From: Chiloscyllium plagiosum
Lineage: Eukaryota
Direction of reading: 5' to 3'
Assembly: GCF_004010195.1 (NCBI RefSeq)
Contig: NC_057755.1
Coordinates: 1,787,306-1,851,305 of the forward strand
Length of the DNA: 64,000 bases
The position numbers and the translations under genes were made by a program. The notes under the pieces were generated by a model that had not been told where the DNA came from, made no database searches, and saw only the letters and a program-made list of their open reading frames with translations. Positions 1 through 64,000 of the stretch are shown here, piece after piece (the stretch's first letter is position 1; every line of letters starts with the position of its first letter).

Positions 1-644
1 CTTCCCCAGTCAAGCCCTTGTCGTTTTTTTTTTGTGAAATAGAGATTGACTCTTCCTTCAGGCCACTTTCAGTGTCCACCGTCAATGGTTCTCTCTTGAT
101 AAACTCTTTCATCAAACAAAAAAAAGAAGAACTGTGAAGTTTGGAAAACAAAGAAAACCAAGAAATGCTGGAGAGACTCAGCATGTCTGGCAGCATCCGT
201 GGAGAAACAAAAAAAAACACAGAGCTAATGTTTCTTGTCCAGTGACCATTGCTGTCATCAAATGCACTGCAACTAATAATAAACCATTGTCAGATATCGA
301 CGGCCCACATTAGCATTCCTTTGTCTGCCAATTGTTGTTCTCTCTCTCTGGGCTCTATCTCCATCAATCATTAATTTCGCGCCCCTATTTCCACCCCCAT
401 CTACAATATACATACATATATAGTTTTTTTGTTTCCTGACTACAATCAGCACTGAAGAATTTTCATTGGATATATAGTTAGGAAGAAGACGGTTTTGTCT
501 GGGACCGCATTGTCTGGGTACTGACATAAAGTTGACAACAGTAATCAGGAAAACAATTCACCATCTCAAATTTAACTAGAAATTAGCTAAAAGTGCCAAA
601 TCAGCCAATGGAGATCAGATCCCATGTTGGAATAGAACTGGGAA

Positions 645-800
645 CATAGGACAGTACAGCATAGTACAGGACATCCGGCCCTCAATGTTGTGTTGGCCTG
701 TTATCCTACAGTAAGGTCAGTCCAATCTGCATTCCCTTAATTGTACTATCTTCCATGTATCCAACCAAGGGTCGCTTAAATATCCCTATTGCTGTCGCTA
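645..800 (-). mobile_element. CR1-type LINE 3' end fragment
   Basis: Reverse complement of the CR1 3' UTR/tail pattern (gaacatagga cagtacagca tagtacagga...ggccctcaatgttgtg), the same pattern as the tails at 35770-35838 and 6760-6855. Confidence 0.6.
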
Positions 801-849
801 TCTAAAGCGATTGTTTGTTTAAACAACATAAATCCAACTGATAAATGTT

Positions 850-1780
850 CAAGAATCTATTCTCTTCTAATTCATGAACCAGTAGGAACTGCAACTCGAT
901 GAGTCTTGCAAGCTGTCTGTGGTATATTGGCATTGATCCAAAATTGTTCAGTTATTCTTCCCCAGTCACCAGTGCTCGAACAATTGTGGTTGAAGAACGT
1001 AGCACGGTAAGAATAATGAAGAGTCACCCACTTTGGAACAATAGTGGCTTCTGCGATCAACGCAGAGGTTTCTGTCAATCAGGAAGTGAGTTTTTAACAG
1101 TGAAGGATATCGTTTGGTTGTATAATCACTGGATCGTTCCGCCATAGGACCAGGAAATGTTCTGGAACGTTGATTCAAATCCTATGAAGACAGATGATGA
1201 AGCTTGAATTGAAAGAAAATTGTAATTAACAGAGAATGTTGGTCGGTTAATGTGGAAAAGCACTCTCCGTTCGGAGTAACAGAGTCATTCCAATGATTGG
1301 GGAAGTGCCCTGAAGATTTCGGAAAGATGTTGTAAATTACTATAAGTGCGAGGCAACACAAATTTCTGTGGACCATTGTTTCTCAAATGCCACCGAGTGT
1401 TATAACTGTTGACTTAGAAACAGGTGTATTCTTCCTGCAGTTAAAAAGTAAAAGGACAAAGTTTCAATGTTCCTACCCATTGATTTGTCTGTGCACCTGT
1501 TGTTCAGTTTCTCTGGGCTGTCTAATGCCGCATGATACAGAAAGGACTGATCTTGGTTTTACCAGAGAGGCAACATGCATCAGACGAGTAGAATGGTTTG
1601 TTTTCTCAATTGGTGCAGGCATATCATTGTCCGTTCAACACAGGTTTGTTTTAATCAACTTGATTTTGTTTTGCAAAACAGATTCTAAACATGGAAAAGA
1701 GATTTCTCAGCAGATGCTCACAAACACTGACCACAAATCTACCCTCTCCGCCCCCAAGTTGCCAAAGAAGCTATCAATGA
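850..1780 (+). mobile_element. Highly decayed Gypsy-like pol remnant (RT to RNase H)
   Basis: Motif fragments across frames in Gypsy order: ELQLDESCKL, LFSYS.PVTSA.TI, NVLER, VVNYY, TNTDHK (RNase H TDHKPL-like). Possible continuation after the CR1 at about 5480-5580 (TRWHIF...LADAL). Many stops and frameshifts. Confidence 0.35.
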
Positions 1781-1784
1781 AAAT

Positions 1785-4700
1785 TTGCAGCTGCCAAGGA
1801 TGTCTCAAAGAGGGTGCAAAATGCTCTCAAAGGAAAAAGAGACGAGCAGGAGGTCATTGTGTACATTGGAACTAACGACATATGAAGTGAAAACGATGAG
1901 ATTCTGAAGGGAAAACATCGAAATTTAGGCCGGAATTTAAGAAGGAGGTCCTCGAGGATAATAATATCTGGATTACTACCGTTGCTACGAGCTGGTGGGC
2001 GGGGGGCAGATGAATGCATGGCTGAGGAACTGACGTATGGGAGAAGGATTCACATTTTTAGATCATAGTAATCTCTTCTGGGGTGGAATTGACCTGTACA
2101 AGAAGGATGGATTGCACTTGAATTGGAAGGGGACTAATATATTTGCAAGAGGATTTGCTAGAGCTGCTCGGGAGGACTTAAGCTAGTCAGGTGCGGGTGG
2201 AGAGGTGGGGTGGGTGGGACCAAGGAAAATAGTGAGGAAAGAGATCAATCTGACAATCTGAAGTTGAGAAAAGATGTGAGTTTAAAAGGTCAGGGCAGGC
2301 AGAGGCAAAGCAGAGAACAAGGTAGGGCTGATAATTTAAACTGCACTTACTTCAGTGCAAGAGGCCAAGCAGAGAAGACAGATGAACTCAGGGCATGGTT
2401 AGGATCACTGGACTGGGATATCAAGACAATTGCAGAAACATGGCTGTGGTATGGACAGGGTTGAAAGCTGAATATTCCAAGGATACAACGCTATAAACAG
2501 GATTGAAAGGTGGGCAAGCGAGGAGGGGAGTGCTGATTTTCTTAAGGGATTGCGTTACAGCCGAACTTAGGGAGGATATTCCCAGAAATACATCCTGGGA
2601 AGCTATTTGGGTGGAGCTGAGAAATAAAAAAAGGATGACAACCTTATTCGGATTGTATTACAGAGCTGAAAATGTGTTGCTGGAAAAGCGCAGCAGGTCA
2701 GGCAGCATCCAAGTAACAGGAGAATCGACGTTTCGGGCATAAGCCCTTCTTCATAAGCCCTTCCTGAAGAAGGGCTTATGCCCGAAAAATCGATTCTCCT
2801 GTTCCTTGGATGCTGCCTGACCTGCTGCGCTTTTCCAGCAACACATTTTCAGCTCTGATCTCCAGCATCTGCAGTCCTCACGTTCTCCTTGTATTACAGA
2901 CCCCCTAATAGTCAACGGGAAATTGAGGAGCAAATTTGGAAGGAAATTTGAAATATCTGTAAAAATAAGCGGGTGATTATGTTAGAGGATTTTAACTTTC
3001 AGAACATAGACTGGGATTGCCATTGTGTTACGGGTTTAGAGGGGGAGGAATTTGTAAAGTGTGTCAAATATTTTTTCTGACTCAGTATGTGAATGTACCC
3101 ACTGGAGAAGATGCAAAACCTGACCGACTCTTGGGAAATAAGGCAGGGCAGATGACTGAGCTGTCAGTGGAGGAGCACTTTGGGGTCAGCGACCTTTTGT
3201 TTTGCTTGTTTTAAAATAGTGATGGAAACAGATAGGTCAGATATAACTGTTGACGTTCTAAATTGGAGGAAGGCTCATTTTTACGGTATTAAACAAGAAC
3301 TTTCAAAAAATAATTGGGGCCAGATATTCTCAGGTAAAGGGACGGGTAGAAAATGGAAATCCTTCAGAAATGGGACAACGAGAGTCCAGTTATGTTCCCA
3401 TTAAGGTGAAAGGAAAGGCTGGAAGGTGTAGAGAGTGCACCAAGAGAAATGAAGATTTGGTGACAGAAAAGAAGGAAGCTTACGTCAGAGAGTGAGAGGA
3501 GATATCGAGTGAATCCTTAGAAGAATATGAAGGCAGTAGGAGTATACTTAAGACGGAAATCAGGAAGAGAAAAATGCGACAAGATTTAGTTTTGATAAAT
3601 AGGGTTAAGGAGAATTGAAACGGATTTTACAAATACAATAGGGACAATAAGGTAACGAGGGAGAGAATAGGGGTCCTTAAAGGTCAGCAAGGCATTCTTT
3701 GTGTTAAGCCACATGAGATGGAAGAGATAGAAAACGAGCATTTTGCATCAGTATTCACTGTGGAAAAGTACATGGAAGATATAGAATGTCAGGAAATAGA
3801 TGGTAACATTTTGGAATATGTCCATATTTCAGAGGAAAAAGTGCTGAATGTCCTCAAATGCATAAAGGGGGATACATCCCCAGGAACCGATCGGCTGTAC
3901 TCTAAAACTCTGTGGAAAGCTAGGGAAGTGATTGCTGGACCCCTTGCTGAGATATTTATATCAGTGATAGTCATAAGTGAGGTGCAGGAAGCATGGAGAT
4001 TGGCTAACATGGTACCACCATTGAAGAATGGTGGAAAGGAAAAGCCAGGGACCTGTAGACCGGTTAGCCTGATGTCAGTGGTGGGAAATTTGTTTGAGGG
4101 AATTCTGAGGGAGAGGATGTAAAGGTGTTTCGAAAGGAAAAGTGGAATTGTAGATAGTCAACATGGTTTTGTGCATGGGAAATCATGTCTCTTGAACTTG
4201 ATTGAGTTTTCTGAAGAAGTAACAAAGAAGTTTGATGAGGGCAAAGCGGTGGACGTCATTTATACGGACGTCAGTGAGGCGTTCGACAAGGTATTTCATG
4301 GTAGACTGCTTAGCAAAGTTGGATCTTATGGAATACAGGGAGAACTAGCCATTTGGATAAAGAACTGGCCAGAAGATAGAAGATGATGGTGGAGCATTGT
4401 TTTTCAGACTGGAGGTCTGTGACCAGTGGACTGCCACAAGGGTCGGTGCTAGGTCCACTACATTTATATAGATGATTTGGATGTGAGTATAAGAGGCATA
4501 GTTAGTAAGTTTGGAGATGACACCAAAATTAGTGATGTAATGGACAGCGAAGAAGATCAGATTACAACAGAATCTTTATCAGATGTGCCAATGGGTTGAC
4601 GGGTGGCAGAAGGAGTTTAATTTAGAGACATGCGAGGTGCTGCATTTTGGGAAAACAAACCTTAGCAGGAATTATACACTTAATAGTAAGATCCTAGGGA

Positions 4701-5376
4701 GTGTTGCTAAACAAAGGGACGTTGGAGTGCAGATTCATAGCTTCGTGGAAGTAGAGTCTCAGGCAGATAGGATAATGAGGAAGGCGTTTGCTATGCATTC
4801 CATCATTGATCTCAGTACTGAGTATCGGAGTTGGGAGATCATATTGCAGCTGTACAGGACATTGGTTAGGCCAATTCTGGAATGTTCTGGTCTCCATCCT
4901 AGCGGAGGAATGTTGTGAAACTTGAAGGGCTTCAGAAAAGATTTAAAAGAATGTTGCAAAATTTGGAGGATTTGAGTTACAAGCAGAGACTGAATGGGCT
5001 GGGGCTATTTTCCCTGGAGCATCGGAGGCTTAGGGTTACCATTATAGTGGTTTATATAATCATGAAGGGCATGGATGAGATAAATAGGCAAAGTCTTTTC
5101 CCTGGGATTGCGGAGTCCAGAAGTGGCGGGCATAAAGGGAACTAAGGGATCACCCTCATACAGACAGTGCTGCATGTGTGGAATGAGCTACCAGACGAAG
5201 TAATGGAGAATTTAAAATACAACTGGATGGGTATATGAATAGAAAGGGCTTGGAAGGATATGGGCCAACTGCTGGTAAATGGGTCTAGATTAGGTTGGAA
5301 CATCTGGCTTGCCATTGTCGAGTTGAACCAAAGCGTCTGTTTATGTTCTGTACATCATTATGAATCTATGGCTCTA
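1785..5376 (+). mobile_element. Near-full-length decayed CR1 LINE (ORF1 esterase C-terminus, ORF2 endonuclease + RT, 3' tail)
   Basis: ORF1-like KDVSKRVQNALKG..EVIVYIGTNDI; endonuclease AETWL, EAIWVELRNKK, GLYYRPPN; RT HFASVFTVE, SPGTD, RPVSLMSVVG, AFDKVFHGRLL, gDDTK; C-terminal LYRTLVRP, LGLFSLEHRRLR; tail ...ttatgaatctatggctcta. Fragmented by stops and frameshifts. Confidence 0.93.
2665..2888. mobile_element. Short Penelope-derived (pLTR, hammerhead-type) element present as an inverted pair, inserted in the CR1 endonuclease
   Basis: About 90-bp arms are reverse complements (gctgaaaatgtgttgctggaaaagcgcagcagg... / ...cctgctgcgcttttccagcaacacattttcagc). 12-bp TSD ttgtattacaga at 2653-2664 and 2889-2900; CR1 reading GLYYR|PPNS resumes after it. 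Confidence 0.85.
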
Positions 5377-6107
5377 ATTCTGTCATTACCTAGATGTCGT
5401 CATTAAACGAATTGTGTTCAGAGCCAGAACATCCACCTGATGGTGCAATTCTCTTCTCTGTCTGGCAGATATGTTAATGGGTGACAAGGTGGCACATATT
5501 CATAGAATTCTAGAATCCAATAGATTGAATCTTGTTGGATTTTTCAAACTAAAGATTAGCTGATGCTCTGGCCTTTGTTTAAAAAAAACGGTTGAATGAG
5601 TACTTTGATGATGTTTTAAGTAGAAATGTTTTGGGCAGGATGGTATGAAACAGAAACTATGTACACTCAAATATTGGGAAAGTGGTCTCTCACAGTGTTG
5701 CTCATCAATAAAGCCAATGCTTTATCAAGAGAGCAAATGGGACGACTTTAAATCTCATGCAAATTTTCAATAATGACTTTCAAGTCTGGAAAAGGAGTTG
5801 CTGAGCAGATTTTATTCAGCAGATTAAGATTACAGTGTTTGCTCCAAAATGGGATAGGCAAAGCTACATAATGTAAACAGTGGAGAGAAAATAGACTTAA
5901 CATTTTCAGTCCAGTGACACCTCTTCTGAAAGAGAGAAAACTGAGTTAACGTTTCAAGTCCAAACCTGATGAAGAGTCACTGGACTCAATAGGTTAACTC
6001 CGCAGGTCTGCCAGCATCTATACTGAGAATGTAGAGAGAATTCTCCAGCAATTTCTGTTTTTGGTTCAGATTTCCAAAATTTACAGTTTTTTTTATTCTT
6101 AAAATAC

Positions 6108-6760
6108 TCACTCTGTTCCTCCACATTGCCAAGAATCCTATCCTTATTCCTGTACTCAGCTTTCAAATTCGACCTTCCAAAATGCATCACCTCGCATTTT
6201 TCCACGTTGAACTCCATCTGCCACCTCTCAGCCCATCTCTGCATTCTGTCAATGTCTCGCTGCAGCCAACAACAGCCGTCTATACTGTCGACGGCACCTC
6301 CCACCTTTGTGTCATCTGGAAACCTGCTGACCCATTCTTCAATCCCCTCATCCAAGTCATTAATAAAAATTACTAACAATAGAGACCCAAGGACAGAACC
6401 CTATGGAACACCACTCACCACTGACTTCCAGGCAGAATATTTTCCTTCTACTACCACTCGCTGTCTTCTGTTGGCCAGCCAATTCTGTATCCAGACTGCT
6501 AGGTTCCCCTGTATCCCATTCCTCCTGACCTTCTGAATGAGCCGACCATGTGGAATCTCATCAAATGCTTTGCTGAAGTCCACATGCACCACATCCACAG
6601 CTCGACCATCATCAACATTTCTAGTCACATCCTCTAAGAAATCGGTAAGGTTTGTGAGGCATGACCTGCTCCTCACAAAGCCGTGTTGAGTGCATTTAAT
6701 CAAGCCATGCTCTTCCAGTTGGTCATAAATCCTATCCCTCAGAATCCTCTCTAACACCTT
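6108..6760 (-). mobile_element. CR1 LINE RT fragment
   Basis: ORFs 6401-6757 and 5954-6379: QHGFVRSRSCLTNL, DFSKAFDEIPHGRL, VSGVP, IFINDLDEG, FPDDTK, WQMEFNVEKCEVMHFG. Confidence 0.92.
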
Positions 6761-7043
6761 GCAATGTAGGATAGATAGGCTTCAGGTTGGTTCTACAGGT
6801 CGGTGCAACAGTGAGGGCCGAAGGGCCTGTATTGTGCTGTAATGTTCTATGTTCAAACTTTTATCGGCAAGGATCCAGATACTGGTATATATCTTTGTAT
6901 TACAAATAAATGTTCTGCCTTTTGTTTTGTTTTCAGAATCAGTCACTCTTTTCTCACTCACTAAGTAATTGTTATCACTGTTCAATCAACCAAGTCTGTT
7001 CATTTCCATTTAATCATACTGTCTAAACTGTTCATTTTTATCT

Positions 7044-8074
7044 CGTAACACTGCCGAAAGTGTTCATTTAAATATAGTCAGTGTGTGAAGTCTGTGCATT
7101 CATGTCTATATATATAATATATGTGTGTGTTTGCGTGTCCACTCTACGAAGACTATTTATCAACAGTTAAAATCATATCGCTCAACCTGCTCATTTATAC
7201 TTGAAACCGTGCTGCCAAAACAATTCATTTATATTGTTATGAATTTGAAGGCGTGTACTGTATCTTTAAGAATGAGGGAATGCTGTTTTGAACTTAGAGA
7301 TTACAAACAACTGGGTATGTGACTCGAAGGCAGTCCAAGAGGGTACTAGAAAATTGAAAATATACGTTTGACTGTGAAATGTACACATTTCGAATTTAGC
7401 TGAAAATGTGTTGCTGGAAAAGCGCAGCAAGTCAGGCAGCATCCAAGGAGCAGGAGAATCGACGTTTCGGGCATGAGCCCTTTTTCAGGAATCACATTTC
7501 GAATTTAACCAATCAGTGCCCCAGGGTACTAAAACCCATTCGAGTTTGAATTTATTGTTTTGTCAGCGTTGAAACAATGAGACGATCTGGTGTTGGGCTT
7601 CAAAGGAATGGACATTTTGAAACTTGCCACTAAAGCAACTCCTGTCGCGATAGTTCCAAGAAGTTAGGAAACACTCTCCATTAAAGGTACCTTTACATTT
7701 GAAACATACTCACAGTAAAATCAAGACGACCTAGGGAATTCAGCAGCCTGAAGAGTGAAGTCACAAAAGACGGGAAGGTGGTGGCGTTATGTTGAAATTA
7801 AATTGGTATTATTTTAATGTCTTATTGGAACAGTAAATTGTTTTAGATTTGGAGGCAGGTAATAACCAATTTACAGCAAGGTGGGCTTACAATTGTCAAT
7901 AGTTGTTGTTTAATGTTTATGTTTTGAATAAGAAAATACATTGATGATATTTTCTTTAAATACTGGAATGTGGGAGTTTTCTGTCATTAATATTTCAACA
8001 GATTATGAGATGAGATGAACTTTTCTGGGTGTTTGGGTCGAAGTAACAGAGCTGTTCATCTTTGTTCCGTAACA
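7044..8074 (+). mobile_element. 5' LTR of a Gypsy element
   Basis: Begins (c)gtaacactg, ends ttccgtaaca, and is followed by tggggatcgcttccgagat, a degenerate tRNA-Pro-type primer binding site (consensus TGGGGGCTCGTCCGGGAT). Related to the solo LTR at 47062-47710. Confidence 0.65.
7399..7492 (-). mobile_element. 94-bp Penelope-derived hammerhead-type mini-element inserted in the LTR
   Basis: Same sequence family as 2665-2888; 15-bp TSD cacatttcgaattta at 7384-7398 and 7493-7507. Confidence 0.85.
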
Positions 8075-9094
8075 GTTGGGGATCGCTTCCGAGATTTGGA
8101 CTGGTTTATACAGATACAGTCTAAAATTTGGACAGATTTGAACAAATTTAGGTACGAATATTCCAGCAGATTTAATCACTTCTTGATTAGTGTTCTGGGT
8201 CTTTAAATAAAACTGGGGAAAAGAAATTTGTTTAATTTTAGTTACTTGTGGTTGGTTAAGTGAAAAGTGACGGAAATGGCTCTTAACATCGCTAAAACGT
8301 TCTGGGTTTTGATGATGTTTCCAAAATTTGCGAAGCAAGTTTGAAAGGTTGAGGAAGAGCCTACTTTTAGAAGTGGCAAATAGGTTAGAATTGGGTTTAA
8401 CTTGGGTCAAAAAGAAAGCTGAAATTGTAATGGAATTGTCAAGCACTTCGGTGTATCAGCGAAACAGGTAAGTGCAGTATAGTGAGTAAAACTTAATTTG
8501 CAATTGTGGCAAATTGAGTTAGAAGATAACGAATGGGAAAGAATTGCCAAGGGAGAAGAAAGACAAAGAGAGAGAAGAAAGAGAAAGACAGAGCGAGATA
8601 CACAGAGAGAGGAAACACAATGGGAGAGAAGTTCCTTATCTGAGCAAAAAGAAAGTGTGTGCGAATTAGTCAGGAAAATGAAGTTAACATGACGGAGATG
8701 AAGAGAGAAACTCGTAATGAGAAAGATGTCGAAACTTCTCTTATTTCATTTGAAGTATTGGCTAGGCAGATGGAGTGGCCAGAGAACTTGTGGGTAATGC
8801 TCATTCAGACAAAGCTGGGAGGGAGTTCTAGTGATGTAGTTGCAACGCTGTCAGATGATGAGCAAGAGATTATTGACATGCCAAGGCTTTTTTGAGTGCT
8901 TATGACTTGCTACCAGAAGTGCATGGACAGCGGTTCAGAAACATGAAGAAGGAACCAGGTCAGACTTACATTGACTTCAAAAGCATAAACCTTCGTTATT
9001 TTCATAAATGGGTGCGGGCCTTAAAAATAGGTAAGAGATTATACTGCTGGAAATGTTGAAGAAACTTAATTCCAGATATGATAGGAAATTAAAT

Positions 9095-10205
9095 GCGTGC
9101 AAGTCTGGTTTGCTTCCTATCGGGTGTATTTGGTGAAACTTGAATAGGTTCAGAAAAGTTTTACAACGATGTTGCCAGGGTTGGAGGATTTGACCTGTAG
9201 TGAGTGGTTGAAAAGGCTGGAGCTGAATTCCCTGGAACGTCGGAGGCTAAGTGTGATCTTATGGAAGTTTATAAAATCATGAGGGGTATGGATAAGATAA
9301 ACAGATAAAGTTGTTGTGGATCTGTTCGCCGAGCTGGGAATTTGTGTTGCAGACGTTTTGTCCCCTGTCTAGGTGACATCCTCAGTGCTTGGGAGCCTCC
9401 TGTGAAACGCTTCTGTGATGTTTCCTACAACATTTGTAGTGGTTCGAATCTTACACTTCCGGTTGTCAGTTCCAGCTGTCCGTTGCAGTGGTCCAGGTCG
9501 ATGTGCTTATTGATTGAATCTGTGGACGAGTGCCATGCCTTTAGGAATTCCCTGGCTGTTCAGTGTTTGGCTTGTCCTATAATAGTAGTGTTGTCCCAGT
9601 CGAATTCATGTTGCTTGTCATCTGCGTGTGTGGTTACTAAGAACAGGGGACGTAACATCTGCAACACAAAGGAATTAAGGGCTACGGGGAGAATGCGGGT
9701 AAGTGGAGTTGAAATGCCCATCAGCCCTGATTGAATGGCGGAGTGGACTCGATGGGCCGAATGGCCTTACTTCCGCTCCTATGTCTTATGGTCTTATGTC
9801 TTATGGTCTAAATTCCCAGCTCGGCAAACAGAACCACAACAACGAGCACCCGAGCTACAAATCTTCTCACAAACTTTGAAAACAGATAAAGTATTTTCCC
9901 TGGGGTGGAGGAGTCCAGAACTAGGGGGCACAGGTTTATGGTGAGAGGGGAAATATATATAAGATACCGGTGGAGCTACATTTTAACGCAGATGGTTGTA
10001 TGTGTACGGAATGAAATGCCAGAGGATGTGGTGGAGGCTGGTACAATTGAAACATTTAAAATGAATCCGGATGGGTATATGAATAGAAAGAGTTTGGAGG
10101 GATGTGGGTTGAGTGCAGGCAAGTGGAATTAGATTTGATTGGGATATCTGGTAGGCATGGACGAGTTGGATTGAAGGGTCTGTTTCCGTTCTGTATATTT
10201 CTGTG
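9095..10205 (+). mobile_element. CR1 LINE 3' fragment nested in Gypsy gag
   Basis: RVQKSFTTMLPGLEDL, ESRTRGHRF, VCVRNEMPEDVVEAGTI and a CR1 3' UTR; itself split by a Penelope insertion. Confidence 0.85.
9312..9879. mobile_element. Penelope fragment with inverted ends, containing a further CR1 tail (about 9668-9809)
   Basis: 9312-9640 is the reverse complement of the GIY-YIG C-terminus/pLTR seen at 60880-61199; 9810-9879 is the same tail in forward sense. 13-bp TSD aaacagataaagt at 9299-9311 and 9880-9892. Confidence 0.85.
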
Positions 10206-11219
10206 CAAGAATTCCGAAGAGTGGCAGAGATTGCACATGAATATGCATTGGTGCATAAGGTAAAGTTTAGCTTCCTGAAGCAATTTCAATCCGTGAGGCA
10301 CAAAGACGGGGAGAAGGGGCGATCCTCCACAACAAACCAAACAGTATAGCTCAATTGTAATAGCTTACTACAGGTGATAATAGAAGCCCAAGAGGGTGAA
10401 AATGAACTGAAATGGGCCATAGGTGTTTCCACTGTGATAAGTTGGGACACGTAAAGTCCCAGTGCTGGTCGTGGAAGAAAGGCATTGGAGGAAAAGATAT
10501 GGTAAAAGAGGCTAAGCCAGTGGCATCATTGAAATTAGTAAAGGGAATACAACAAACGATGAGGAGCTGCAGGAGAGTGCACAGCCTAGGCAGAGAGTGA
10601 GTATTGAGTTAATGCCTGATTTATATAGAGGCTTCACATCTGTGGGTAAATTTTAGTCAGAAAGAACCGTGGGGGAAGGGAATGAAGTCACAATTTTCAG
10701 AAATGCGCGTTCTAAGCTGTCTCTAATTGTAATTGTATACTCTTTCTGACATATTATCCGAGAGAGTTGTAATTGGATGAATAAATGAAAAGAAATTTAG
10801 ATTTCCACTGTGTAAGCTCAGATTGGAGTGAGAAATGAAGGTTAGGAAAGTAACAGTGGCAGTGCCTGTCAGAGTGGCACTTTCAACAATACAGTTTGGT
10901 CTTGGGAACAATTTAGCAGGATCGAAGGTGGGAATGACAGTCCTTGTTATAAAGAAGCCAAAGGAAGATTAGGGAACTAGAGAGTTAAAAAGTAAGAAAC
11001 TCAGGATTGTTTCCAGGCTGGGTCATAGCAAGATCCCACTGTCATACATCACAGCAAGAATCAAAAAGTAAAGTGAAAGACGAAGGAGTTGAGGTTCAGT
11101 TATCTGACACGCTGTTTTGTGGAGGAAAATCCTGAACAGTCAAAGGGCCAGGTAAAAGTGTTTAGTCCTGAACGACAAATGGATTTACAACTGAAAGGCG
11201 TGGCAATTAAAGATATATA

Positions 11220-11250
<31 letters not shown>

Positions 11251-12334
11251 ATACGCATACACACATATACATATACATAAACACAGATGCACACTCAGAA
11301 AAGGAATCAGAATGTATTCCTGAGTCTTATTCTCTTAAAAATAGAGTTCGAAGACTAAAATCGAGACAATTGCAGTTTGGCGCAGAGGAAAAATGTGTGG
11401 AAGTGCGCCAGATTGTGTTCCCGGTAGCATCCAGACGGGCAGAGTTATTGGTCGCACATGAAGTACGAGTAGAAGGTCACCTAGTTGCGAGGAAGACTCA
11501 GGCGAAGTTACAAAAGCACTTCTGTTGGCCTGGACGATAAAAGGATGTGGTTAAATGTTGCCGTACACATCATACATGCCAAAGACCACATGCAATAATA
11601 AAACCAGCACATTTGTTGCCAATTCCCGCTTGCGAACAACTTTTCATGTGTGTTATGATTGATTGTGTAGGTCCCCTCCCGGAAACTAAAAGTGGTAACC
11701 AATAGTTGCTAACCATAATGGATGTACCTGTCAGGTTTCCGGAGGCAATTCCATTACAGAGTATTAATACAATGGCGATGTTGGTAGTTTTCTTTGCTCA
11801 GTATAGACTAGCCAGAGAGATTCAGTCAGACGAAGGGTCTAATTCCACTGCCAGGCTGTTTAAAGAAACCATGAATAGCTTAGCACTTGAAATCAAATAC
11901 GTACCATTCTGAATCCCAAGGAACATTGGAAAGATTGCATCAGAGTCTGAAGACCATGTTAAGAACATGCTCTCAGGATTATCCGAATAATTGAGATAAA
12001 GATATACCATTCCTATTGTTTGCTATTAGAGATGTCCCCATCGAATGAGCTCAGTTTACTCTCATTGATTTAATATTCGGTCGTGAAGTGAGAGGGCCTT
12101 TGAAATCAATTAACGAAAAAATGATAGGGCCGAAGTTGGAGATCTCACACTTCGATTATTTACCTGAGGTGAGGGAGAAATTAAATCAGGTGAGTGAATT
12201 GGCTAAACAGCAACGGTAGAGGGCACAGCATAGAATGAACCAGGTGGCAGATAGAAACTCTCACATTCGGGCGATTTCCCGTGGGATTAACGTATTACTT
12301 ATTGTGTATCAGTGGTAGGAGAGCCCTTCCCAAG

Positions 12335-12877
12335 TATCAAATTGTCTGGGTTGGATTGAGTTTTACAGCCAGTTTGATAATAGTTAAGAGAACTGTCTCA
12401 GGTGAAGGGCGTTCAAGTTTTTCTTTTAAAAAGCTTGTACAATGAAATAGGAGTGCACAGTTCTCCAACTCAGCCTACTCTGCTTTGATTTGATTTCGCT
12501 ATTCATTGAAAACAGTCAGGCATTTGCAAAAGCTGTTGGAAACGAAAAAGCAAGTCCAGCTGATGCTCTTCTCTCTGTGACTTCTCATCTGTAAGATTCT
12601 GTGTTTGATTTTACCTTTTGTGCCAAGGAGTGTTTGAGAGAATTATTGCAAGTATTTGGAACACCATCATTAATTTGGGATCCTCTGTTGAGTTTTTGGA
12701 TAGGATAGGTTATTCAGTATGCTGTTCTCTTTTGTTTGTGGTTCCTTTTTAATATTGTTAATAAATTATGTTTTGTTAAAACTCCGTGGTTTGAGCAATT
12801 GCATCGCTCCTGGAATATCCGTGTTACACCTGCTAAGTTAAAAAAAACAACTCGCAAAGTTAGGGTCTTTGCTAACA
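12335..12877 (+). mobile_element. LTR fragment of a different family from 7044-8074
   Basis: Contains aatgaaataggagtgcacagttctccaactcagc, similar to the LTRs at 58007-58661 (-) and 63737-64000 (+); has aataaa and ends ...gctaaca. Confidence 0.55.
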
Positions 12878-14636
12878 TGAGAAAGGTTAGAGATTTGGAT
12901 TCAAGATTGAAAAGAAAGCTAACAGTAAGAATATCAAAGAGTAGTGGTTTACTCAGATGTGTGAAAAGGGTGATGATGAATTCTAGAGTGATGTGCAGTG
13001 GACAAATGGTAGCCAACAGTTCGAATAAAATAATAACCACTGGAGAAGCCTAAATCAACATTTACATGAATTAAAAAAAAAATATTTGCAGTTAATATGG
13101 CAGAAAGATTCAACAAACCACCAGAACGATAAATAAAAATGATTAATGGAGTTTAATAACTATCATAAATATAAAAAAAAATAATGCCAATGCAGTTAAT
13201 TATATAGCACTACATTCTTTTCAAAGTAAATGTTATCAATTATCTTTTAAGAATAAGAGTTTGACTGGGACAGAAAGGTGAAACGATTAATGGTGTACAA
13301 TTCAATTAGTATCGTTTAATATGGCAGCATGAGTCAACATAGTAATAAAAAATTTGAATATGTCTCGAGCACAGAAACTGAAATTGAAAATGCAGATTAC
13401 TTTGTACTAATATAGAAAATAAAAATCAGATGCAAAGTCACTCATAATATCAGTCCATCTATGGCCTGAAAATTTAAAAGTAAAATTGATTTCGTGGCAA
13501 AGGTACGAGTATTAAAAAAAACAAATGACAGTAATACTGTGAGGTGTGAAATATAAGTGATCATTATTATTAGTTCTGGTGTTATTATTAGTAATGACTT
13601 ACACTCCTGGTTCGAATCCCCGTTATGGAAACTCATTTATACTTGTCCTCAATGAGATGCTAACTTATATACACATACAGCTCGAAAGATCAAGGGCAGG
13701 CATGGAGCAAGCCAGATATATCAGCACACTGACTGATTATATGAAATGACCTGTCAGACTATAATCAGCCATGAAAAATTGTATGACCAATAATTACAGC
13801 CCTTGTTCAATTAGCCACTTGAACTCAGTAGTATATTAATGCAAGCGGATCAATCATTCAAATAATAAAATTGTTCCTGTAACGATACTCAAAAGAATAA
13901 AAACCATATTATCGAAGTTTTCAGGACAGTGATAGCACTACCCAAAAGATTAATGGCAAGAAAATAACAAGTACATATTTGTTTCCGAGCAGTACCTGTA
14001 AATCCCTTAACATATATATTACCAAACAGCAAAACTCTTCTCTTTGCAATGTATTAGTTCTGTGTAACACCCTGGTAGATAGATAGAGATGGTAGAATAA
14101 TTACTTGTAATGACTAGGTCACAGAGAATCATCCTGTTATATCAGAGTTCTCATTTGTACACTAGTGTTCCAAACTAATAGATACTAACACAACCACTTA
14201 AGCCAAGTGTGCACTCTGTACAGTAACCATCACTGGTACTGTGATAGTCTTAGTGACACTCTCATCATTCGATCGATATATTGTCACCACCACAATTTAA
14301 ATATACTTGGTAAATTGGGCGCGTTAAAGTTAAATAACTTGTTTATTCAACAAGCCAATCATTTACAAGGTAATGTTCATTAGTTGAGGCAACTGAATAT
14401 TTTGGTACATTTCAGGACCTACAGCCTTGCAAAATGATTTCAGTGATCGGGTGCTTACAGGTTTTTTTTTCTAGAGATCTTATTGCACACCTTGAGAACA
14501 GACATCGATTAAGTCAACTCCCCAGTCCTACAAGAAGGCACAGTATGGGTGATTACTTCTGTAGAAAACAGTATCAACAACATACTAGCAAATAAATAAG
14601 AACATTTACACAATTTTAATAACTGTAACTGTTTAC

Positions 14637-14703
14637 CAGAACTACCAATGGAATCAAGGACTCTGTAATATATTTTGCTGGTACTGAATAATGTCAGACA
14701 CAT
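14637..14703 (-). CDS. GPR139-like: GPR139/GPR142-like GPCR, coding exon 1 (partner exon 2 not found in window)
   Basis: 67-nt exon MCLTLFSTSKIYYRVLDSIGSS-G|gtaaac. Same length, phase-1 donor, caaaATG context and YY-x2-L spacing as the exon at 52737; fits the family exon-1 pattern KIYYP.L..IG.PG. Confidence 0.65.
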
Positions 14704-14788
14704 TTTGTATGTGAAGTGAATTATCCCTTTGTTCAGCAGGAGAACTCTCCGAACACAAGTCTAAGGTGGCAAATTCCCAGAGCCGATA

Positions 14789-14795
14789 TTTTATA
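14789..14795 (-). promoter_or_regulatory. Candidate TATA box (TATAAAA)
   Basis: About 85 nt upstream of the ATG at 14703, comparable to the TATAAAA upstream of the paralogous ATG at 52737. Confidence 0.45.
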
Positions 14796-16431
14796 CTGTG
14801 GGAATATGAACCTGACAGCTTCACCTGTTTTCTTTTTATCATACTTTGTATAAATAGATTATGATATTCAAGAAGTTCTTTTTGTGAGATCTTTTTTTTC
14901 CAGAGCTTCAATGCGATTACTCCAAACACATGGAATTTGAAAACTAATGAACTTTTAATCTTCCAACTGAATTCAGACTGCAACAGTTAATTTTTCAGTA
15001 ATGCCATTACCTTGAACTTGTCATTTCAGTGTTCTAGCAATACCCTGCATTACCTTGTAACCATTGAGTGGTGGGCATCTAAATGATGGAATGTCAGCTG
15101 AGGAGTTATGAAATATGATTCATCACTTTGGTGTTATTCAGTACTTAAATCTCAGAGATATAAGCATATCTTTGAAGACTGTTCTGTTCATTTTTTGGCA
15201 TGTAGTTGTCCTTTCTCACTATGGGTTCTAAATGTTTGCTTCTTCGGCCACTGTAAAGGCTGCTCTAAATACCGGGGATATAGGTGCGGTGGTTAGGTTA
15301 AACCATTAATTAATTAAGTATCGAATTCTGAGAGATGCATAGTTTCTGTCATAGTGTGTCACAAAACTAGTAGTTTTTTTTTGTTCTAAAAGCTGTTCCT
15401 TTTGTAACGGATACTGTGACTTAAAATTTGATGCGAATGATGTGGAATGTTTTTTTTCTTTTATTTGATTTGAAAATGTGACAAACAAACGCAGTGATCC
15501 GTGAACATGTGGGTTTTTTGATCCAAACAAAATTTGTAGTACTGTGAGTGAGGTCTTCCCATCAGTATCAGAAAAGGTAACTGGGGAGGACGGGGAGGTG
15601 AAAATAGCTATCTGAGCTTGTACCAGAAGCCTACATACATCGTTTCAGGAACTTAAGAAGGGAACATTGTCAAACCTATATTGAGTTTGACAGGACCAGA
15701 AAAAGTAATTTCGATAGGTGGATAAGAGCTTTAAAATTAGAGCAAACCTACAACGCCCTTAGAGAGATAAATATTTTGGAGTAATTCAAAAATTCATTGC
15801 CTGATGTAGTGTGAACTCATTTGGAAGAGCAGAGAGTTAAACCGGCCAGGTTTGTGGCTCAAGTGGCTGTTGATTATGTGCTGGTACATAAAACACGGTT
15901 TGTTTTCCAAAATCAATTTCAGTCCATAAGGGATAGAAATTTAGGCAAACAGAAACCCTGACGTGGAAAACGAAAGCAGATCTCAGTGAAGATCTTATGG
16001 ATAACTTACCACTGGAAAAAAATAGTCAAAGAGTCAAAGAAGGTAAAAAGTTCCAGTGTTTTCATTGTAATAAAGTGAGCCACATAAAATCACAGTGTTG
16101 GTGGGCTAACAGAAAGCCCGATTTAGGTAAACAGACAAGCCTGGAAATTCCGTTGCCATGGTAAACAGAAAGCAGAGTGGAAGATAAAAAGGTGCATCAG
16201 AGTTTGATTAATGAGAAAGTGCCAGATCAGCTTAAAACATATACCTGCAAATGTAATGATTATTCACATAGGCGAAACGTAGCAGGTAAAAGGTAACAAT
16301 ATTAATAGACCCAGGATCCTCTCAGTCTTTAATGCTCAAGAATGAGGAGATACGTTCTCCTGAAGGACGAGGAGATGTATACTTCTGAAAGACTAACGGT
16401 AATTGAGGGTGAAACAAAAAAAACGCTTATC

Positions 16432-16612
16432 CCACACTCCAAAAATGTGCAGGTTAGGTGAATTGGCCACGCTAAATTGCCTGTAGTGTTAGGTGCAGGG
16501 GTAAATATAGGGGAATGGGTCTGGGTGGGTGCGCTTCGGCGGGTCGGTGTGGACTTGTTGGGTCGAAGGGCCTGTTTCCACACTGTAAAATAATCTAATC
16601 TAATCTAATCTA
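16432..16612 (+). mobile_element. 5'-truncated HE1/V-SINE with (TAATC)n tail nested in the Gypsy element
   Basis: cccacactccaaaaatgtgcaggttaggtgaattggccacgctaaattgcc...gggcctgtttccacactgta matches the 3' half of the SINE at 22057. Confidence 0.85.
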
Positions 16613-18209
16613 AAAGCATGTAAAGTGAGGCTCGAGTGTCCAGAAAACAGTGGAGAATTTGTGATAGGATTGCGGGACAAACTGTCAGCTCCAGGAATAA
16701 AGTTCGTGTTTGCAAATGGTTAGCAGACTCACTGGTTGGCGTGCTGCCTACTCTGGATGAAAAGCCAGTGGAGGTACAAGCAATTGAAGAAATTCAGGAT
16801 GTTTAATCAAGAATCTTCGCTGATTGTGTAGGAACGAAATCGCAGAGTCAAAAACTGAGTCACAAATCGGAGAGACCAAAAGGCTCAGATTAGGAAGCTG
16901 AAGCAGCATAACAAAGACATATTTTCATCAGGTAAATGATACTGAACAGAAGCAAATTCGTAATCATGCAAGTATCTTTAGCTATGCTAACCTTATTGAG
17001 TTACAGCAGAAAAATGAGAACTTAAGGCAGTTGTATCAAAAGGCATATAAGAAAAGTAGTGTGAATGCATCTCTGTGTGTTATTACTTTACAAATGATGT
17101 CTTAATGAGAAAATGGAGACCATAACACATTCAAGCAGATGCGAAATGGGCAAAGGTTCATCAGATTGTTTTGCCATTACACCACAGCGAGGAGGTGCTG
17201 CGAGTAGCACATGAGCTACCTCTTGGAGGTCGTTTAGGAGTGCGGAAAACACAGGCTAAAAATATATATTTTGCTGGCCTGGACTACAGAAGGATGTAGT
17301 TGGATTTTGCCAGACGTGTCATAGATGTCAGCAATCAGAAATCCCCAAACAGTCATAAAATCTGCACCTTTACTACCGAATCTAACATTAGACGAACCTT
17401 TCCCAAGAGTCTTGCTTGATTTCGTTGGTCCCTTACCTCAAAAAAAGGGGGAATAGCTATTTATTAACAATAATGGATGTATCGACCAGATAACCCAAGG
17501 CAGCCACATTATGCAGTATTACATCTGAACTGTTTGTAGAAGACTTACTCAAACTTTTTTTTTAAATTAGGTACGAGATATCAATTGAGATACAGTTAGA
17601 TCAAGGATCAAACATCACATCCAAACTATTCAAGAGGTTATGGATAGTTTGGGAATAAAACAATTCAAATCTACTGTGTGCCAACCAGAATCGCAGGGAC
17701 TGTTGCAAAACAGCATCAAACATTAAAGACCATGTTGAGGGCATATGGTCAGGACTATCGAGATGTTTTGGATAAGGGAGTTTCAGCGATGCACCAAATG
17801 AATCGACCAGAGTCAGGACATTTTAATTATTTTTTATGCATGAAATAAGAGGACCACCGAAATTGATTATAGGGATTTAATTAAGTCAGAATTCAGAGAA
17901 CACATGTTTGGACGATGTGTCAATTTTTAGGAAAAATGAAATAGAGTTGGGGAATTGGTAAGACAGTATTTGAAAGTATGGCAGCAGTATGAAAAAGGAA
18001 GCAGACCAGAAATCAAAAAAGTACAATTTTGCCATTGGGGATAAGATACTGGTGTTACTTCCAGTAACCGGTGAACCTTGAAACTCAAGGTTTAGTGTAC
18101 CTTATCAAAGAGAGAAGAAAATTGAGCGAGGGTAACTTCTTGATGAGGACGCCAGACGGGAAAAAAATCTCACAGGGTGTGTCATGTGTATATTCTCAAA
18201 AGGTATTTT

Positions 18210-18380
18210 AGAACATAGAACATAGAATATTACAGTGTAGTACAAACCCTGACGCCCTCGATTTTGCATCGAACTGTGAAATCAATGTGAAGCCTATCTA
18301 ATTTACGCTATTCCATTCTCGTCCATATGCCTATGCAATGACCATTTAAATGCGCTTAAAGTTAGCGAGGCTACTACTGT
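18210..18380 (-). mobile_element. CR1 3' tail fragment nested in the Gypsy element
   Basis: (agaacat)n tail followed by reverse-complemented CR1 3' UTR. Confidence 0.7.
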
Positions 18381-19974
18381 TTTGGTAGGGAAGGTAAGTA
18401 AGAGGAGAAGGTGTTAATGATGACAGCCCGGAAAGAAGGATAAAGTGTAAAGGATTCCAACTTGGACATTCCTCAAATCAAATTGGTCAATGAGGATGTT
18501 GTCAAAAGTTCGGATAAATAATTGAGTTACCTTGCAAAAAAAACTCGCAATGACCTGAAAGAGTTATTATTATCACATGGGAAGATATGCGGAAATAAAC
18601 TGGTGAGTACAAACTTAATTGTGCATGATGTAGGTATAGGAGATGTCGTTCTGATTAATCAACATCCTTATAGACATAACCGTCGAAAGTCGGCACAGGT
18701 TCAGAAGGATATATGACGTATGCTCCAAAATTGCACAACTGAAATGAGTTATACTGACCGGAGCTCACCCATAGGCATGGTGATAAAGCCAGACGTTACC
18801 CAATGGTTATGTGTGGACTCTCGAAACGCCAGTGTCGTTACAAAGTCTGATGCATATCCAATTTCGCGGTTGGAGGACTGTGTCGAAAAGGTGGGTCAAG
18901 CAACTTGCATTTCCAGGTTGAAATTGCTCAAAGACTACTGGAAGGTAACTTGATCAGAAAGAGCAAAGGCGGTTTCGGCTTTCGTAACGCCAAATGTACT
19001 ATATCAGTTTAAAGTGATGTTGTTTGCTGTGAAAAGCCCATCAGCCGCATTTCAGAGAATAATCAATAAGGAGCAGACATCAAAACTGTATTGGACGGTC
19101 TTATTATTTATTTGTAAACAGATGAGACTTTAGGCCGAATCTTCTATGTTTTAGAATTGACCTGCACAATGAAAGGAGAGTGGTCAGTCATAAAAGCTGA
19201 AGTCTTGTTTGAGTTAGTCAGTTCAGCAGTGGGTTGTGTGAAAACAGGCTGGAAGACTCTGTCCTTCTGCCCTGCTAACATTGACCTGTAAGTGTCTGTG
19301 TACAATGGGTTTGTGTATTTTTGGAACAGCATAATTGCATCTAGTGTGGGTAGACAGAGTTCTGTGGGTATTCTGTACTCTGTACTTTGAATTTCATTCC
19401 ATAATTTTGTGAATAAATGTTTCTCTATTTAAAAACCTGGTAGTCAACCTCGCTAACTTACTCTGGGTAAATCTCACAGAACACGTACCAAACTAAATAG
19501 CAAAGTTACAGTCTGGGCTTCTTGCCTAAAAATGTTTTGAGTGGTTTGGCCTAGTCCATAAAAACTGGTCCTTCTCCTATCCATAAGTCCATAAGATATT
19601 GCAGCAGAAGCGGGTAATTTATCTCAAAGGGTTGGACCTTGCAAAGGTAAAATGACAAGGGAGTACCTGAAGGGTTAATGGTGCCTGTTACGTGAAAAAC
19701 GAAGGTAGATTGTTTTCTTGCTTAAGAGATTGCAAAGTTAAAATTATAGACTGCCGTCACTCAGTGCATCACGAGAAATTAATATTCTGACCTGGCAGCG
19801 AGCTGCCTTCAGGAATGAACACTGTGGTTAACATCTTTATATCCTCATCTCTGGCTTCACCTTGTTTTATCGGTTGTTTGTTGTTTTATTCGTTGAGTAT
19901 GCCAGTATGTATCCTTTCTCAGTCTGACAAAGTGACTGCAGTGAACATCCTTGAACAACAATGATTAAATCAGC

Positions 19975-20295
19975 AAGGTAGGCGATGGTCCAGTTGAATT
20001 GAATTGTTTATTAGAGTCGAATGATGATCACAAGTACACTGTCGGTTGTTGGAAAATTCCATCTGTTTCACCTCTGTCCTTTGACAAGGAAACTTACACC
20101 CTTTCCTGGTTTGACTGATGTCGAACTTCTCTCGCACTGGCCCTTCTACAATTCATCAGATCAGGGAGGACTGCTCTGGCCAGCATAGGACTCCAGGCCC
20201 ACAGCAATGTGGTTGACACTGAACTGCTCTCTGAGCAAATTAGGGATAGCAATAAATGCTACTCTACCCAGTGATGGTCTCCTCACGTGAATACT
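19975..20295 (+). mobile_element. Decayed tRNA-derived SINE with L2-like tail (family not assigned)
   Basis: gactccaggcccacagcaatgtggttgacactgaactgc...ttagggatagcaataaatgct, homologous to 30690-31045 and 62370-62510. Confidence 0.6.
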
Positions 20296-20455
20296 CCTTG
20301 AGTTGTGTTGTAAAGTTCCTTTAGCAATTCTATTTTGATCAAGCACTGTAATACAGAAGCTGAAGCTGATACTGACCATAAAAGTAATTGGATCTGACAC
20401 TGGATTACATTTTCTCCAAACCAATACAAAAATAAACGTATTCAAAGTCTGCATT

Positions 20456-21110
20456 TAGGAATTCTAGAATGACAGTCATTCAGAATACAAGCCACCATTC
20501 GGCCCATCGTGTTTTCCCCGGGAAAATTAACTAAATCTACATCAGTCTCAATATCCTGCATGTGCTTGAATGTTGTGACATTTTAAATGCTCATTCAAGT
20601 AGTTTTTAAAGGTTGTGCTGTTTCTCAGCTCAACTATGCTCCCACGCACTTCAGTGCAGACTACCATCATCCTCCAGGTGATTTTTCCTCATGTCTCCTC
20701 TGAACCTCCTTCCTTTCAGCTGAAACTTATGCCCCTTGACATTGGTGCTTCGACTCAGGGGAACAGCTGCTTTCTGTTCACCCTATCCATGTAACTCAGA
20801 CCATTATATATCCTGATCTCTGCTCTAACGAGAGCAACCTGAGATTGTGAAGTCATTCTCTTCATAGATAAATTGCTGCACGCCAAGTAGCGTTCTGGTG
20901 AATCTGAAATGCTCTCCCTCCAGTGCAGTTACACCCTTCCTCTGGTGAAGTGACCAGAACGGCACACAATATTGCTGCCTGGCCTGCCGTGCTTTCCAGC
21001 ATCACACTCTCACACCTGATCATTCTGCCTATGTATGCATTTAAGCTAAGGGTGGTTTCCTCATTGTTTACCATCTTGTGAATATTTGTGTTATCTGGGT
21101 TCCGAATCAA
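20456..21110 (-). mobile_element. Old CR1 3' portion abutting a copy of the GPCR upstream module
   Basis: Tail gtcattctagaat is shared with the CR1s ending at about 34640 (-) and 52112 (+); decayed coding remnant AVLVTSPEEGCNCT is the shifted frame of QFWSP..RKDV.AL. Confidence 0.75.
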
Positions 21111-21379
21111 TCATAAAACCAGCTATCCACTCATATTAAGGTACCTCAGATGTATTATCACAGACCCGGAGAAATCCTATCATGACAGACAATAACACAC
21201 CAATTCATAAATATATAGAATTATAACTCTCATGCTGACGTCGAAACCACTGTCAATGGTAACAAAAGCCCATTTCGTTCACTAATGCCCTTTAGAGAAT
21301 GAAAACTGCTTTCCTTCCATGGAAAAGGCTACACGTGACTCCAATACCACAGAAGCCTTTCTGGTCACTGGCGGTCAGC

Positions 21380-22460
21380 TATGTCAGCTCCAGGACTTCA
21401 TTACAGAAATTCCTCAAGATTATGCCCTTGGCCTAACTATCTTTCATAACCATGCAATATGCCCTCCCTCATTTATGATGTCATAAATCAGAGCACAATG
21501 TCATTGCACTATGTTCAATCCTTTATTTTAAAGTCTGAGATACTGAAGCACTCCAGGTCACAGTGCAGCAAGATCCCGGTGTCTTCCAGGCCTGAGCTGC
21601 AAAGTGACTAGTAACACGCGCACAAAACAATGGCTAAGCAATCACCAGATCCAATAATAGTTTTAGATCACTTAAACTACGCCTCTTCATATTCAATGGT
21701 TTTGGTGATGCTTAATCTCCCATGATTAAAAACTATTGAGGGGGGTAACTAGGTGTTACCATTGAGCTGAAAATGAATTGGATTCATGCTATAAGAACTG
21801 TATGTACAAGGGCAGGTCAGAGGGCAAGAATATTGCAGTGGTTGATACACCTCATGACTCTAAAATCCTCTCCACCATCTACAAGGCAAGTTTCAGGACT
21901 ATGATAGAATACTCCCCACATCCTGTAAGAATGTATCTCCGACAACCCTCAAAAAATGGAACACCAGCATAACCCATATAAAAGGCGATGTGCTCCAGAA
22001 AATCACCAATGCTGCATGGACAGCATTTCACAATTCTAAGATCACTACCATCGCAAAGGGCAGCACGGTGGCTCAGTAGTTAGCACTACTGCCTCACAGC
22101 GCCAAGGTCTCAGGTTGGACTCCAGTCTTGGGCGACTGTCTGTGTGGTGTCTGCATAATCTCCCCGTGTCTGCGTGGGTTTTCTCCGGGTGCTCCGGTTT
22201 CCTGCCACAGTCCAAAGGTGTGTGGGTCAGGTGAATTGGCCATTGTTTTAGGTGCATTAGTCAGAGGGAAATGGGACTGGGTGGGTGACTGTTCGGAGGG
22301 TCGGTGTGGACTGGTTGGGCTTAAGGGCCCACACTGTAGGGAATCATCAAAAGAAGTCTAAAGACAAAGGCAGTAGGTGAAAGATAAAATCGCATCATAG
22401 TATTTTCCAAGCCACGCACAATGTTGACTTGGATATATATTTTTCGAGTAAATTGGCAAT
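21380..22460 (+). mobile_element. Decayed L2/CR1-clade LINE 3' fragment, split by an HE1 SINE
   Basis: ttcctcaagattatgcccttggcc (VPQGSVLGP-like), LSTIYKASFRTMIEYSP; homologous to 31470-32560, 55190-55737 and 59110-61900. Confidence 0.65.
22057..22345 (+). mobile_element. Full-length HE1/V-SINE
   Basis: tRNA-like head with A box (tggctcagtag) and degenerate B box (ggttggactcc); V-domain tctccccgtgtctgcgtgggttttctccgggtgctccggtttcc; CR1-like tail. Confidence 0.9.
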
Positions 22461-24529
22461 TGTCCCAGTGGGGTAAAAGGCTGTGAGCTCAGTATGAAGA
22501 TACAACTGGTCGTGATTTCAACCTGAAGTTCATCAAACCTCAGTGGAGGGTCGTGGTTGACAAGATAGAGTCTTCACAGTGATCTCAGCCAGTGTTGGAA
22601 TTGAACCATTGTTTTTCGTGTCATTCTACATCAAAAACCAACCATCTAGCAGGGGATCAGTTAACACAGCTGACAGGACGGTTGGTGTGAGATGTAGACA
22701 GGTGAGATGATCTTTGAGTTCAACACACCAATCTCTCTCGCTCTCTGTCCCTCCCTCTCTATGAGAGAACGGCTCTCTGGAAATAGGGCGATTCCTTTGG
22801 TGTCCTTCTGTCAAAATCTGGAAAAATCCCTGCACACAAACATACCACCGACCAATTGTTCCTACACTGTCCGGACTGCAGTGCACAAGAATGCAGTTAC
22901 TGCCATACACGTCTGAACAATACGTTTTCCCAGACAGCATTATGACTGCCAGAATATTCCGAAAACTGTGAAATAATATTGTTTAAGGTGTAAACATTTG
23001 GCAGACATTCCCATTCTTGGATGTGAAGGGGCTTGACCATTGATACAAAGAAATTTTGAAATTGGTGAAGGACGTTTAAATCATTGAGCAGTCAGAAGCA
23101 CTAGCTAAATATTATTTACAAGTTTCTGAACTATGAAGCATTTTCAGACAGAACTATCAGGAAGCGGTTAATCCATGTAGCAGTTTATGAAATCCCTGCT
23201 GTGAAAAGCAGGCATATCTTCATTAAAGCCTGAATGATCGTGTGATATTTGGTCATTCCTTGCGTTTCATGTACGCCTCATGATCCAAAATTGGTCAGTG
23301 TTTGCGTTGACAGGATTAATTCATAATGATTGTGTCGAAAGTGCAGCAAATCTGTTATCATCATTTCAGCGAGATTGTGTTCTGCAACTACCACTGAAGC
23401 TGTTATTGTGTCAGAAGAGCATTGTTGTCTCTGGTGTAACTGCTGGGTAACGCAAGTGTCAGGAGAGCACAGTAACTTCGAGAATGAGCAGATTCACATT
23501 CAAACCGACAATACTTGATTGCTGTTAGTGTAAGGTTATGATATCAAGAATAATGATCTGAAGGGGATGGGTAATGAGGTCTGAGTCAAAGAACAGGCTC
23601 AGGACAATCTTCCTGAGAAGAGTACCCACCATCTGTCCTGTGAAGATAAGTTCGCTGCGTGCACTTCAAAAGCTGAGTTCCAGTTGTAAATATTGTCTCA
23701 ACTAATTACCTACTTTCATGGTCAACTAGTGCTTTCAATCCGATGAAACTAAAAAATACCTGAGTGGTTTTTGTTAAATTACTGTAATTAATGTGACTGT
23801 TCAGTAAATCAAAATGACGCCCTAGATGTTTGATGTTAAAATTAGATATGCATTATATTTTATTGTCATATGCACTGAAGTATCGGAATACATGAGGACA
23901 GTGAAAAGTGCACAAAGTTGCCATTGTCCATCACCATCTTGGCTGTCTTACAAACATAGATCCATTTCCATTGCCGTGTCCATAGAATTTTGTTTAGCTT
24001 TCAAATAAGTCATCCACCCTGATGGAGAATGGGAATACCGACAACCCGCCAGTAAAAAAGCTTCACTACCCGATTTTTGTAACTGTTGTTCTTCCCAGTG
24101 ATTCATTGATCAGCCGTCGTGTATTGGAAGATAGCGGGAGGAAGCCCTATATTACAAAATGGAGAGAGTAGACATGATGCATCGGCCAGATAGGTCTATA
24201 GTTTGCAGGGAAATTGTTGGAAGGATTTATTTAACCAGATATAGGAGGACACATGGATCAGTTTAAGTTAACCTGGTAGAGTCAATCATGTTTATTGATT
24301 CTACTAAACTTCTTTAAGATTGTAATATTATGTTATTGATAAAGGGAAATGTCCTGAGCTTTGCTTTTTTTAAACTAGTGATACAGCAAATGTCATTGCA
24401 GGAGGTGAAAGGTCGAGATGTCAGGGCAAATTATGCATGCCAGGAGTGTGGTTTATTGAATTAGAAAAGAGTTGGATAGAAAACTCCCATGCACGATTCA
24501 TCTGAGGCTTAGTTTGTTGCGCAGTTTCT

Positions 24530-25135
24530 AGCTTTTTACTTCGTCCCTTACTGTCTCCTCTTCACCGTGGATGTGCAATACCTCTGCAGATCGATCTCCC
24601 ATCAGAATGGTCTGAAGGTTCTGTTTTTCTTCCTGAAATAGAGGTCAAACAGTCCCCATCCACCGCAATCTACTGTCGCCTGGCTGTGCTCATCCACAAT
24701 TTTTTCATTAAGTTAATCTCACATTCTCTGACCGGTGCAAAGGTGAGATGGGGTGCGCCAGTTGTCATATGTCTCCTTTTGGGGAATATGGGATACTCCT
24801 TAGTCCAGCATTCTTTAGGGCTTCACCACAAAACGTTCTCGAATGCAACGGTGAAGTGATTGTTGTTATTCCTGCTTTTGCCAGAAATAGAAAGGAATCT
24901 ATTAATTTGCTTCAAATTTCTATCGCTCCCACGTGGCTTCCTCATCTATTTCTGACTTTCCCTACCTTGACCGCGATGTCGTCTTTCTTGGGCAAAAGTT
25001 GTACACCAATATCGATTACAAACCCCCCGTCTTCCACAGTTACCTCAAATACACTTCATCAGATCAAGCTTTCTGCTAGGATTCCACTCCATTTTCTCTT
25101 TTAATCCATCTCCATCTGTTCTGATAGTGTGAACG
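24530..25135 (+). mobile_element. Decayed Penelope RT fragment
   Basis: FTVDVQYL...ISHQNGLKV resembles the PLE RT motif FTMDVQSLYTSIPHQDGLKA; decayed MG.. motif downstream. Confidence 0.6.
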
Positions 25136-25229
25136 GCCATCCCTGTCTATCCAAAATAAGCTCCTTTATCCTTAGCTCTCGGATTTCCTCGTTCACTCTG
25201 GTTAACAGGCAACTCACTGATGGACTAAA

Positions 25230-26040
25230 TGAACGGAGAAAAAAAAGGAGATAAGGGTTCAGCTGGGACCTTTAGCAAGGTTAGCAGTGATATTGCTGGT
25301 AGTTTAATGTAGACTACCAAACCATCTGAGGAAAGCAGAACACCAGTATGCAGTACATTTCTGAATGCTAAAACAATAGAGTAGCAGTCATTGGGACTTC
25401 ATCTCTCAAACATCAATAGGGATGTGACAGAATGAAAGTTACTGACAGCGCAAGATTCTTGAAGTATATTTCACCGAACCCTCTAGTGCACAAGAGTCTA
25501 GTGAGTGGGAGAGCAATTCTAGATTTCATTTTCGAAAAATAAAACTGTTTTTCTTTTAAGAATTGCCAGAGAGACTCTATTTTGGATCTCGTGGCACTTT
25601 AATATATTTACCTTGAGCGCAAATATCGAACAAGACAAAGACAAAGAAGGTAAAGTTTTCATGTTGGAGAAAGACAAATCTTATGAATCTGAGAGATAAT
25701 CTGTTGAAGTAGGCCTGGATACGTATATTTGAAGGAAGTGGAATGATAAATCATTGTGAGAAATTCAAAAGTGAGATTATAGGGAAACATTGTAGACAGA
25801 TCCAAAAACAGAAGTAGTAACATTTGCAGATCGAGTATCCTCAAGCATACATTATGAGGTGAAACAAGTAAATTTAATTTCTGATCATAACAAAAAAATC
25901 ATAAAACAAAAAAAAGCCTCTTAGAGAATCTTTACAGATGCAGTATAAACGAAAAGGCCAAGAGAGCATAGGGAAATAATATAGTGGGTAAGACACACAA
26001 AAAGGATTTTTTATGAGCAGAATTAGAGCTAAAATCTGAC
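25230..26040 (+). mobile_element. Strongly decayed CR1 endonuclease region
   Basis: Remnants V*CRLP (YRPP), VVIGDF, RAILDFIF, in CR1 order. Confidence 0.45.
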
Positions 26041-26053
26041 TATGAAGATTAAA

Positions 26054-26590
26054 GCTGAAAATGTGTTGCTGGAAAAGCGCAGCAGGTCAGACAGCATCCA
26101 AGGAGCAGGAGAATCGATGGTTCGGGCATGAGCCCTTCTTCAGGAATGAGGAAAGTGTGTCCAGCAGGCTAAGATAAAAAGTAGGGAGGAGGGACTTGGG
26201 GGAGGGGCATTGGAAATGCGATGGGTGGAAGGAGGTCAAGGTGATGGTGATAGGCCGGAGTGGGGGTGGGGGCGGAGAGGTCAAGAAGAAGATTGCAAGT
26301 TAGGAAGGCAATGCTGAGTTCGAGGGATTTGACTGAGACAAGGTGGGGGGAGGGGAAATGAGAAAACTGGAGAAATCTGAGTTTATCCCTTGTGGTTGGA
26401 GGGTTCCTTGGCGGAAGATGAGGCGCTCTTCCTCCAACCGTCGTGTTGCTATGGTCTGGCGATGGAGGAGTACAAGGACCTGCATTTTTTTGGTGGAGTG
26501 GGAGGGGGAGTTGAAGTGTTGAGCCACGGGATGGTTGGGATGGTTGGTCCGGGTGTCCCAGAGGTTTTCTCTGAAACTTTCCTACTTGCG
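26054..26590 (-). mobile_element. Penelope 3' end (GIY-YIG C-terminus + pLTR with damaged hammerhead)
   Basis: ORF 26300-26527 AQHFNSPSHS..MQVLVLLH..RRLEEERLIFRQGTLQPQGINSDF. Terminal 26054-26146 matches the mini-elements at 2665 and 7399, showing their Penelope origin. Confidence 0.88.
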
Positions 26591-26599
26591 GAAACTTCT

Positions 26600-26822
26600 T
26601 CGTTTTCAAGAAGAGGACAGTGCATGAACGGAATGAGCTGCCAGAGGAAGCTGACAGGCATGTACAATTATAACATTTCAAAAGGCATTTGGTTATGTAC
26701 ATGAATAGTAAGGGTTTAGAGGGATAAGGGTCAAGTGTTGGCAAATGGGACTGGGTGAGCTCAGGATATCTCGTCGGCATGGACAGGTTGTACCGAAGAG
26801 TATGTTTCCATGTTGTACATTG
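26600..26822 (+). mobile_element. CR1 3' fragment
   Basis: ggaatgagctgccagaggaag...atgaatagtaagggtttagagggata...gtttccatgttgtac CR1 3' end. Confidence 0.75.
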
Positions 26823-27614
26823 AACTGAGACATTCAGTTGATTTGATGATTTGTTCAAGAGCTGCTTGTACAGTGACGTGGGGGTCCACCAAAGGCTGAC
26901 ATTGCATCACTTTAAAGACAAGAGGTGCAGACAGAGAGACAGAATTGGAGACTTTTATTTACCACCTTTTAATTAATTAAAAGTGCATCCCATTGAAGGC
27001 CGAGCTGTTCATACATAGACGCACACAGGCACACATACAGACAGACAGACACTCACACAGAAACACATGCACACATACACATACACACATACAGAGAGAG
27101 AGAGAGAGAAAGATCACACAGATGTACGAACACCATCACACTGACGTATACGCACACAGACAGAAATCAACGAGCAGAGATAGGCTCACTTGACATTCTG
27201 AACATTATGCAAGCCCCCACACTTCTGGCTTAACCCTATTATATTTCCACTTTCCTTCATTTGTGATGCAAAGACATCAGCTGGAATTGTTCATTCTGTT
27301 TGTTTTCACCTATTCCATCCGACCTGCTGAGTATATTCAGTTATCAGTATGGTCCCTGACACACAGTGTTCCCTGACAGATTTATGGGATTGCCAGTCAG
27401 CGAGTCATTTCTTTAAACCGCAGACAAACTGTGTATCCTGTGCCTAGCAAACGTGATAGACGGGGAATACATGTTTAACAGTGATTGTGCACACATTATA
27501 TCTTGAGATGTTTCCTCCTGTGCGACATTTGAACCAGTTTGAGGAAACCAGATGGTGAATTGTGATTACACCAACAGAGTCAGAGAGATGTACCACGGAA
27601 ACAACCATTCGATC

Positions 27615-28400
27615 CAACTCATTCACGCTACTCAGATATCCTAAAAAAAATCTAGGACCATTTGCCAGCATTTGACCAAAAGCCTTGTAAAACACTTCCA
27701 ATTCATATACACTCCCAGATGGTTTATACCCATTGCGTATGCATCAGTCTCTACCACTTTCTCTGGCAAATCATTCCAGACACACACTCTCCTCTGCAGC
27801 TAAACATTGCCCCTGCGGTCCTTTTTTTTGTATCTCTTCACCCTATCCATGTCCCTCATGATGTTACAAACCTCTAAAAGGGTACACCTCTGTTTATGAA
27901 AATCCAGGAGAAAAAAGTCCTTGCCTATTCAGCCTCTTCTTACAGATCAATCTTTTCCAATCTGGCAACATCCTTGTGGAACTTTTCTAAACCCTTTAAC
28001 GTTTCCGAACTTCTTTCCTGTAACAGGATGAACAGAGCTGCAAGCAGTCTTCCAAAAGTGGCCCAACCAATATCCTCTACAGCTGCAACATGTTTTCCCA
28101 GCTTCTATAATCAATGCACTGACCAATAAAGGAAAGCCTACCAAACATCTTTTTCACTATCCTCTTTATCTGCGAATCCACTTTCAAGGCACTACGAAGT
28201 TACATCCCAAAGTCTCTTTGTTCAGTAACACTCACCAGGACCTTACAATTAAGCGTATAAGTCCTGTGCTGATTTGTCTTTCCAAAGTGCAGCACGTCAC
28301 ATGCATCTAAATTAAACTCCATCTGTCACCTCTCTGCCCCTTAGGCCATCTGATCAAGGTCCCGTTGTGCTCTGAGCTAACCTTCTTCTTTGTCGGTTGC
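27615..28400 (-). mobile_element. Decayed CR1 3' portion
   Basis: Reverse complement reads WQMEFNLDACDVLHFGK through to the 3' UTR. Confidence 0.8.
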
Positions 28401-28626
28401 ACCTTGAACTGTGATGTATTTCTCAGCTCCTATTCAAATTCATAATTATGTTGAAAAACATTGTCTGATAGCTGTAGTTTATTTCGCTCAACTTTATTTT
28501 CAGAAACATTTATTATTAGCCAGTTGTCCATGTGTATTCCATACTGCAGAAAGAGTTTAAACAAATTGAAGCTATGTTGAAATAAAGTACACCTGATCAA
28601 CCAAAACTGTGTCGACAGAAGCAGAG

Positions 28627-29516
28627 TTAACGTTTCGAGTCCATCAACTGAATTAATTTCTAAACTGGATTTTCTACGGCATCTTTCAACTAGTCTCTGA
28701 AATTTCTCTGCGTCATCACATAAACGAATGCGTTTGTGAAGCAATTTAAGTCCAGTAGCACATATCCGACTTGTTGAAGGAGAGAAACAGCAGCAGAATT
28801 CAAGAAATAAGCGACATTGCAACAACTTAAGACAAAAATCAACTAGAAAACTATGAAGCTGGCGCAAATGGCAACGAGTAAAACCAGGCAATTCTGTCTG
28901 CTCTCTATCTCTGGGGCATTTTCTATTTTTCTCTGTCCCCTCAGTCCTTTACGCATCTTAATGGCCTCAAAGATGTGTCTGACGGTCAGATCATTAATAA
29001 GGAGAGTTAAAGTGAATGGGAGAAATGGTGTTAAAAGACGTTCAAAGTATTGAAAACTATTCCACAGGGTCATTACCATAACTGGACATGGTATACCAGT
29101 AACATGAAATAGTGTTGCTGGTTGTTACAGGTTTAAATCCAAATTAGTTGGGAATGTTTTATTTTAAATCAAAGAAAATACAGATGTTTACTAGAACTCT
29201 CATCAAAGTTTTTTTTTCTGTGCAATACTTAGATTTCACCTGAAGAAAACAAATGGTGATAATTAGATCAAAATAAAAGGTAACAGTGAACCAGACAGAA
29301 CAATCAATTATCAAGCAGGTCAGGGCATAGCTAGGAGAACAAGCAGGAGTAATTTTCAGGAAACAATGTGCATTATAATAATGTGAACATTTCAAGAGTA
29401 CGATATAAAAACAATCAGCCGGAGATCAAACGCTGCCCTGGTCACCAGATAGCGACTACTGCATTTAGAAAGACTACACCTGCACCTCGCCAGGAATACA
29501 ATTAGTACTAGAGGAG
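28627..29516 (-). pseudogene. GPR139-like: GPR139/GPR142-like class A GPCR, coding exon 2 (TM1 end to TM7), disabled
   Basis: After acceptor ttcttttttgctttaattctcttgcag: PLVLIVFLARCRCSLSKCSSRYLVTRAAFDL / FLKITPACS..DCSVWFTVTFYFDLIITIC..KSKYCTEK..LK*NIP / WNSFQYFERLLTPFLPFTLTLLINDLTVRHI..RKGLRGQ..PEIESRQNCLVLL..SFIVF*..QQVGYVLLDLNCFTNAFVYVMTQRNFRD*LK..NPV*. Matches the chondrichthyan GPR139-like pattern. At least 2 frameshifts, 5 internal stops, DRF changed to DLI. Confidence 0.93.
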
Positions 29517-30689
29517 CTGCAAGAGAATTAAAGCAAAAAAGAAGTTACTGATCAAGCATTGTCTGTGGATGAGCCCTGACTGTAAATACTGACAAAAAGA
29601 AAATTGTTGTTCCATGTCATATAAAGTTTAAAGAACATGAAACACACAAACAAATAATTTGAAGATGAATCATTTAGAGGTTTCCAGATATGAAGGGAAG
29701 AACATGAGAAGTAGATTGCTGACAGATGAATGGTCATTTCGTGAATATTGTTTTGGGCTCAGCAGTGGTTGATGATATTTCCTTTATAAGTTATTCAGAC
29801 TTACTAGAGTTCCCCATAATACCAGAACATCACACTAGAATAACTGGGATCAGTAAAACTAAGAAGAGTAGACAACTAACACATTCATTGATAACAGAAT
29901 TACTGTATTCCTTTTCGGAGCCTGCACAGATCATATTGTTTCCAGAATTGTAAAATCACGCTGTATGAACAATATCACAGGGTATTTGATCGCTCCACCG
30001 TGTCCAGCAATTGAGGTCCGCCATAATAATAATGAACAAATGATCGGGCATTGAATCCCTACCTCATGTAATGTATTGAATATTCTGGCTATCTGATCTA
30101 TGAAGACATTCTGCAGTGAATCCAACCACCGTGTCCCAGGTTAGATACCAACCACAATCAGAAATATTTCAACATTTGAGAACTATCCAAGTTTGTACAG
30201 CAAAGTCTTCACCCAAATATATATATACAGCATTGGTCTTTGCAAATTTCAGTTTCAGTAACCACACTTGATGTGAAATTAATAAAACGTTCCGATCTGA
30301 TGTTAGGGCTCACGCACGAAGCTCCTCTCCTAGGCTCTCGCCTTGGCGATAGTGATCACCCTCTCAGACTTGGTGTGCACAGTGGAGATTGAAAGCCTCA
30401 TGATTTAAACAGCTTTGTCCATGGATCACCAGAATGATGCAGAAAAGACGACCATGTGGCCCGTTGAGTTTGATATGATCCTCCAAAGACCAAGCAGCCA
30501 ATACCACTCCCGTTGGCAGGTTGCTTTTTTAAATCATGGCAGTTAAAGAAAAATGTGTTAATTCCACACAGACGGCAGCACAAGACTGAAATTAAACTCC
30601 GGCCTCTGGCACTGTGAGGCAGGAATGCTAACCATTGTGTCACAGTGCCACTCTTTACACATGTTAATTCAGGCGAATGTTACAGATTG

Positions 30690-31045
30690 TGGAAGACGAT
30701 GGCCTTATGGTCTTATCACCACACTGTTAACTCAGAAACTAAGATAATATTCTGAGAAGCTATGGCCGACATTCACAATGGCAGATGTCGGAATTACATT
30801 TAAAATACAAATATGGGATTAACAATCTAATGACGGCGATGAAATTGTCATCAAGTGTCTGGAAAAATAGCCATATCGATCATTGATATCCTTTAGGGAA
30901 GGTATTCTCTCATCCTTACCTGCTCAGACCTATATGTGACTCCAGACTCAGAATAATCTAGTTGACTCTTACTTACCTTCTGTGCAATTAGGGAAGGGTT
31001 GTAAGTGTTGGTCAACCCAGTGATACCCACATCCTTTTACTGATT
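30690..31045 (+). mobile_element. Decayed tRNA-derived SINE with L2-like tail, in the GPCR intron
   Basis: cctttagggaagg...ccttacctg...atgtgactccagac...gttgactcttact...gcaattaggga; its duplicate lies at about 62370-63140 (-), split by a CR1. Confidence 0.7.
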
Positions 31046-31469
31046 AAGAGAAAGTGGAGCTCCCTGTGTACAGCCAACTCCCCAGTGCACATGACTGCTC
31101 CCTTTTTAGACCATTCCGTGGGATTAGATACACCTGCACTGAGTACATTGTCACAAATATGAAATGAACTACTCCAGACTCAATCGTGTTTCGAAGATTC
31201 AAAGTTGTTACCTGGAGTAGAGAAGTTCAAACTACCTACTAGCACCCAGCACTAACAACTGCGGCAAACAGAGCTGTACCTACGGCTTTGTGACCAGCAG
31301 GAGTTGGGAAATTCAGGTAACTCAGCAAAATAGCTATGAGCAAGCACCCAGCCTTTTGCGCTGAACATTTATCCTCCTCTCTGCTCTATGGCACGTTTTC
31401 TTGAACAATAACCGCCGCTTACATTCAGAGATACCCCCTTGCAGATTTGGGAATCGTGATTATTTTTAA

Positions 31470-32560
31470 ATGCACACATGGAATGTGAGTTTAGTGGGTC
31501 GGGCAGTGTACATTATCTAGCTCCATGTGCTCTTCATTATAACATTGGAGATCTACCTTTGCAATCATCTACATTCCTTGGGGTGGAGGAAAAACCACAC
31601 TGATTTTGGGAGAGTGTTGTAGAATTTGAACCCAGCAAGAATGATGCACTAACAGTACATTTCCGAATCAGAATGACATCTGGCTTGAAAAGGAACTTGT
31701 ATGTGATTACATTTCTATGCATCTTATGATCTCGTTGTCGAGGTGCTGGAGGTCATGGGTTTGCGAAATGCTGCTGAAACAGACTTGGAGTTCCATCCTG
31801 TGAAAGGTGTATTTTGTTCATCACGCATGTTATTAATGAAGGTAATGAGTATTCATTGTGATGCTGTGCACACTGATGAAGTAGCTGTTTGTCTTGCAAA
31901 ATGTGGAGCTTCGTGAGTGTTGTACTCAGTGTGGCATTTGAGTCGCTCTCAGCCAGATGCACGGAGAGAATTCCATCCTACCCGTGAGCCATGCTGTCTG
32001 GATGATGCACATGGATATTAGGGACAGGCGGGTTATTTACTGCTACAGTAATCAGAGTGTCTGATATATTCCTGTGACTATAACACTTGCAAGGTTGGAC
32101 GAGGTAATCCTCCTGTCAATAGTTGACCCAGGTTGTTGACAGTCGTGCATTCAGTGTTTGTAATGTCATAGCAAGCCAATGGAAGACTGGCAGTTTATCA
32201 CTTTCTGAGATTTTTTTTCTTGGTACTTGTGGTACGCCAATGATATTTGTCAATTAACACCCTCCTGGATGTTGCATATAGAAACAGATTTCTTCAATAC
32301 CTACTGAGTCATAGATAGTGCTGATCATTGTGCAATCATAAGCAAGCATCTCTAACTTCGAAATTACGATGGGAGAAATGGCATTGATGAGGCATCTGCA
32401 GAGTTGGGGCCGAGCTCATGGTGCTGAAGAATTCCTGCAGAGATGAACAACAACTGCGATGACTGGCCTATAACAGCCGGGACAATCTCCACTTGTAGTC
32501 AGGATGAAAACGAAGACAGTTGTAATCTCATTGACTCAAGATTTTTGATGGCTCCTTATT
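31470..32560 (-). mobile_element. Decayed L2/CR1-clade LINE 3' portion in the GPCR intron
   Basis: Reverse complement aligns with 59110-61900 (shared tctgcaggaattcttca and ctcacattccatg). Confidence 0.7.
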
Positions 32561-33992
32561 GTGAACCTCTGCTCATAATTTATATGTTGAAGAACTGAAT
32601 ATTTCTTTTCAAGAATTGAAGTTTAATTGTAAAAATAGGCGCAATTAATTGAGGAACTGATAATCAATGCTTCTGTAAATTCAAGTCAAACAATGCTGAG
32701 CTTGGTGGACAGGGGATTTAACATATGATTGTGTTGGAAGGTCAGAGGTAATGGTACAAAAAGCATGCAACGTGTTCCAGAGTATGGGCTTCCAGTAGTG
32801 TCAGAATATTTGTCATTGTCACACTAAAAGAAGAGAAATGTTCACAATGAGAAGAGAAATGCTCACCATTCTGGAAATTGAATTTCTTAGCTTTGTTAAG
32901 ATGTTTAGAGACTAGATAGGACTTTGTCATACAAATGTGGAAATGATATGGGAGAAGCTTGCATTGTATATTGAAGTACCATGTTAAATATTCTGTATTC
33001 TGGTTTGATATTTCTGTGCAATAAACTTCAATGATTGATTATTAGCTTGATTGTTAGCCATAGTCATTATATTGCAAGTAATAAATATTGTTATAAGTTG
33101 AAACAGTCATGTTTTTTCATTCGGATTAGAGTTTTTTATTTTTATATGTTGCCTTAAAACTGACTAATGTACGTTCTTTTTCAAAGCCTGCTCCTCCCAA
33201 GGTGGATGCACACCACAAAGCTAAAGGTAGCGATCTCTGCAAAATTAACTCTGCAAAGATTATGCATTAGAGATTAAACATTGTTAGTCTTAATGGAACC
33301 AGAAACAAATGTGAAACCATAATAACATTTCCAGCTCTATATTCATGCTTGCTGACGTAATTAGTGTAGCCATGTATCACAACTTCTCTTAAACTTGCTA
33401 GAAGATTAGTTAGTACCAAAAATGTTATTTACATTAATACAAAGAGTCTATAGAGCATTTTATTGAAATAGCATTATCGCTCCGCCATTTTCAGTTAATG
33501 AAAAATATCACATCTGTTTATCCCAATGGCACATTTCCCTTTGTAGACTTTGTATCAAACATTTACAATCAGCTTGCGAAGATTTTCCCATTTGCAATTC
33601 AGTGTATATTTGCAAACTACAATAATAGCTTCAGCAGTGGACAGAACAGAAATGAGGAACGTGGAATGAAGCACCACGTGTTTTATGTCGTCATGGTCTT
33701 CGTCACCACTTTGGTAAGATATTCCATTTCATTCAGTTCCACACAAGCAGGTAAATTCTATCATTAGGGATACTCTGCCTTGCACAAGACAACTGAGGTA
33801 AGTTGTTCCACTCAGATTAGTAACTCTTAGTCAATGTAATTTTACTTTGAGAGATGTTCCATAACACGAGCACACTGTGGTTACTTGTTCCACTTTGGCT
33901 CGAACCCACATTTAGTAAAATTATTAACAATCATATAGTGTAAGTAATTAGGATTTTGCAGATATGTTAACAGAATTTGCTAAAAGACTTAC

Positions 33993-34049
33993 CAGAAATA
34001 CCAATAATGACAAGAATGGTGCCAGACAGCTTTGCCTTGGAAGATGCAT
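33993..34049 (-). pseudogene. GPR139-like: GPR139-like coding exon 1 (frameshifted), partner of exon 2 at 29516
   Basis: ggttgtttcataaacaacaacATGCATCTTCCAAGG...ACCATTCTTGTCATTATTGGTATTTCTG|gtaagt aligns with 52716-52809. It is 57 nt rather than 67 nt, so the TILVIIGIS-G frame is out of phase with the ATG. Intron 33992-29517. Confidence 0.85.
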
Positions 34050-34640
34050 GTTGTTGTTTATGAAACAACCGTTCCCTTCCTGCTGCTGGCAACCTATCAG
34101 AATTGGAGAATTCTTTCATAATTTGAGCAAACATATTTTTAAATATTATGTGGCATCTTCACTAGGAAAACTTCAATTCACCTTGAATTTGTTTTCTTTT
34201 AAAAAGAGACATTGCAACAACAGGTTTATTTTAATAATGTCGCCTCATTGAGATTTTCGTCTCTAATTAAGTACAAAAAAGACTGGATATATCTTATCCT
34301 GTTAGGTCTCAATGTCAATTCCAATTTGCCTTCAAACAAGAACATGATTTCCATCATTCTGATCAATATCTAAACACCTCATTGCAGTGATGACCTTCTT
34401 TCTGATGAAGCAATTCAGACTTTCAATACCTCATGTTGTAGACGTCCTCCAGACCTGTTCAGGTAAACACTGTATCCCATTGCTTCTCTTGTCAATTCAG
34501 TTGTACAACTCATTTGGGAAATTCTATCTGTAGTCGAGCACACCAATAGTGAACCTAAAGGTGACAAACAACAAGTGGAACTTACACTAATTTATATTTT
34601 CTCAAAACAACGTATGGACAGAACTTTACCTTCAGGATTC
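34050..34640 (-). promoter_or_regulatory. Upstream/promoter region of the GPR139-like pseudogene
   Basis: Colinear homology with 52110-52736 (+), including the exact 19-mer attaaaataaacctgttgt (34235-34217 vs 52539-52557). Confidence 0.6.
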
Positions 34641-36190
34641 TAGAATGACAGAATCGTATCGATCAGAAGAGGCCGTTCAGTCCATCATGATTGTTTCGCC
34701 CCAGACTCTTGAAGGTTATGACATTTCACGTTTTCATCCAAGTAGTTTTTAAGGCTGTGAGGTTTCACATCTTATCTGGCATTCCACCCAGAACAGTGCA
34801 GCCTTCTGTCATCCCCAGTGAGAAGACATTTCTCCATGCTGCCTCGAAACGTCCAGCCTTTCAGCTTAAAATAATGCATCGTTGTTATGACCCTTCGACT
34901 AAGGGGAGCAATTCATTTATATTCACCCATTCCACGCTACTCATAGTCTTACACATCCCGATCTCTTCTCTAAAGAAAGTACTCTGAGCTTATGAAGACT
35001 CTATCTTCATTGGTAAATTGCTACACACAAAGCAACATTATGGGTAATCTCCTGTGCATTCCCTGTAATACAGTCACATCCTTTTCATGGTGTTGTGACC
35101 ACAAGTGCAAATAATACTCTACCTGTGGCCTAACCAAATTTCTATAGACCTTGGGATCTTGGTGTCCATGTACACAGATCTCTGAAAGTTGCCACCCAGG
35201 TAAATAGTGCGGTGAGGAAGGCATATGGCGTACTGGCTTTTATTGGTAGAGGAATTGAGTTCCGGAGTCCTGAGGTCATGATGCAGTTGTATAAGACTCT
35301 GGTACGGCCGCATCTGGAATATTGTGTGCAGTTTTGGTCGCCATACTATAGGAAGGATGTGGAGGCATTGGAACGGGTGCAGAGGAGGTTTACCAGGATG
35401 TTGCCTGGTATGAAAGGAAAATCGTATGAGGAAAGACTGAGGCACTTGGGGCTGTTTTCACTAGAGAAAAGAAGGTTTAGGGGTGACTTGATTGAGGTGT
35501 ACAAGATGATTAGGGGGTTAGATAGGGTCGACAGTATGAACCTTTTCCCGCGTATTGAGTCGGGTATTACAAGGGGGCATAGCTTTAAATTAAGGGGGGG
35601 TAGATATAGGACTGATGTTAGGGGTAGGTTCTTCACTCAGCGAGTCGTTAGTTCATGGAATGCCCTGCCAGTAACAGTGGTGGACTCTCCCTCTTTATGG
35701 GCATTTAAGAGGGCATTGGATAGGTATATGGAGGATAGTGGGTTAGTGTAGTTTAGGTGGGCTTGGATCGGCGCAACATCGAGGGCCCAAGGGCCTGTAC
35801 TGCGCTGTATTCTTCTATGTTCTATGTTCTATGTTCTACCTCCAAAAGGATCTTCCTGTTGTTATAATCTAAGCCTCCACGATAAAGTCATGTGTCCTGC
35901 TTGCCTCCTTACCAACCACATTTACCAGTCCTGCCCTGTTTAGCGATCTGTTGGCAATGACGTCAAGATGTTTCTATTCCTCTGACTTTCCTAGTGTGCT
36001 GCCATTCTTTCGTTGTCTTAGGATTTTAGCCAAAGTGCATCACCTCACAATTACCAGGATTCAATTTCACCTGCCGCTGATTTGACCATCTGACCAAACT
36101 GTTTGTATCTATTTAGCCCAATACCATAATCCTCACTGTCAAGCAATTAGTCAATACTTGTGTCATCATGAAACCTACATATCAACCTCC
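34640..36190 (-). mobile_element. Old CR1 3' portion upstream of the GPCR pseudogene
   Basis: YRNLVRPQVEYYLHLWS..KDVTVLQGMHRR, FHDDT, CEVMHFG on the minus strand; split by a younger CR1. Confidence 0.8.
35145..35838 (+). mobile_element. Young 5'-truncated CR1 with open ORF2 C-terminus
   Basis: 179-aa uninterrupted ORF (LYKTLVRPHLEYCVQFWSPYYRKDVEALERVQRRFTRMLPG...FFTQRVVSSWNALP) and a perfect (TTCTATG)n tail. Confidence 0.95.
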
Positions 36191-36359
36191 ATCTCACTGC
36201 TACACAGTGCTTGGGGAAAGGGTTTTGGCGGGCAAAGTCAAGAGAACAATGTTAGAAGAGTGGAAAAGCTAAGGACTTAAGTCAGGTGGAGGGGGTGGCA
36301 AAGTTAGGGGGCGCTATTCATCCCAGCTGAAATTTAACTCGAAGTGGAGAGTTGCAATA

Positions 36360-37920
36360 ATTTTGGATGCAGTTTTGCTCGCTGAGCTGAAAGGTTCATT
36401 TCAAGACCTTTCATTATCTTACTAGGTAACACCTTCAGTGAACTTTATGCAAAACAATGCTGAAACTTGCGGCTTTCTATTTATATGTATGGGTTTTTTT
36501 GGGTTGGTGATGTATTTTCCTTAGGTGATGTTATTTCCTGTGGTCACATCTTGTTCCTTTTCTCAGGGGTGACAGATGGGTGTGTCGATAGAGTTCTGTT
36601 TGGAATGCCATGCTTATAGGGATTCTCGTGCACGTCTTTGTTTGGCTTGTCCAAGGATGAAAGTATTGTCCCAGTTGAAGTGGTGTCCTTCCTCTTTCGT
36701 ATGTGAGGATGCTAATGAGAGAAGATCATATCTTCTTGTGGCTAGTTGGTGTTCATGTATCCTGGTGGCTAGTTTTCTGACTGTTTGTCCAATGTATTAC
36801 TTGTTACAGTCCTTGCAAAGGTATTTTAAAAATGACGTTAGTATTGCTCATTGTCTGTATAGAGTCTTTCGAGTTCATTAGCTGCTGTTTTAGTGTGTTG
36901 GTGGGATTGTGGGATAACATGCTTCCAAGGGGTCTGAGTAGTCTGGCAGTCATTTCCGATATGTCTTTGATGTAAGAAAGAGTGGCTAGGGTTTCTGGAC
37001 TTGTTTTGTCTGCTTGTTTAGGTTTGTTGTTGAGAAATCGGCTCACTGTGTTCATTGGGTACCCATTCTTTTTGAACACATGGTATAGGTGATTTTCTTC
37101 TGCTCTGCGTAGTTCCTTTGTGCTGCAGTGTAAGTTGGCTCGTTGAAGTAATGTTCTGATACAAGTTCGTTTGTGGATGTTGGGATGATTGCTTCTGTAG
37201 TTCAATATTTGGTCTGTATGTGTTGTTTTTCTGTAGACGCTGGTTTGAAGTTCCCCAATGGCTGTTCACTCTAATATGACATCTAGGAATGGCAGTTTGT
37301 TGTTGTTTTACTCCTCTTTAATGACTTTTATGCCAGTAAGGGTATTATTGTTGATTTTGAAGGTTTCCTCGAACTTGTTTCTTTTAGTGATGACAAAGTT
37401 GTCATCCACGTAGCGGACCCTGAGTTTGGTTTGGATGGTTGGCAGAGCTGTTTGTTCAAGTCTCTGCATTGCTGCCTCTGCTAAGAACCCTGATATCGGA
37501 GTTCCATTGGTGTTTTATTGGTATGTCTGTACATTTTGTTGTTGAAGGTCAAGTGGGTGGTAAGGCATAGATCCACTAGCTTGATGATATTCTGCTTGTT
37601 GATGAAGTTAGTGGTGTTCGGTGTCTGTGTCTTTGGGTCTGCTCATAGTGGAGTCAGTGTTTCCTTGGCCAGGTTAATGTTGATTGAGGTAAACAGGGCT
37701 GTTACATCAAAGGAGACCATTATTTCATCCTCTTCTATCTTAGTGTCTTTAATGGTCTTCAGGAATTCATGGGTGGAGTGGATGGAGTGGCATGAACCTT
37801 CTACTAAGTGTTTTAGACTTTCGTGTAGCTCCTTGGCCAATCCGTACGTTGGTGCTCCAGCTAGCGAGACTATGGGTCTGACAGGGTCTCCTGGTTTGTG
37901 AATTTTTGGGTAATCCATCG
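36360..37920 (-). mobile_element. Penelope element (RT + GIY-YIG + pLTR), decayed
   Basis: PKIHKPGDPVRPIVS, MVSFDVTALFTSI, VRYVDD, LNYRSNHPNIHKRTCIRTL, NVIFKIP; pLTR tail at 36360-36445. Confidence 0.93.
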
Positions 37921-37924
37921 AAAC

Positions 37925-38465
37925 CAGAATTGGATTCAATTCTGGTCTCCTGTATTGTTAAGGATGTTGTCAGATGTGAAAGTGTTCAGAAAAGATTTAC
38001 AAGGATGTTGCCTGGTTTGGACGGTTTGAGCGATATGGAGAGGCTGAATCGTTTGGGGCTATCATCCCTGGAGCATCAGAGTCTGAGTGCTGAGCTTACA
38101 GAGATTAATAAAATTATGAGGGGCATCGATCGGGTCAAAAGCCAAGATAATTTTTTTCCTGGTATTGGAGTGGCCAAAGCTAAATAGTCTAGGTCCAAAT
38201 GGAGAGAGGAAAGAAATAAAATTGACCAAAAATTCAACATTTTCAGGCAGAGGGTGGTGCGGATATGAGATGAGCTACATTAGGAAGTGGTGGAGGCTGG
38301 TTAAATTATAACATTTGAAAGGGATCTGTATGAGTACATGAATAAGAAAGTTTGAAAGGAATAAGAGCCAATTGCTGAAAAATGGGACGATATTGATATA
38401 AGTTATCTGGTCGGCAGAGATGAATTGGATGGAATGCTCTGTTTTCATGCTGAATATCTTTCGTA
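37925..38465 (+). mobile_element. CR1 3' fragment
   Basis: KDVVRCESVQKRFTRMLPGLDGLS..RLNRLGL and a CR1 3' UTR. Confidence 0.85.
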
Positions 38466-38599
38466 TTCTTTGACCCACACCCAGATATCTGTTATTCAAG
38501 TACAGACACTGCTAATCCCTCAATTAGATTTCAGTCTCTAACTTACACGCAGGTGACGCTAACTCTGCATAAAAACCACCATACACCACTTAATATGAC

Positions 38600-39345
38600 T
38601 TCACCCTGTACTGTGAGTACAGCAAGACTGTGATCTTTTGGATCAGTGGGCCGAGAAATGGCGGTTAGAGTTGAATGCTGTTAAATATAATGGTATGCAT
38701 TTTGAGAAGACGAACGAGACAAGGACTTACATAGTTAAAAGTAGGAACCAGGGAGAGCGTGCAGGTGCATAGTTCCACGGAAGTTGTGTCAAATGTAGAC
38801 AGGGTGGTGAAGAAGGCGTTTGGTATGCTTGGCTTCATGGATCAGACCATGGAATCCAGGCCTTGAGCTGTCATGTTCCGTCTGTACTAGACATTGGTAA
38901 GACCACATTTGAAGCACTGCTTACCATTTTGGTCGCCATGTTGTTGGAAGCATGTTATTAATCTGTGAGCTGTGCAAAAAAAAAGAATGTTTTCAAGACT
39001 GGAAGACTTGAGTAGTAAGGGGAGGCCGGAGAGGCTGGGATATTTCTTTTCGCAGCAGTACAGGAGGCTGAGGGGTAACTCATCGAGGTTTATAAAACTA
39101 TGAAGGGCATATATTTAACGTGTTGGGGAAAGAAGTAAAAGGGCCCTGAGATGATTTTATTAACACAGAGCTGGTGTATATGTAGGGCGAGCTGGCAGAG
39201 GGAGGTGAGTCAAATTAAAAGATTTAAAGGACATTACGACAGGGAAAAGAATAGGAAAGCCCCAAATTGGACTAGCTCAGTTTAGGAAACCAGCTCAGCA
39301 GTTGGGCTAAAGCACCTGTTTACGTGCTATATGACTCTATCATTT
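38600..39345 (+). mobile_element. Decayed CR1 3' portion
   Basis: QWAEKWRLELN, VKKAFGMLGF, LY*TLVRPH, tail ctatatgactctat. Confidence 0.8.
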
Positions 39346-39349
39346 CTAA

Positions 39350-39815
39350 TACTGACTCAATCTGTTACCCTATGTGAACCCACCCAAACATTTCGATTAG
39401 AGTCCATTCTTGAACTCCCTGCCAGGTGTATGTTATTTCATGCATAAATGTCCCTGAACCCCTCGATTAGATTCCAGTCTGTACCTCATTCCCACTTATC
39501 TGTTATTCTATGCATGGGCATCCCCGAAACCCTCAATTAGATTACAGCATGTAGCTCACTATAGTATCTGTTGTTCAATATGCACACCATCTGAATCCGC
39601 TGATTAGATTCAGTCTGTGATAAACTCCCGGGTATCTGTTATTCTCTATATAAATCACTGTAAACCCCATGATTAGATTCGCGTCTGTAACCCACATCTG
39701 GATATCTGTTATTCATTACATAACCCACGCCAAAACCCTCGATTAGATTGCTGCCTGTAATTTACTCCCAGGTATCTGTTATTCTATGTGTAAATGAACC
39801 TGAACTCCGACAGAT
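39350..39815. repeat. Degenerate ~70-bp tandem repeat, about 6.5 units
   Basis: gattag core at 39395, 39465, 39535, 39602, 39671, 39741; unit approximately ccctcgattagattccagtctgtaactcactcccgggtatctgttattctatatataaaccaccctgaac. Confidence 0.85.
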
Positions 39816-41499
39816 TGGAAGGAGGGAATGACAGCCAGAGTCAAAGAGCTTAAATATGCGTGCATGTGCTGCATCACCTAGAGTTTCTTTGCAAGAAAAT
39901 CTGTGTTTGATAGTGTGTGGGAGCACATATGAGAGTGTGTAGCCGTGCATAATATCTGTGTGAAAAAGAAAGAAACAGAAATTGTGTTGCCTGTGTTTGG
40001 GGGGTGGTGACGGGGGCCCCGAGGGGAGGGGGGTTGGTTGGGGTGGATCTTGCTGATAGTTAGAAATTCTGTCATGGAATTATTGACACTCAAACTGCGC
40101 ACTCAGATGGACACACACACACAGGCCCTGTCTCTCTCATATAAATACGCTCGCTCACTGTCAGAAACACAATATGACACACACACACATACGTGTGCAG
40201 ACGCGTGTATACCCGCAAATATGGTAGAAATCTATAAATACAAGGCAGAGAGATTCATATTTGAGATTCAGACTGACAACAAGAGCATTCAGAGATGGAA
40301 CCTTAGCAATTATCCCCAGGACTTGAAGAGTGCTCCATGTCGGTGGTTTGGGTTCAGAGAATCTTACACGTTAGTGTGCGCGCAATCTTCAATATTTTCA
40401 AACTGATTTCAAACTAGTGTTAGGGTCAGAGAATTTTAGTTGTTACTGGGGGATAAATGTTTCAGATTTTAAATTGCATAAATGTTGCTAGTCTTTCTTG
40501 CATTTCCTATTTATAAAGACCATGTCATTGCTAATACAAAATGGTGGCTGTGGACAAATCTAAGGTGTCTGTCTGACTCATTTGGGTCAAGAATACATTC
40601 AGCAAGGGAGAGGGGGAATGTGTCAATAGCCATTTCCATTCATTGATCCTAGCAGAAGTAGGAAATGGAGACAGCTCTTCGAAGGTGATTAAATATAAAT
40701 TCCAGTGAATGTGGAGAGACAATGTCAAATTCCAGAAAGGTTTGCCTTACGTTCCATCCTCCAAATACGGTATATGAGAGACACATAATAAACAAAATTT
40801 GAAAATTTTCAGCCATTGAAGTGCAGATTTGCACCCTTGGATCAGATTCCTGTCTGGCCAGACCTCATCCCAAATTCAAGGGTTTCTCAAATCCCATACT
40901 GACCTGCTATGGTTTCAAATTGTGTGTGTCTCCAAAGAAAATAAAATAATGAATCTGCAATTAAACGAAGCTCTTTATTGAACTTTTTGTGTCTGTTGGT
41001 TTCAGTGTCTTTTAACAAGATTGAAGATAAGTGAGACAGCGTAAAATAGGCAGCATTATAGGCAGGAGGGAATGCATTATAAAAGGGATAGTAATATCTT
41101 CAGTGGAAAGGGAAAACAGAGGAGGATAGTCTGAAAAGTAGGACAGTAGGGAGTCAGTAAAGTAGCATAGTTTGTGACTTAAACACGTTTAAGGGGAGTC
41201 GAGATTTGGAACTATTTCAGCAAAAGGAATTGATTTCAGGTCAATTTCAATTGTTCAGTGCAAACTTAAAATAATCTGATAATAATGTTAGAATAACTTT
41301 TTCCTCACAATACTACCTCAATCCCTGATAAAATCTGGAACCACATTATGAATCCTCCTAAATGTTGTATAATGGTTAACTTCCACTGTGAACATCTGCC
41401 TGTTTTTTCTCCCATCTTTCAGAACACATGAAACCTCCTGCATACAGCAGTTGAATTCTGTCTGGCTCAGCTCATTTTTCAGTTGGCACATGGTGTGTA

Positions 41500-41865
41500 C
41501 TTTCTCCTCTGATTTCTCCCCTCTCGTATCCGTTTCGTCTGTGTATAAATCGCTCAATCCCCTCAATTTGATTGCAGTATGTAGCTTACGCCTGTGTATT
41601 TGTTGTTCTGCATATAATCGACCCGATACCCTTGATAAAATTCCAATCTGTAACTGACTTCCATTTATAAGAGACTCTGTTACATTTACTACCTCAAACT
41701 TTTGATTAGATTCTAGCCTGTAACTCACTTCCGGGTGTCTATTATTCTGTAAAAAAAAAACCTCGAACCCCTTGATTCGATCCCAGACTGTAACTCACTC
41801 CAGTGTATCTGTTATTCCAACTCTGAAGCACCAAGAACACCTCGATTAAATGTCAGTCTGTGAAT
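41500..41865. repeat. Second patch of the ~70-bp repeat, about 5 units (smaller patches at 38470-38580 and 42100-42240)
   Basis: Cores about 70 bp apart near 41564, 41634, 41704, 41774, 41844. Confidence 0.8.
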
Positions 41866-43022
41866 GCGCTCCCTGTCATTTTAAGATCACATTCCTAACT
41901 CAATCTCCTGGCAAGAACCTTATCACTTGTCCTCATAATTGCTGACTCTACTCTCATGTTAACTTTCTGATGTTTATGTACAAGATTATTCAACCACCGC
42001 CCACCACCCCACCCCCACAACATGATGGAATGTAGCAAGTTCTGTCACACTCCGTAACATAGTATCATAGTGAACATCTCAAAGCCTACAATGATATTCC
42101 ACCTTGGAATTCAGTCCTGGTTATCTGTTATTCTCCCCATAAAGCACTCCAAAACCTCTTAATTCGATTCCAGTATGCAACTCTCTCCTGGGTATCTGTT
42201 AGTCTAGATATAAACCACCCTGAACCCCTCGATTAGATTATAATCAGTAAATGAATCCCTTTGTTCAGCTCATGTTCCGAATAAAACCGCCTAGCACAAA
42301 CAGTCAATGTATCACTTGTCCTCCTATCTGCTGGTACTACCATCATGTTAACTTTCTGATGTTTATGAACAAGTTCAGATAAACCCTCGGACAGTAACGT
42401 TTCAGAATTTCTCACCAGTTTGAACTCAAACATTCTGCTTTTTCTATTCTTCCTGCAAATCACGTTCCATTATATTTTGTTCCACCTGCCAAAGTCTTAA
42501 ATAAAATTCACAAAACACTGACAGCAAAGTGAAAGCTATGACGGGATGTAACAAACTCTGTTACACTCAGTACCTTGATGTTGCAGTTTAATAATATCCA
42601 GTCAGAAACGTTCCCTCCCTCAGGGACAAAACCTTCCTGGGTCTCGAAGTGGGGATTGGGAAGAGAATGGGGATTTTTATTCTGTCATTGAGTTAGTTTG
42701 GAAATCCGTGCTGCACATGGATATTTCTCCACATTATATTCCATCTGAAAATAACTTGCCTACTCAGTGAAGCTGGCCATATTGAGTCGCAGCCTCTTTG
42801 GTCGTCCCCATATATTTCTGTCCCACCCAACATGGGTCTTGTCAGGGACCCTGGAAATATCACTTAGAAACTTCGAAGTTAGGAGCAGGAGTAGGCCATT
42901 CGGCCCCTCGAGCACGCTCTGTCATTCAATACGACCAACGTTTATCATCGAACTCTATTCCCGCATCCCACCCTCCCCCTCATGTCGCCATGGTTCATTT
43001 GGACACAAGTAACAAAGCAAGA

Positions 43023-43032
43023 TTGTGTGTGT

Positions 43033-43074
<42 letters not shown>

Positions 43075-43200
43075 AGATAGACAGAGACATAGAGAAAAAA
43101 GAGTGTGCATAAGAAAGAACAACAGTGAGATGGTGCATGGAGGAGAGAGAGAGAGATGGTGTATGAGAGAGATGGTCTATGTCTTTGAGTCTGTCTGTGT
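43023..43200. repeat. (GA)n / (GT)n low-complexity tract
   Basis: Direct reading. Confidence 0.85.
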
Positions 43201-44869
43201 GTAGATGTGCGTGATGGAGACAGTTTAAACTGAGTTGAGCTCTGTGTCCCGACTAGGGGAAAGCCTGTCCTTCACATATTTGACTGCAACATGATAAAGG
43301 AGCTCTGCCCGTGCTGTACATGTCCCGAAAATCATTAATGCAGACAGTGTAGCGAGACCTTCACTCAGTAACTCCCTCCATTAAACAGGATACATCGCAA
43401 CGTGCAGATGACAAACAATTTGCCAATGGAGTAAGCAAGGAGGAGAAGTAGACTTGAGGAGGACACAAGCAGACGCTGTTTACTGTCATTGGGAAGGTGT
43501 CTGAGGATGTCATCTCGGTAAAACACTGAGAGAAACTTCCTTACGGTTATTGGCCAATTAATATAAAGTACAGAATTCCTGTGAAATAAGCATGTGAGGG
43601 TTCAGAGCTTTCTGTTTGTCATAAGGAGCAAAACGCTTACCCAACGGTCACTTGGGGAAGAGGCCTGTCCTGGATTTAACCCAAATCACAGTCTGAAACT
43701 ACCTACAGAGCACTGGACACAGTCTCTATGAATGAATGAGATGATGGGATCCTGTGTTCCGTTTGCTGATAACACAAACGGATGTGGGACAGTAAAATAC
43801 AAGGAGGACACAGAAAGGCTAGGATGGGAGAAGGGGGGTTGGACAGGTTCACTGAGTGAGTGCGTAAGACATAGTCTGTGCAATATCACACAGAGAAATG
43901 GGAGGCTTTTTAACTTCATTTTCAACTTGAAACGGTTTCAGAATAGTGTTAAGAGTTTTAGACGCTGATTCTCATCTTAGTCGCAGAAGTAGCAAGAAGG
44001 CTTTCCCTCTGTCTATCCCAGCCATTTCCGTTATTGTCTCAAAACCTTCCATTCCCTCTGATCCTTCTAAATCCCAGGAACAAAACCCTGGGTTTGGGTC
44101 ATTTTCCTCCCTCCTCAGTGACCCTATACTGCACTTACATACACACGCACTCCCGAAGTCCCCACTCTTTCTTGCATCTCCCTATTTATGAATTCAATAT
44201 CAGCGCTGGGCTAATATGAAATGGCTGCCACGAACATACCTACGATGGCTGACACCTTCGGAATCCTTCACGTATGGTTTGTGGATCATGACTGGGACAG
44301 TTACATAAACACGTGGTCTACATGACATTACGGTGTACATTATGGTGTACAGTCACATTATGGTGTAATAGCATTGACACAGAAAGTGTGCACTCAGATG
44401 GACACACACACACATCCCGAAACAGCCATGGTCTGTCTCACACACACAAATACAGACAGACACACAGACACTTTAGTGATGGTGCATGAACTTAGACGCT
44501 CAGAGTCTCCCTCCTGACAATTCCTATGTATTGTCCCCATGGTCTCTCCAATCCTGTGTTGCTGGGTGTGTGGTTGTGTGTGTGTGTGTGGCGGGGGGGG
44601 GGGGGAGTGGAGGGGGTGGCAGGGGGGCAGAGAGGGAGAAATGCGGATGTTGCGGGGTAGGCACGAGATCGATGTTTTAAATTTCCAAACTCTGGCGATA
44701 TTTTTGAGAAGGGGAAAGAAAATGAAAGATTGAAAATCATTTTAGAAATGACTGCATGTAGAGCAGGGCAGAGAGAGACAGGCAGAGGCAGACAGAGAGG
44801 GAGACACACATATAGAGAAATAATGTAACCTTGTCTACTGTGGCTTTTCAAATTTTGATTCAAATATTT

Positions 44870-45890
44870 CCAAAATGTTTTGAACGTTTACACCTCTACC
44901 ACTCAGCTCGGCAATGTGCTCCCGAAACCCACATTGCTTCCTTTCTCTTGTGTTCCAAACATATAGTTATTGACGCCTTGCTCCTCCCTCAGCTAAAAAC
45001 GTTAGATTTCTTTAGCCAAATCAATGCCTTTAGGTCATTAATCCTGTCAGGAGTTTACTCCTGTCGACTCTACCAGTGCCCTTCATAGTATTGATCATCT
45101 CAATCGTGTCACCTCTCCGTCTCCTCTGTTCTAAGGTGCAGAAACAGTCTGTCCAATCTGTCGTTAGAAGTGAAATTCTGCACACCAGGCATCATCCTAG
45201 GAAATCTCCTCTGCACCCTCTCCAGTGCACTGACATCCCTCATAGAACGTGCAGATCTCTATGCTGGTTATATTTCAAGGATGCTTGAGAACAGTCATGG
45301 AGATCCTGCATAAGACATCGCCTGTACTATTATGGACAATTTTTAAACTCCTTATATAAATAAACAGAGGAACAGGAGTCGGCCATTCATTGGTTTCCGC
45401 TTGCCATGCAGTTCAAATCGATCGTGGCTACTCCGACAATTCAATGACTTTCTCCCTCCATATTTCTATAACCGATGGACACTCAGGAATCTTTCAATAT
45501 CTACCTGATACATTCTCAAATACCGAGCTTTCAAAGCCGTCTGTGGTAGAAACATCCAAATATTCGCACCCGCTGGGTAAAAGCAAACCCCCCTCCTCTT
45601 GGATCTTGTGTTGTATCCCTCCGAATTTTAAATTGTGCCATGACTTAGAATCTCCTGCAACAGGGAAAAACTTTACCAGCATCTGCCTTAATATCACCTT
45701 TCATTTTTTGCAAGTCTCTGAATACAGAGCTCCGTTCGCCCAATCCCTCATCATTGAATGATCCCACCATCCAGGGATTAAACCTGATCAATCTTCCTTA
45801 CACTCCCTCTGAACCAGTAATCTCCTTACTGACATAAGGAGACCCAAACTGCCACTGTGTTCCAGGTGCAATCAGACAAACCTTCCTGTA
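44870..45890 (-). mobile_element. Two decayed CR1 3' fragments (about 44870-45250 and 45360-45890)
   Basis: Reverse complement gives ALERVQRRFPRMMPG and QFGSPY; KFFPVAGDSKS..HNLK. Confidence 0.65.
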
Positions 45891-45899
45891 AAATTGAAA

Positions 45900-47050
45900 T
45901 GAAAAATCGCATAACACCACGTTATAGTCCAACAGGTTTATTTGGAATAACAAGCATTCTGAGTGCTGCTCCTTCGTCAGGTAGTTCGTGGGGCAGGATC
46001 TTAGTACACAGAACTTATAGCATAAGATCAAATGCCATGCAACTTATGCGATGAAGTGAACAAATCTAGGTTGCTGTTAAGTCTTTAACCACTTAGAATG
46101 GTGTTGCAGGTTTCGATTCACTAATATGTATATCCAAGAACATGATAAAACAGTCATCCCCTATGGAAAAGACCTACGCATAGACAGGACTTGTCCAGAA
46201 AACGAGGAATGCGACCAACTCCGAAAGATGTTGAAGGGTGCCCTCATAAAAATTGATATGATGCTCAACTCATCGAATGCCAGTTTCAACATGTCACAGT
46301 GAGAAACCATAACTCCTCAGGAGACTGATACTCGATACGACATATAGGGTACCAATCACTGTCCCTTATTTCTGGGAGTTGTGAAACAATGCCGTGCTCT
46401 GTGCATCCTGCGACATATTATCAATGAGAATGGACGCCTTCACTTCTCACCTTTAAACACCTGCCAAATCTTAAACAGATCATTGTTCACAGCAAACTGC
46501 CCAGCCTTCTGGGCGGGATCGACCACAACATCATACAGCTCTGTCATGGCAACCACTGCAAGATGTGTCAGAGTGTCGACATGGACACTACCCTCCACGT
46601 GCATGACAGGTATTCGTGTGTCTTGGCTCATGTTGTCTCTCTCATAAGCTGCAGGCAAGGATACCCTGAGGGATGGTACATTGACAAGACCAAGCAAATG
46701 ATACGACAATGGATGAATGGACACCGCATAACAATCGCCAGACAGGAATGCTCCCTCCTATTCGGGGGACACTTCAGTGGTCAGTGGCATTCGGCCTCGG
46801 ATCTTCAGATAACCGTCTTCCATGGCGAACTTCTGTATATGCAACAATACAGAGTTGCCAAGCAGAGGTTGAAAGCCAGGTTCAGTACCCATCAGAATGG
46901 CCTTAAGTGGGACCTTTGGTGTATGTCACGCTGCAGGTGACCTCACTACACGATACACCCTTTCTTACACGCCCACACGCACAAGCATATATACACAAGC
47001 ATTCTTCCACATGATCACACTCACACAGACATTCGTTCATACACACACCC
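45900..47050 (+). mobile_element. Decayed Penelope GIY-YIG region with an inverted pLTR piece at about 45900-46140
   Basis: YSCVLAHVVSLISCRQGYPEGWYIDKTKQMIRQWMNGHR (VVYLI..YIGET-type nuclease); 45900-46000 on the minus strand carries a ctgacgaaggagcagcactc hammerhead-like remnant. Confidence 0.8.
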
Positions 47051-47061
47051 TAGTCAGACAC

Positions 47062-47710
47062 TGTTAGGATACATGGTATACCCTCCTGCTTAATTTAAAA
47101 TCACCAATACAGAAAAGAGTTATCCCGTACACTAATCTGTAAAAAAAAATGTGGCCAATAAATATTTTCAGGAAAAATTAACAACTTTATTTCTTAAAGT
47201 ATAACAGCAAATAATTAACTAACAATTATTCACAAGTCCTTACTCTAACGTATCTTTTACCTTCAATTCTACAATACTAGTCCGATAAAACTCTCAATTA
47301 AGATGTACAAAACAAATTTCATATCTCAAAAACGGGTAGCTTTTGGTTTTTCTATTTGCATCTTGCTGTGTGTTCTTTTCTTCTTAGGGATTTCTGTTTC
47401 ACAGGTTACTGATCGAAAAAGGTACGTTTTTAAGAGAGCTATTTTTCAAGCAGTCGGTTTACGTGCTGAACTTGGCAGTTCTCCTCCCAACTGTTCATTA
47501 TTTCCATGGTTTTATACCACAGAGCAACGGATTGTGACATTGTCCATATACTCAATTCCAACTTGATTGGTACTTGGTATTCCTCGGGGTTTAATTTAAA
47601 CTGATTTGCCGAATTAGAATCTGGTTTCTGTCGTTTCCAGGCAACCAATTATTCCAGTAGCTGGAGCAATTGTTGCACTGTGTCTTAGTAAGAACACTTG
47701 GTGCTGTCAC
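47062..47710 (-). mobile_element. Solo LTR related to 7044-8074
   Basis: Both ends align with the 7044-8074 LTR ends in reverse (gtgacagcaccaagtgttc vs gtaacactgccgaaagtgttc; ...cctaaca). Confidence 0.6.
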
Positions 47711-47739
47711 TGCTAACTTTTAACTCTTTTAAAAGATAC

Positions 47740-49365
47740 CTAAAGATCCAAAACGCCTTCGACAAGATGGTACACAATAGGCTGTTGCATAAAGTTACGA
47801 TATCATGCTGCCAGGGTGGCACGATTTGACCTGAACAGGCTGGGGCTGTTTCCCTAAAGCGTCAGAGGTTGAGAGGTGACTTTATAGAGGTTTTCATAAT
47901 TATGAGGGGTATGGATAGGGTAAACAGGCAAAGTATTTTCCCTGGGTTCGGGGAGTCTAGAACGAGAGGGCCTAGGTTTAGGGTAAGAGGGGACGATATA
48001 AAAGAGACCTACGGGGCAACATTTTCACACAGAGGGTGGTACATATATGGAATTAGCTGCCGTAGGAAGTGATAGAGGCTGGTACAAATGCAACATTTAA
48101 GAGGCATTTGATTGGGTATTTAAATAGGTTGGGTTTCGAGGGATATGGGCCGGTTGCTGGCAAGTGGGACTAGATTGGGTTGGGATATCTGGTCAGCAGG
48201 GACAGGTTGGACCGAAGGGTCTGTTTCCATGCTGTACATCTCTATGACTCTATGACTCTACTGACTTATGGGAAATATATTTGCATGAATGGAGAGTTGG
48301 TTGACTAACAGGAAGCAAAGAATGGGGACAAAGGAATGCTATTCTGGCTGGCAATCGGTGGTGTGCCTCAGGGATCAGTGTTGGGACCACAATTATTCAC
48401 AATTTATATCGATGGTGTGGAGTTGCAAACCAGGTGCAGCGTGTCCAAATTTGCCGACGACAGTAAGATGAGTGGCAGAGCAAAATGTGAAGCGGACTGT
48501 TAAACTTTGCAGAGCTTTAAGTGAGCGGGCAAATTTCTGGCAGATGGAATACAATGTTAATAAATGTGAATTAATCCATTTTGGTTAGAGTAACAACAAA
48601 AGGGACGATTACATGAATGGTAAAATGTTATAGCATGCTGCTCTGCGGAGGGATCTTGTGCACAAACCACAGATGGTTGGTCTGTAGCTTGGGCAAATAG
48701 TTAGGAAGGCAAATGAAGGTTTGTCCTTTATTGCTTCAGGCTTTGAGTTTAAAAGCAGGGAGGTTATGTTGCAGCTATACAAGGTGCTTGTGAAGCCACA
48801 CTTGGAGTATTGTGAGGAGTTTTGGTCTCCTTACTTGAAAAGGATGCGCTGGCAATGGAGGGGTGCAGAGAAGGTTCACTGGGTTGATTTCAGAGTTGAG
48901 GGGGTTGCCTTATAAGGAGAGACTGAGCAAAATGGTGTTGTATTAATTGGAATTCAGGGGAATGAGGGGGGACCTTAAATAAATGTACACAATTGTGAAG
49001 GAAATAGATAAGGTAGAAGTAGAAAGGATGTTTCCACTGACAGGTGAAATTGCGACAAGGGACCATGGCCTCACAATTTGAGGGAGCAGATTTAGGACTG
49101 AATTGAGAAGGAACCTCTTCACTCAGATGACTGCAATTCTCTGGAATTTTTTGCCCAGTGGAGTAGTTGACGCGACTTCAGTAAACGTTTTTAAATCTAA
49201 GATAGATCTTTGAACAATAAACGAATTAAGCGATATGGTGAGAGCACAGGCACGTGGGGCTGAGTCCACAAAAAAAGATCAGCCATGATCTTATTGAAAG
49301 GTGAAGCAGGCTCGAAGGGCCGGATATCCTACTTCTGCTCCTAGTTCCCAGTTCTTATGTCTCCT
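47740..49365 (+). mobile_element. CR1 RT-to-3' portion with a nested CR1 3' end (about 47805-48260)
   Basis: AFDKMVHNRLL..[insert with (ctatgact)n tail]..ESWLTNRKQR, VPQGSVLGP, KFADD, LYKVLVKPHLEYC. Confidence 0.88.
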
Positions 49366-49734
49366 ATCTTTGAGCCAATTTTGTACCCAAATGACTAGTT
49401 CTCTCTGTACACCACTTGATTTAACCTTGCTAATGACATCTCTGAGCAGTTTATTGGAAAAGCAGTTTAAATATAAACATTAAGCATAATGTGGTGACAT
49501 ACGATTAATGACTGTAGGAAATATGGAGAAAGTCAGAAACTTTCTGTTTAAAATGGTGAGAAATAATTAAACATGATCATCCAGTGTGAAAGAGAGTGCC
49601 CTGAACCAACAAGGATTAAAACAAATGATATTGCTCGGTGATTGCTCGGTGATTGGAGTAGGATAGTGAGGAAGTCTTGCTGTGATTATACAGGGGTTTG
49701 AGTATGAAAATGGACACCACAAAACAAACAAACA

Positions 49735-49755
49735 AACACACACACACACACACAC

Positions 49756-49842
<87 letters not shown>
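49735..49842. repeat. (CA)n microsatellite
   Basis: Direct reading. Confidence 0.98.
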
Positions 49843-49844
<2 letters not shown>

Positions 49845-50819
49845 AGAGATGTTTTATAAAGGTTGGGAACTGTATTTTCATTGATGTTTAAAATTTCCAG
49901 GAACACTGTCAAAATGTATCCATGTCAGTAAAATGGGAAGCTGAGAACTGTTAGCAAGGTAGCAATGAACGTCAGAAAGATATTGGGATGTTGTTGGGTT
50001 GGATGGATAGGATGAAGTCCAGTGTGGAGAAGTGTGAGTTGAATTACTTTCGTCAGAAGAACATGGTCAATAAAACATTTTGACACACAAATCAAAAAGA
50101 GGTTTGCTGGAGCAGAAGTGTAAGGAAAGACGTGGACTTAATTACATCAACATTGGCAGGACAAGCTGAAAGAATATTTCACAATGAATACAGTCTCCTG
50201 ATCCTTGTTAATAGTGGCAGAGTCTGCGAGAGCAATGAGGTCTTCTTGTGCATTAATAATGCCCCAGTTCAGGTTCCGCTAGAAACCACATGATCAAAAC
50301 GATTGTGGAGACAATTGAAACAATGTCAAGCAGATTTCTAAGACAGCTTCTGGGAGCAAGCACGTTCGGTTTGTAGCATGAGTTGGAGGAATCCGAGTTG
50401 ATTTCCAGAAGAAGTGTCGACTGAGAAGGATCGGAGTGAAGTCTACAAAATAATGACAGGTCTAGGTTGGATTCGGGGAGAAAAAGGAACCCGCTCACGA
50501 AGAGATTGAGACTGAGAGGCTCCAGATTGAAAGAACTTGGTTAAAGCTGCAGGAGGAAGACAAGGAGATTGCTGCTTTTGTTTCAAATAGTATTGAAAAG
50601 TTTATAAACGTTTACAAAAGAAGCAACTAATTTGATGATTCCTGTCAGGATTCTTTGGGGTCCTGGGATTGATAAAGGGGGAATTGAAAGGGTTAATTTT
50701 GTATTTCTTCTCATGATATACAGGATTTTCGTGACTCTGCAGTGAGTCCCTTAATGCAGTTCCGTGAAGGGATTGATTCTAAACAGCACCCTCACAGCAA
50801 ATACCAAACAATCTGAACA

Positions 50820-51270
50820 TGGAGACTGGAATGATTGAGTTATAAGGAGAGCCCGGATTGACTGGGACCTTTCCCACTGGAGTGTAGGCGGCTGAGAGAT
50901 GACCACACAGAGATTCATAATACCATGAGGGTTATAGATAAGTTGAACAGCCAAGACCTTTTATCCAAGGGCAAATGAGCCGAAAACCAGGCGGCATTTG
51001 TTTAAGGTGAAAGGGAAAATATTTAAAAGTGACATCAGATGCAACTTCTTCACACAGAGTGTGTTGCATGTATGGAATGAACTGCCAGAGGAAGTGGTGG
51101 TCGTGGGCACAATTATGATATCAAAATGATATTTGGACAGGTACACAGATAGGCTAGGTTTAGAGAGATTTGGGCCAAATGCCGGCAAATAAGACTCGTT
51201 CCATTTTCGATATCTGATCGACATAGAAATGTTCAGCGAAGAGTGTGCTGCCTTGCTGCACGACTCTATG
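50820..51270 (+). mobile_element. CR1 3' fragment
   Basis: FFTQSVLHVWNELPEEVV and a CR1 3' UTR. Confidence 0.8.
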
Positions 51271-51539
51271 TCAAAAGCTACTGAAATTTCCTAAATGTGA
51301 TTTAGAAAGTAGCTATTTGTGCGAGATTTCCATGGTATTTATCATGTACTGGTGAAGGAACAGAATTCAAGTTTTAAACATTATGTTATATGACTTGGTG
51401 CAGAAATTGTTGGAGTTGGCTGAGATGTCTGAAAACATTTTTCAAACCTTTATGCTATGTTTCCAATATGCTGGGTATCCTTCAGGTACTGTTGTCAGAG
51501 GTGGTAAAATTTCTAAAAGTCAATTCGTCTCTTTTTATT

Positions 51540-52112
51540 CTGCAAAGGCAGAAGGACAGGTTAAGAGGGCAGTTAAAAAGGCATTTCTTTCGGAGTCGAG
51601 ACGTAGATTATAAGAGCAAGGAGATACTGTTACTGCTGCACTCAACTTTATTAGACCACAGTTGGTGGATGCAGTTCTGGCGACTTCACAACAGGAAGGA
51701 TGTGATTGCACTAGAATAAAGGAGATTCACGATGATGTACTTGGTGTGTAGCTATTTAGCTGTGAAGAGCGAGGTTTGGTAAGTTTGGAATGTTTTCATT
51801 ACAGCAGAGATCAGGCTACACATGACTGTGAACGGATGGATATGGTGGACAGATAGCAGTTGTTCCCATTTTTCATAGGTGCCATAATTTCAAGCTGAAA
51901 GGTTTGGAGGAGCCATGAGGAATAGTCTTCTCACTAAGAGGATGGAAGGGGCCTATTGAGACAGTAAACCACAAAACATTTACAAAGAAAAAAAATATAG
52001 CTATCGGTTAATTGCTGGAAAGTAGTATTAAAATGTATTTAGTCTAATTTTGGCAGGACAAACACAATGGGCCAAAGGCCTCTTGTGTTCTATGTTTTTT
52101 CTGCAATTCTAG
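51540..52112 (+). mobile_element. Old CR1 3' portion upstream of the plus-strand GPCR exon 1
   Basis: YKSKEILLLLHSTL..MQFWRLHNRKDVIALE; tail caattctagaat at the same position relative to the ATG as the CR1 at 34640. Confidence 0.75.
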
Positions 52113-52633
52113 AATTCTGATGTTAAGGTAATGAATTAGTTTATTTTACTCTTTTTTTGAGGAAATATCCCCCGGTGTAAGTTTCAGCCGTTGTCAGTAT
52201 CAGCTTCTTGGTTCTGTATTGTTTGCTTGTTCACAGATGAAATTTCCCAAACAAGTTGAAAAACTGAATTAACAAGGAAAGCAGTGGTGTAATACAATGC
52301 AGGAGAACAGCTTTAAACATAAAATATTGAACATCTGAGTAGCCTCAGCAAAATGATGGTCATTACTGAAAAGAATATCAAAAGATATCAGTATTGATGG
52401 TTCTCATAGTGTGTAAAAAAATGCAAGTATCGTTGTGTGAAGACAAATCATGATTAACATTTGAGACCGAAGAGGAACAGCTTGATCCAGCCTTTGGGAG
52501 TATTCAGACACAGTCTTAAATCTCAAACATATCACTTCATTAAAATAAACCTGTTGTAATCTGTTTGCTCAGAAATGTATTTTCAGAAATAAGGAAAGTG
52601 TAATCATATATTCCCAGTGGAGATATCACACAA

Positions 52634-52640
52634 TATAAAA
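52634..52640 (+). promoter_or_regulatory. Candidate TATA box (TATAAAA)
   Basis: About 100 nt upstream of the ATG at 52737. Confidence 0.5.
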
Positions 52641-52736
52641 CAGCGTGAAACTGTCTCTTCTCCAATTAAAAGTTAATTTTCCAATTACGTGAGATTTCTC
52701 CAAAAGGAAGGGCGAGGCTGTTTCACAAACAACAAA

Positions 52737-52803
52737 ATGTATTTTCCAAGAAGAATGATCTTAAAAGTATACTACAGCATCCTTCCCATTATTATTATTC
52801 CAG
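52737..52803 (+). CDS. GPR139-like: GPR139/GPR142-like GPCR, coding exon 1 (exon 2 predicted beyond 64000)
   Basis: 67-nt exon MYFPRRMILKVYYSILPIIIIP-G with consensus donor CAG|GTAAGT, phase 1, matching the phase of exon 2 at 29516; flanks homologous to the 34049 copy. Confidence 0.82.
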
Positions 52804-52949
52804 GTAAGTGTAGCAACAGCTTAAGTTATATAAATTTCTGTATTTCTACTTCATGCCTGTTAATTACTGTATTTCCATTTAGCAAGACATCTACCAATAC
52901 CTACCGATAGCGTCGTCACTTACTGACGTCAAAGTAAATAGTTTGCCAA

Positions 52950-53688
52950 TTCGGAGACTCCTCAGTAATGTGTAGCAGTGTCTGTTCCTTTAGACTGTGC
53001 GGAATGGATTTGCACTGTGGCCACATCGACAGAGTTTGGTGAAGAACTGGCCCTGGTTGGTCAGTAAAATGTTTAACAAACCATACATACTCTCTCTGTG
53101 CAGTTCAAAGCCTGCGATTTTGTAACAACTCACTTCTTAGTGACATCTGGTGTTTTCCATTCCTTGATGTAAAGATACTTTGTTGGTGGATCTTGCTCTG
53201 ACAACTTGGTTGAAATGGGCGCCCAGACATTACATGTGTAAAGGTTGTGTTAAGCAGGTCGTTATGGAGTAATAAGTGAGTGTCAGTACAAATGGTGTCG
53301 ACTATCTTATGTGTTTTTGTCAGTCAGTGAATATATTGAACCATGAACTTTGTGAGGACCGATTGCTTGGAGTTGTGTTGAGTGCAGAGTTCCAATTATG
53401 ACGTGTATTATTGTATTATTTGATTGTCGACAACGGCAAGTGAGTTATGCCATTTCTAAAATGATGCAAAATATTGTGGTGCAGAGTTTAATTGGACAAA
53501 CACTGAGATCGGAGTCGTGCACTGCCACAGAGATTCAAATAACTGTCCATCAGGAATTGTTCTCCCTTACGCTTTGGTGTTGTTATCCTTTGATGTTCTC
53601 TGAACATTAATGGTTTATGTGTATTTTCTTCCAGTTGCATTCATTGGGATTATCATTTTGTCTTTCACTATCAAACTTTAGTTATTTA

Positions 53689-53756
<68 letters not shown>

Positions 53757-55060
53757 TGTGCTTTTGGTTTCACTGTGAGACCGCAACTTTGTGAAATCTG
53801 TTTTTGCACCTGACCCATAGAGCTCAGAATGATGGAGATTGGTGGTACAGCAGGACTTTTCACTGATGAAAGAGAAATTGGTTTGGGGTGACTGATGTGA
53901 CGTTTAAGACATTTCATATTGTTTTACTGCTCTGAAACTCCAATCGTGATCAAGGACATGCAGCCTTATGGAAGGAAAGTCAGCCCTGCTGTTGTGAATT
54001 CCATTTGACCTGGTGTTCAACTTTGAGGGAATCGGTGAGTTAGAAACTATATCAGAGTCACCAGCTGATTCATAGTCCATCAGCTGCGCTCTGCTAAAAG
54101 AACTTGAATCTCCTGATGACCCTGATGGAAATTATGCTCTTTGCCTCATCACGTGGGGCATCATTGCACCCATTGCCACTCAGAATATGTATCTGAACAG
54201 TGATTATGATTTATGCCTCAGGGACAGATTTATTATACTTTATGTCTGTAGTTCAAGATTGTGCTGGGCATTTTTTGCTTATATTGTTCTTCGAAATGTT
54301 GTTACATATTCCGAGACTCTGGATCATTGAAAAGCAGGTGTGATTGTGTATGACTGCTCGGCTGTGTTCACTTTGCGGGAAGTCATTCATGAGTAGAACA
54401 TGGGTTGGTTGAGGATGGTCATTCACGAAACGGACCCCAAACTGGACAGTTCATTATGTTCAGGTCTGCTGGTTGGATGTTGGTTCTGAGGAAGGATCTT
54501 TCCACTTTCTATCCACAGATGCTGCCAGACCTGCTGAGCTTTAGCAGGAAGTTCTGCTTTTTTTCCCTGATTTAAAGCATCCACAATTCTTTCAGGCATT
54601 GTTTGGCATTGTTCGTGTTGTTTCATCGCAGTTTCAAGGCGAGATCGTCATTGAAGCCACATTGACGTTCTCAGTTATCTCCGACTGTGTTGTGTCTATT
54701 GTGGGATGGAAAGTATGGGAGTGGGAGTGACATAATACCAAAGGAACTTTTCGCCAGCCGCACTTGGTCGTTTATGAAGGTTTCCAGTAATGATATCACC
54801 AGACTGAACATTCCCACAATGTATTCTAAAATTCAGGGCTGCTACATCAACACTGCTGGCTGCGACATATCAGGCACAACGTGTTTTACATCAGGGCAGT
54901 AACATCGTCGTTCAAATTGTTTGATGAAATACTGTTCTGTTTCTTCAATCCAAAATGGTTCACTTGGAAACAATGCTGTTGATGTGCCCGGTGTCAAGAT
55001 ACTGATCAAACTTAACTGGTTTGCTAATAAGCCTTTGTACGATTTAAAGAACATTCAAGA
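52950..55060 (-). mobile_element. Very old Gypsy RNase H-integrase remnant in the intron
   Basis: Minus-strand fragments in pol order: KFDQYL (about 55010), FHQGHQEIQ (about 54125, H2C2 region), VMSGRP (about 53225). Heavily decayed. Confidence 0.4.
53681..53756. repeat. (ATT)n microsatellite
   Basis: Direct reading. Confidence 0.98.
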
Positions 55061-55189
55061 AGATATGTACAATATCATGAAATTTCTACAGTGCAGACAG
55101 AGGCAATTCTGCCTATCGGGTCTGCACTGACCCTCAAAGGAGCATCCCACTCAAAGGCCTCAAAGGCATAATCTGCATTTACCATGGCT

Positions 55190-55737
55190 ACTCCTTGGTT
55201 AACTCACCTCCTGACTCCCAAATCCTATCCACCATCTACAAGGAACAAGTCATAGAATGTCTCAAGGGGCATCATGGAATATAACCCAACCAACCTGGCT
55301 GAGTCTCTCTCCAACACTCAAGAACTTTGACGTCATCAGAACAAACCAGATCACTTGATTGACATCAAATCTACACATGTCCACTCTCTTAACTACTGAC
55401 ACGCAAAAGTTGCACTGTTTACCATCGAATAGACAATGCCTCCGACAGCCAGGACAACAAATATCTGACAGGACAAGAGCAGTAGATACATGAGAACACC
55501 ATCATCTGAAAGTTCCCCTCCACGACACTCTCCATTTTGATTTGAAAATATATCGGGCCTCTTTCAGTGTCAGTCGATCAAAATGATGAAATTCCCTTCT
55601 TTATGTCATTGTGGGTCTGCGTACAGCAGGTAATTACAGCTGTTCAGGAATGTGCCTCAGCAACACCTCTCAAAAGCAACTAAGGATGGGTAATAAATTC
55701 AGGCCAGCGATGTCGACATCCCACGAATGAATAAAAA
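55190..55737 (+). mobile_element. L2/CR1-clade LINE 3' end
   Basis: cacctcctgactcccaaatcctatccaccatctacaagg...taaggatgggtaataaat...catcccacgaatgaataaaaa. Confidence 0.75.
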
Positions 55738-56674
55738 GTAAATATTGTGCACAGTGAAGATAACTCTAATCGGAATTTCTGATCCAGCGTTTTCAGGTTT
55801 CTGTAAATGCAGAATTGTAGTAAATGTATACCACTGAAAGGAGAATAATCGTGAGCTCAACAATTATTATGACTGGGAAAATCCTTGACTGTAGAACTGC
55901 ATTACATGTAGATCAATAGCCTGAGAGGAACTCTCGATTCCAGTGGTGATGTAATTCAGTGAGCATCTTTCAATTACAATTTTACCAAGTGTGGGTTCCA
56001 AGTAAATGGTGAATAACTAACCCAGTGCCCAAGTGTTACTGGAAACATCTCCTAAAATGAAATTATACTAATTGGATACGACTAACTGGACGTGAACAAT
56101 TTACCACAGTAACCACGTAAGGAAGAATATCTCTGATTATGGAATTTCACTGTTTGTAGGGAACTAAAAGAAATGCAATACCTAGCCACAATTAGGGCCA
56201 TAATGATCTTGAAATTTGTGGTGTTTCAGTTATACTGCAATCATCATTTCTGTTCTGTCCAGTGATGGAGCTGTTAATTTGTAATTTATCGTTTGTAAAT
56301 ATACATTAGATTTCAATGGAAAAACCTATGCAGGTGGTTGTATATGTCTGATGCTACGTTTATGAGTTAAATTGCCCCAATGGAGATAAGTAAATGTGAG
56401 ACATTTTTTAATAAAGGGAAAGTAGCAAAACAATAAGGGTTATTCAATAAAATACCCTAAGTACATGTTATGTTTCCTCAAACAATATTAATAATATTTT
56501 AGTGACTGATTAATCTTCCAGAAAGTTTTGGACAAGTTGTCGAACATAGCTACTCTATTATATGATCTCGGCATTAATAAGAAAGATATGGAGCTGGCAA
56601 CGTTGACGCAATTTTACATCTACATCTGATTAGATTTCAATTAACAATTTTCAAAACTATAATTCATGCCATTT

Positions 56675-57189
56675 TGTTATGGATCAGGCGGGACATCCCA
56701 CGAATATTTTAAAAGATAGCTCGACCCTAACTTTTGCTTATTTTAAAGGCAGATTAGAAATGGGATTTCCCGATAAAGAAGCAGTGCCCCGAAAGCTAGT
56801 ACCTCCAAATATTAACCTGTTGGACTATAATCTAGTATCGTATGATGTTTAGTATTGGAAAACCCAACCGACCCAATACATAACTTAACTAATCAATTGT
56901 TTCAATACCGTAACATTCCATAAGCACGCTGCTTAAGCAGAAAGTTAAATTAATTTCAAACACAGATTTTTACAGGCAGGAGAGATCGACATCCAGACGG
57001 AGATTTCGGAGAAAGTCAGATGAATCCTTTACAGAAGCTTGCAACACTTTTCGACTCCAACGTCTTGGCAATGGAAGAACTGGCCTCCCGCCTTCCATTG
57101 TTAAACTAGATTCTTCTGCACTTCTGCTTTCATGAATAATCTTCAAAAAAAGACAAAAATGACCTTGTTAAAGTGACAACATCATCACA
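56675..57189 (-). mobile_element. Solo LTR
   Basis: TG...CA ends (tgttatgg / catcatcaca); absent at the homologous intron position near 33270; flanks attt/cttt. Confidence 0.7.
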
Positions 57190-58006
57190 CTTTCCACAGT
57201 TAGTTCTCCAGAAATCGTTGCCCATCACTTTGCGGCATGTGACCTCAGTGATGAGGAAAGAGTTTTGGTGAGGATTATAAATCTGTCTTGATTAAGGCAA
57301 TATAAAAAAGTACAACCTATAAATGGTATTTCAAATGTGTTTAAACCCGAAATCAGTGTTCTAACTAAATGAACTGTCGTTGTGATCTCCCTTATTCATG
57401 GAAATATACTTTCTATATTTTGTATTGCTCAATTCTTTGAAGTTTCATGCCCCACATTTAGATGTATTCACTTTCTCTCAGCGAATTTCAAGATAGAGAG
57501 GTAATGCTTTTTCAGACGTAGTGCATTAAATATAGAAATGTATGACTGATTTATTTTAGCTTCAACATAATATTATTCTGCCCGCTCTTGGAATACTTTA
57601 TGTCAGTAATACAGCTCATAACTCCCAGTTCCATAATTGTAGCATTTAGCTTCCTTTAGAGTGTAACGACAGATATTTTGATTTTGTCAGAAGAGCAAAC
57701 TCTGTCGCACATTGTCGATTTTTTTTGGTGCACAGACCTTTCAACACAACTACATGTAATTTCTAAAGTCTTAACTCAGGATTGTTAGATTTGAATTTAC
57801 AGTAGCATGAATCATACTTATCTCAATCAGGTGCTTTTAAAAATGTATTTTCATTGCAATTCAGAAAAGTTCAGCTCTTAAACGTATACATTGTAAATAC
57901 ATATTCACAATAAGGAGCCATCAAAAAGTTGGAATCAATGAGATTAAAACCTTGTTTCATCTTGGCTACAGGTGACGAAGATTATGACTTTTGGAAATCA
58001 ATCATC

Positions 58007-58661
58007 TGTTATGAACCAGGGCAAGCCCTTCAAAACATTTCAAGAAGGTAACCCAGACCTAACGTGCCTAATTGTTTTAAGCAGATGTAAGGTGGATATT
58101 CAAGGAGTGATACAGCTGGTCAAACCACTCAGTTTTAATCAAATCAGAATTTATTTACAGACTACCAAATTAAACAATAGCACAGGACAACAGAATTTAA
58201 TAACAACTACTTGAAAACCCGACTGATACGATATCTCCTGCAACTTAACAGAGAGCTGTTCCAATGTCACACAACGTACAAAAAGACACCTCATTGACAA
58301 AAAAGATATATTCAAGCGCAGGTTCTTACTGGATAGACAGATTGCAGAGGGGATCAGCCAGGGGTCATTGGCTAAAACATGGAACCTCTTTCTGCCCAGC
58401 AGCATCTCGGGGTCCTCAGCTAAAATTAAACTAAACCAGAAAAAAAACTGATCTGGGAGATCTAGCCATTCCCCTTTCATTACAACTGTTTTAAAATAAA
58501 CAGAAAACCCAGTTTGCCCGATTGTTCCCTTTGGTAGTCTTTGTTAGCCATACGGGAATTGGCCTACAGCCAGACAAATTGGAACCTCTACCTTTTATAA
58601 CCCCTTTTGAAAAAAGAAAACAAAGACAACATAACGTCGTTAAAGGAGCATCATCATCACA
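58007..58661 (-). mobile_element. Solo LTR
   Basis: tgttatgaacc...catcatcaca ends; near-TSD catc/cgtc; same family as 56675-57189 and 63737-64000. Confidence 0.75.
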
Positions 58662-58689
58662 CGTCTCAGCCATCATACAATGCGTCATA

Positions 58690-59110
58690 ATTTCATAGAT
58701 CTGTATGGCATGGAAATGTACGCTTTGGTCCAACTTGCACGCGCAACCAGATAGCCCACATTAATTAAGTCCCATTTTCCAGCATCTGGTCGTTATCCAT
58801 CTAAAACTTTCCAATTCATATATACCTAACGAGAGGCCTTTTAAATATTGTAATTGCACAAGCCTAAATGACATATTCTAGGAGATCATTCCATGCACCC
58901 ACCACCTTCTTCGTGAAAACAGTTGCCCCTTAGATCCTTTTTATTTATTTATCCTTGCAACTAAAACATATGCCATCCTGTTTTGAGCTCCCACACCCGG
59001 GCAAAAGACCTTAGCTATTCATCCTATCCAAGATCTTCAAGACTTTATAAAGGTAACCCCTAAGCCTCCCATGCTCCAGGGAAAATAGCCCCAGCTTATT
59101 GAATTTCTCC
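58690..59110 (-). mobile_element. CR1 3' fragment
   Basis: Reverse complement reads LGLFSLEHGRLRG..FFTKKVVGAWNDL and a 3' UTR. Confidence 0.8.
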
Positions 59111-59479
59111 TTCAAGTGCTTCTGCAGGAATTCTTCACGCTTGTGTCCTTAAACCCAAAATGTGCAACTACCTTATCAATTCCCTTCCCTCCATAGTAAT
59201 TTCCAAATTTCAGAGATTTGCTCGTTATTGCACAATGTTCAGCACCATTTACTCATTAGATCACGAAGAGATCTGTGTCCATATACGATGAGATGACCAC
59301 CAGCTCAGGCTGATAATTGATAAGTACCGTTCGCATCCAGAAGCACCAGACAATGACCATCTCAAAACGAGACTATCTGCGTGGCTCCTATTAGCATACT
59401 AAGATCAAAGTTTGTGCGAAGATTTGTAGCTCGGGTGCTCGTTGTTGTGGTTCTGTTCGCCGAGCTGGAAATTTTTGTT

Positions 59480-59519
59480 GCAAACGTTTCGTCCCCTGGC
59501 TAGGCGACATCATCAGTGC
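59480..59519 (-). ncRNA. Minimal type I hammerhead ribozyme motif (inverted copy)
   Basis: Reverse complement GCA-CTGATGA-tgtcgcctagccaggggac-GAAAC-GTT-TGC. Confidence 0.7.
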
Positions 59520-61125
59520 TTGGGAGCCTCCTGCGAAGCGCTTCTTTGATGTTTCCTCCGGTGTTTATGGTGGTCAGTCCCTGCCGCTTCCGGTTGTCAG
59601 TTTCAGCTGTCCGCTGTAGTGGTTGGTATATTGGGTCCAGGTCGATGTGTTTGTTGATGGAGTTTGTGGATGAATGCCATGCCTGTAGGAATTGCCTGGC
59701 TGTTCTCTGTCTGGCTTGCCCTATGATAGTAGTGTTGTCCCAGTCGAATTCATGTTGCTTGTTGTCTGTGTGTGTGGCTATTAAGGATAGCTGGTCGTGT
59801 CGTTTCGTGGCTAGTTGATGTTCATGTATGCGGATTGTTAGCTGTCTTCCTGTTTGTCCTATATAAGAAGAAACCATGATATCATTCGACGTGACGGCAC
59901 TGCTCACTTCGATTGACAAAGCCCTAGCCAGAGAAACAATAGCCAACCTACTGGACATACAGAACAGAAAACAGGACGCTGAACCTATCAACAAAGACGG
60001 CATACTTAAACTACTGGACTTGTGCCTCACAACACACTTCAAATTCAACAACCAGATATATGAACAAATCAACGGAACACCCATGGGATCACCAATCTCG
60101 GGACTCATAGCAGAGGCAGTTATGCAAAGGTTAGAACAAACAGTCCAACCACAAATTCAACCCAAACTCTGGGTCAGATATGTCGATGACACGTTCGTAA
60201 TCATTAAAACACGGAAATAGAAAACACACACGTTCATCAACGCCACACTCACAGGAACCCGATTCACGAGAGAAGAAGAAAGGGATAGCCAACTCCCATT
60301 CCTAGACGTGATGGTACAGAGAAGACTGAACGGAGAATTCACCACAAGGGTATACAGGAAAGCCACACACACAGACCAAGTCCTAAACTATGAAAGTAAC
60401 CACCCCAACACACACAAACGAAGCTGCATCAGGACACTATTAAAAAGGACCACAACACACTGCAGTACACCAGAACTGCAAAAAGAAGAAGAGGAACTCC
60501 TACACAAGGTATTCGCCAAAAACGGATACCCGCGCAACTTCATCAACAGATGCCTAAGAGAAAGACCACGGAATGAGGACATACCACAACCAAAAGGACT
60601 AGCCACACTACCATACATCAGAACTGACAGCCAGACTACTGCGAACCCTAGGACTCATAACGGCACACAAACCAACAGCCACGCTCAGACAACAACTCAC
60701 CAGAACGAAGGACCCGATACCCAACATGAGCAAGACGAATGTAGTGTACAAAATACCATGCAAGGACTGCACTAAACACTATTTAGGACAAACAGGAAGA
60801 CAGCTAACAATTCGCATACATGAACATCAATTAGCCACGAAACGACACGACCAGCTATCCTTAATAGCCACACACACAGACAACAAGCAACATGAATTCG
60901 ACTGGGACAACATTACTATCATAGGGCAAGCCAGACAGAGAACAGCCAGGCAATTCCTACAGGCATGGCATTCATCCACAAACTCCATCAACAAACACAT
61001 CGACCTGGACCCAATATACCAACCACTACAGCGGACAGCTGAAACTGACAACCGGAAGCGGCAGGGACTGACCACTATAAACACCGGAGGAAACATCAAA
61101 GAAGCGCTTCGCAGGAGGCTCCCAA

Positions 61126-61165
61126 GCACTGATGATGTCGCCTAGCCAGGGGACGAAACGTTTGC
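61126..61165 (+). ncRNA. Minimal type I hammerhead ribozyme motif in the Penelope pLTR
   Basis: Core CTGATGA (61129-61135) and GAAA (61155-61158), stem II gtc.cct/agg.gac, palindromic AACGTT stem III, stem I GCA/TGC. Minimal hammerheads are a known feature of Penelope pLTRs. Confidence 0.72.
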
Positions 61166-62514
61166 AACAAAAACTTCCAGCTCGGCGAACAGAACCACAG
61201 CAGCATACTATGGTATTACCATAATTGAATGCACGACTATTAACAACCTGTGCTGACCACTGACAAGTAAATGACCTTGTCCAGGTTTATAACTGATGGG
61301 GAAACAGGAGTATATCAGGTATGGTGATTGTTGCAGCAATTAGCTCCCCACCTACCTCACCAATCCATGTCCACAATCCAGAAATCGTAGCTCAGAGGTA
61401 GAATGGAATGCTGTCCGAATGTCTGGAAAACTGCAGCTCCAACAACACTCAAAATCTTAACATTGGGCAGGACAAACCGCCGGCTGATTAGCGTTACGAT
61501 CACCACATTCAGCACCCACTCCCTTCACCAACAATAGCATGACCGATAATGAATACAATTCTGTGAAAATGCAAAACGTAACATGCCAAGTCTCTTTCGA
61601 CATCCACTCAGAACAACATGACATCAGGCTCTTAGAACAACAAGGGCAGCAGATGCATGGAAAGGCCATCATATGCAAGTTCGCTTTCAAGCCTGATTTT
61701 ATTCTGAGCTTGAAATGCAGCATTGCTCTGTAACAGTTGCAGTGTAAACATTTTACAGCTCTCCCCCCAAAACACAGGGTTTTCCTGCACATCAGATAAT
61801 GCAGATGTTCAAAAATGCTACTCTCCAGCACGATCACAAAGACGATTAGAATTAGACACCGAGTGTTGGCCTCGCCAGCAAAGCTCACATTCCATGAGTA
61901 CACTTCAAAATAATCCTTATTTCCACATCTGAAAGAAAACATCTCTGAACCTGAGGAGTGCTTATTGACCAAATCAGTGTTCCACATCGTAGAGAACCAG
62001 CCAAATGTCGAAGGGGAAAGGAGAGAAGCTTGGTATCGAGGACTTGCCTGATTCAAGGTGCCAGCTATCCATGGCAAAGCTCATGTTGCCTATTTTAATG
62101 AATTTACCATCTATTACTGGTCACAAAACCAACAGACAGATCCTTATGCCTCATTTGTCTTTGGTCGATGTAATGGTGATTTCAATTTCGGAAAACTACA
62201 TTAAATCAAGCGGAGTATCTCTTAGCTTCTAAATTGGGGCAATTTTCGGAGTTGCATGTTTGTGACAATTAAGGTGATGTGAGGATTTTCAGTCATAAGG
62301 AGTTACCTAAAAATAAGAGCAGTCATCTGTACTGGAGTGTTGGTTGTGCATGGGGAAATCTCCATTTTCATTTATTTATTCAACTGATGCTGGTGTCACT
62401 GGCTAATCCAGCAATACTGCCCATTCCTAATTGCCCAGAGGGCAATTAAGAATCACCAGATTGTCATCGCTCTGGAGTCACACGAAGGCCATATCAGGTA
62501 AGGATGACACATTA

Positions 62515-62900
62515 GACCACGAGACCATAAGGCTATAAGACACAAGAGCAGAAGTGAGGCTATTCATTCCGTCAAGTCTGCTCCACTATTCAGTCATAGC
62601 TAATAAGTTTCGTAACCCTATTCTCCCGCTTTCTCCTTGTAACCCTTGAAAATCTTGATACGCCAGAACGTATCTATCTCAGTCTTAAATATCTCTTCCT
62701 TTTGTGGCAATGAATTCAATAGGTTCTCCATTCTCTGGCTGAAGAATTTTCTCCTTATTTCCGTTCTGAATGATTTTCCCAAGTATGTTCTCTGGTGTCC
62801 TAATCTCACATACCAATATGTAAATCTTCCAAACAACCACTCTCCCAGGCCATTCAGAATTCTGCAAGTTTCAATTAGATTGCCCCTCTAATCGTGTATA
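62515..62900 (-). mobile_element. CR1 3' fragment inserted in a SINE
   Basis: SFRTEIRRKFFSQRMENLLNSLPQK with a (tcttatgg)-like tail; absent from the duplicate SINE at 30690-31045. Confidence 0.8.
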
Positions 62901-63736
62901 ACTCAGAATCCTTAAGAATTCTTCATGATTATCTTCTCTAAAGGACATTCGTGAATACGATTGTCATCAAATGTTGGGAAAAAAAACACAACTTCATGGT
63001 TATCAATAATGCAGATTAAAATGCAGATTTTTAATAGAATTCAAATTTCACCATCTGTCCCGGTGCCCTTTGAACCCAAATCCCAACAACATTAACTCAG
63101 TCTGAAAAATAGCAATAAATCCATTAAGGCCATCATCTCCCTAATCTTTAGCATTGGCCTGAATTCGAATAATCAACCTCTGATCCCAAGCAATATTCCA
63201 ATACTTGGGTCTCCAGCAACAAGCTATGGTACAATTCTGGTGCTCTATGCAGAAAATGTGGGTTGAACTACGGGGATTTCTCACTCCAGCATGTTCTCTG
63301 AATCTGGGAGGCAGGTCTCCAAGCACTAGTAGAAGGTTGAGGAGAGGAGCTTGGGTGCATGACTCTGGACATCAGGCAGGAGATTTTGCTTCATTCAAGA
63401 TAACATGCCTAATTTCTCAACTGTGGATTTTCAATGACCAATGCTGCACGGATTTAGACTTTATCTGGATGAGAGCTGTGGTATACAATCTTGAACATGT
63501 AGGAGGAGCCCTGACTAAATGTTGAAGTTTTCCTGATTGCGGTAGCAATCTAACCTGTGAAATAACATAGCTCAGAATGTCAGGATGTTCAATCCCACAA
63601 GCTCAGAATTTTATCATTTGATTTTTATCTCTTACCATGGAATGTGTCCATTCCCAGTCATTGTGAAGTGATTCCAAGCCCTGTGCTGTAGCTCAGGTGG
63701 AGTGGATGTCCAATTCTAGAGGTACCTTCGGTCATG

Positions 63737-64000
63737 TGTGATGATGCTGCTCTTTTGTAAAGGTTATGTTTTCCACAGTTATTTTTTTCACGAGGAGTCA
63801 TAAAGGCAGATGTTCCAGTATGTCTGCAAGTACTTACTTCAAACTGCCTTAATACATTTTATTAAACATGCGCACAATGAAAGGGAAGTGGCCAGTTCTC
63901 CCAATTCAGGCTTTTCTTCCTGTTATGGTTTGGTTGGTTTTCACAAACAGTCTGTTAAAAGCTGCAGGTCAAGTTTTAGCGAGGAACTCAAAGAAGCAGT
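63737..64000 (+). mobile_element. Start of an LTR running off the window
   Basis: tgtgatgatgctgctc start matches the reverse complement of the 58661 end; internal aatgaaagggaagtggccagttctccca shared with 58450-58480. Confidence 0.75.

Follow-up and report, generated by a model that had tools for sequence, protein, structure and literature searches.

A two-exon class A receptor family of sharks and rays annotated as probable GPR139, with broken or incomplete copies in Chiloscyllium plagiosum: a candidate chemoreceptor repertoire

Described relatives and extent of the shark/ray family

Human GPR139 (PDB 7vug, 9m42) and GPR142 are class A seven-transmembrane (7TM) receptors with W6x48, as are the shark proteins considered here, and their tryptophan/phenylalanine site further involves F3x33, H5x43 and N7x38 (excerpts of PMC5430874) and R6x51, which is presented as special to GPR139/142 (excerpts of PMC8807744). 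The OR, TAAR, V1R/ORA, V2R/OlfC and T2R repertoires resemble the shark family in clustering, birth-and-death turnover, a variable pocket and a conserved signalling face, but OR, TAAR, V1R, V2R and T2R are of other ancestry: the shark family has the Pfam domain 7tm_1 and two coding exons, and GPR139 and peptide receptors head its lists of sequence matches in the PDB. Class A expansions confined to single lineages and marked by variable pockets, FMRFamide-like and others, are also described in molluscs and other lophotrochozoans (PMC11589774 and PMC11886862, both in part), where high pocket entropy is read as chemosensory (excerpts of PMC11886862). These are independent invertebrate events, and FMRFamide-receptor-like clusters are atlas neighbours of the shark family. 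Cartilaginous fishes have been assigned a mean of 43.8 olfactory receptor genes, the smallest olfactory repertoire among vertebrates (PMC10869828, in part), and are credited with a 'relative paucity' of GPCRs (excerpts of PMC8455134).

Relatives closer than GPR139 were found in amphibians, sturgeon, coelacanth, teleosts and amphioxus. The sister of the shark/ray family is an amphibian/sturgeon orphan (e.g. XP_069092602 of Pleurodeles), 32-33% identical to shark members, which is represented by a single cluster in each of 20 amphibians, whereas sharks hold many copies, and which has an invariant pocket with K6x51, F3x33, N7x38 and P6.50. Other orphan relatives occur in coelacanth and teleosts (e.g. 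XP_005988539). The amphibian/sturgeon and coelacanth/teleost orphans may correspond to the clades GPR210A/B of Rinne et al. 2019, whose GPR210 passage, as excerpted, lists coelacanth, gar and fishes (PMC6504862); the word 'shark' is absent from the main text of that paper.

The shark/ray proteins carry the automatic RefSeq/GenBank name 'probable G-protein coupled receptor 139' (e.g. XP_038636253-6 of catshark and XP_048419836 of zebra shark), and some models are named 'neuropeptides capa receptor-like' or 'vasopressin V2 receptor-like'. No description of the family was found in open-licence papers, and the term GPR139 was not found in 24 text files of a whale-shark supplement. An intact member scores 87 bits against PF00001 (cut-off 30.5), and Pfam returned 7tm_1 only for five family proteins, plus weak Srx matches in two of them. 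With one intact member as query, 1969 of 2376 candidates reached E<=0.001, some of which may lie outside the family; 131 representatives at 50% identity scored E<=1e-30, and all 20 mid-range representatives looked up were from sharks or rays, with no chimaera among those 20. The best 120 matches of one query held 119 named shark proteins and 93 clusters of the horn shark Heterodontus francisci, defined at 90% identity, mutually related and picked by closeness to that query, some of which could represent alleles, isoforms or dead genes; 34 of the 93 lie on one 74.5-Mb contig and 76 on nine contigs. Full-length models of 324-326 aa are numerous in several species, and 79 of the 168 shark models examined have a canonical first exon. 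By these comparisons the family is found in many sharks and rays with very many paralogues, and the clustered, pseudogene-bearing birth-and-death class A family proposed in the initial annotation is borne out by the 93 horn-shark clusters and by three copies in the window, at least one of them dead.

GPR139 is the top solved relative by family profile (E 6.5e-15, and E 1e-35 with outgroups added), and to this extent the proposed GPR139 likeness stands. Closeness to GPR139 itself does not, because an intact shark member, compared as a single sequence, matched human GPR139 at only E 7.8e-9, and GPR139 ranked below the prolactin-releasing peptide receptor; structural identity is 22%. When the Trp/Phe-site residues were mapped via alignments from PMC5430874 and PMC8807744 (each in part), W6x48 alone was kept (93 of 93 horn-shark sequences): R occurs at 6x51 in two and F at 3x33 in 12, D occupies 5x43 in 72, and N is outside the six commonest residues at 7x38. 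Since F3x33, H5x43, R6x51 and N7x38 are not kept, the aromatic amino-acid sensing considered initially cannot be carried over to the shark family. The shark family and GPR139 both lack proline at 7.50, with T in 91 of 93 horn-shark sequences versus F in GPR139 (excerpts of PMC8807744); P6.50 is absent in the horn-shark set, and, unlike GPR139/GPR142, the shark family is multi-copy with a variable pocket. Judged from these alignments and searches, the window genes are not GPR139 orthologues. True GPR139 duplicates sensing tryptophan and phenylalanine would fit the database names, the profile ranking and the retained W6x48, but the modest single-sequence match, the pocket residues mostly lost and the closer relatives in other chordates leave this reading already largely refuted and very improbable.

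Gene copies in the window

The window, the whole stretch of 64,000 nucleotides that was analysed, contains three copies named g1, g2 and g3 (Table 1). Unlike the database models of the family, they are broken or incomplete. The region is rich in retroelements.

Table 1. Positions of the receptor-gene features in the window
Feature	Position	Strand	Remarks
g1 exon 1 (N-terminus and first half of TM1)	14637..14703	-	67 nt, open
g1 5' leader	14704..14800	-	TATA-like TATAAAA at 14795-14789
Three AATAAA hexamers	28478..28514	-	115-150 nt past g2 stop; putative, poly(A)-signal-like
g2 exon 2 (rest of TM1 to TM7 and C-tail)	28627..29516	-	disabled
g2 intron	29517..33992	-	4.5 kb, phase 1, GT-AG
g2 exon 1	33993..34049	-	57 nt, frameshifted, donor GTAAGT
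g2 upstream region	34050..35140	-	paralogous to g3 upstream region
g3 upstream region	51644..52736	+	TATA-like TATAAAA at 52634-52640
g3 exon 1	52737..52803	+	67 nt, open, donor GTAAGT
g3 intron	52804..64000 (to window end)	+	collinear with g2 intron

All three paralogous first exons of the initial annotation were recovered, and those of g1 and g3 indeed share the 67-nt length and a phase-1 donor, the g1 exon running from ATG to GTAAAC. The exons are spaced by 19.3 kb (g1-g2) and 18.7 kb (g2-g3), with g1/g2 head-to-tail and g2/g3 head-to-head. By a position score derived from 52 homologous exon-1 peptides, g3, g1 and g2 ranked 1, 2 and 4 among 7335 possible phase-1 donor sites, which places the three-copy pattern beyond chance, and a DNA profile made from g2 and g3 alone recovered g1 at E 2.6e-5. 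Rank 3 fell to a site at 24097 (+) without upstream similarity, and this candidate fourth exon 1 was rejected as chance. Exon 1 of both g1 and g3 matches the N-terminus of the shark/ray family, and the K-[IV]-YY-x2-L motif claimed for the two open peptides is real and common to both. Apart from this motif, the g1 peptide looks decayed, with four residues that are absent from all 79 homologues compared and a hydropathy lower than that of any of them, so that the divergence of the exon-1 peptides, earlier taken as a sign of diversification, is no evidence of adaptation. This exon, open but probably decayed, marks the g1 copy as probably broken.

The single full-length but disabled 7TM exon 2 had been recognised correctly; it is now assigned to g2, whose exon 1 proved on alignment to be frameshifted as well, by a 10-nt deletion. 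Its acceptor AG ends at 29517 and coding runs from 29516 to the stop at 28627 (-), with two frameshifts (near 29409 and 29065) and five stops (29161, 29146, 28845, 28692 and 28662); the DRY arginine is changed to L and the W6x48 codon to a stop. g2 is broken. Its exon 2 is about 45-46% identical to intact shark members and, as a fragment alone, reaches only E 0.009 against 7tm_1; its best matches and tree position lie inside the shark/ray 'probable GPR139' family, of which it is a decayed member. In a 54-row tree built without GPR139 and GPR142 sequences, g2 sits inside the main clade of shark/ray sequences (100/99), where its branch is long (1.29 versus a median of 0.39), and the shark/ray family forms one clade with the amphibian-sturgeon gene (100/99), its own monophyly being supported at only 88/79.

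Neither a protein HMM nor a DNA-level profile with a reversed-sequence control found a further exon 2 within the 64-kb window, and the idea that g1 or g3 has its second exon there was therefore rejected; that of g1 was not found in 1-14636. A W-x-C-x2-KP-x2-Y look-alike near 11780 (-) was discarded as exon 2 (E 2.1 and E 17; it touches a repeat), and the ORF at 12709-13053 (+) does not encode a GPCR. The window thus holds no intact family reading frame, g2 being broken and g1 and g3 having no exon 2 inside it, and the state of g3 is undecided.

From their sequence, g2 and g3 are an old inverted duplicate. Their introns share nine collinear blocks of 60-68% identity, the g3 intron being swollen by insertions; the last blocks pair 29941 with 63720 and, weakly, about 29786 with 63836, and g3 exon 2 is predicted to start near 64100-64150, about 100-150 bases beyond the window. 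Because the upstream regions of g2 and g3 are about as identical as their introns, the 'shared promoter' previously put forward as a sign of co-regulation amounts to inherited sequence. The g1 leader weakly resembles the g2/g3 leaders (scores as high as those of g1-g3 and g1-g2 arose in 2 of 500 shuffles) and, also weakly, the leader upstream of two shark gene models, P0083 and P0082 (tblastn E 7.5e-4 and 0.002). A g1-g3 match (12888-12591/58034-58329) was rejected as intron homology; it lies in an insertion that g3 has and g2 lacks, and it was read as a repeat. A sequencing-run search with 51900-58600 listed no RNA run as holder and returned eight DNA or unlabelled rows with at least half of the words. 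For the same species, raw reads of two single-cell RNA runs are available.

Pocket variability and the signalling face

Across the 93 horn-shark paralogues, mean entropy was 1.53 bits at 28 positions that we take, from class A numbering placed via motif anchors, to form the pocket, versus 0.73 at 160 other TM positions (p 1.8e-5) and 0.28-0.37 bits in the intracellular loops. The 20 amphibian orthologues, of comparable mean identity (0.81 versus 0.77 in the horn-shark set), gave 0.07 in the pocket versus 0.46 at other TM positions (p 1.9e-5). The horn-shark contrast persisted in 20-sequence subsamples (1.33 versus 0.50) and also when the pocket was compared with the remaining positions in the extracellular half (p 0.003); entropy is a different measure from dN/dS. 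D2.50, DR, W6.48, N7.49 and Y7.53 are retained in 91-93 of the 93 paralogues. The repertoire-like character first suggested from the locus gains from this hypervariable predicted pocket, tested against the amphibian orthologues as control, and it is highly likely, as far as protein comparisons can tell, that the family represents a repertoire under birth-and-death turnover whose ligands have diversified. In the main clade, positions 2x57, 3.37 and 5x43 hold conserved acidic residues, which may point to ligands of basic character, for instance amines or basic peptides.

An intact member gave a confident predicted 7TM model (pLDDT 90.7), which ties among peptide-type class A structures in fold searches; a first model from 25 close sequences (pLDDT 49) was set aside. 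GPR139 was tied with many peptide receptors, at rank 5 in one search and with Z 27.5 against a best of 28.6 in another, and the fold searches with the predicted model leave the family unplaced.

Possible roles of the family

The best overall explanation, to which we give an even chance, could be a two-exon class A receptor repertoire for diverse outside ligands with a shared G-protein route. The intact copies would each differ in the outside chemical that they bind and would all signal via the one route, with sensory or barrier cells as the most likely place. The founder of the family may have been a low-copy chordate orphan from the GPR139/GPR142/FMRFamide-receptor branch that multiplied through local duplication, copies being born and lost as in odorant-receptor clusters. 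A chemosensory role of the shark/ray family might equally prove right or wrong. More tentatively, and with a probability somewhat short of even, the sharks and rays may possess an additional undescribed chemoreceptor family from the GPR139/FMRFamide-receptor branch, comprising hundreds of genes and larger than OR, TAAR, V1R and V2R together. In a catshark brain-plus-olfactory library, no GPCR appears among the 50 most specific genes in the excerpted text, and the same holds for V2Rs (PMC11979771). Catshark olfactory neurons are described as almost all of the Go/TRPC2 microvillous type with robust V2R expression (PMC10116579, in part). Neurons so dominated by V2Rs would have less need for another nasal family, which counts against the chemosensory reading.

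Variable pockets also mark repertoires of immune type, such as the formyl-peptide and Mas-related receptors. A surveillance repertoire of immune or barrier function, on leukocytes or mucosal cells and sensing microbial or damage peptides, would show the same variable pocket and conserved G-protein face and would suit the peptide-receptor-type fold of the predicted model; moreover, cartilaginous fishes reportedly lack MAS1 and its relatives (excerpts of PMC8455134), a role that the shark family could fill. Known immune GPCR expansions, however, comprise tens of genes and not hundreds, and the window showed no immune gene; we regard this alternative as unlikely. Mostly neutral proliferation of a segmentally duplicated cassette, with most copies dead or dying and the pocket variable through lost ligand constraint, would agree with the state of the window copies (one dead, one probably dead, one undecided), with the retroelement-rich region and with a canonical first exon in fewer than half of the shark models examined. 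The many full-length models in several species argue against it, and general relaxation would not be expected to leave the pocket far less conserved than the intracellular loops and signalling motifs, which makes such proliferation quite improbable.

Internal receptors for endogenous peptides or metabolites of brain, gut or gonad, multiplied with their internal role kept, are a further alternative, given that the nearest characterised relatives, GPR139 and the invertebrate FMRFamide/MIP receptors, are internal (PMC12208981, in part) and that the amphibian sister pocket is invariant, as expected for one fixed ligand. A few endogenous ligands would not call for a hypervariable pocket in at least 93 paralogues, and we hold an internal role to be distinctly unlikely.

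At least 93 members near one query in one shark, with a pocket of repertoire type, are at odds with the picture of paucity in cartilaginous fishes, and the family is hidden under a misleading automatic name. Since none of the window copies has been shown to be intact, they would be poor test objects, while the single-copy amphibian sister, which keeps GPR139-like pocket residues, could provide a handle on the ancestral ligand. If immune, the shark/ray family would represent a new innate repertoire; if sensory, it would represent a new vertebrate chemoreceptor class, and a chemoreceptor family of hundreds of genes, if true, would account for chemical sensing in animals with about 44 known smell receptors.

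Gene copies and repeats in the window

The three paralogous first exons described by the initial annotation were recovered at their places (see table). Among 7335 possible donor sites, the first exons of the three gene copies g3, g1 and g2 ranked 1, 2 and 4 when scored with a matrix built on 52 homologous exon-1 peptides, and a DNA profile made from g2 and g3 recovered g1 at E 2.6e-5. That of g2 is shorter because of a 10-nt deletion. The only second exon, that of g2, was likewise confirmed as full but disabled, since two frameshifts and five stop codons interrupt it; both W6x48 and the arginine of the DRY motif are gone. Protein and DNA profiles found no further exon 2 in the window, including the 14.6 kb after g1 exon 1.

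Features of the window
Feature	Position	Strand	Remarks
g1 exon 1	14703-14637	minus	67 nt, ATG to phase-1 GT donor
g2 exon 1	34049-33993	minus	57 nt
g3 exon 1	52737-52803	plus	67 nt, ATG to phase-1 GT donor
g2 exon 2	29516-28627	minus	sole second exon, 4.5 kb behind g2 exon 1
Retroelement with reverse-transcriptase piece (PF00078)	59443-61202		inserted in g3 intron
Near-perfect 198-nt palindrome	2661-2857		94%
Diverged tandem repeat, period ~69 nt	39385-39808 and 41695-42373		between g2 and g3

Copies g2 and g3 go back to an old inverted duplication and share nine collinear blocks of 60-68% identity from the upstream region (35140/51644) via the intron to 29941/63720, with weak collinearity to about 29786/63836. 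Since the g2 acceptor lies 270-425 nt past the last shared blocks, g3 exon 2 should start just beyond the window end, near 64100-64150. The g1 intron is collinear with neither the g2 nor the g3 intron. Over the 150 nt upstream of g2 and g3, 71% of aligned columns agree (62% once gaps are counted), about the level of the intron blocks, and the g1 upstream region is only weakly similar to both (2 of 500 shuffles reach the score). The shared promoter, previously read as one mark of a receptor repertoire, is thus inherited sequence and as yet says nothing on co-regulation.

Compared with 79 exon-1 homologues, mostly horn-shark (Heterodontus francisci) sequences, the g1 peptide contained four residues absent from all of them, a number that no homologue reached when left out in turn, and its TM1 hydropathy, 0.19, lay below the lowest value among them, 1.29; g1 is therefore probably dead. 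The g3 peptide had two such residues, a level matched by 3 of the 79, and normal hydropathy.

The retroelement in the g3 intron, which we take to be Penelope-like, is bordered by a 423-nt inverted repeat of 98% identity (59443-59865 / 60780-61202) and has relatives at 9310-9641 and 36575-37582. The palindrome resembles a small non-autonomous transposon, and single arms of it occur at 7398-7492 and 26053-26147 (92-95% identity). The tandem repeat was unreported by Tandem Repeats Finder.

Family size and relatives

The C-terminal half of g2 had one protein match, a horn-shark 'probable GPR139' (45%). Used as query in its turn, this protein matched 1969 out of 2376 candidates (E<=0.001). Details are known for the best 120, and the remainder may include other GPCRs. 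Named shark proteins account for 119 of these 120 and horn-shark clusters for 93, of which 76 lie on nine contigs and 34 on a single contig; together with the dead g2 and probably dead g1, this bears out the claim of clustered paralogues with pseudogenes among them. Among representatives at 50% identity, 131 scored E<=1e-30 in a profile search, and all 20 mid-range representatives looked up were from sharks or rays, with no chimaera. Of the 168 shark models examined (P0001-P0120 and profile-search representatives), only 79 began with the canonical short first exon. Other models had foreign N-termini, some resembling retroelement DNA of the window (P0116 versus 3451-3900, E 1.6e-14), so the 67-nt exon seems to be often overlooked by annotation.

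The ten weakest full-length representatives looked up include a salamander, a coelacanth, two teleosts and an amphioxus. With the salamander protein as query, the 25 matches of 1675 candidates comprised 20 amphibian clusters, each from another species, one sturgeon and four sharks or skates at 32-33%, with no amniote; judged from this match list rather than from genomes, the amphibian orphan is apparently single copy per species. In a maximum-likelihood tree of 54 rows, none of them GPR139 or GPR142 and five of the shark-placed ones without name, the shark/ray family (88/79) was sister to the amphibian-sturgeon gene (100/100), with a joint clade of 100/99. Copy g2 fell on a long branch within the main shark/ray clade (100/99), and the coelacanth and teleost orphans and amphioxus fell outside the joint clade. 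These coelacanth and teleost outgroups may correspond to GPR210A/B, the name given by Rinne et al. to coelacanth and fish orphans near GPR139/142 (PMC6504862).

The GPR139 site and pocket variability

Against solved structures, GPR139 came first by family profile, whereas one shark member matched human GPR139 only at E 7.8e-9. The family therefore belongs to the GPR139 branch but is not GPR139 itself. In GPR139, F109, H187, W241 and N271 (PMC5430874) together with R244 (PMC8807744) form the Trp/Phe site. When these residues were transferred by single-member and profile HMMER alignments, only the tryptophan survived in the 93 horn-shark paralogues, of which 65 have Y and 2 have R at 6x51. Position 3x33 holds R 38 times, C 15 times and F 12 times, 7x38 is mostly F, Y, W or L, and 72 paralogues have D at 5x43. 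In contrast, the amphibian-sturgeon orphan, named 'probable GPR139' but not GPR139, keeps F3x33, W6x48 and N7x38, with K as the basic 6x51 residue (20/20 amphibians), and is a candidate third aromatic-ligand receptor. R or K also occupies 6x51 in 7/7 other bony-vertebrate and amphioxus-type proteins. The orphan carries N at 2.50. The TM6 proline 6.50, kept in 20/20 amphibian orthologues, occurs in 7/48 diverse shark/ray members and is outside the six commonest residues in the horn-shark set; activation mechanics may differ given this change.

For 28 pocket positions, listed by class A numbering and fixed ahead of the count, mean entropy in the horn-shark set was 1.53 bits, compared with 0.73 at 160 other TM positions and 0.28-0.37 in intracellular loops. 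In the amphibian set, which has a comparable overall identity, the order was reversed (0.07 versus 0.46). The contrast persists in 20-sequence subsamples and against a control restricted to the extracellular half; these figures are no selection test, and paralogue sequences are non-independent. The pattern is that predicted for a repertoire altering ligands while retaining signalling, in line with the receptor repertoire suggested initially, an interpretation supported in part. An intact member has a predicted fold of pLDDT 90.7, and in fold searches its model ties among peptide receptors and GPR139.

Proposed origin and meaning

We propose that a low-copy ancestor, whose 6x51 residue would have been basic as in GPR139, underwent many local duplications in sharks and rays, after which intact copies could have diverged in their pockets and others died, such as g2 and probably g1, with every intact copy reading its own outside chemical and signalling through a G protein common to all. 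Such a birth-and-death repertoire with diversified ligands is highly probable from the sequences. Whether it would be sensory is evenly poised in our judgement: its size, pocket pattern and the precedent of invertebrate class A expansions (PMC11886862; PMC11589774) argue for this role, and the V2R-type microvillous neurons reported to dominate the catshark nose (PMC6368271, PMC10116579, PMC11979771) count against it. An immune or barrier repertoire is unlikely; receptors for internal peptides or metabolites and neutral proliferation are each less probable still, and true Trp/Phe-sensing GPR139 copies, with the site residues mostly lost, are very improbable.

The family proteins are already public, but under automatic names. 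No paper on the family was found in open-licence PubMed Central and bioRxiv text. The papers there that contained both GPR139 and a cartilaginous-fish term were a review (PMC12294341), in which the two stand in unconnected passages, and an article on a snail genome. 'GPR139' or '139' is absent from the main texts of a vertebrate chemoreceptor survey (PMC10869828), a shark olfactory paper (PMC10116579) and a catshark sensory genome paper (PMC11979771), and sharks go unmentioned in the passages covered of a review on GPR139 (PMC12208981). A whale-shark paper describes cartilaginous fishes as poor in GPCRs (PMC8455134), and the supplementary files covered lack the GPR139 term. New here are the family's sister group, the comparison of its site residues with those of GPR139, and the test of pocket variability, for which orthologues served as control. 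The family is most probably a birth-and-death GPCR repertoire, undescribed in the open-licence text covered, and could, somewhat tentatively, represent a further vertebrate chemoreceptor family.

Follow-up and report, generated by a model that had tools for sequence, protein, structure and literature searches.

The 64-kb stretch of Chiloscyllium plagiosum DNA analysed here (the window) is, in our judgement quite probably, part of a shark cluster of GPR139-like, two-exon receptor genes evolving by birth and death, in which three related units, here called A, B and C, would have arisen by at least two copyings at the DNA level. Judging from their exons, copies A and B belong to a family of two-exon class A G-protein coupled receptors of sharks and rays that databases label "probable GPR139".

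Copy A (35,140-29,941, minus strand) and copy B (51,644-63,720, plus strand) share reverse-complement homology in ten colinear blocks, which together comprise 4,451 ungapped columns at 67.2% identity (K2P 0.44), and each of which outscores the best of 20 shuffles 2.6- to 14-fold. Self-BLAST of the window gives a colinear anti-diagonal from 30,134/63,560 to 35,083/51,696, which nhmmer lengthens to 29,939/63,722 and 35,140/51,644, with a weak further piece at 35,932-35,844/51,553-51,631. The homology takes in the end of an upstream LINE, the promoter, exon 1, which is short, and the greater part of a single intron. An earlier, sequence-only reading of this DNA had described an ancient inverted duplication of a whole GPCR gene unit, to be checked by comparing the window with its own reverse complement, and several of its elements are borne out: the inverted homology and its great age, the match of the exons to a receptor family, here the GPR139-like one of sharks and rays, and the head-to-head arrangement. 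Six of the seven matches it had quoted as anchors were recovered by string search no more than about 5 bp from where it had put them, among them an exact 19-mer at 34,235/52,539, and the seventh (33,265/57,195) coincides with a block of 125 columns (33,258-33,134/57,190-57,315). Its spacer of about 15 kb holds if measured from one outer limit of the homology to the other, whereas the ATGs of the two copies are actually 18.7 kb apart.

That reading had also named high-copy dispersed repeats as the finding that would speak against it. In a sequencing run from another study (run X3), in which single-copy contigs have a depth of about 15, depth is 6-68 in bins such as 29,670-30,089, 31,140-32,189 and 33,030-33,869, and 10,000-62,000 in the SINE-like bins at 30,510-31,139; in other words, most of the A/B blocks are low-copy DNA. 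The longest exact match between the copies is 24 bp, a length that simulations at 67% identity reach in 8.7% of cases, and by this exact-match simulation the copies have diverged without detectable gene conversion.

Copy A is a pseudogene. Its second exon (28,627-29,516, minus strand), which covers a GPR139-like class A receptor from TM1 to the C-terminus, is matched by the family HMM in three successive frames (iE 1e-7, 6e-18 and 9e-36), its frame shifting near 29,405 and again near 29,072 and being broken by stops at 29,161, 29,146, 28,845 (the W6.48 codon), 28,692 and 28,662; L stands in place of R3.50, and W6.48 is also lost. These exon 2 lesions are the same in a second animal (run X3 contigs, zero differences). 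A single phase-1 GT..AG intron of 4,476 bp (29,517-33,992, minus strand) has its donor at 33,992 and its acceptor at 29,517, which join just before N1.50. Exon 1 (coding part 33,993-34,049, minus strand) has a 10-nt gap relative to B that leaves its ATG and splice donor in different frames, and the lesions of both exons total three frameshifts and five stops. The promoter and 5' region (34,050-34,646, minus strand) is approximately 69% identical to 52,106-52,736 of B, and its outer 170 bp are homologous to fragment C as well.

Read through with X, exon 2 of A is 42-45% identical to its best elasmobranch matches and has 79 of the 127 conserved columns intact, compared with a family-member median of 124. 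In a tree of 71 sequences, with the root assumed to lie at amphibian proteins, it forms a long branch (1.12 substitutions per site) nested in the shark/ray radiation, within a clade of support 1.0 that also holds Narcine and Mustelus proteins. Pfam 7tm_1 gave no match for a single mixed-frame translation of A, and neither Pfam nor PDB searches with a single-frame translation gave a significant one. Orthologous A in two other species differs by approximately 6.4% and 8.0% (summed from the table of differences), and the A/B split would therefore be roughly 5-7 times older than those two species splits, if rates were even. A single-cell RNA run, sampled at about 2%, placed 63 reads on A, most of them on repeats and none at 99% identity or above, and is uninformative on expression.

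The coding part of exon 1 of copy B (52,737-52,803, plus strand) has an ATG and 22 open codons up to a phase-1 GT donor at 52,804, and it resembles the N-termini of elasmobranch "probable GPR139" proteins. The intron that follows (52,804-64,000, plus strand) is at least 11.2 kb long, of which about 7.3 kb are insertions. Two family HMMs run over the 64-kb window found no second exon 2 besides that of copy A, and that of B would be expected at 64.8 kb or beyond, outside the window. Of the gene, the interval given in the earlier reading contains exon 1 and intron only, and a duplication of a whole gene is not shown within the window; the pseudogene state of A and the erosion of exon 1 in B had been overlooked. 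One may argue that B is functional and A its decayed twin, an asymmetric fate that would fit either route of duplication, since exon 1 of B retains its ATG, frame and GT donor. We regard this as possible but doubtful. Namely, exon 1 of B has three residues in the TM1 region that are absent from all 50 family members compared, including Ile at a position where 46 of the 50 have Gly, its profile score is 16.8, while members have a median of 48.5 (inflated by leave-in scoring), and the insertions in its intron also speak against it. Copy B, eroded in exon 1, is probably also dead, although it could be intact or could have no exon 2.

The shared repeats bear on the age of the copies. An old LINE 3' end, which, following the sequence-only reading, we take to be CR1-like, lies upstream in A (34,655-35,140, minus strand), B (approximately 51,550-52,105) and C (20,500-20,985), as found by nhmmer and alignments. 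Its common origin was itself tested: the three ends score 8,965-16,187 against one another and at most 5,598 against nine other copies in the window, and therefore represent one shared insertion. In A, this LINE continues weakly to about 36,170, past a later, A-only CR1-like insertion of opposite orientation that splits it (35,141-35,830, plus strand, with an open frame at 35,134-35,751); a second A-only insertion lies at approximately 30,552-30,660. Within the intron, an old LINE-like repeat (31,400-32,441, minus strand; in B 59,121-59,404 and 61,198-61,967) is 65% identical between A and B over 752 columns, compared with 57-62% to other copies; its L2 label is that of the earlier reading, the short frames scanned having given no Pfam match. 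A further intronic block (30,666-31,107, minus strand; in B 62,310-62,507 and 63,024-63,165), seen in alignment and depth, contains a high-copy SINE-like repeat. Upstream LINE, intronic LINE and SINE thus predate the split, as had been claimed.

Copy B has accumulated more insertions of its own. The largest is a 3.1-kb composite (52,866-55,976) that contains (TTA)n, a SINE-like piece (54,385-54,591) and a LINE-like piece (55,194-55,729). Next come a solo-LTR-like insertion (56,676-57,189) with TG..CA ends and 4-bp flanks that differ at one base, read by eye, and an interval (58,007-59,120) in which a solo-LTR-like element (58,007 to about 58,660), again with TG..CA and 4-bp flanks that differ at one base, is followed by a CR1-like piece (58,665-59,115). 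A Penelope-like element inside the shared intronic LINE (59,405-61,197), with a reverse transcriptase (RVT_1, E 6e-9), a GIY-YIG-like frame and 423-bp inverted arms that are 98.3% identical, is the youngest insertion. A CR1-like piece interrupts the shared SINE-like block (62,508-63,023), and the third LTR-like piece (63,737-64,000), which belongs to the family of the other two but lies in opposite orientation, ends the visible homology and runs off the window. The previously listed B-only insertions, three LTRs, a Penelope and two CR1 pieces, are confirmed as three related LTR-like, one Penelope-like and two CR1-like pieces, but the list lacked the composite in B and the two insertions in A. 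Since Pfam scans of the window covered 16 open and 9 short frames, most CR1, L2, SINE and LTR labels are based on copy number, on the structure of the ends and on the earlier reading.

Two further fragments lie in the window. Fragment C (20,307-20,981, minus strand, the same orientation as A) consists of the shared LINE end and about 170 bp of the same promoter; it is cut off at a SINE-like repeat, with no exon beyond. Promoter-only K2P distances are 0.31 for C-A, 0.35 for A-B and 0.40 for C-B, from approximately 150-170 non-repeat columns that are too few to order the three, and those of the LINE part are 0.39, 0.40 and 0.41. On these short alignments, C appears as close to A and B as A is to B. 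Remnant D (14,637-14,703, minus strand) is a family-type exon 1 with an ATG, 22 codons and a phase-1 GT donor, whose profile score is 21.9, against a best of 10.6 among 15 shuffled windows, and which is 60% identical to exon 1 of B over 152 columns (score 2,502, shuffled maximum 2,012). It is more distant and eroded, and the window contains no exon 2 for it; the sequence upstream of it failed to align to any of A, B and C, so it may be unrelated to the events that produced them. Another candidate exon 1 (plus strand, donor at 24,098) was rejected: it scores 6.2, which shuffled windows also reach (up to 10.6), and shows no homology at the DNA level to A, B or D. Alignments were likewise not above shuffles for C and D as one unit split by a retroelement, or for C resuming in the intron after a deletion.

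A single inverted duplication, by fold-back or template switch, would make A and B sisters around a 15-kb unduplicated spacer, and C and D older leftovers. The head-to-head geometry and the whole visible intron that A and B have in common (4,451 columns) are what it would lead one to expect, but on the short alignments C is no further from A than B is, the homology fades at its inner end within the shared LINE with no mirrored breakpoint visible there (the outer end of B is beyond the window), and the genome has many other paralogous flanks. We consider this one-event history rather improbable. Far less probable still is a dispersal via RNA, in which the upstream LINE, sense-oriented and located some 600 bp ahead of the ATG in A and B, would have been read through into the unit (3' transduction): while a LINE end does head the unit in all three copies, A and B both retain the intron, no poly(A) tail or flanking duplication is seen, and the LINE is as diverged between copies as its flanks. 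Finally, the window is repeat-rich and repeats occur in three of the ten blocks, but an assembly artefact or chance alignment is very hard to reconcile with low-copy blocks that align colinearly, an identity of 67%, much lower than a collapsed or duplicated read path would give, run X3 matching A with zero differences over the listed single-copy contigs, and the presence of 74-98% of the words of the B promoter region in runs from two studies (the A-B junction is spanned by no read).

Taken as a birth-and-death cluster, which fragment C and remnant D indicate, the locus would have the following history. An ancestral unit of approximately 7 kb, made up of the LINE end, the promoter, a short first exon, an intron carrying the old LINE and SINE, and exon 2, would have undergone two or more copyings of roughly equal, remote age, which gave A, B and C; the retained intron argues for copying at the DNA level and not via RNA. 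Unequal crossing-over or repeat-mediated recombination would be the likely route, of which no breakpoints survive. One copy would have become inverted, either at duplication or through a later inversion, and the copies would then have diverged, each gaining its own insertions, with A becoming a pseudogene, C losing everything past the promoter and B eroding in exon 1. We infer this order of events from the present arrangement.

The family itself is very large and seems little studied: 1,969 database proteins match the closest representative at E<=1e-30, a count that pools species and may include mis-predicted models, and the 120 of them listed are all from sharks and rays; for 40 of these 120, by hand count, the longest contig is one and the same 74.5-Mb Heterodontus sequence. 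Many run X3 contigs match the exons and promoter of A, at summed depths of 340-2,650 in peak bins compared with about 15 for single-copy DNA, although such sums do not equal copy number. All four intact relatives examined pass the Pfam 7tm_1 cut-off, and the class A motifs D2.50, D/E-R3.50, P5.50, W6.48, N7.49 and Y7.53 are kept in 85-88 of 88 members, while Pro is absent at 6.50 and 7.50; a regular-expression scan of the window for textbook GPCR motifs gave nothing useful. A and B have in common a short exon 1 and a phase-1 intron immediately before N1.50, which other members presumably share, since the N-termini of their database models diverge at exactly that residue. The extracellular halves of TM3, TM6 and TM7 are variable (1.45-1.64 bits) and the cytoplasmic face is conserved (0.25-0.43 bits), and intact members are most likely ligand-diversified class A receptors that signal via this conserved face.

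Proteins annotated as "probable" or "putative G-protein coupled receptor 139" in Heterodontus francisci, Mustelus asterias, Heptranchias perlo, Cetorhinus maximus, Scyliorhinus torazame, Pristiophorus japonicus and other elasmobranchs have the same TM1 start motif as A, and the relatives carry 7tm_1; A differs as a pseudogene, and B is seen by its exon 1 alone. Their names are automatic annotations, and no experimentally tested role was found for them. Among solved structures, human GPR139 (PDB 7VUG, 9M42) is the best match of the family profile (E 5e-21, 78 bits), ahead of PrRP and chemokine receptors, and is alike in its TM1, TM3 and TM7 motifs. That said, the relation is remote, as a PDB search with a single family member retrieved no chain at E<=1e-8. 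According to the available text of one study, agonists of human GPR139 are anchored by E108, R244 and N271 (E3.32, R6.51, N7x38; PMC12775434), residues that are outside the six commonest at the matching columns of the 88 members, where L/S/I, Y and Y/F/W prevail. GPR139 is also described, in the portion of the source at hand, as highly conserved (PMC12208981), unlike the multi-copy and variable shark/ray family, and by its pocket residues we judge the family not to be orthologous to GPR139. The first named match of A (E 2e-4) lies among the amphibian and sturgeon "probable GPR139" proteins (P0003-P0023), 31-34% identical to shark/ray members, which are possibly the GPR210A/B subtypes of a paper whose accessible part does not mention sharks (PMC6504862). 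The amphibian proteins form one listed cluster per species, with no expansion, unlike the shark/ray family.

Olfactory, vomeronasal, TAAR and TAS2R receptors form clusters that evolve by birth and death. The likeness consists in clustered paralogues, mixed orientation, pseudogenes, fragments and variable extracellular TM halves; no sequence link of the family to these four groups was found. We put forward, tentatively, that the locus samples a large, fast-turnover repertoire special to sharks and rays, in which each genome would have GPR139-like genes by the dozens to hundreds, concealed by a single automatic name, and whose variable ligand pocket and conserved signalling face would allow many ligands to be detected combinatorially, in a chemosensory or immune-surveillance role. 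If true, this would alter the count of shark GPCRs and would qualify the view, expressed in the available part of PMC8455134, that cartilaginous fishes are poor in GPCRs; it might also help account for their small sets of canonical olfactory receptors, as given in what is accessible of PMC11979771.

The family is more interesting than the duplication, given its 1,969 matches, a pocket that lacks the GPR139 anchors and a literature search in which no description of this shark/ray expansion was found. The rearrangement alone is ordinary, old duplicated, inverted and decaying receptor genes being expected in multigene clusters. Still, the locus is a small and clean record of the order of insertions, and it illustrates that paralogues 18 kb apart can differ by a third without visible gene conversion.

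Compared with itself, the window shows that 29.9-35.1 kb aligns colinearly with the reverse complement of 51.6-63.7 kb; the two stretches belong to facing copies, A (minus strand) and B (plus strand), of a two-exon GPR139-like class A receptor gene. The protein relatives of this gene point to a shark or ray as the host. The copies align with 67.2% identity (K2P 0.44) over 4,451 ungapped columns in ten blocks, every one of them far above 20 shuffles. What is more, contig depth in a sequencing run of another animal from another study (run X3) indicates that the blocks are mostly low-copy, apart from 30,510-31,139, which is SINE-like, and 32,190-32,399, which belongs to an old LINE. The anchor matches named in the sequence-only reading, which had proposed an ancient inverted duplication of a whole receptor gene unit, are present in the sequence, and, since the blocks are colinear and mostly low-copy, its anti-diagonal outside repeats is borne out and is not a product of dispersed high-copy repeats. 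The observation is therefore confirmed, while the interpretation is supported in part only. The longest exact match (24 bp, 32,565-32,542 / 57,904-57,927) lies in low-copy intron DNA and is possibly a regulatory motif. That said, such a length is reached in 8.7% of simulations and is thus compatible with chance at this identity, so that, judged by longest exact match, nothing points to recent gene conversion between A and B.

How much of a gene was copied? The LINE end, promoter, exon 1 and intron are indeed duplicated, whereas exon 2 of A falls outside the interval originally proposed, and B has no exon 2 within the window. None of the 25 frames of at least 120 residues in the window is GPCR-like. 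The minus-strand translation from 29,517 matches a caecilian 'probable GPR139' (E 2e-4), from which shark and ray proteins were reached, and an HMM built from seven shark and ray proteins matches 29,523-28,639 in three successive frames. This is the long exon 2 of A; it is preceded by a short exon 1 (34,049-33,993) and a phase-1 intron of 4,476 bp. Neither this HMM nor a richer one finds a second exon 2 in the window. Exon 1 of B lies at 52,737-52,803, and, because some 420 bp of the A intron are left unmatched where an LTR-like element begins in B (63,737), its exon 2 would be expected at 64.8 kb or beyond.

Copy A is dead. Namely, its exon 1 has a 10-nt gap and its exon 2 five stops and two frameshifts; R3.50 is replaced, the W6.48 codon is a stop, and 79 of 127 conserved columns are kept, against a median of 124 for family members. 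Its branch in the tree measures 1.12 substitutions per site. The lesions in exon 2 are not sequencing errors, since run X3 contigs match 28,626-30,867 with zero differences. Exon 1 of B is open and carries three residues absent from all 50 members compared, one of these changes replacing a Gly that 46 of them retain; we consider it rather doubtful that B is functional. A further run X3 contig of 305 bp matches 28,733-29,036 at 86%, with a depth of about 90 (12-15 for single-copy contigs), which suggests a group of near-identical paralogues of A exon 2 elsewhere in the genome.

Could a single inverted duplication have produced the pair? Fragment C (20,981-20,307, same strand as A) shares the LINE end and 170 bp of promoter. 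In the promoter alone, K2P is 0.31 for C-A, 0.35 for A-B and 0.40 for C-B; in the LINE part it is 0.39-0.41 among all three, whose LINE ends resemble one another far more than they do nine further copies in the window. Remnant D (14,703-14,637, minus strand) is of exon 1 type (profile score 21.9, shuffled maximum 10.6); its upstream DNA gives no alignment to any of A, B and C. In run X3, numerous further contigs from this genome show short matches to the A exons and promoter. The alignments involving C are short and would accommodate a single inverted event, but with C equally close and other copies in existence we find such an event improbable: A and B both survive from a multigene cluster and need not be sisters, and the locus is an ordinary part of that cluster, in decay. 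The retained intron means that copying was at the DNA level, and makes spread of the unit by RNA-mediated transduction very improbable; an assembly artefact is, if anything, less credible still. The simplest account of the cluster would be that paralogues or repeats underwent unequal crossing-over and that an inversion, at duplication or afterwards, gave the facing orientation. As no breakpoint survives, the crossing-over step is taken from what is generally known of multigene clusters. A fifth exon-1 candidate (24,026-24,098, plus strand, weak donor) scores within the shuffled range and is not significant; this frame could be a further, older remnant.

Since duplication, B has gained about 7.3 kb of insertions. 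The repeats earlier ascribed to it, three related LTR-like pieces, two CR1-like pieces and a Penelope-like element, are all there, together with a 3.1-kb composite; the Penelope-like element has RT and GIY-YIG-like frames and inverted arms 98.3% identical. The insertions in A are a CR1-like piece and a short SINE-like repeat. Orthologous A differs by about 6.4% (300/4,701, summed over run contigs) in one related species and by about 8.0% (426/5,299, one high-depth contig being left out as a paralogue) in another. Set against the A/B divergence, these values indicate, in relative terms only, that the duplication is probably several times older than either species split.

The value of the locus lies mostly in the receptor family, and less so in the inversion. 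The A translation matches 96 representatives (clustered at 50% identity), and the closest of these is matched by 1,969 proteins at E<=1e-30; the 120 matches listed all belong to sharks and rays, and 40 of these have one and the same 74.5-Mb Heterodontus sequence as their longest contig. Among solved structures human GPR139 comes nearest, yet it is remote, and its agonist anchors, as given in PMC12775434, are not kept in the family. Across 88 close members, TM3, TM6 and TM7 vary in their extracellular halves (1.45-1.64 bits) and are conserved in their cytoplasmic ones (0.25-0.43 bits), a trend present to some degree in any set of GPCR paralogues; it would fit many ligands and one signalling route. 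The family behaves like a birth-and-death receptor repertoire, and it does not consist of GPR139 orthologues. Amphibians and sturgeon have distinct proteins of the same label (P0003-P0023), apparently one cluster per species, which may represent an unexpanded sister lineage of the shark radiation.

We found no account of this expansion in the literature, where supplements beyond our coverage may list the family, and no paper combining GPR139 with 'chondrichthy' or 'elasmobranch'. The accessible portions of the shark genome papers PMC10620051, 10.1101/602136, PMC11979771 and PMC8455134 do not mention GPR139, the last reporting that cartilaginous fishes are relatively poor in GPCRs. In the excerpts available, PMC6504862 lists GPR210A/B close to GPR139/142 for bony fishes and says nothing of sharks, which are absent from PMC12208981 too.

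Other elements surround the copies. Two degraded LTR-retroelement-like stretches (7,800-12,870 and ~15,300-19,560, plus strand) show gag-, zinc-knuckle- and integrase-like frames by eye, and each terminates in a sequence with about 70% similarity to the LTR at 58,007. The A/B spacer holds degenerate short-period satellite-like repeats below the Tandem Repeats Finder threshold (39,385-39,808 and 41,545-42,373), a 170-residue open frame (46,428-46,940, plus strand) that resembles by eye the end of another retroelement and has no Pfam match, and a Penelope-like copy (36,360-37,600) 66% identical to the element in the B intron; a short Penelope-like piece (82%) lies at 9,310-9,641. Finally, a young repeat of about 100 bp occurs with 92-95% identity at 2,664-2,864, as an inverted pair, and at 7,398-7,492 and 26,043-26,147.
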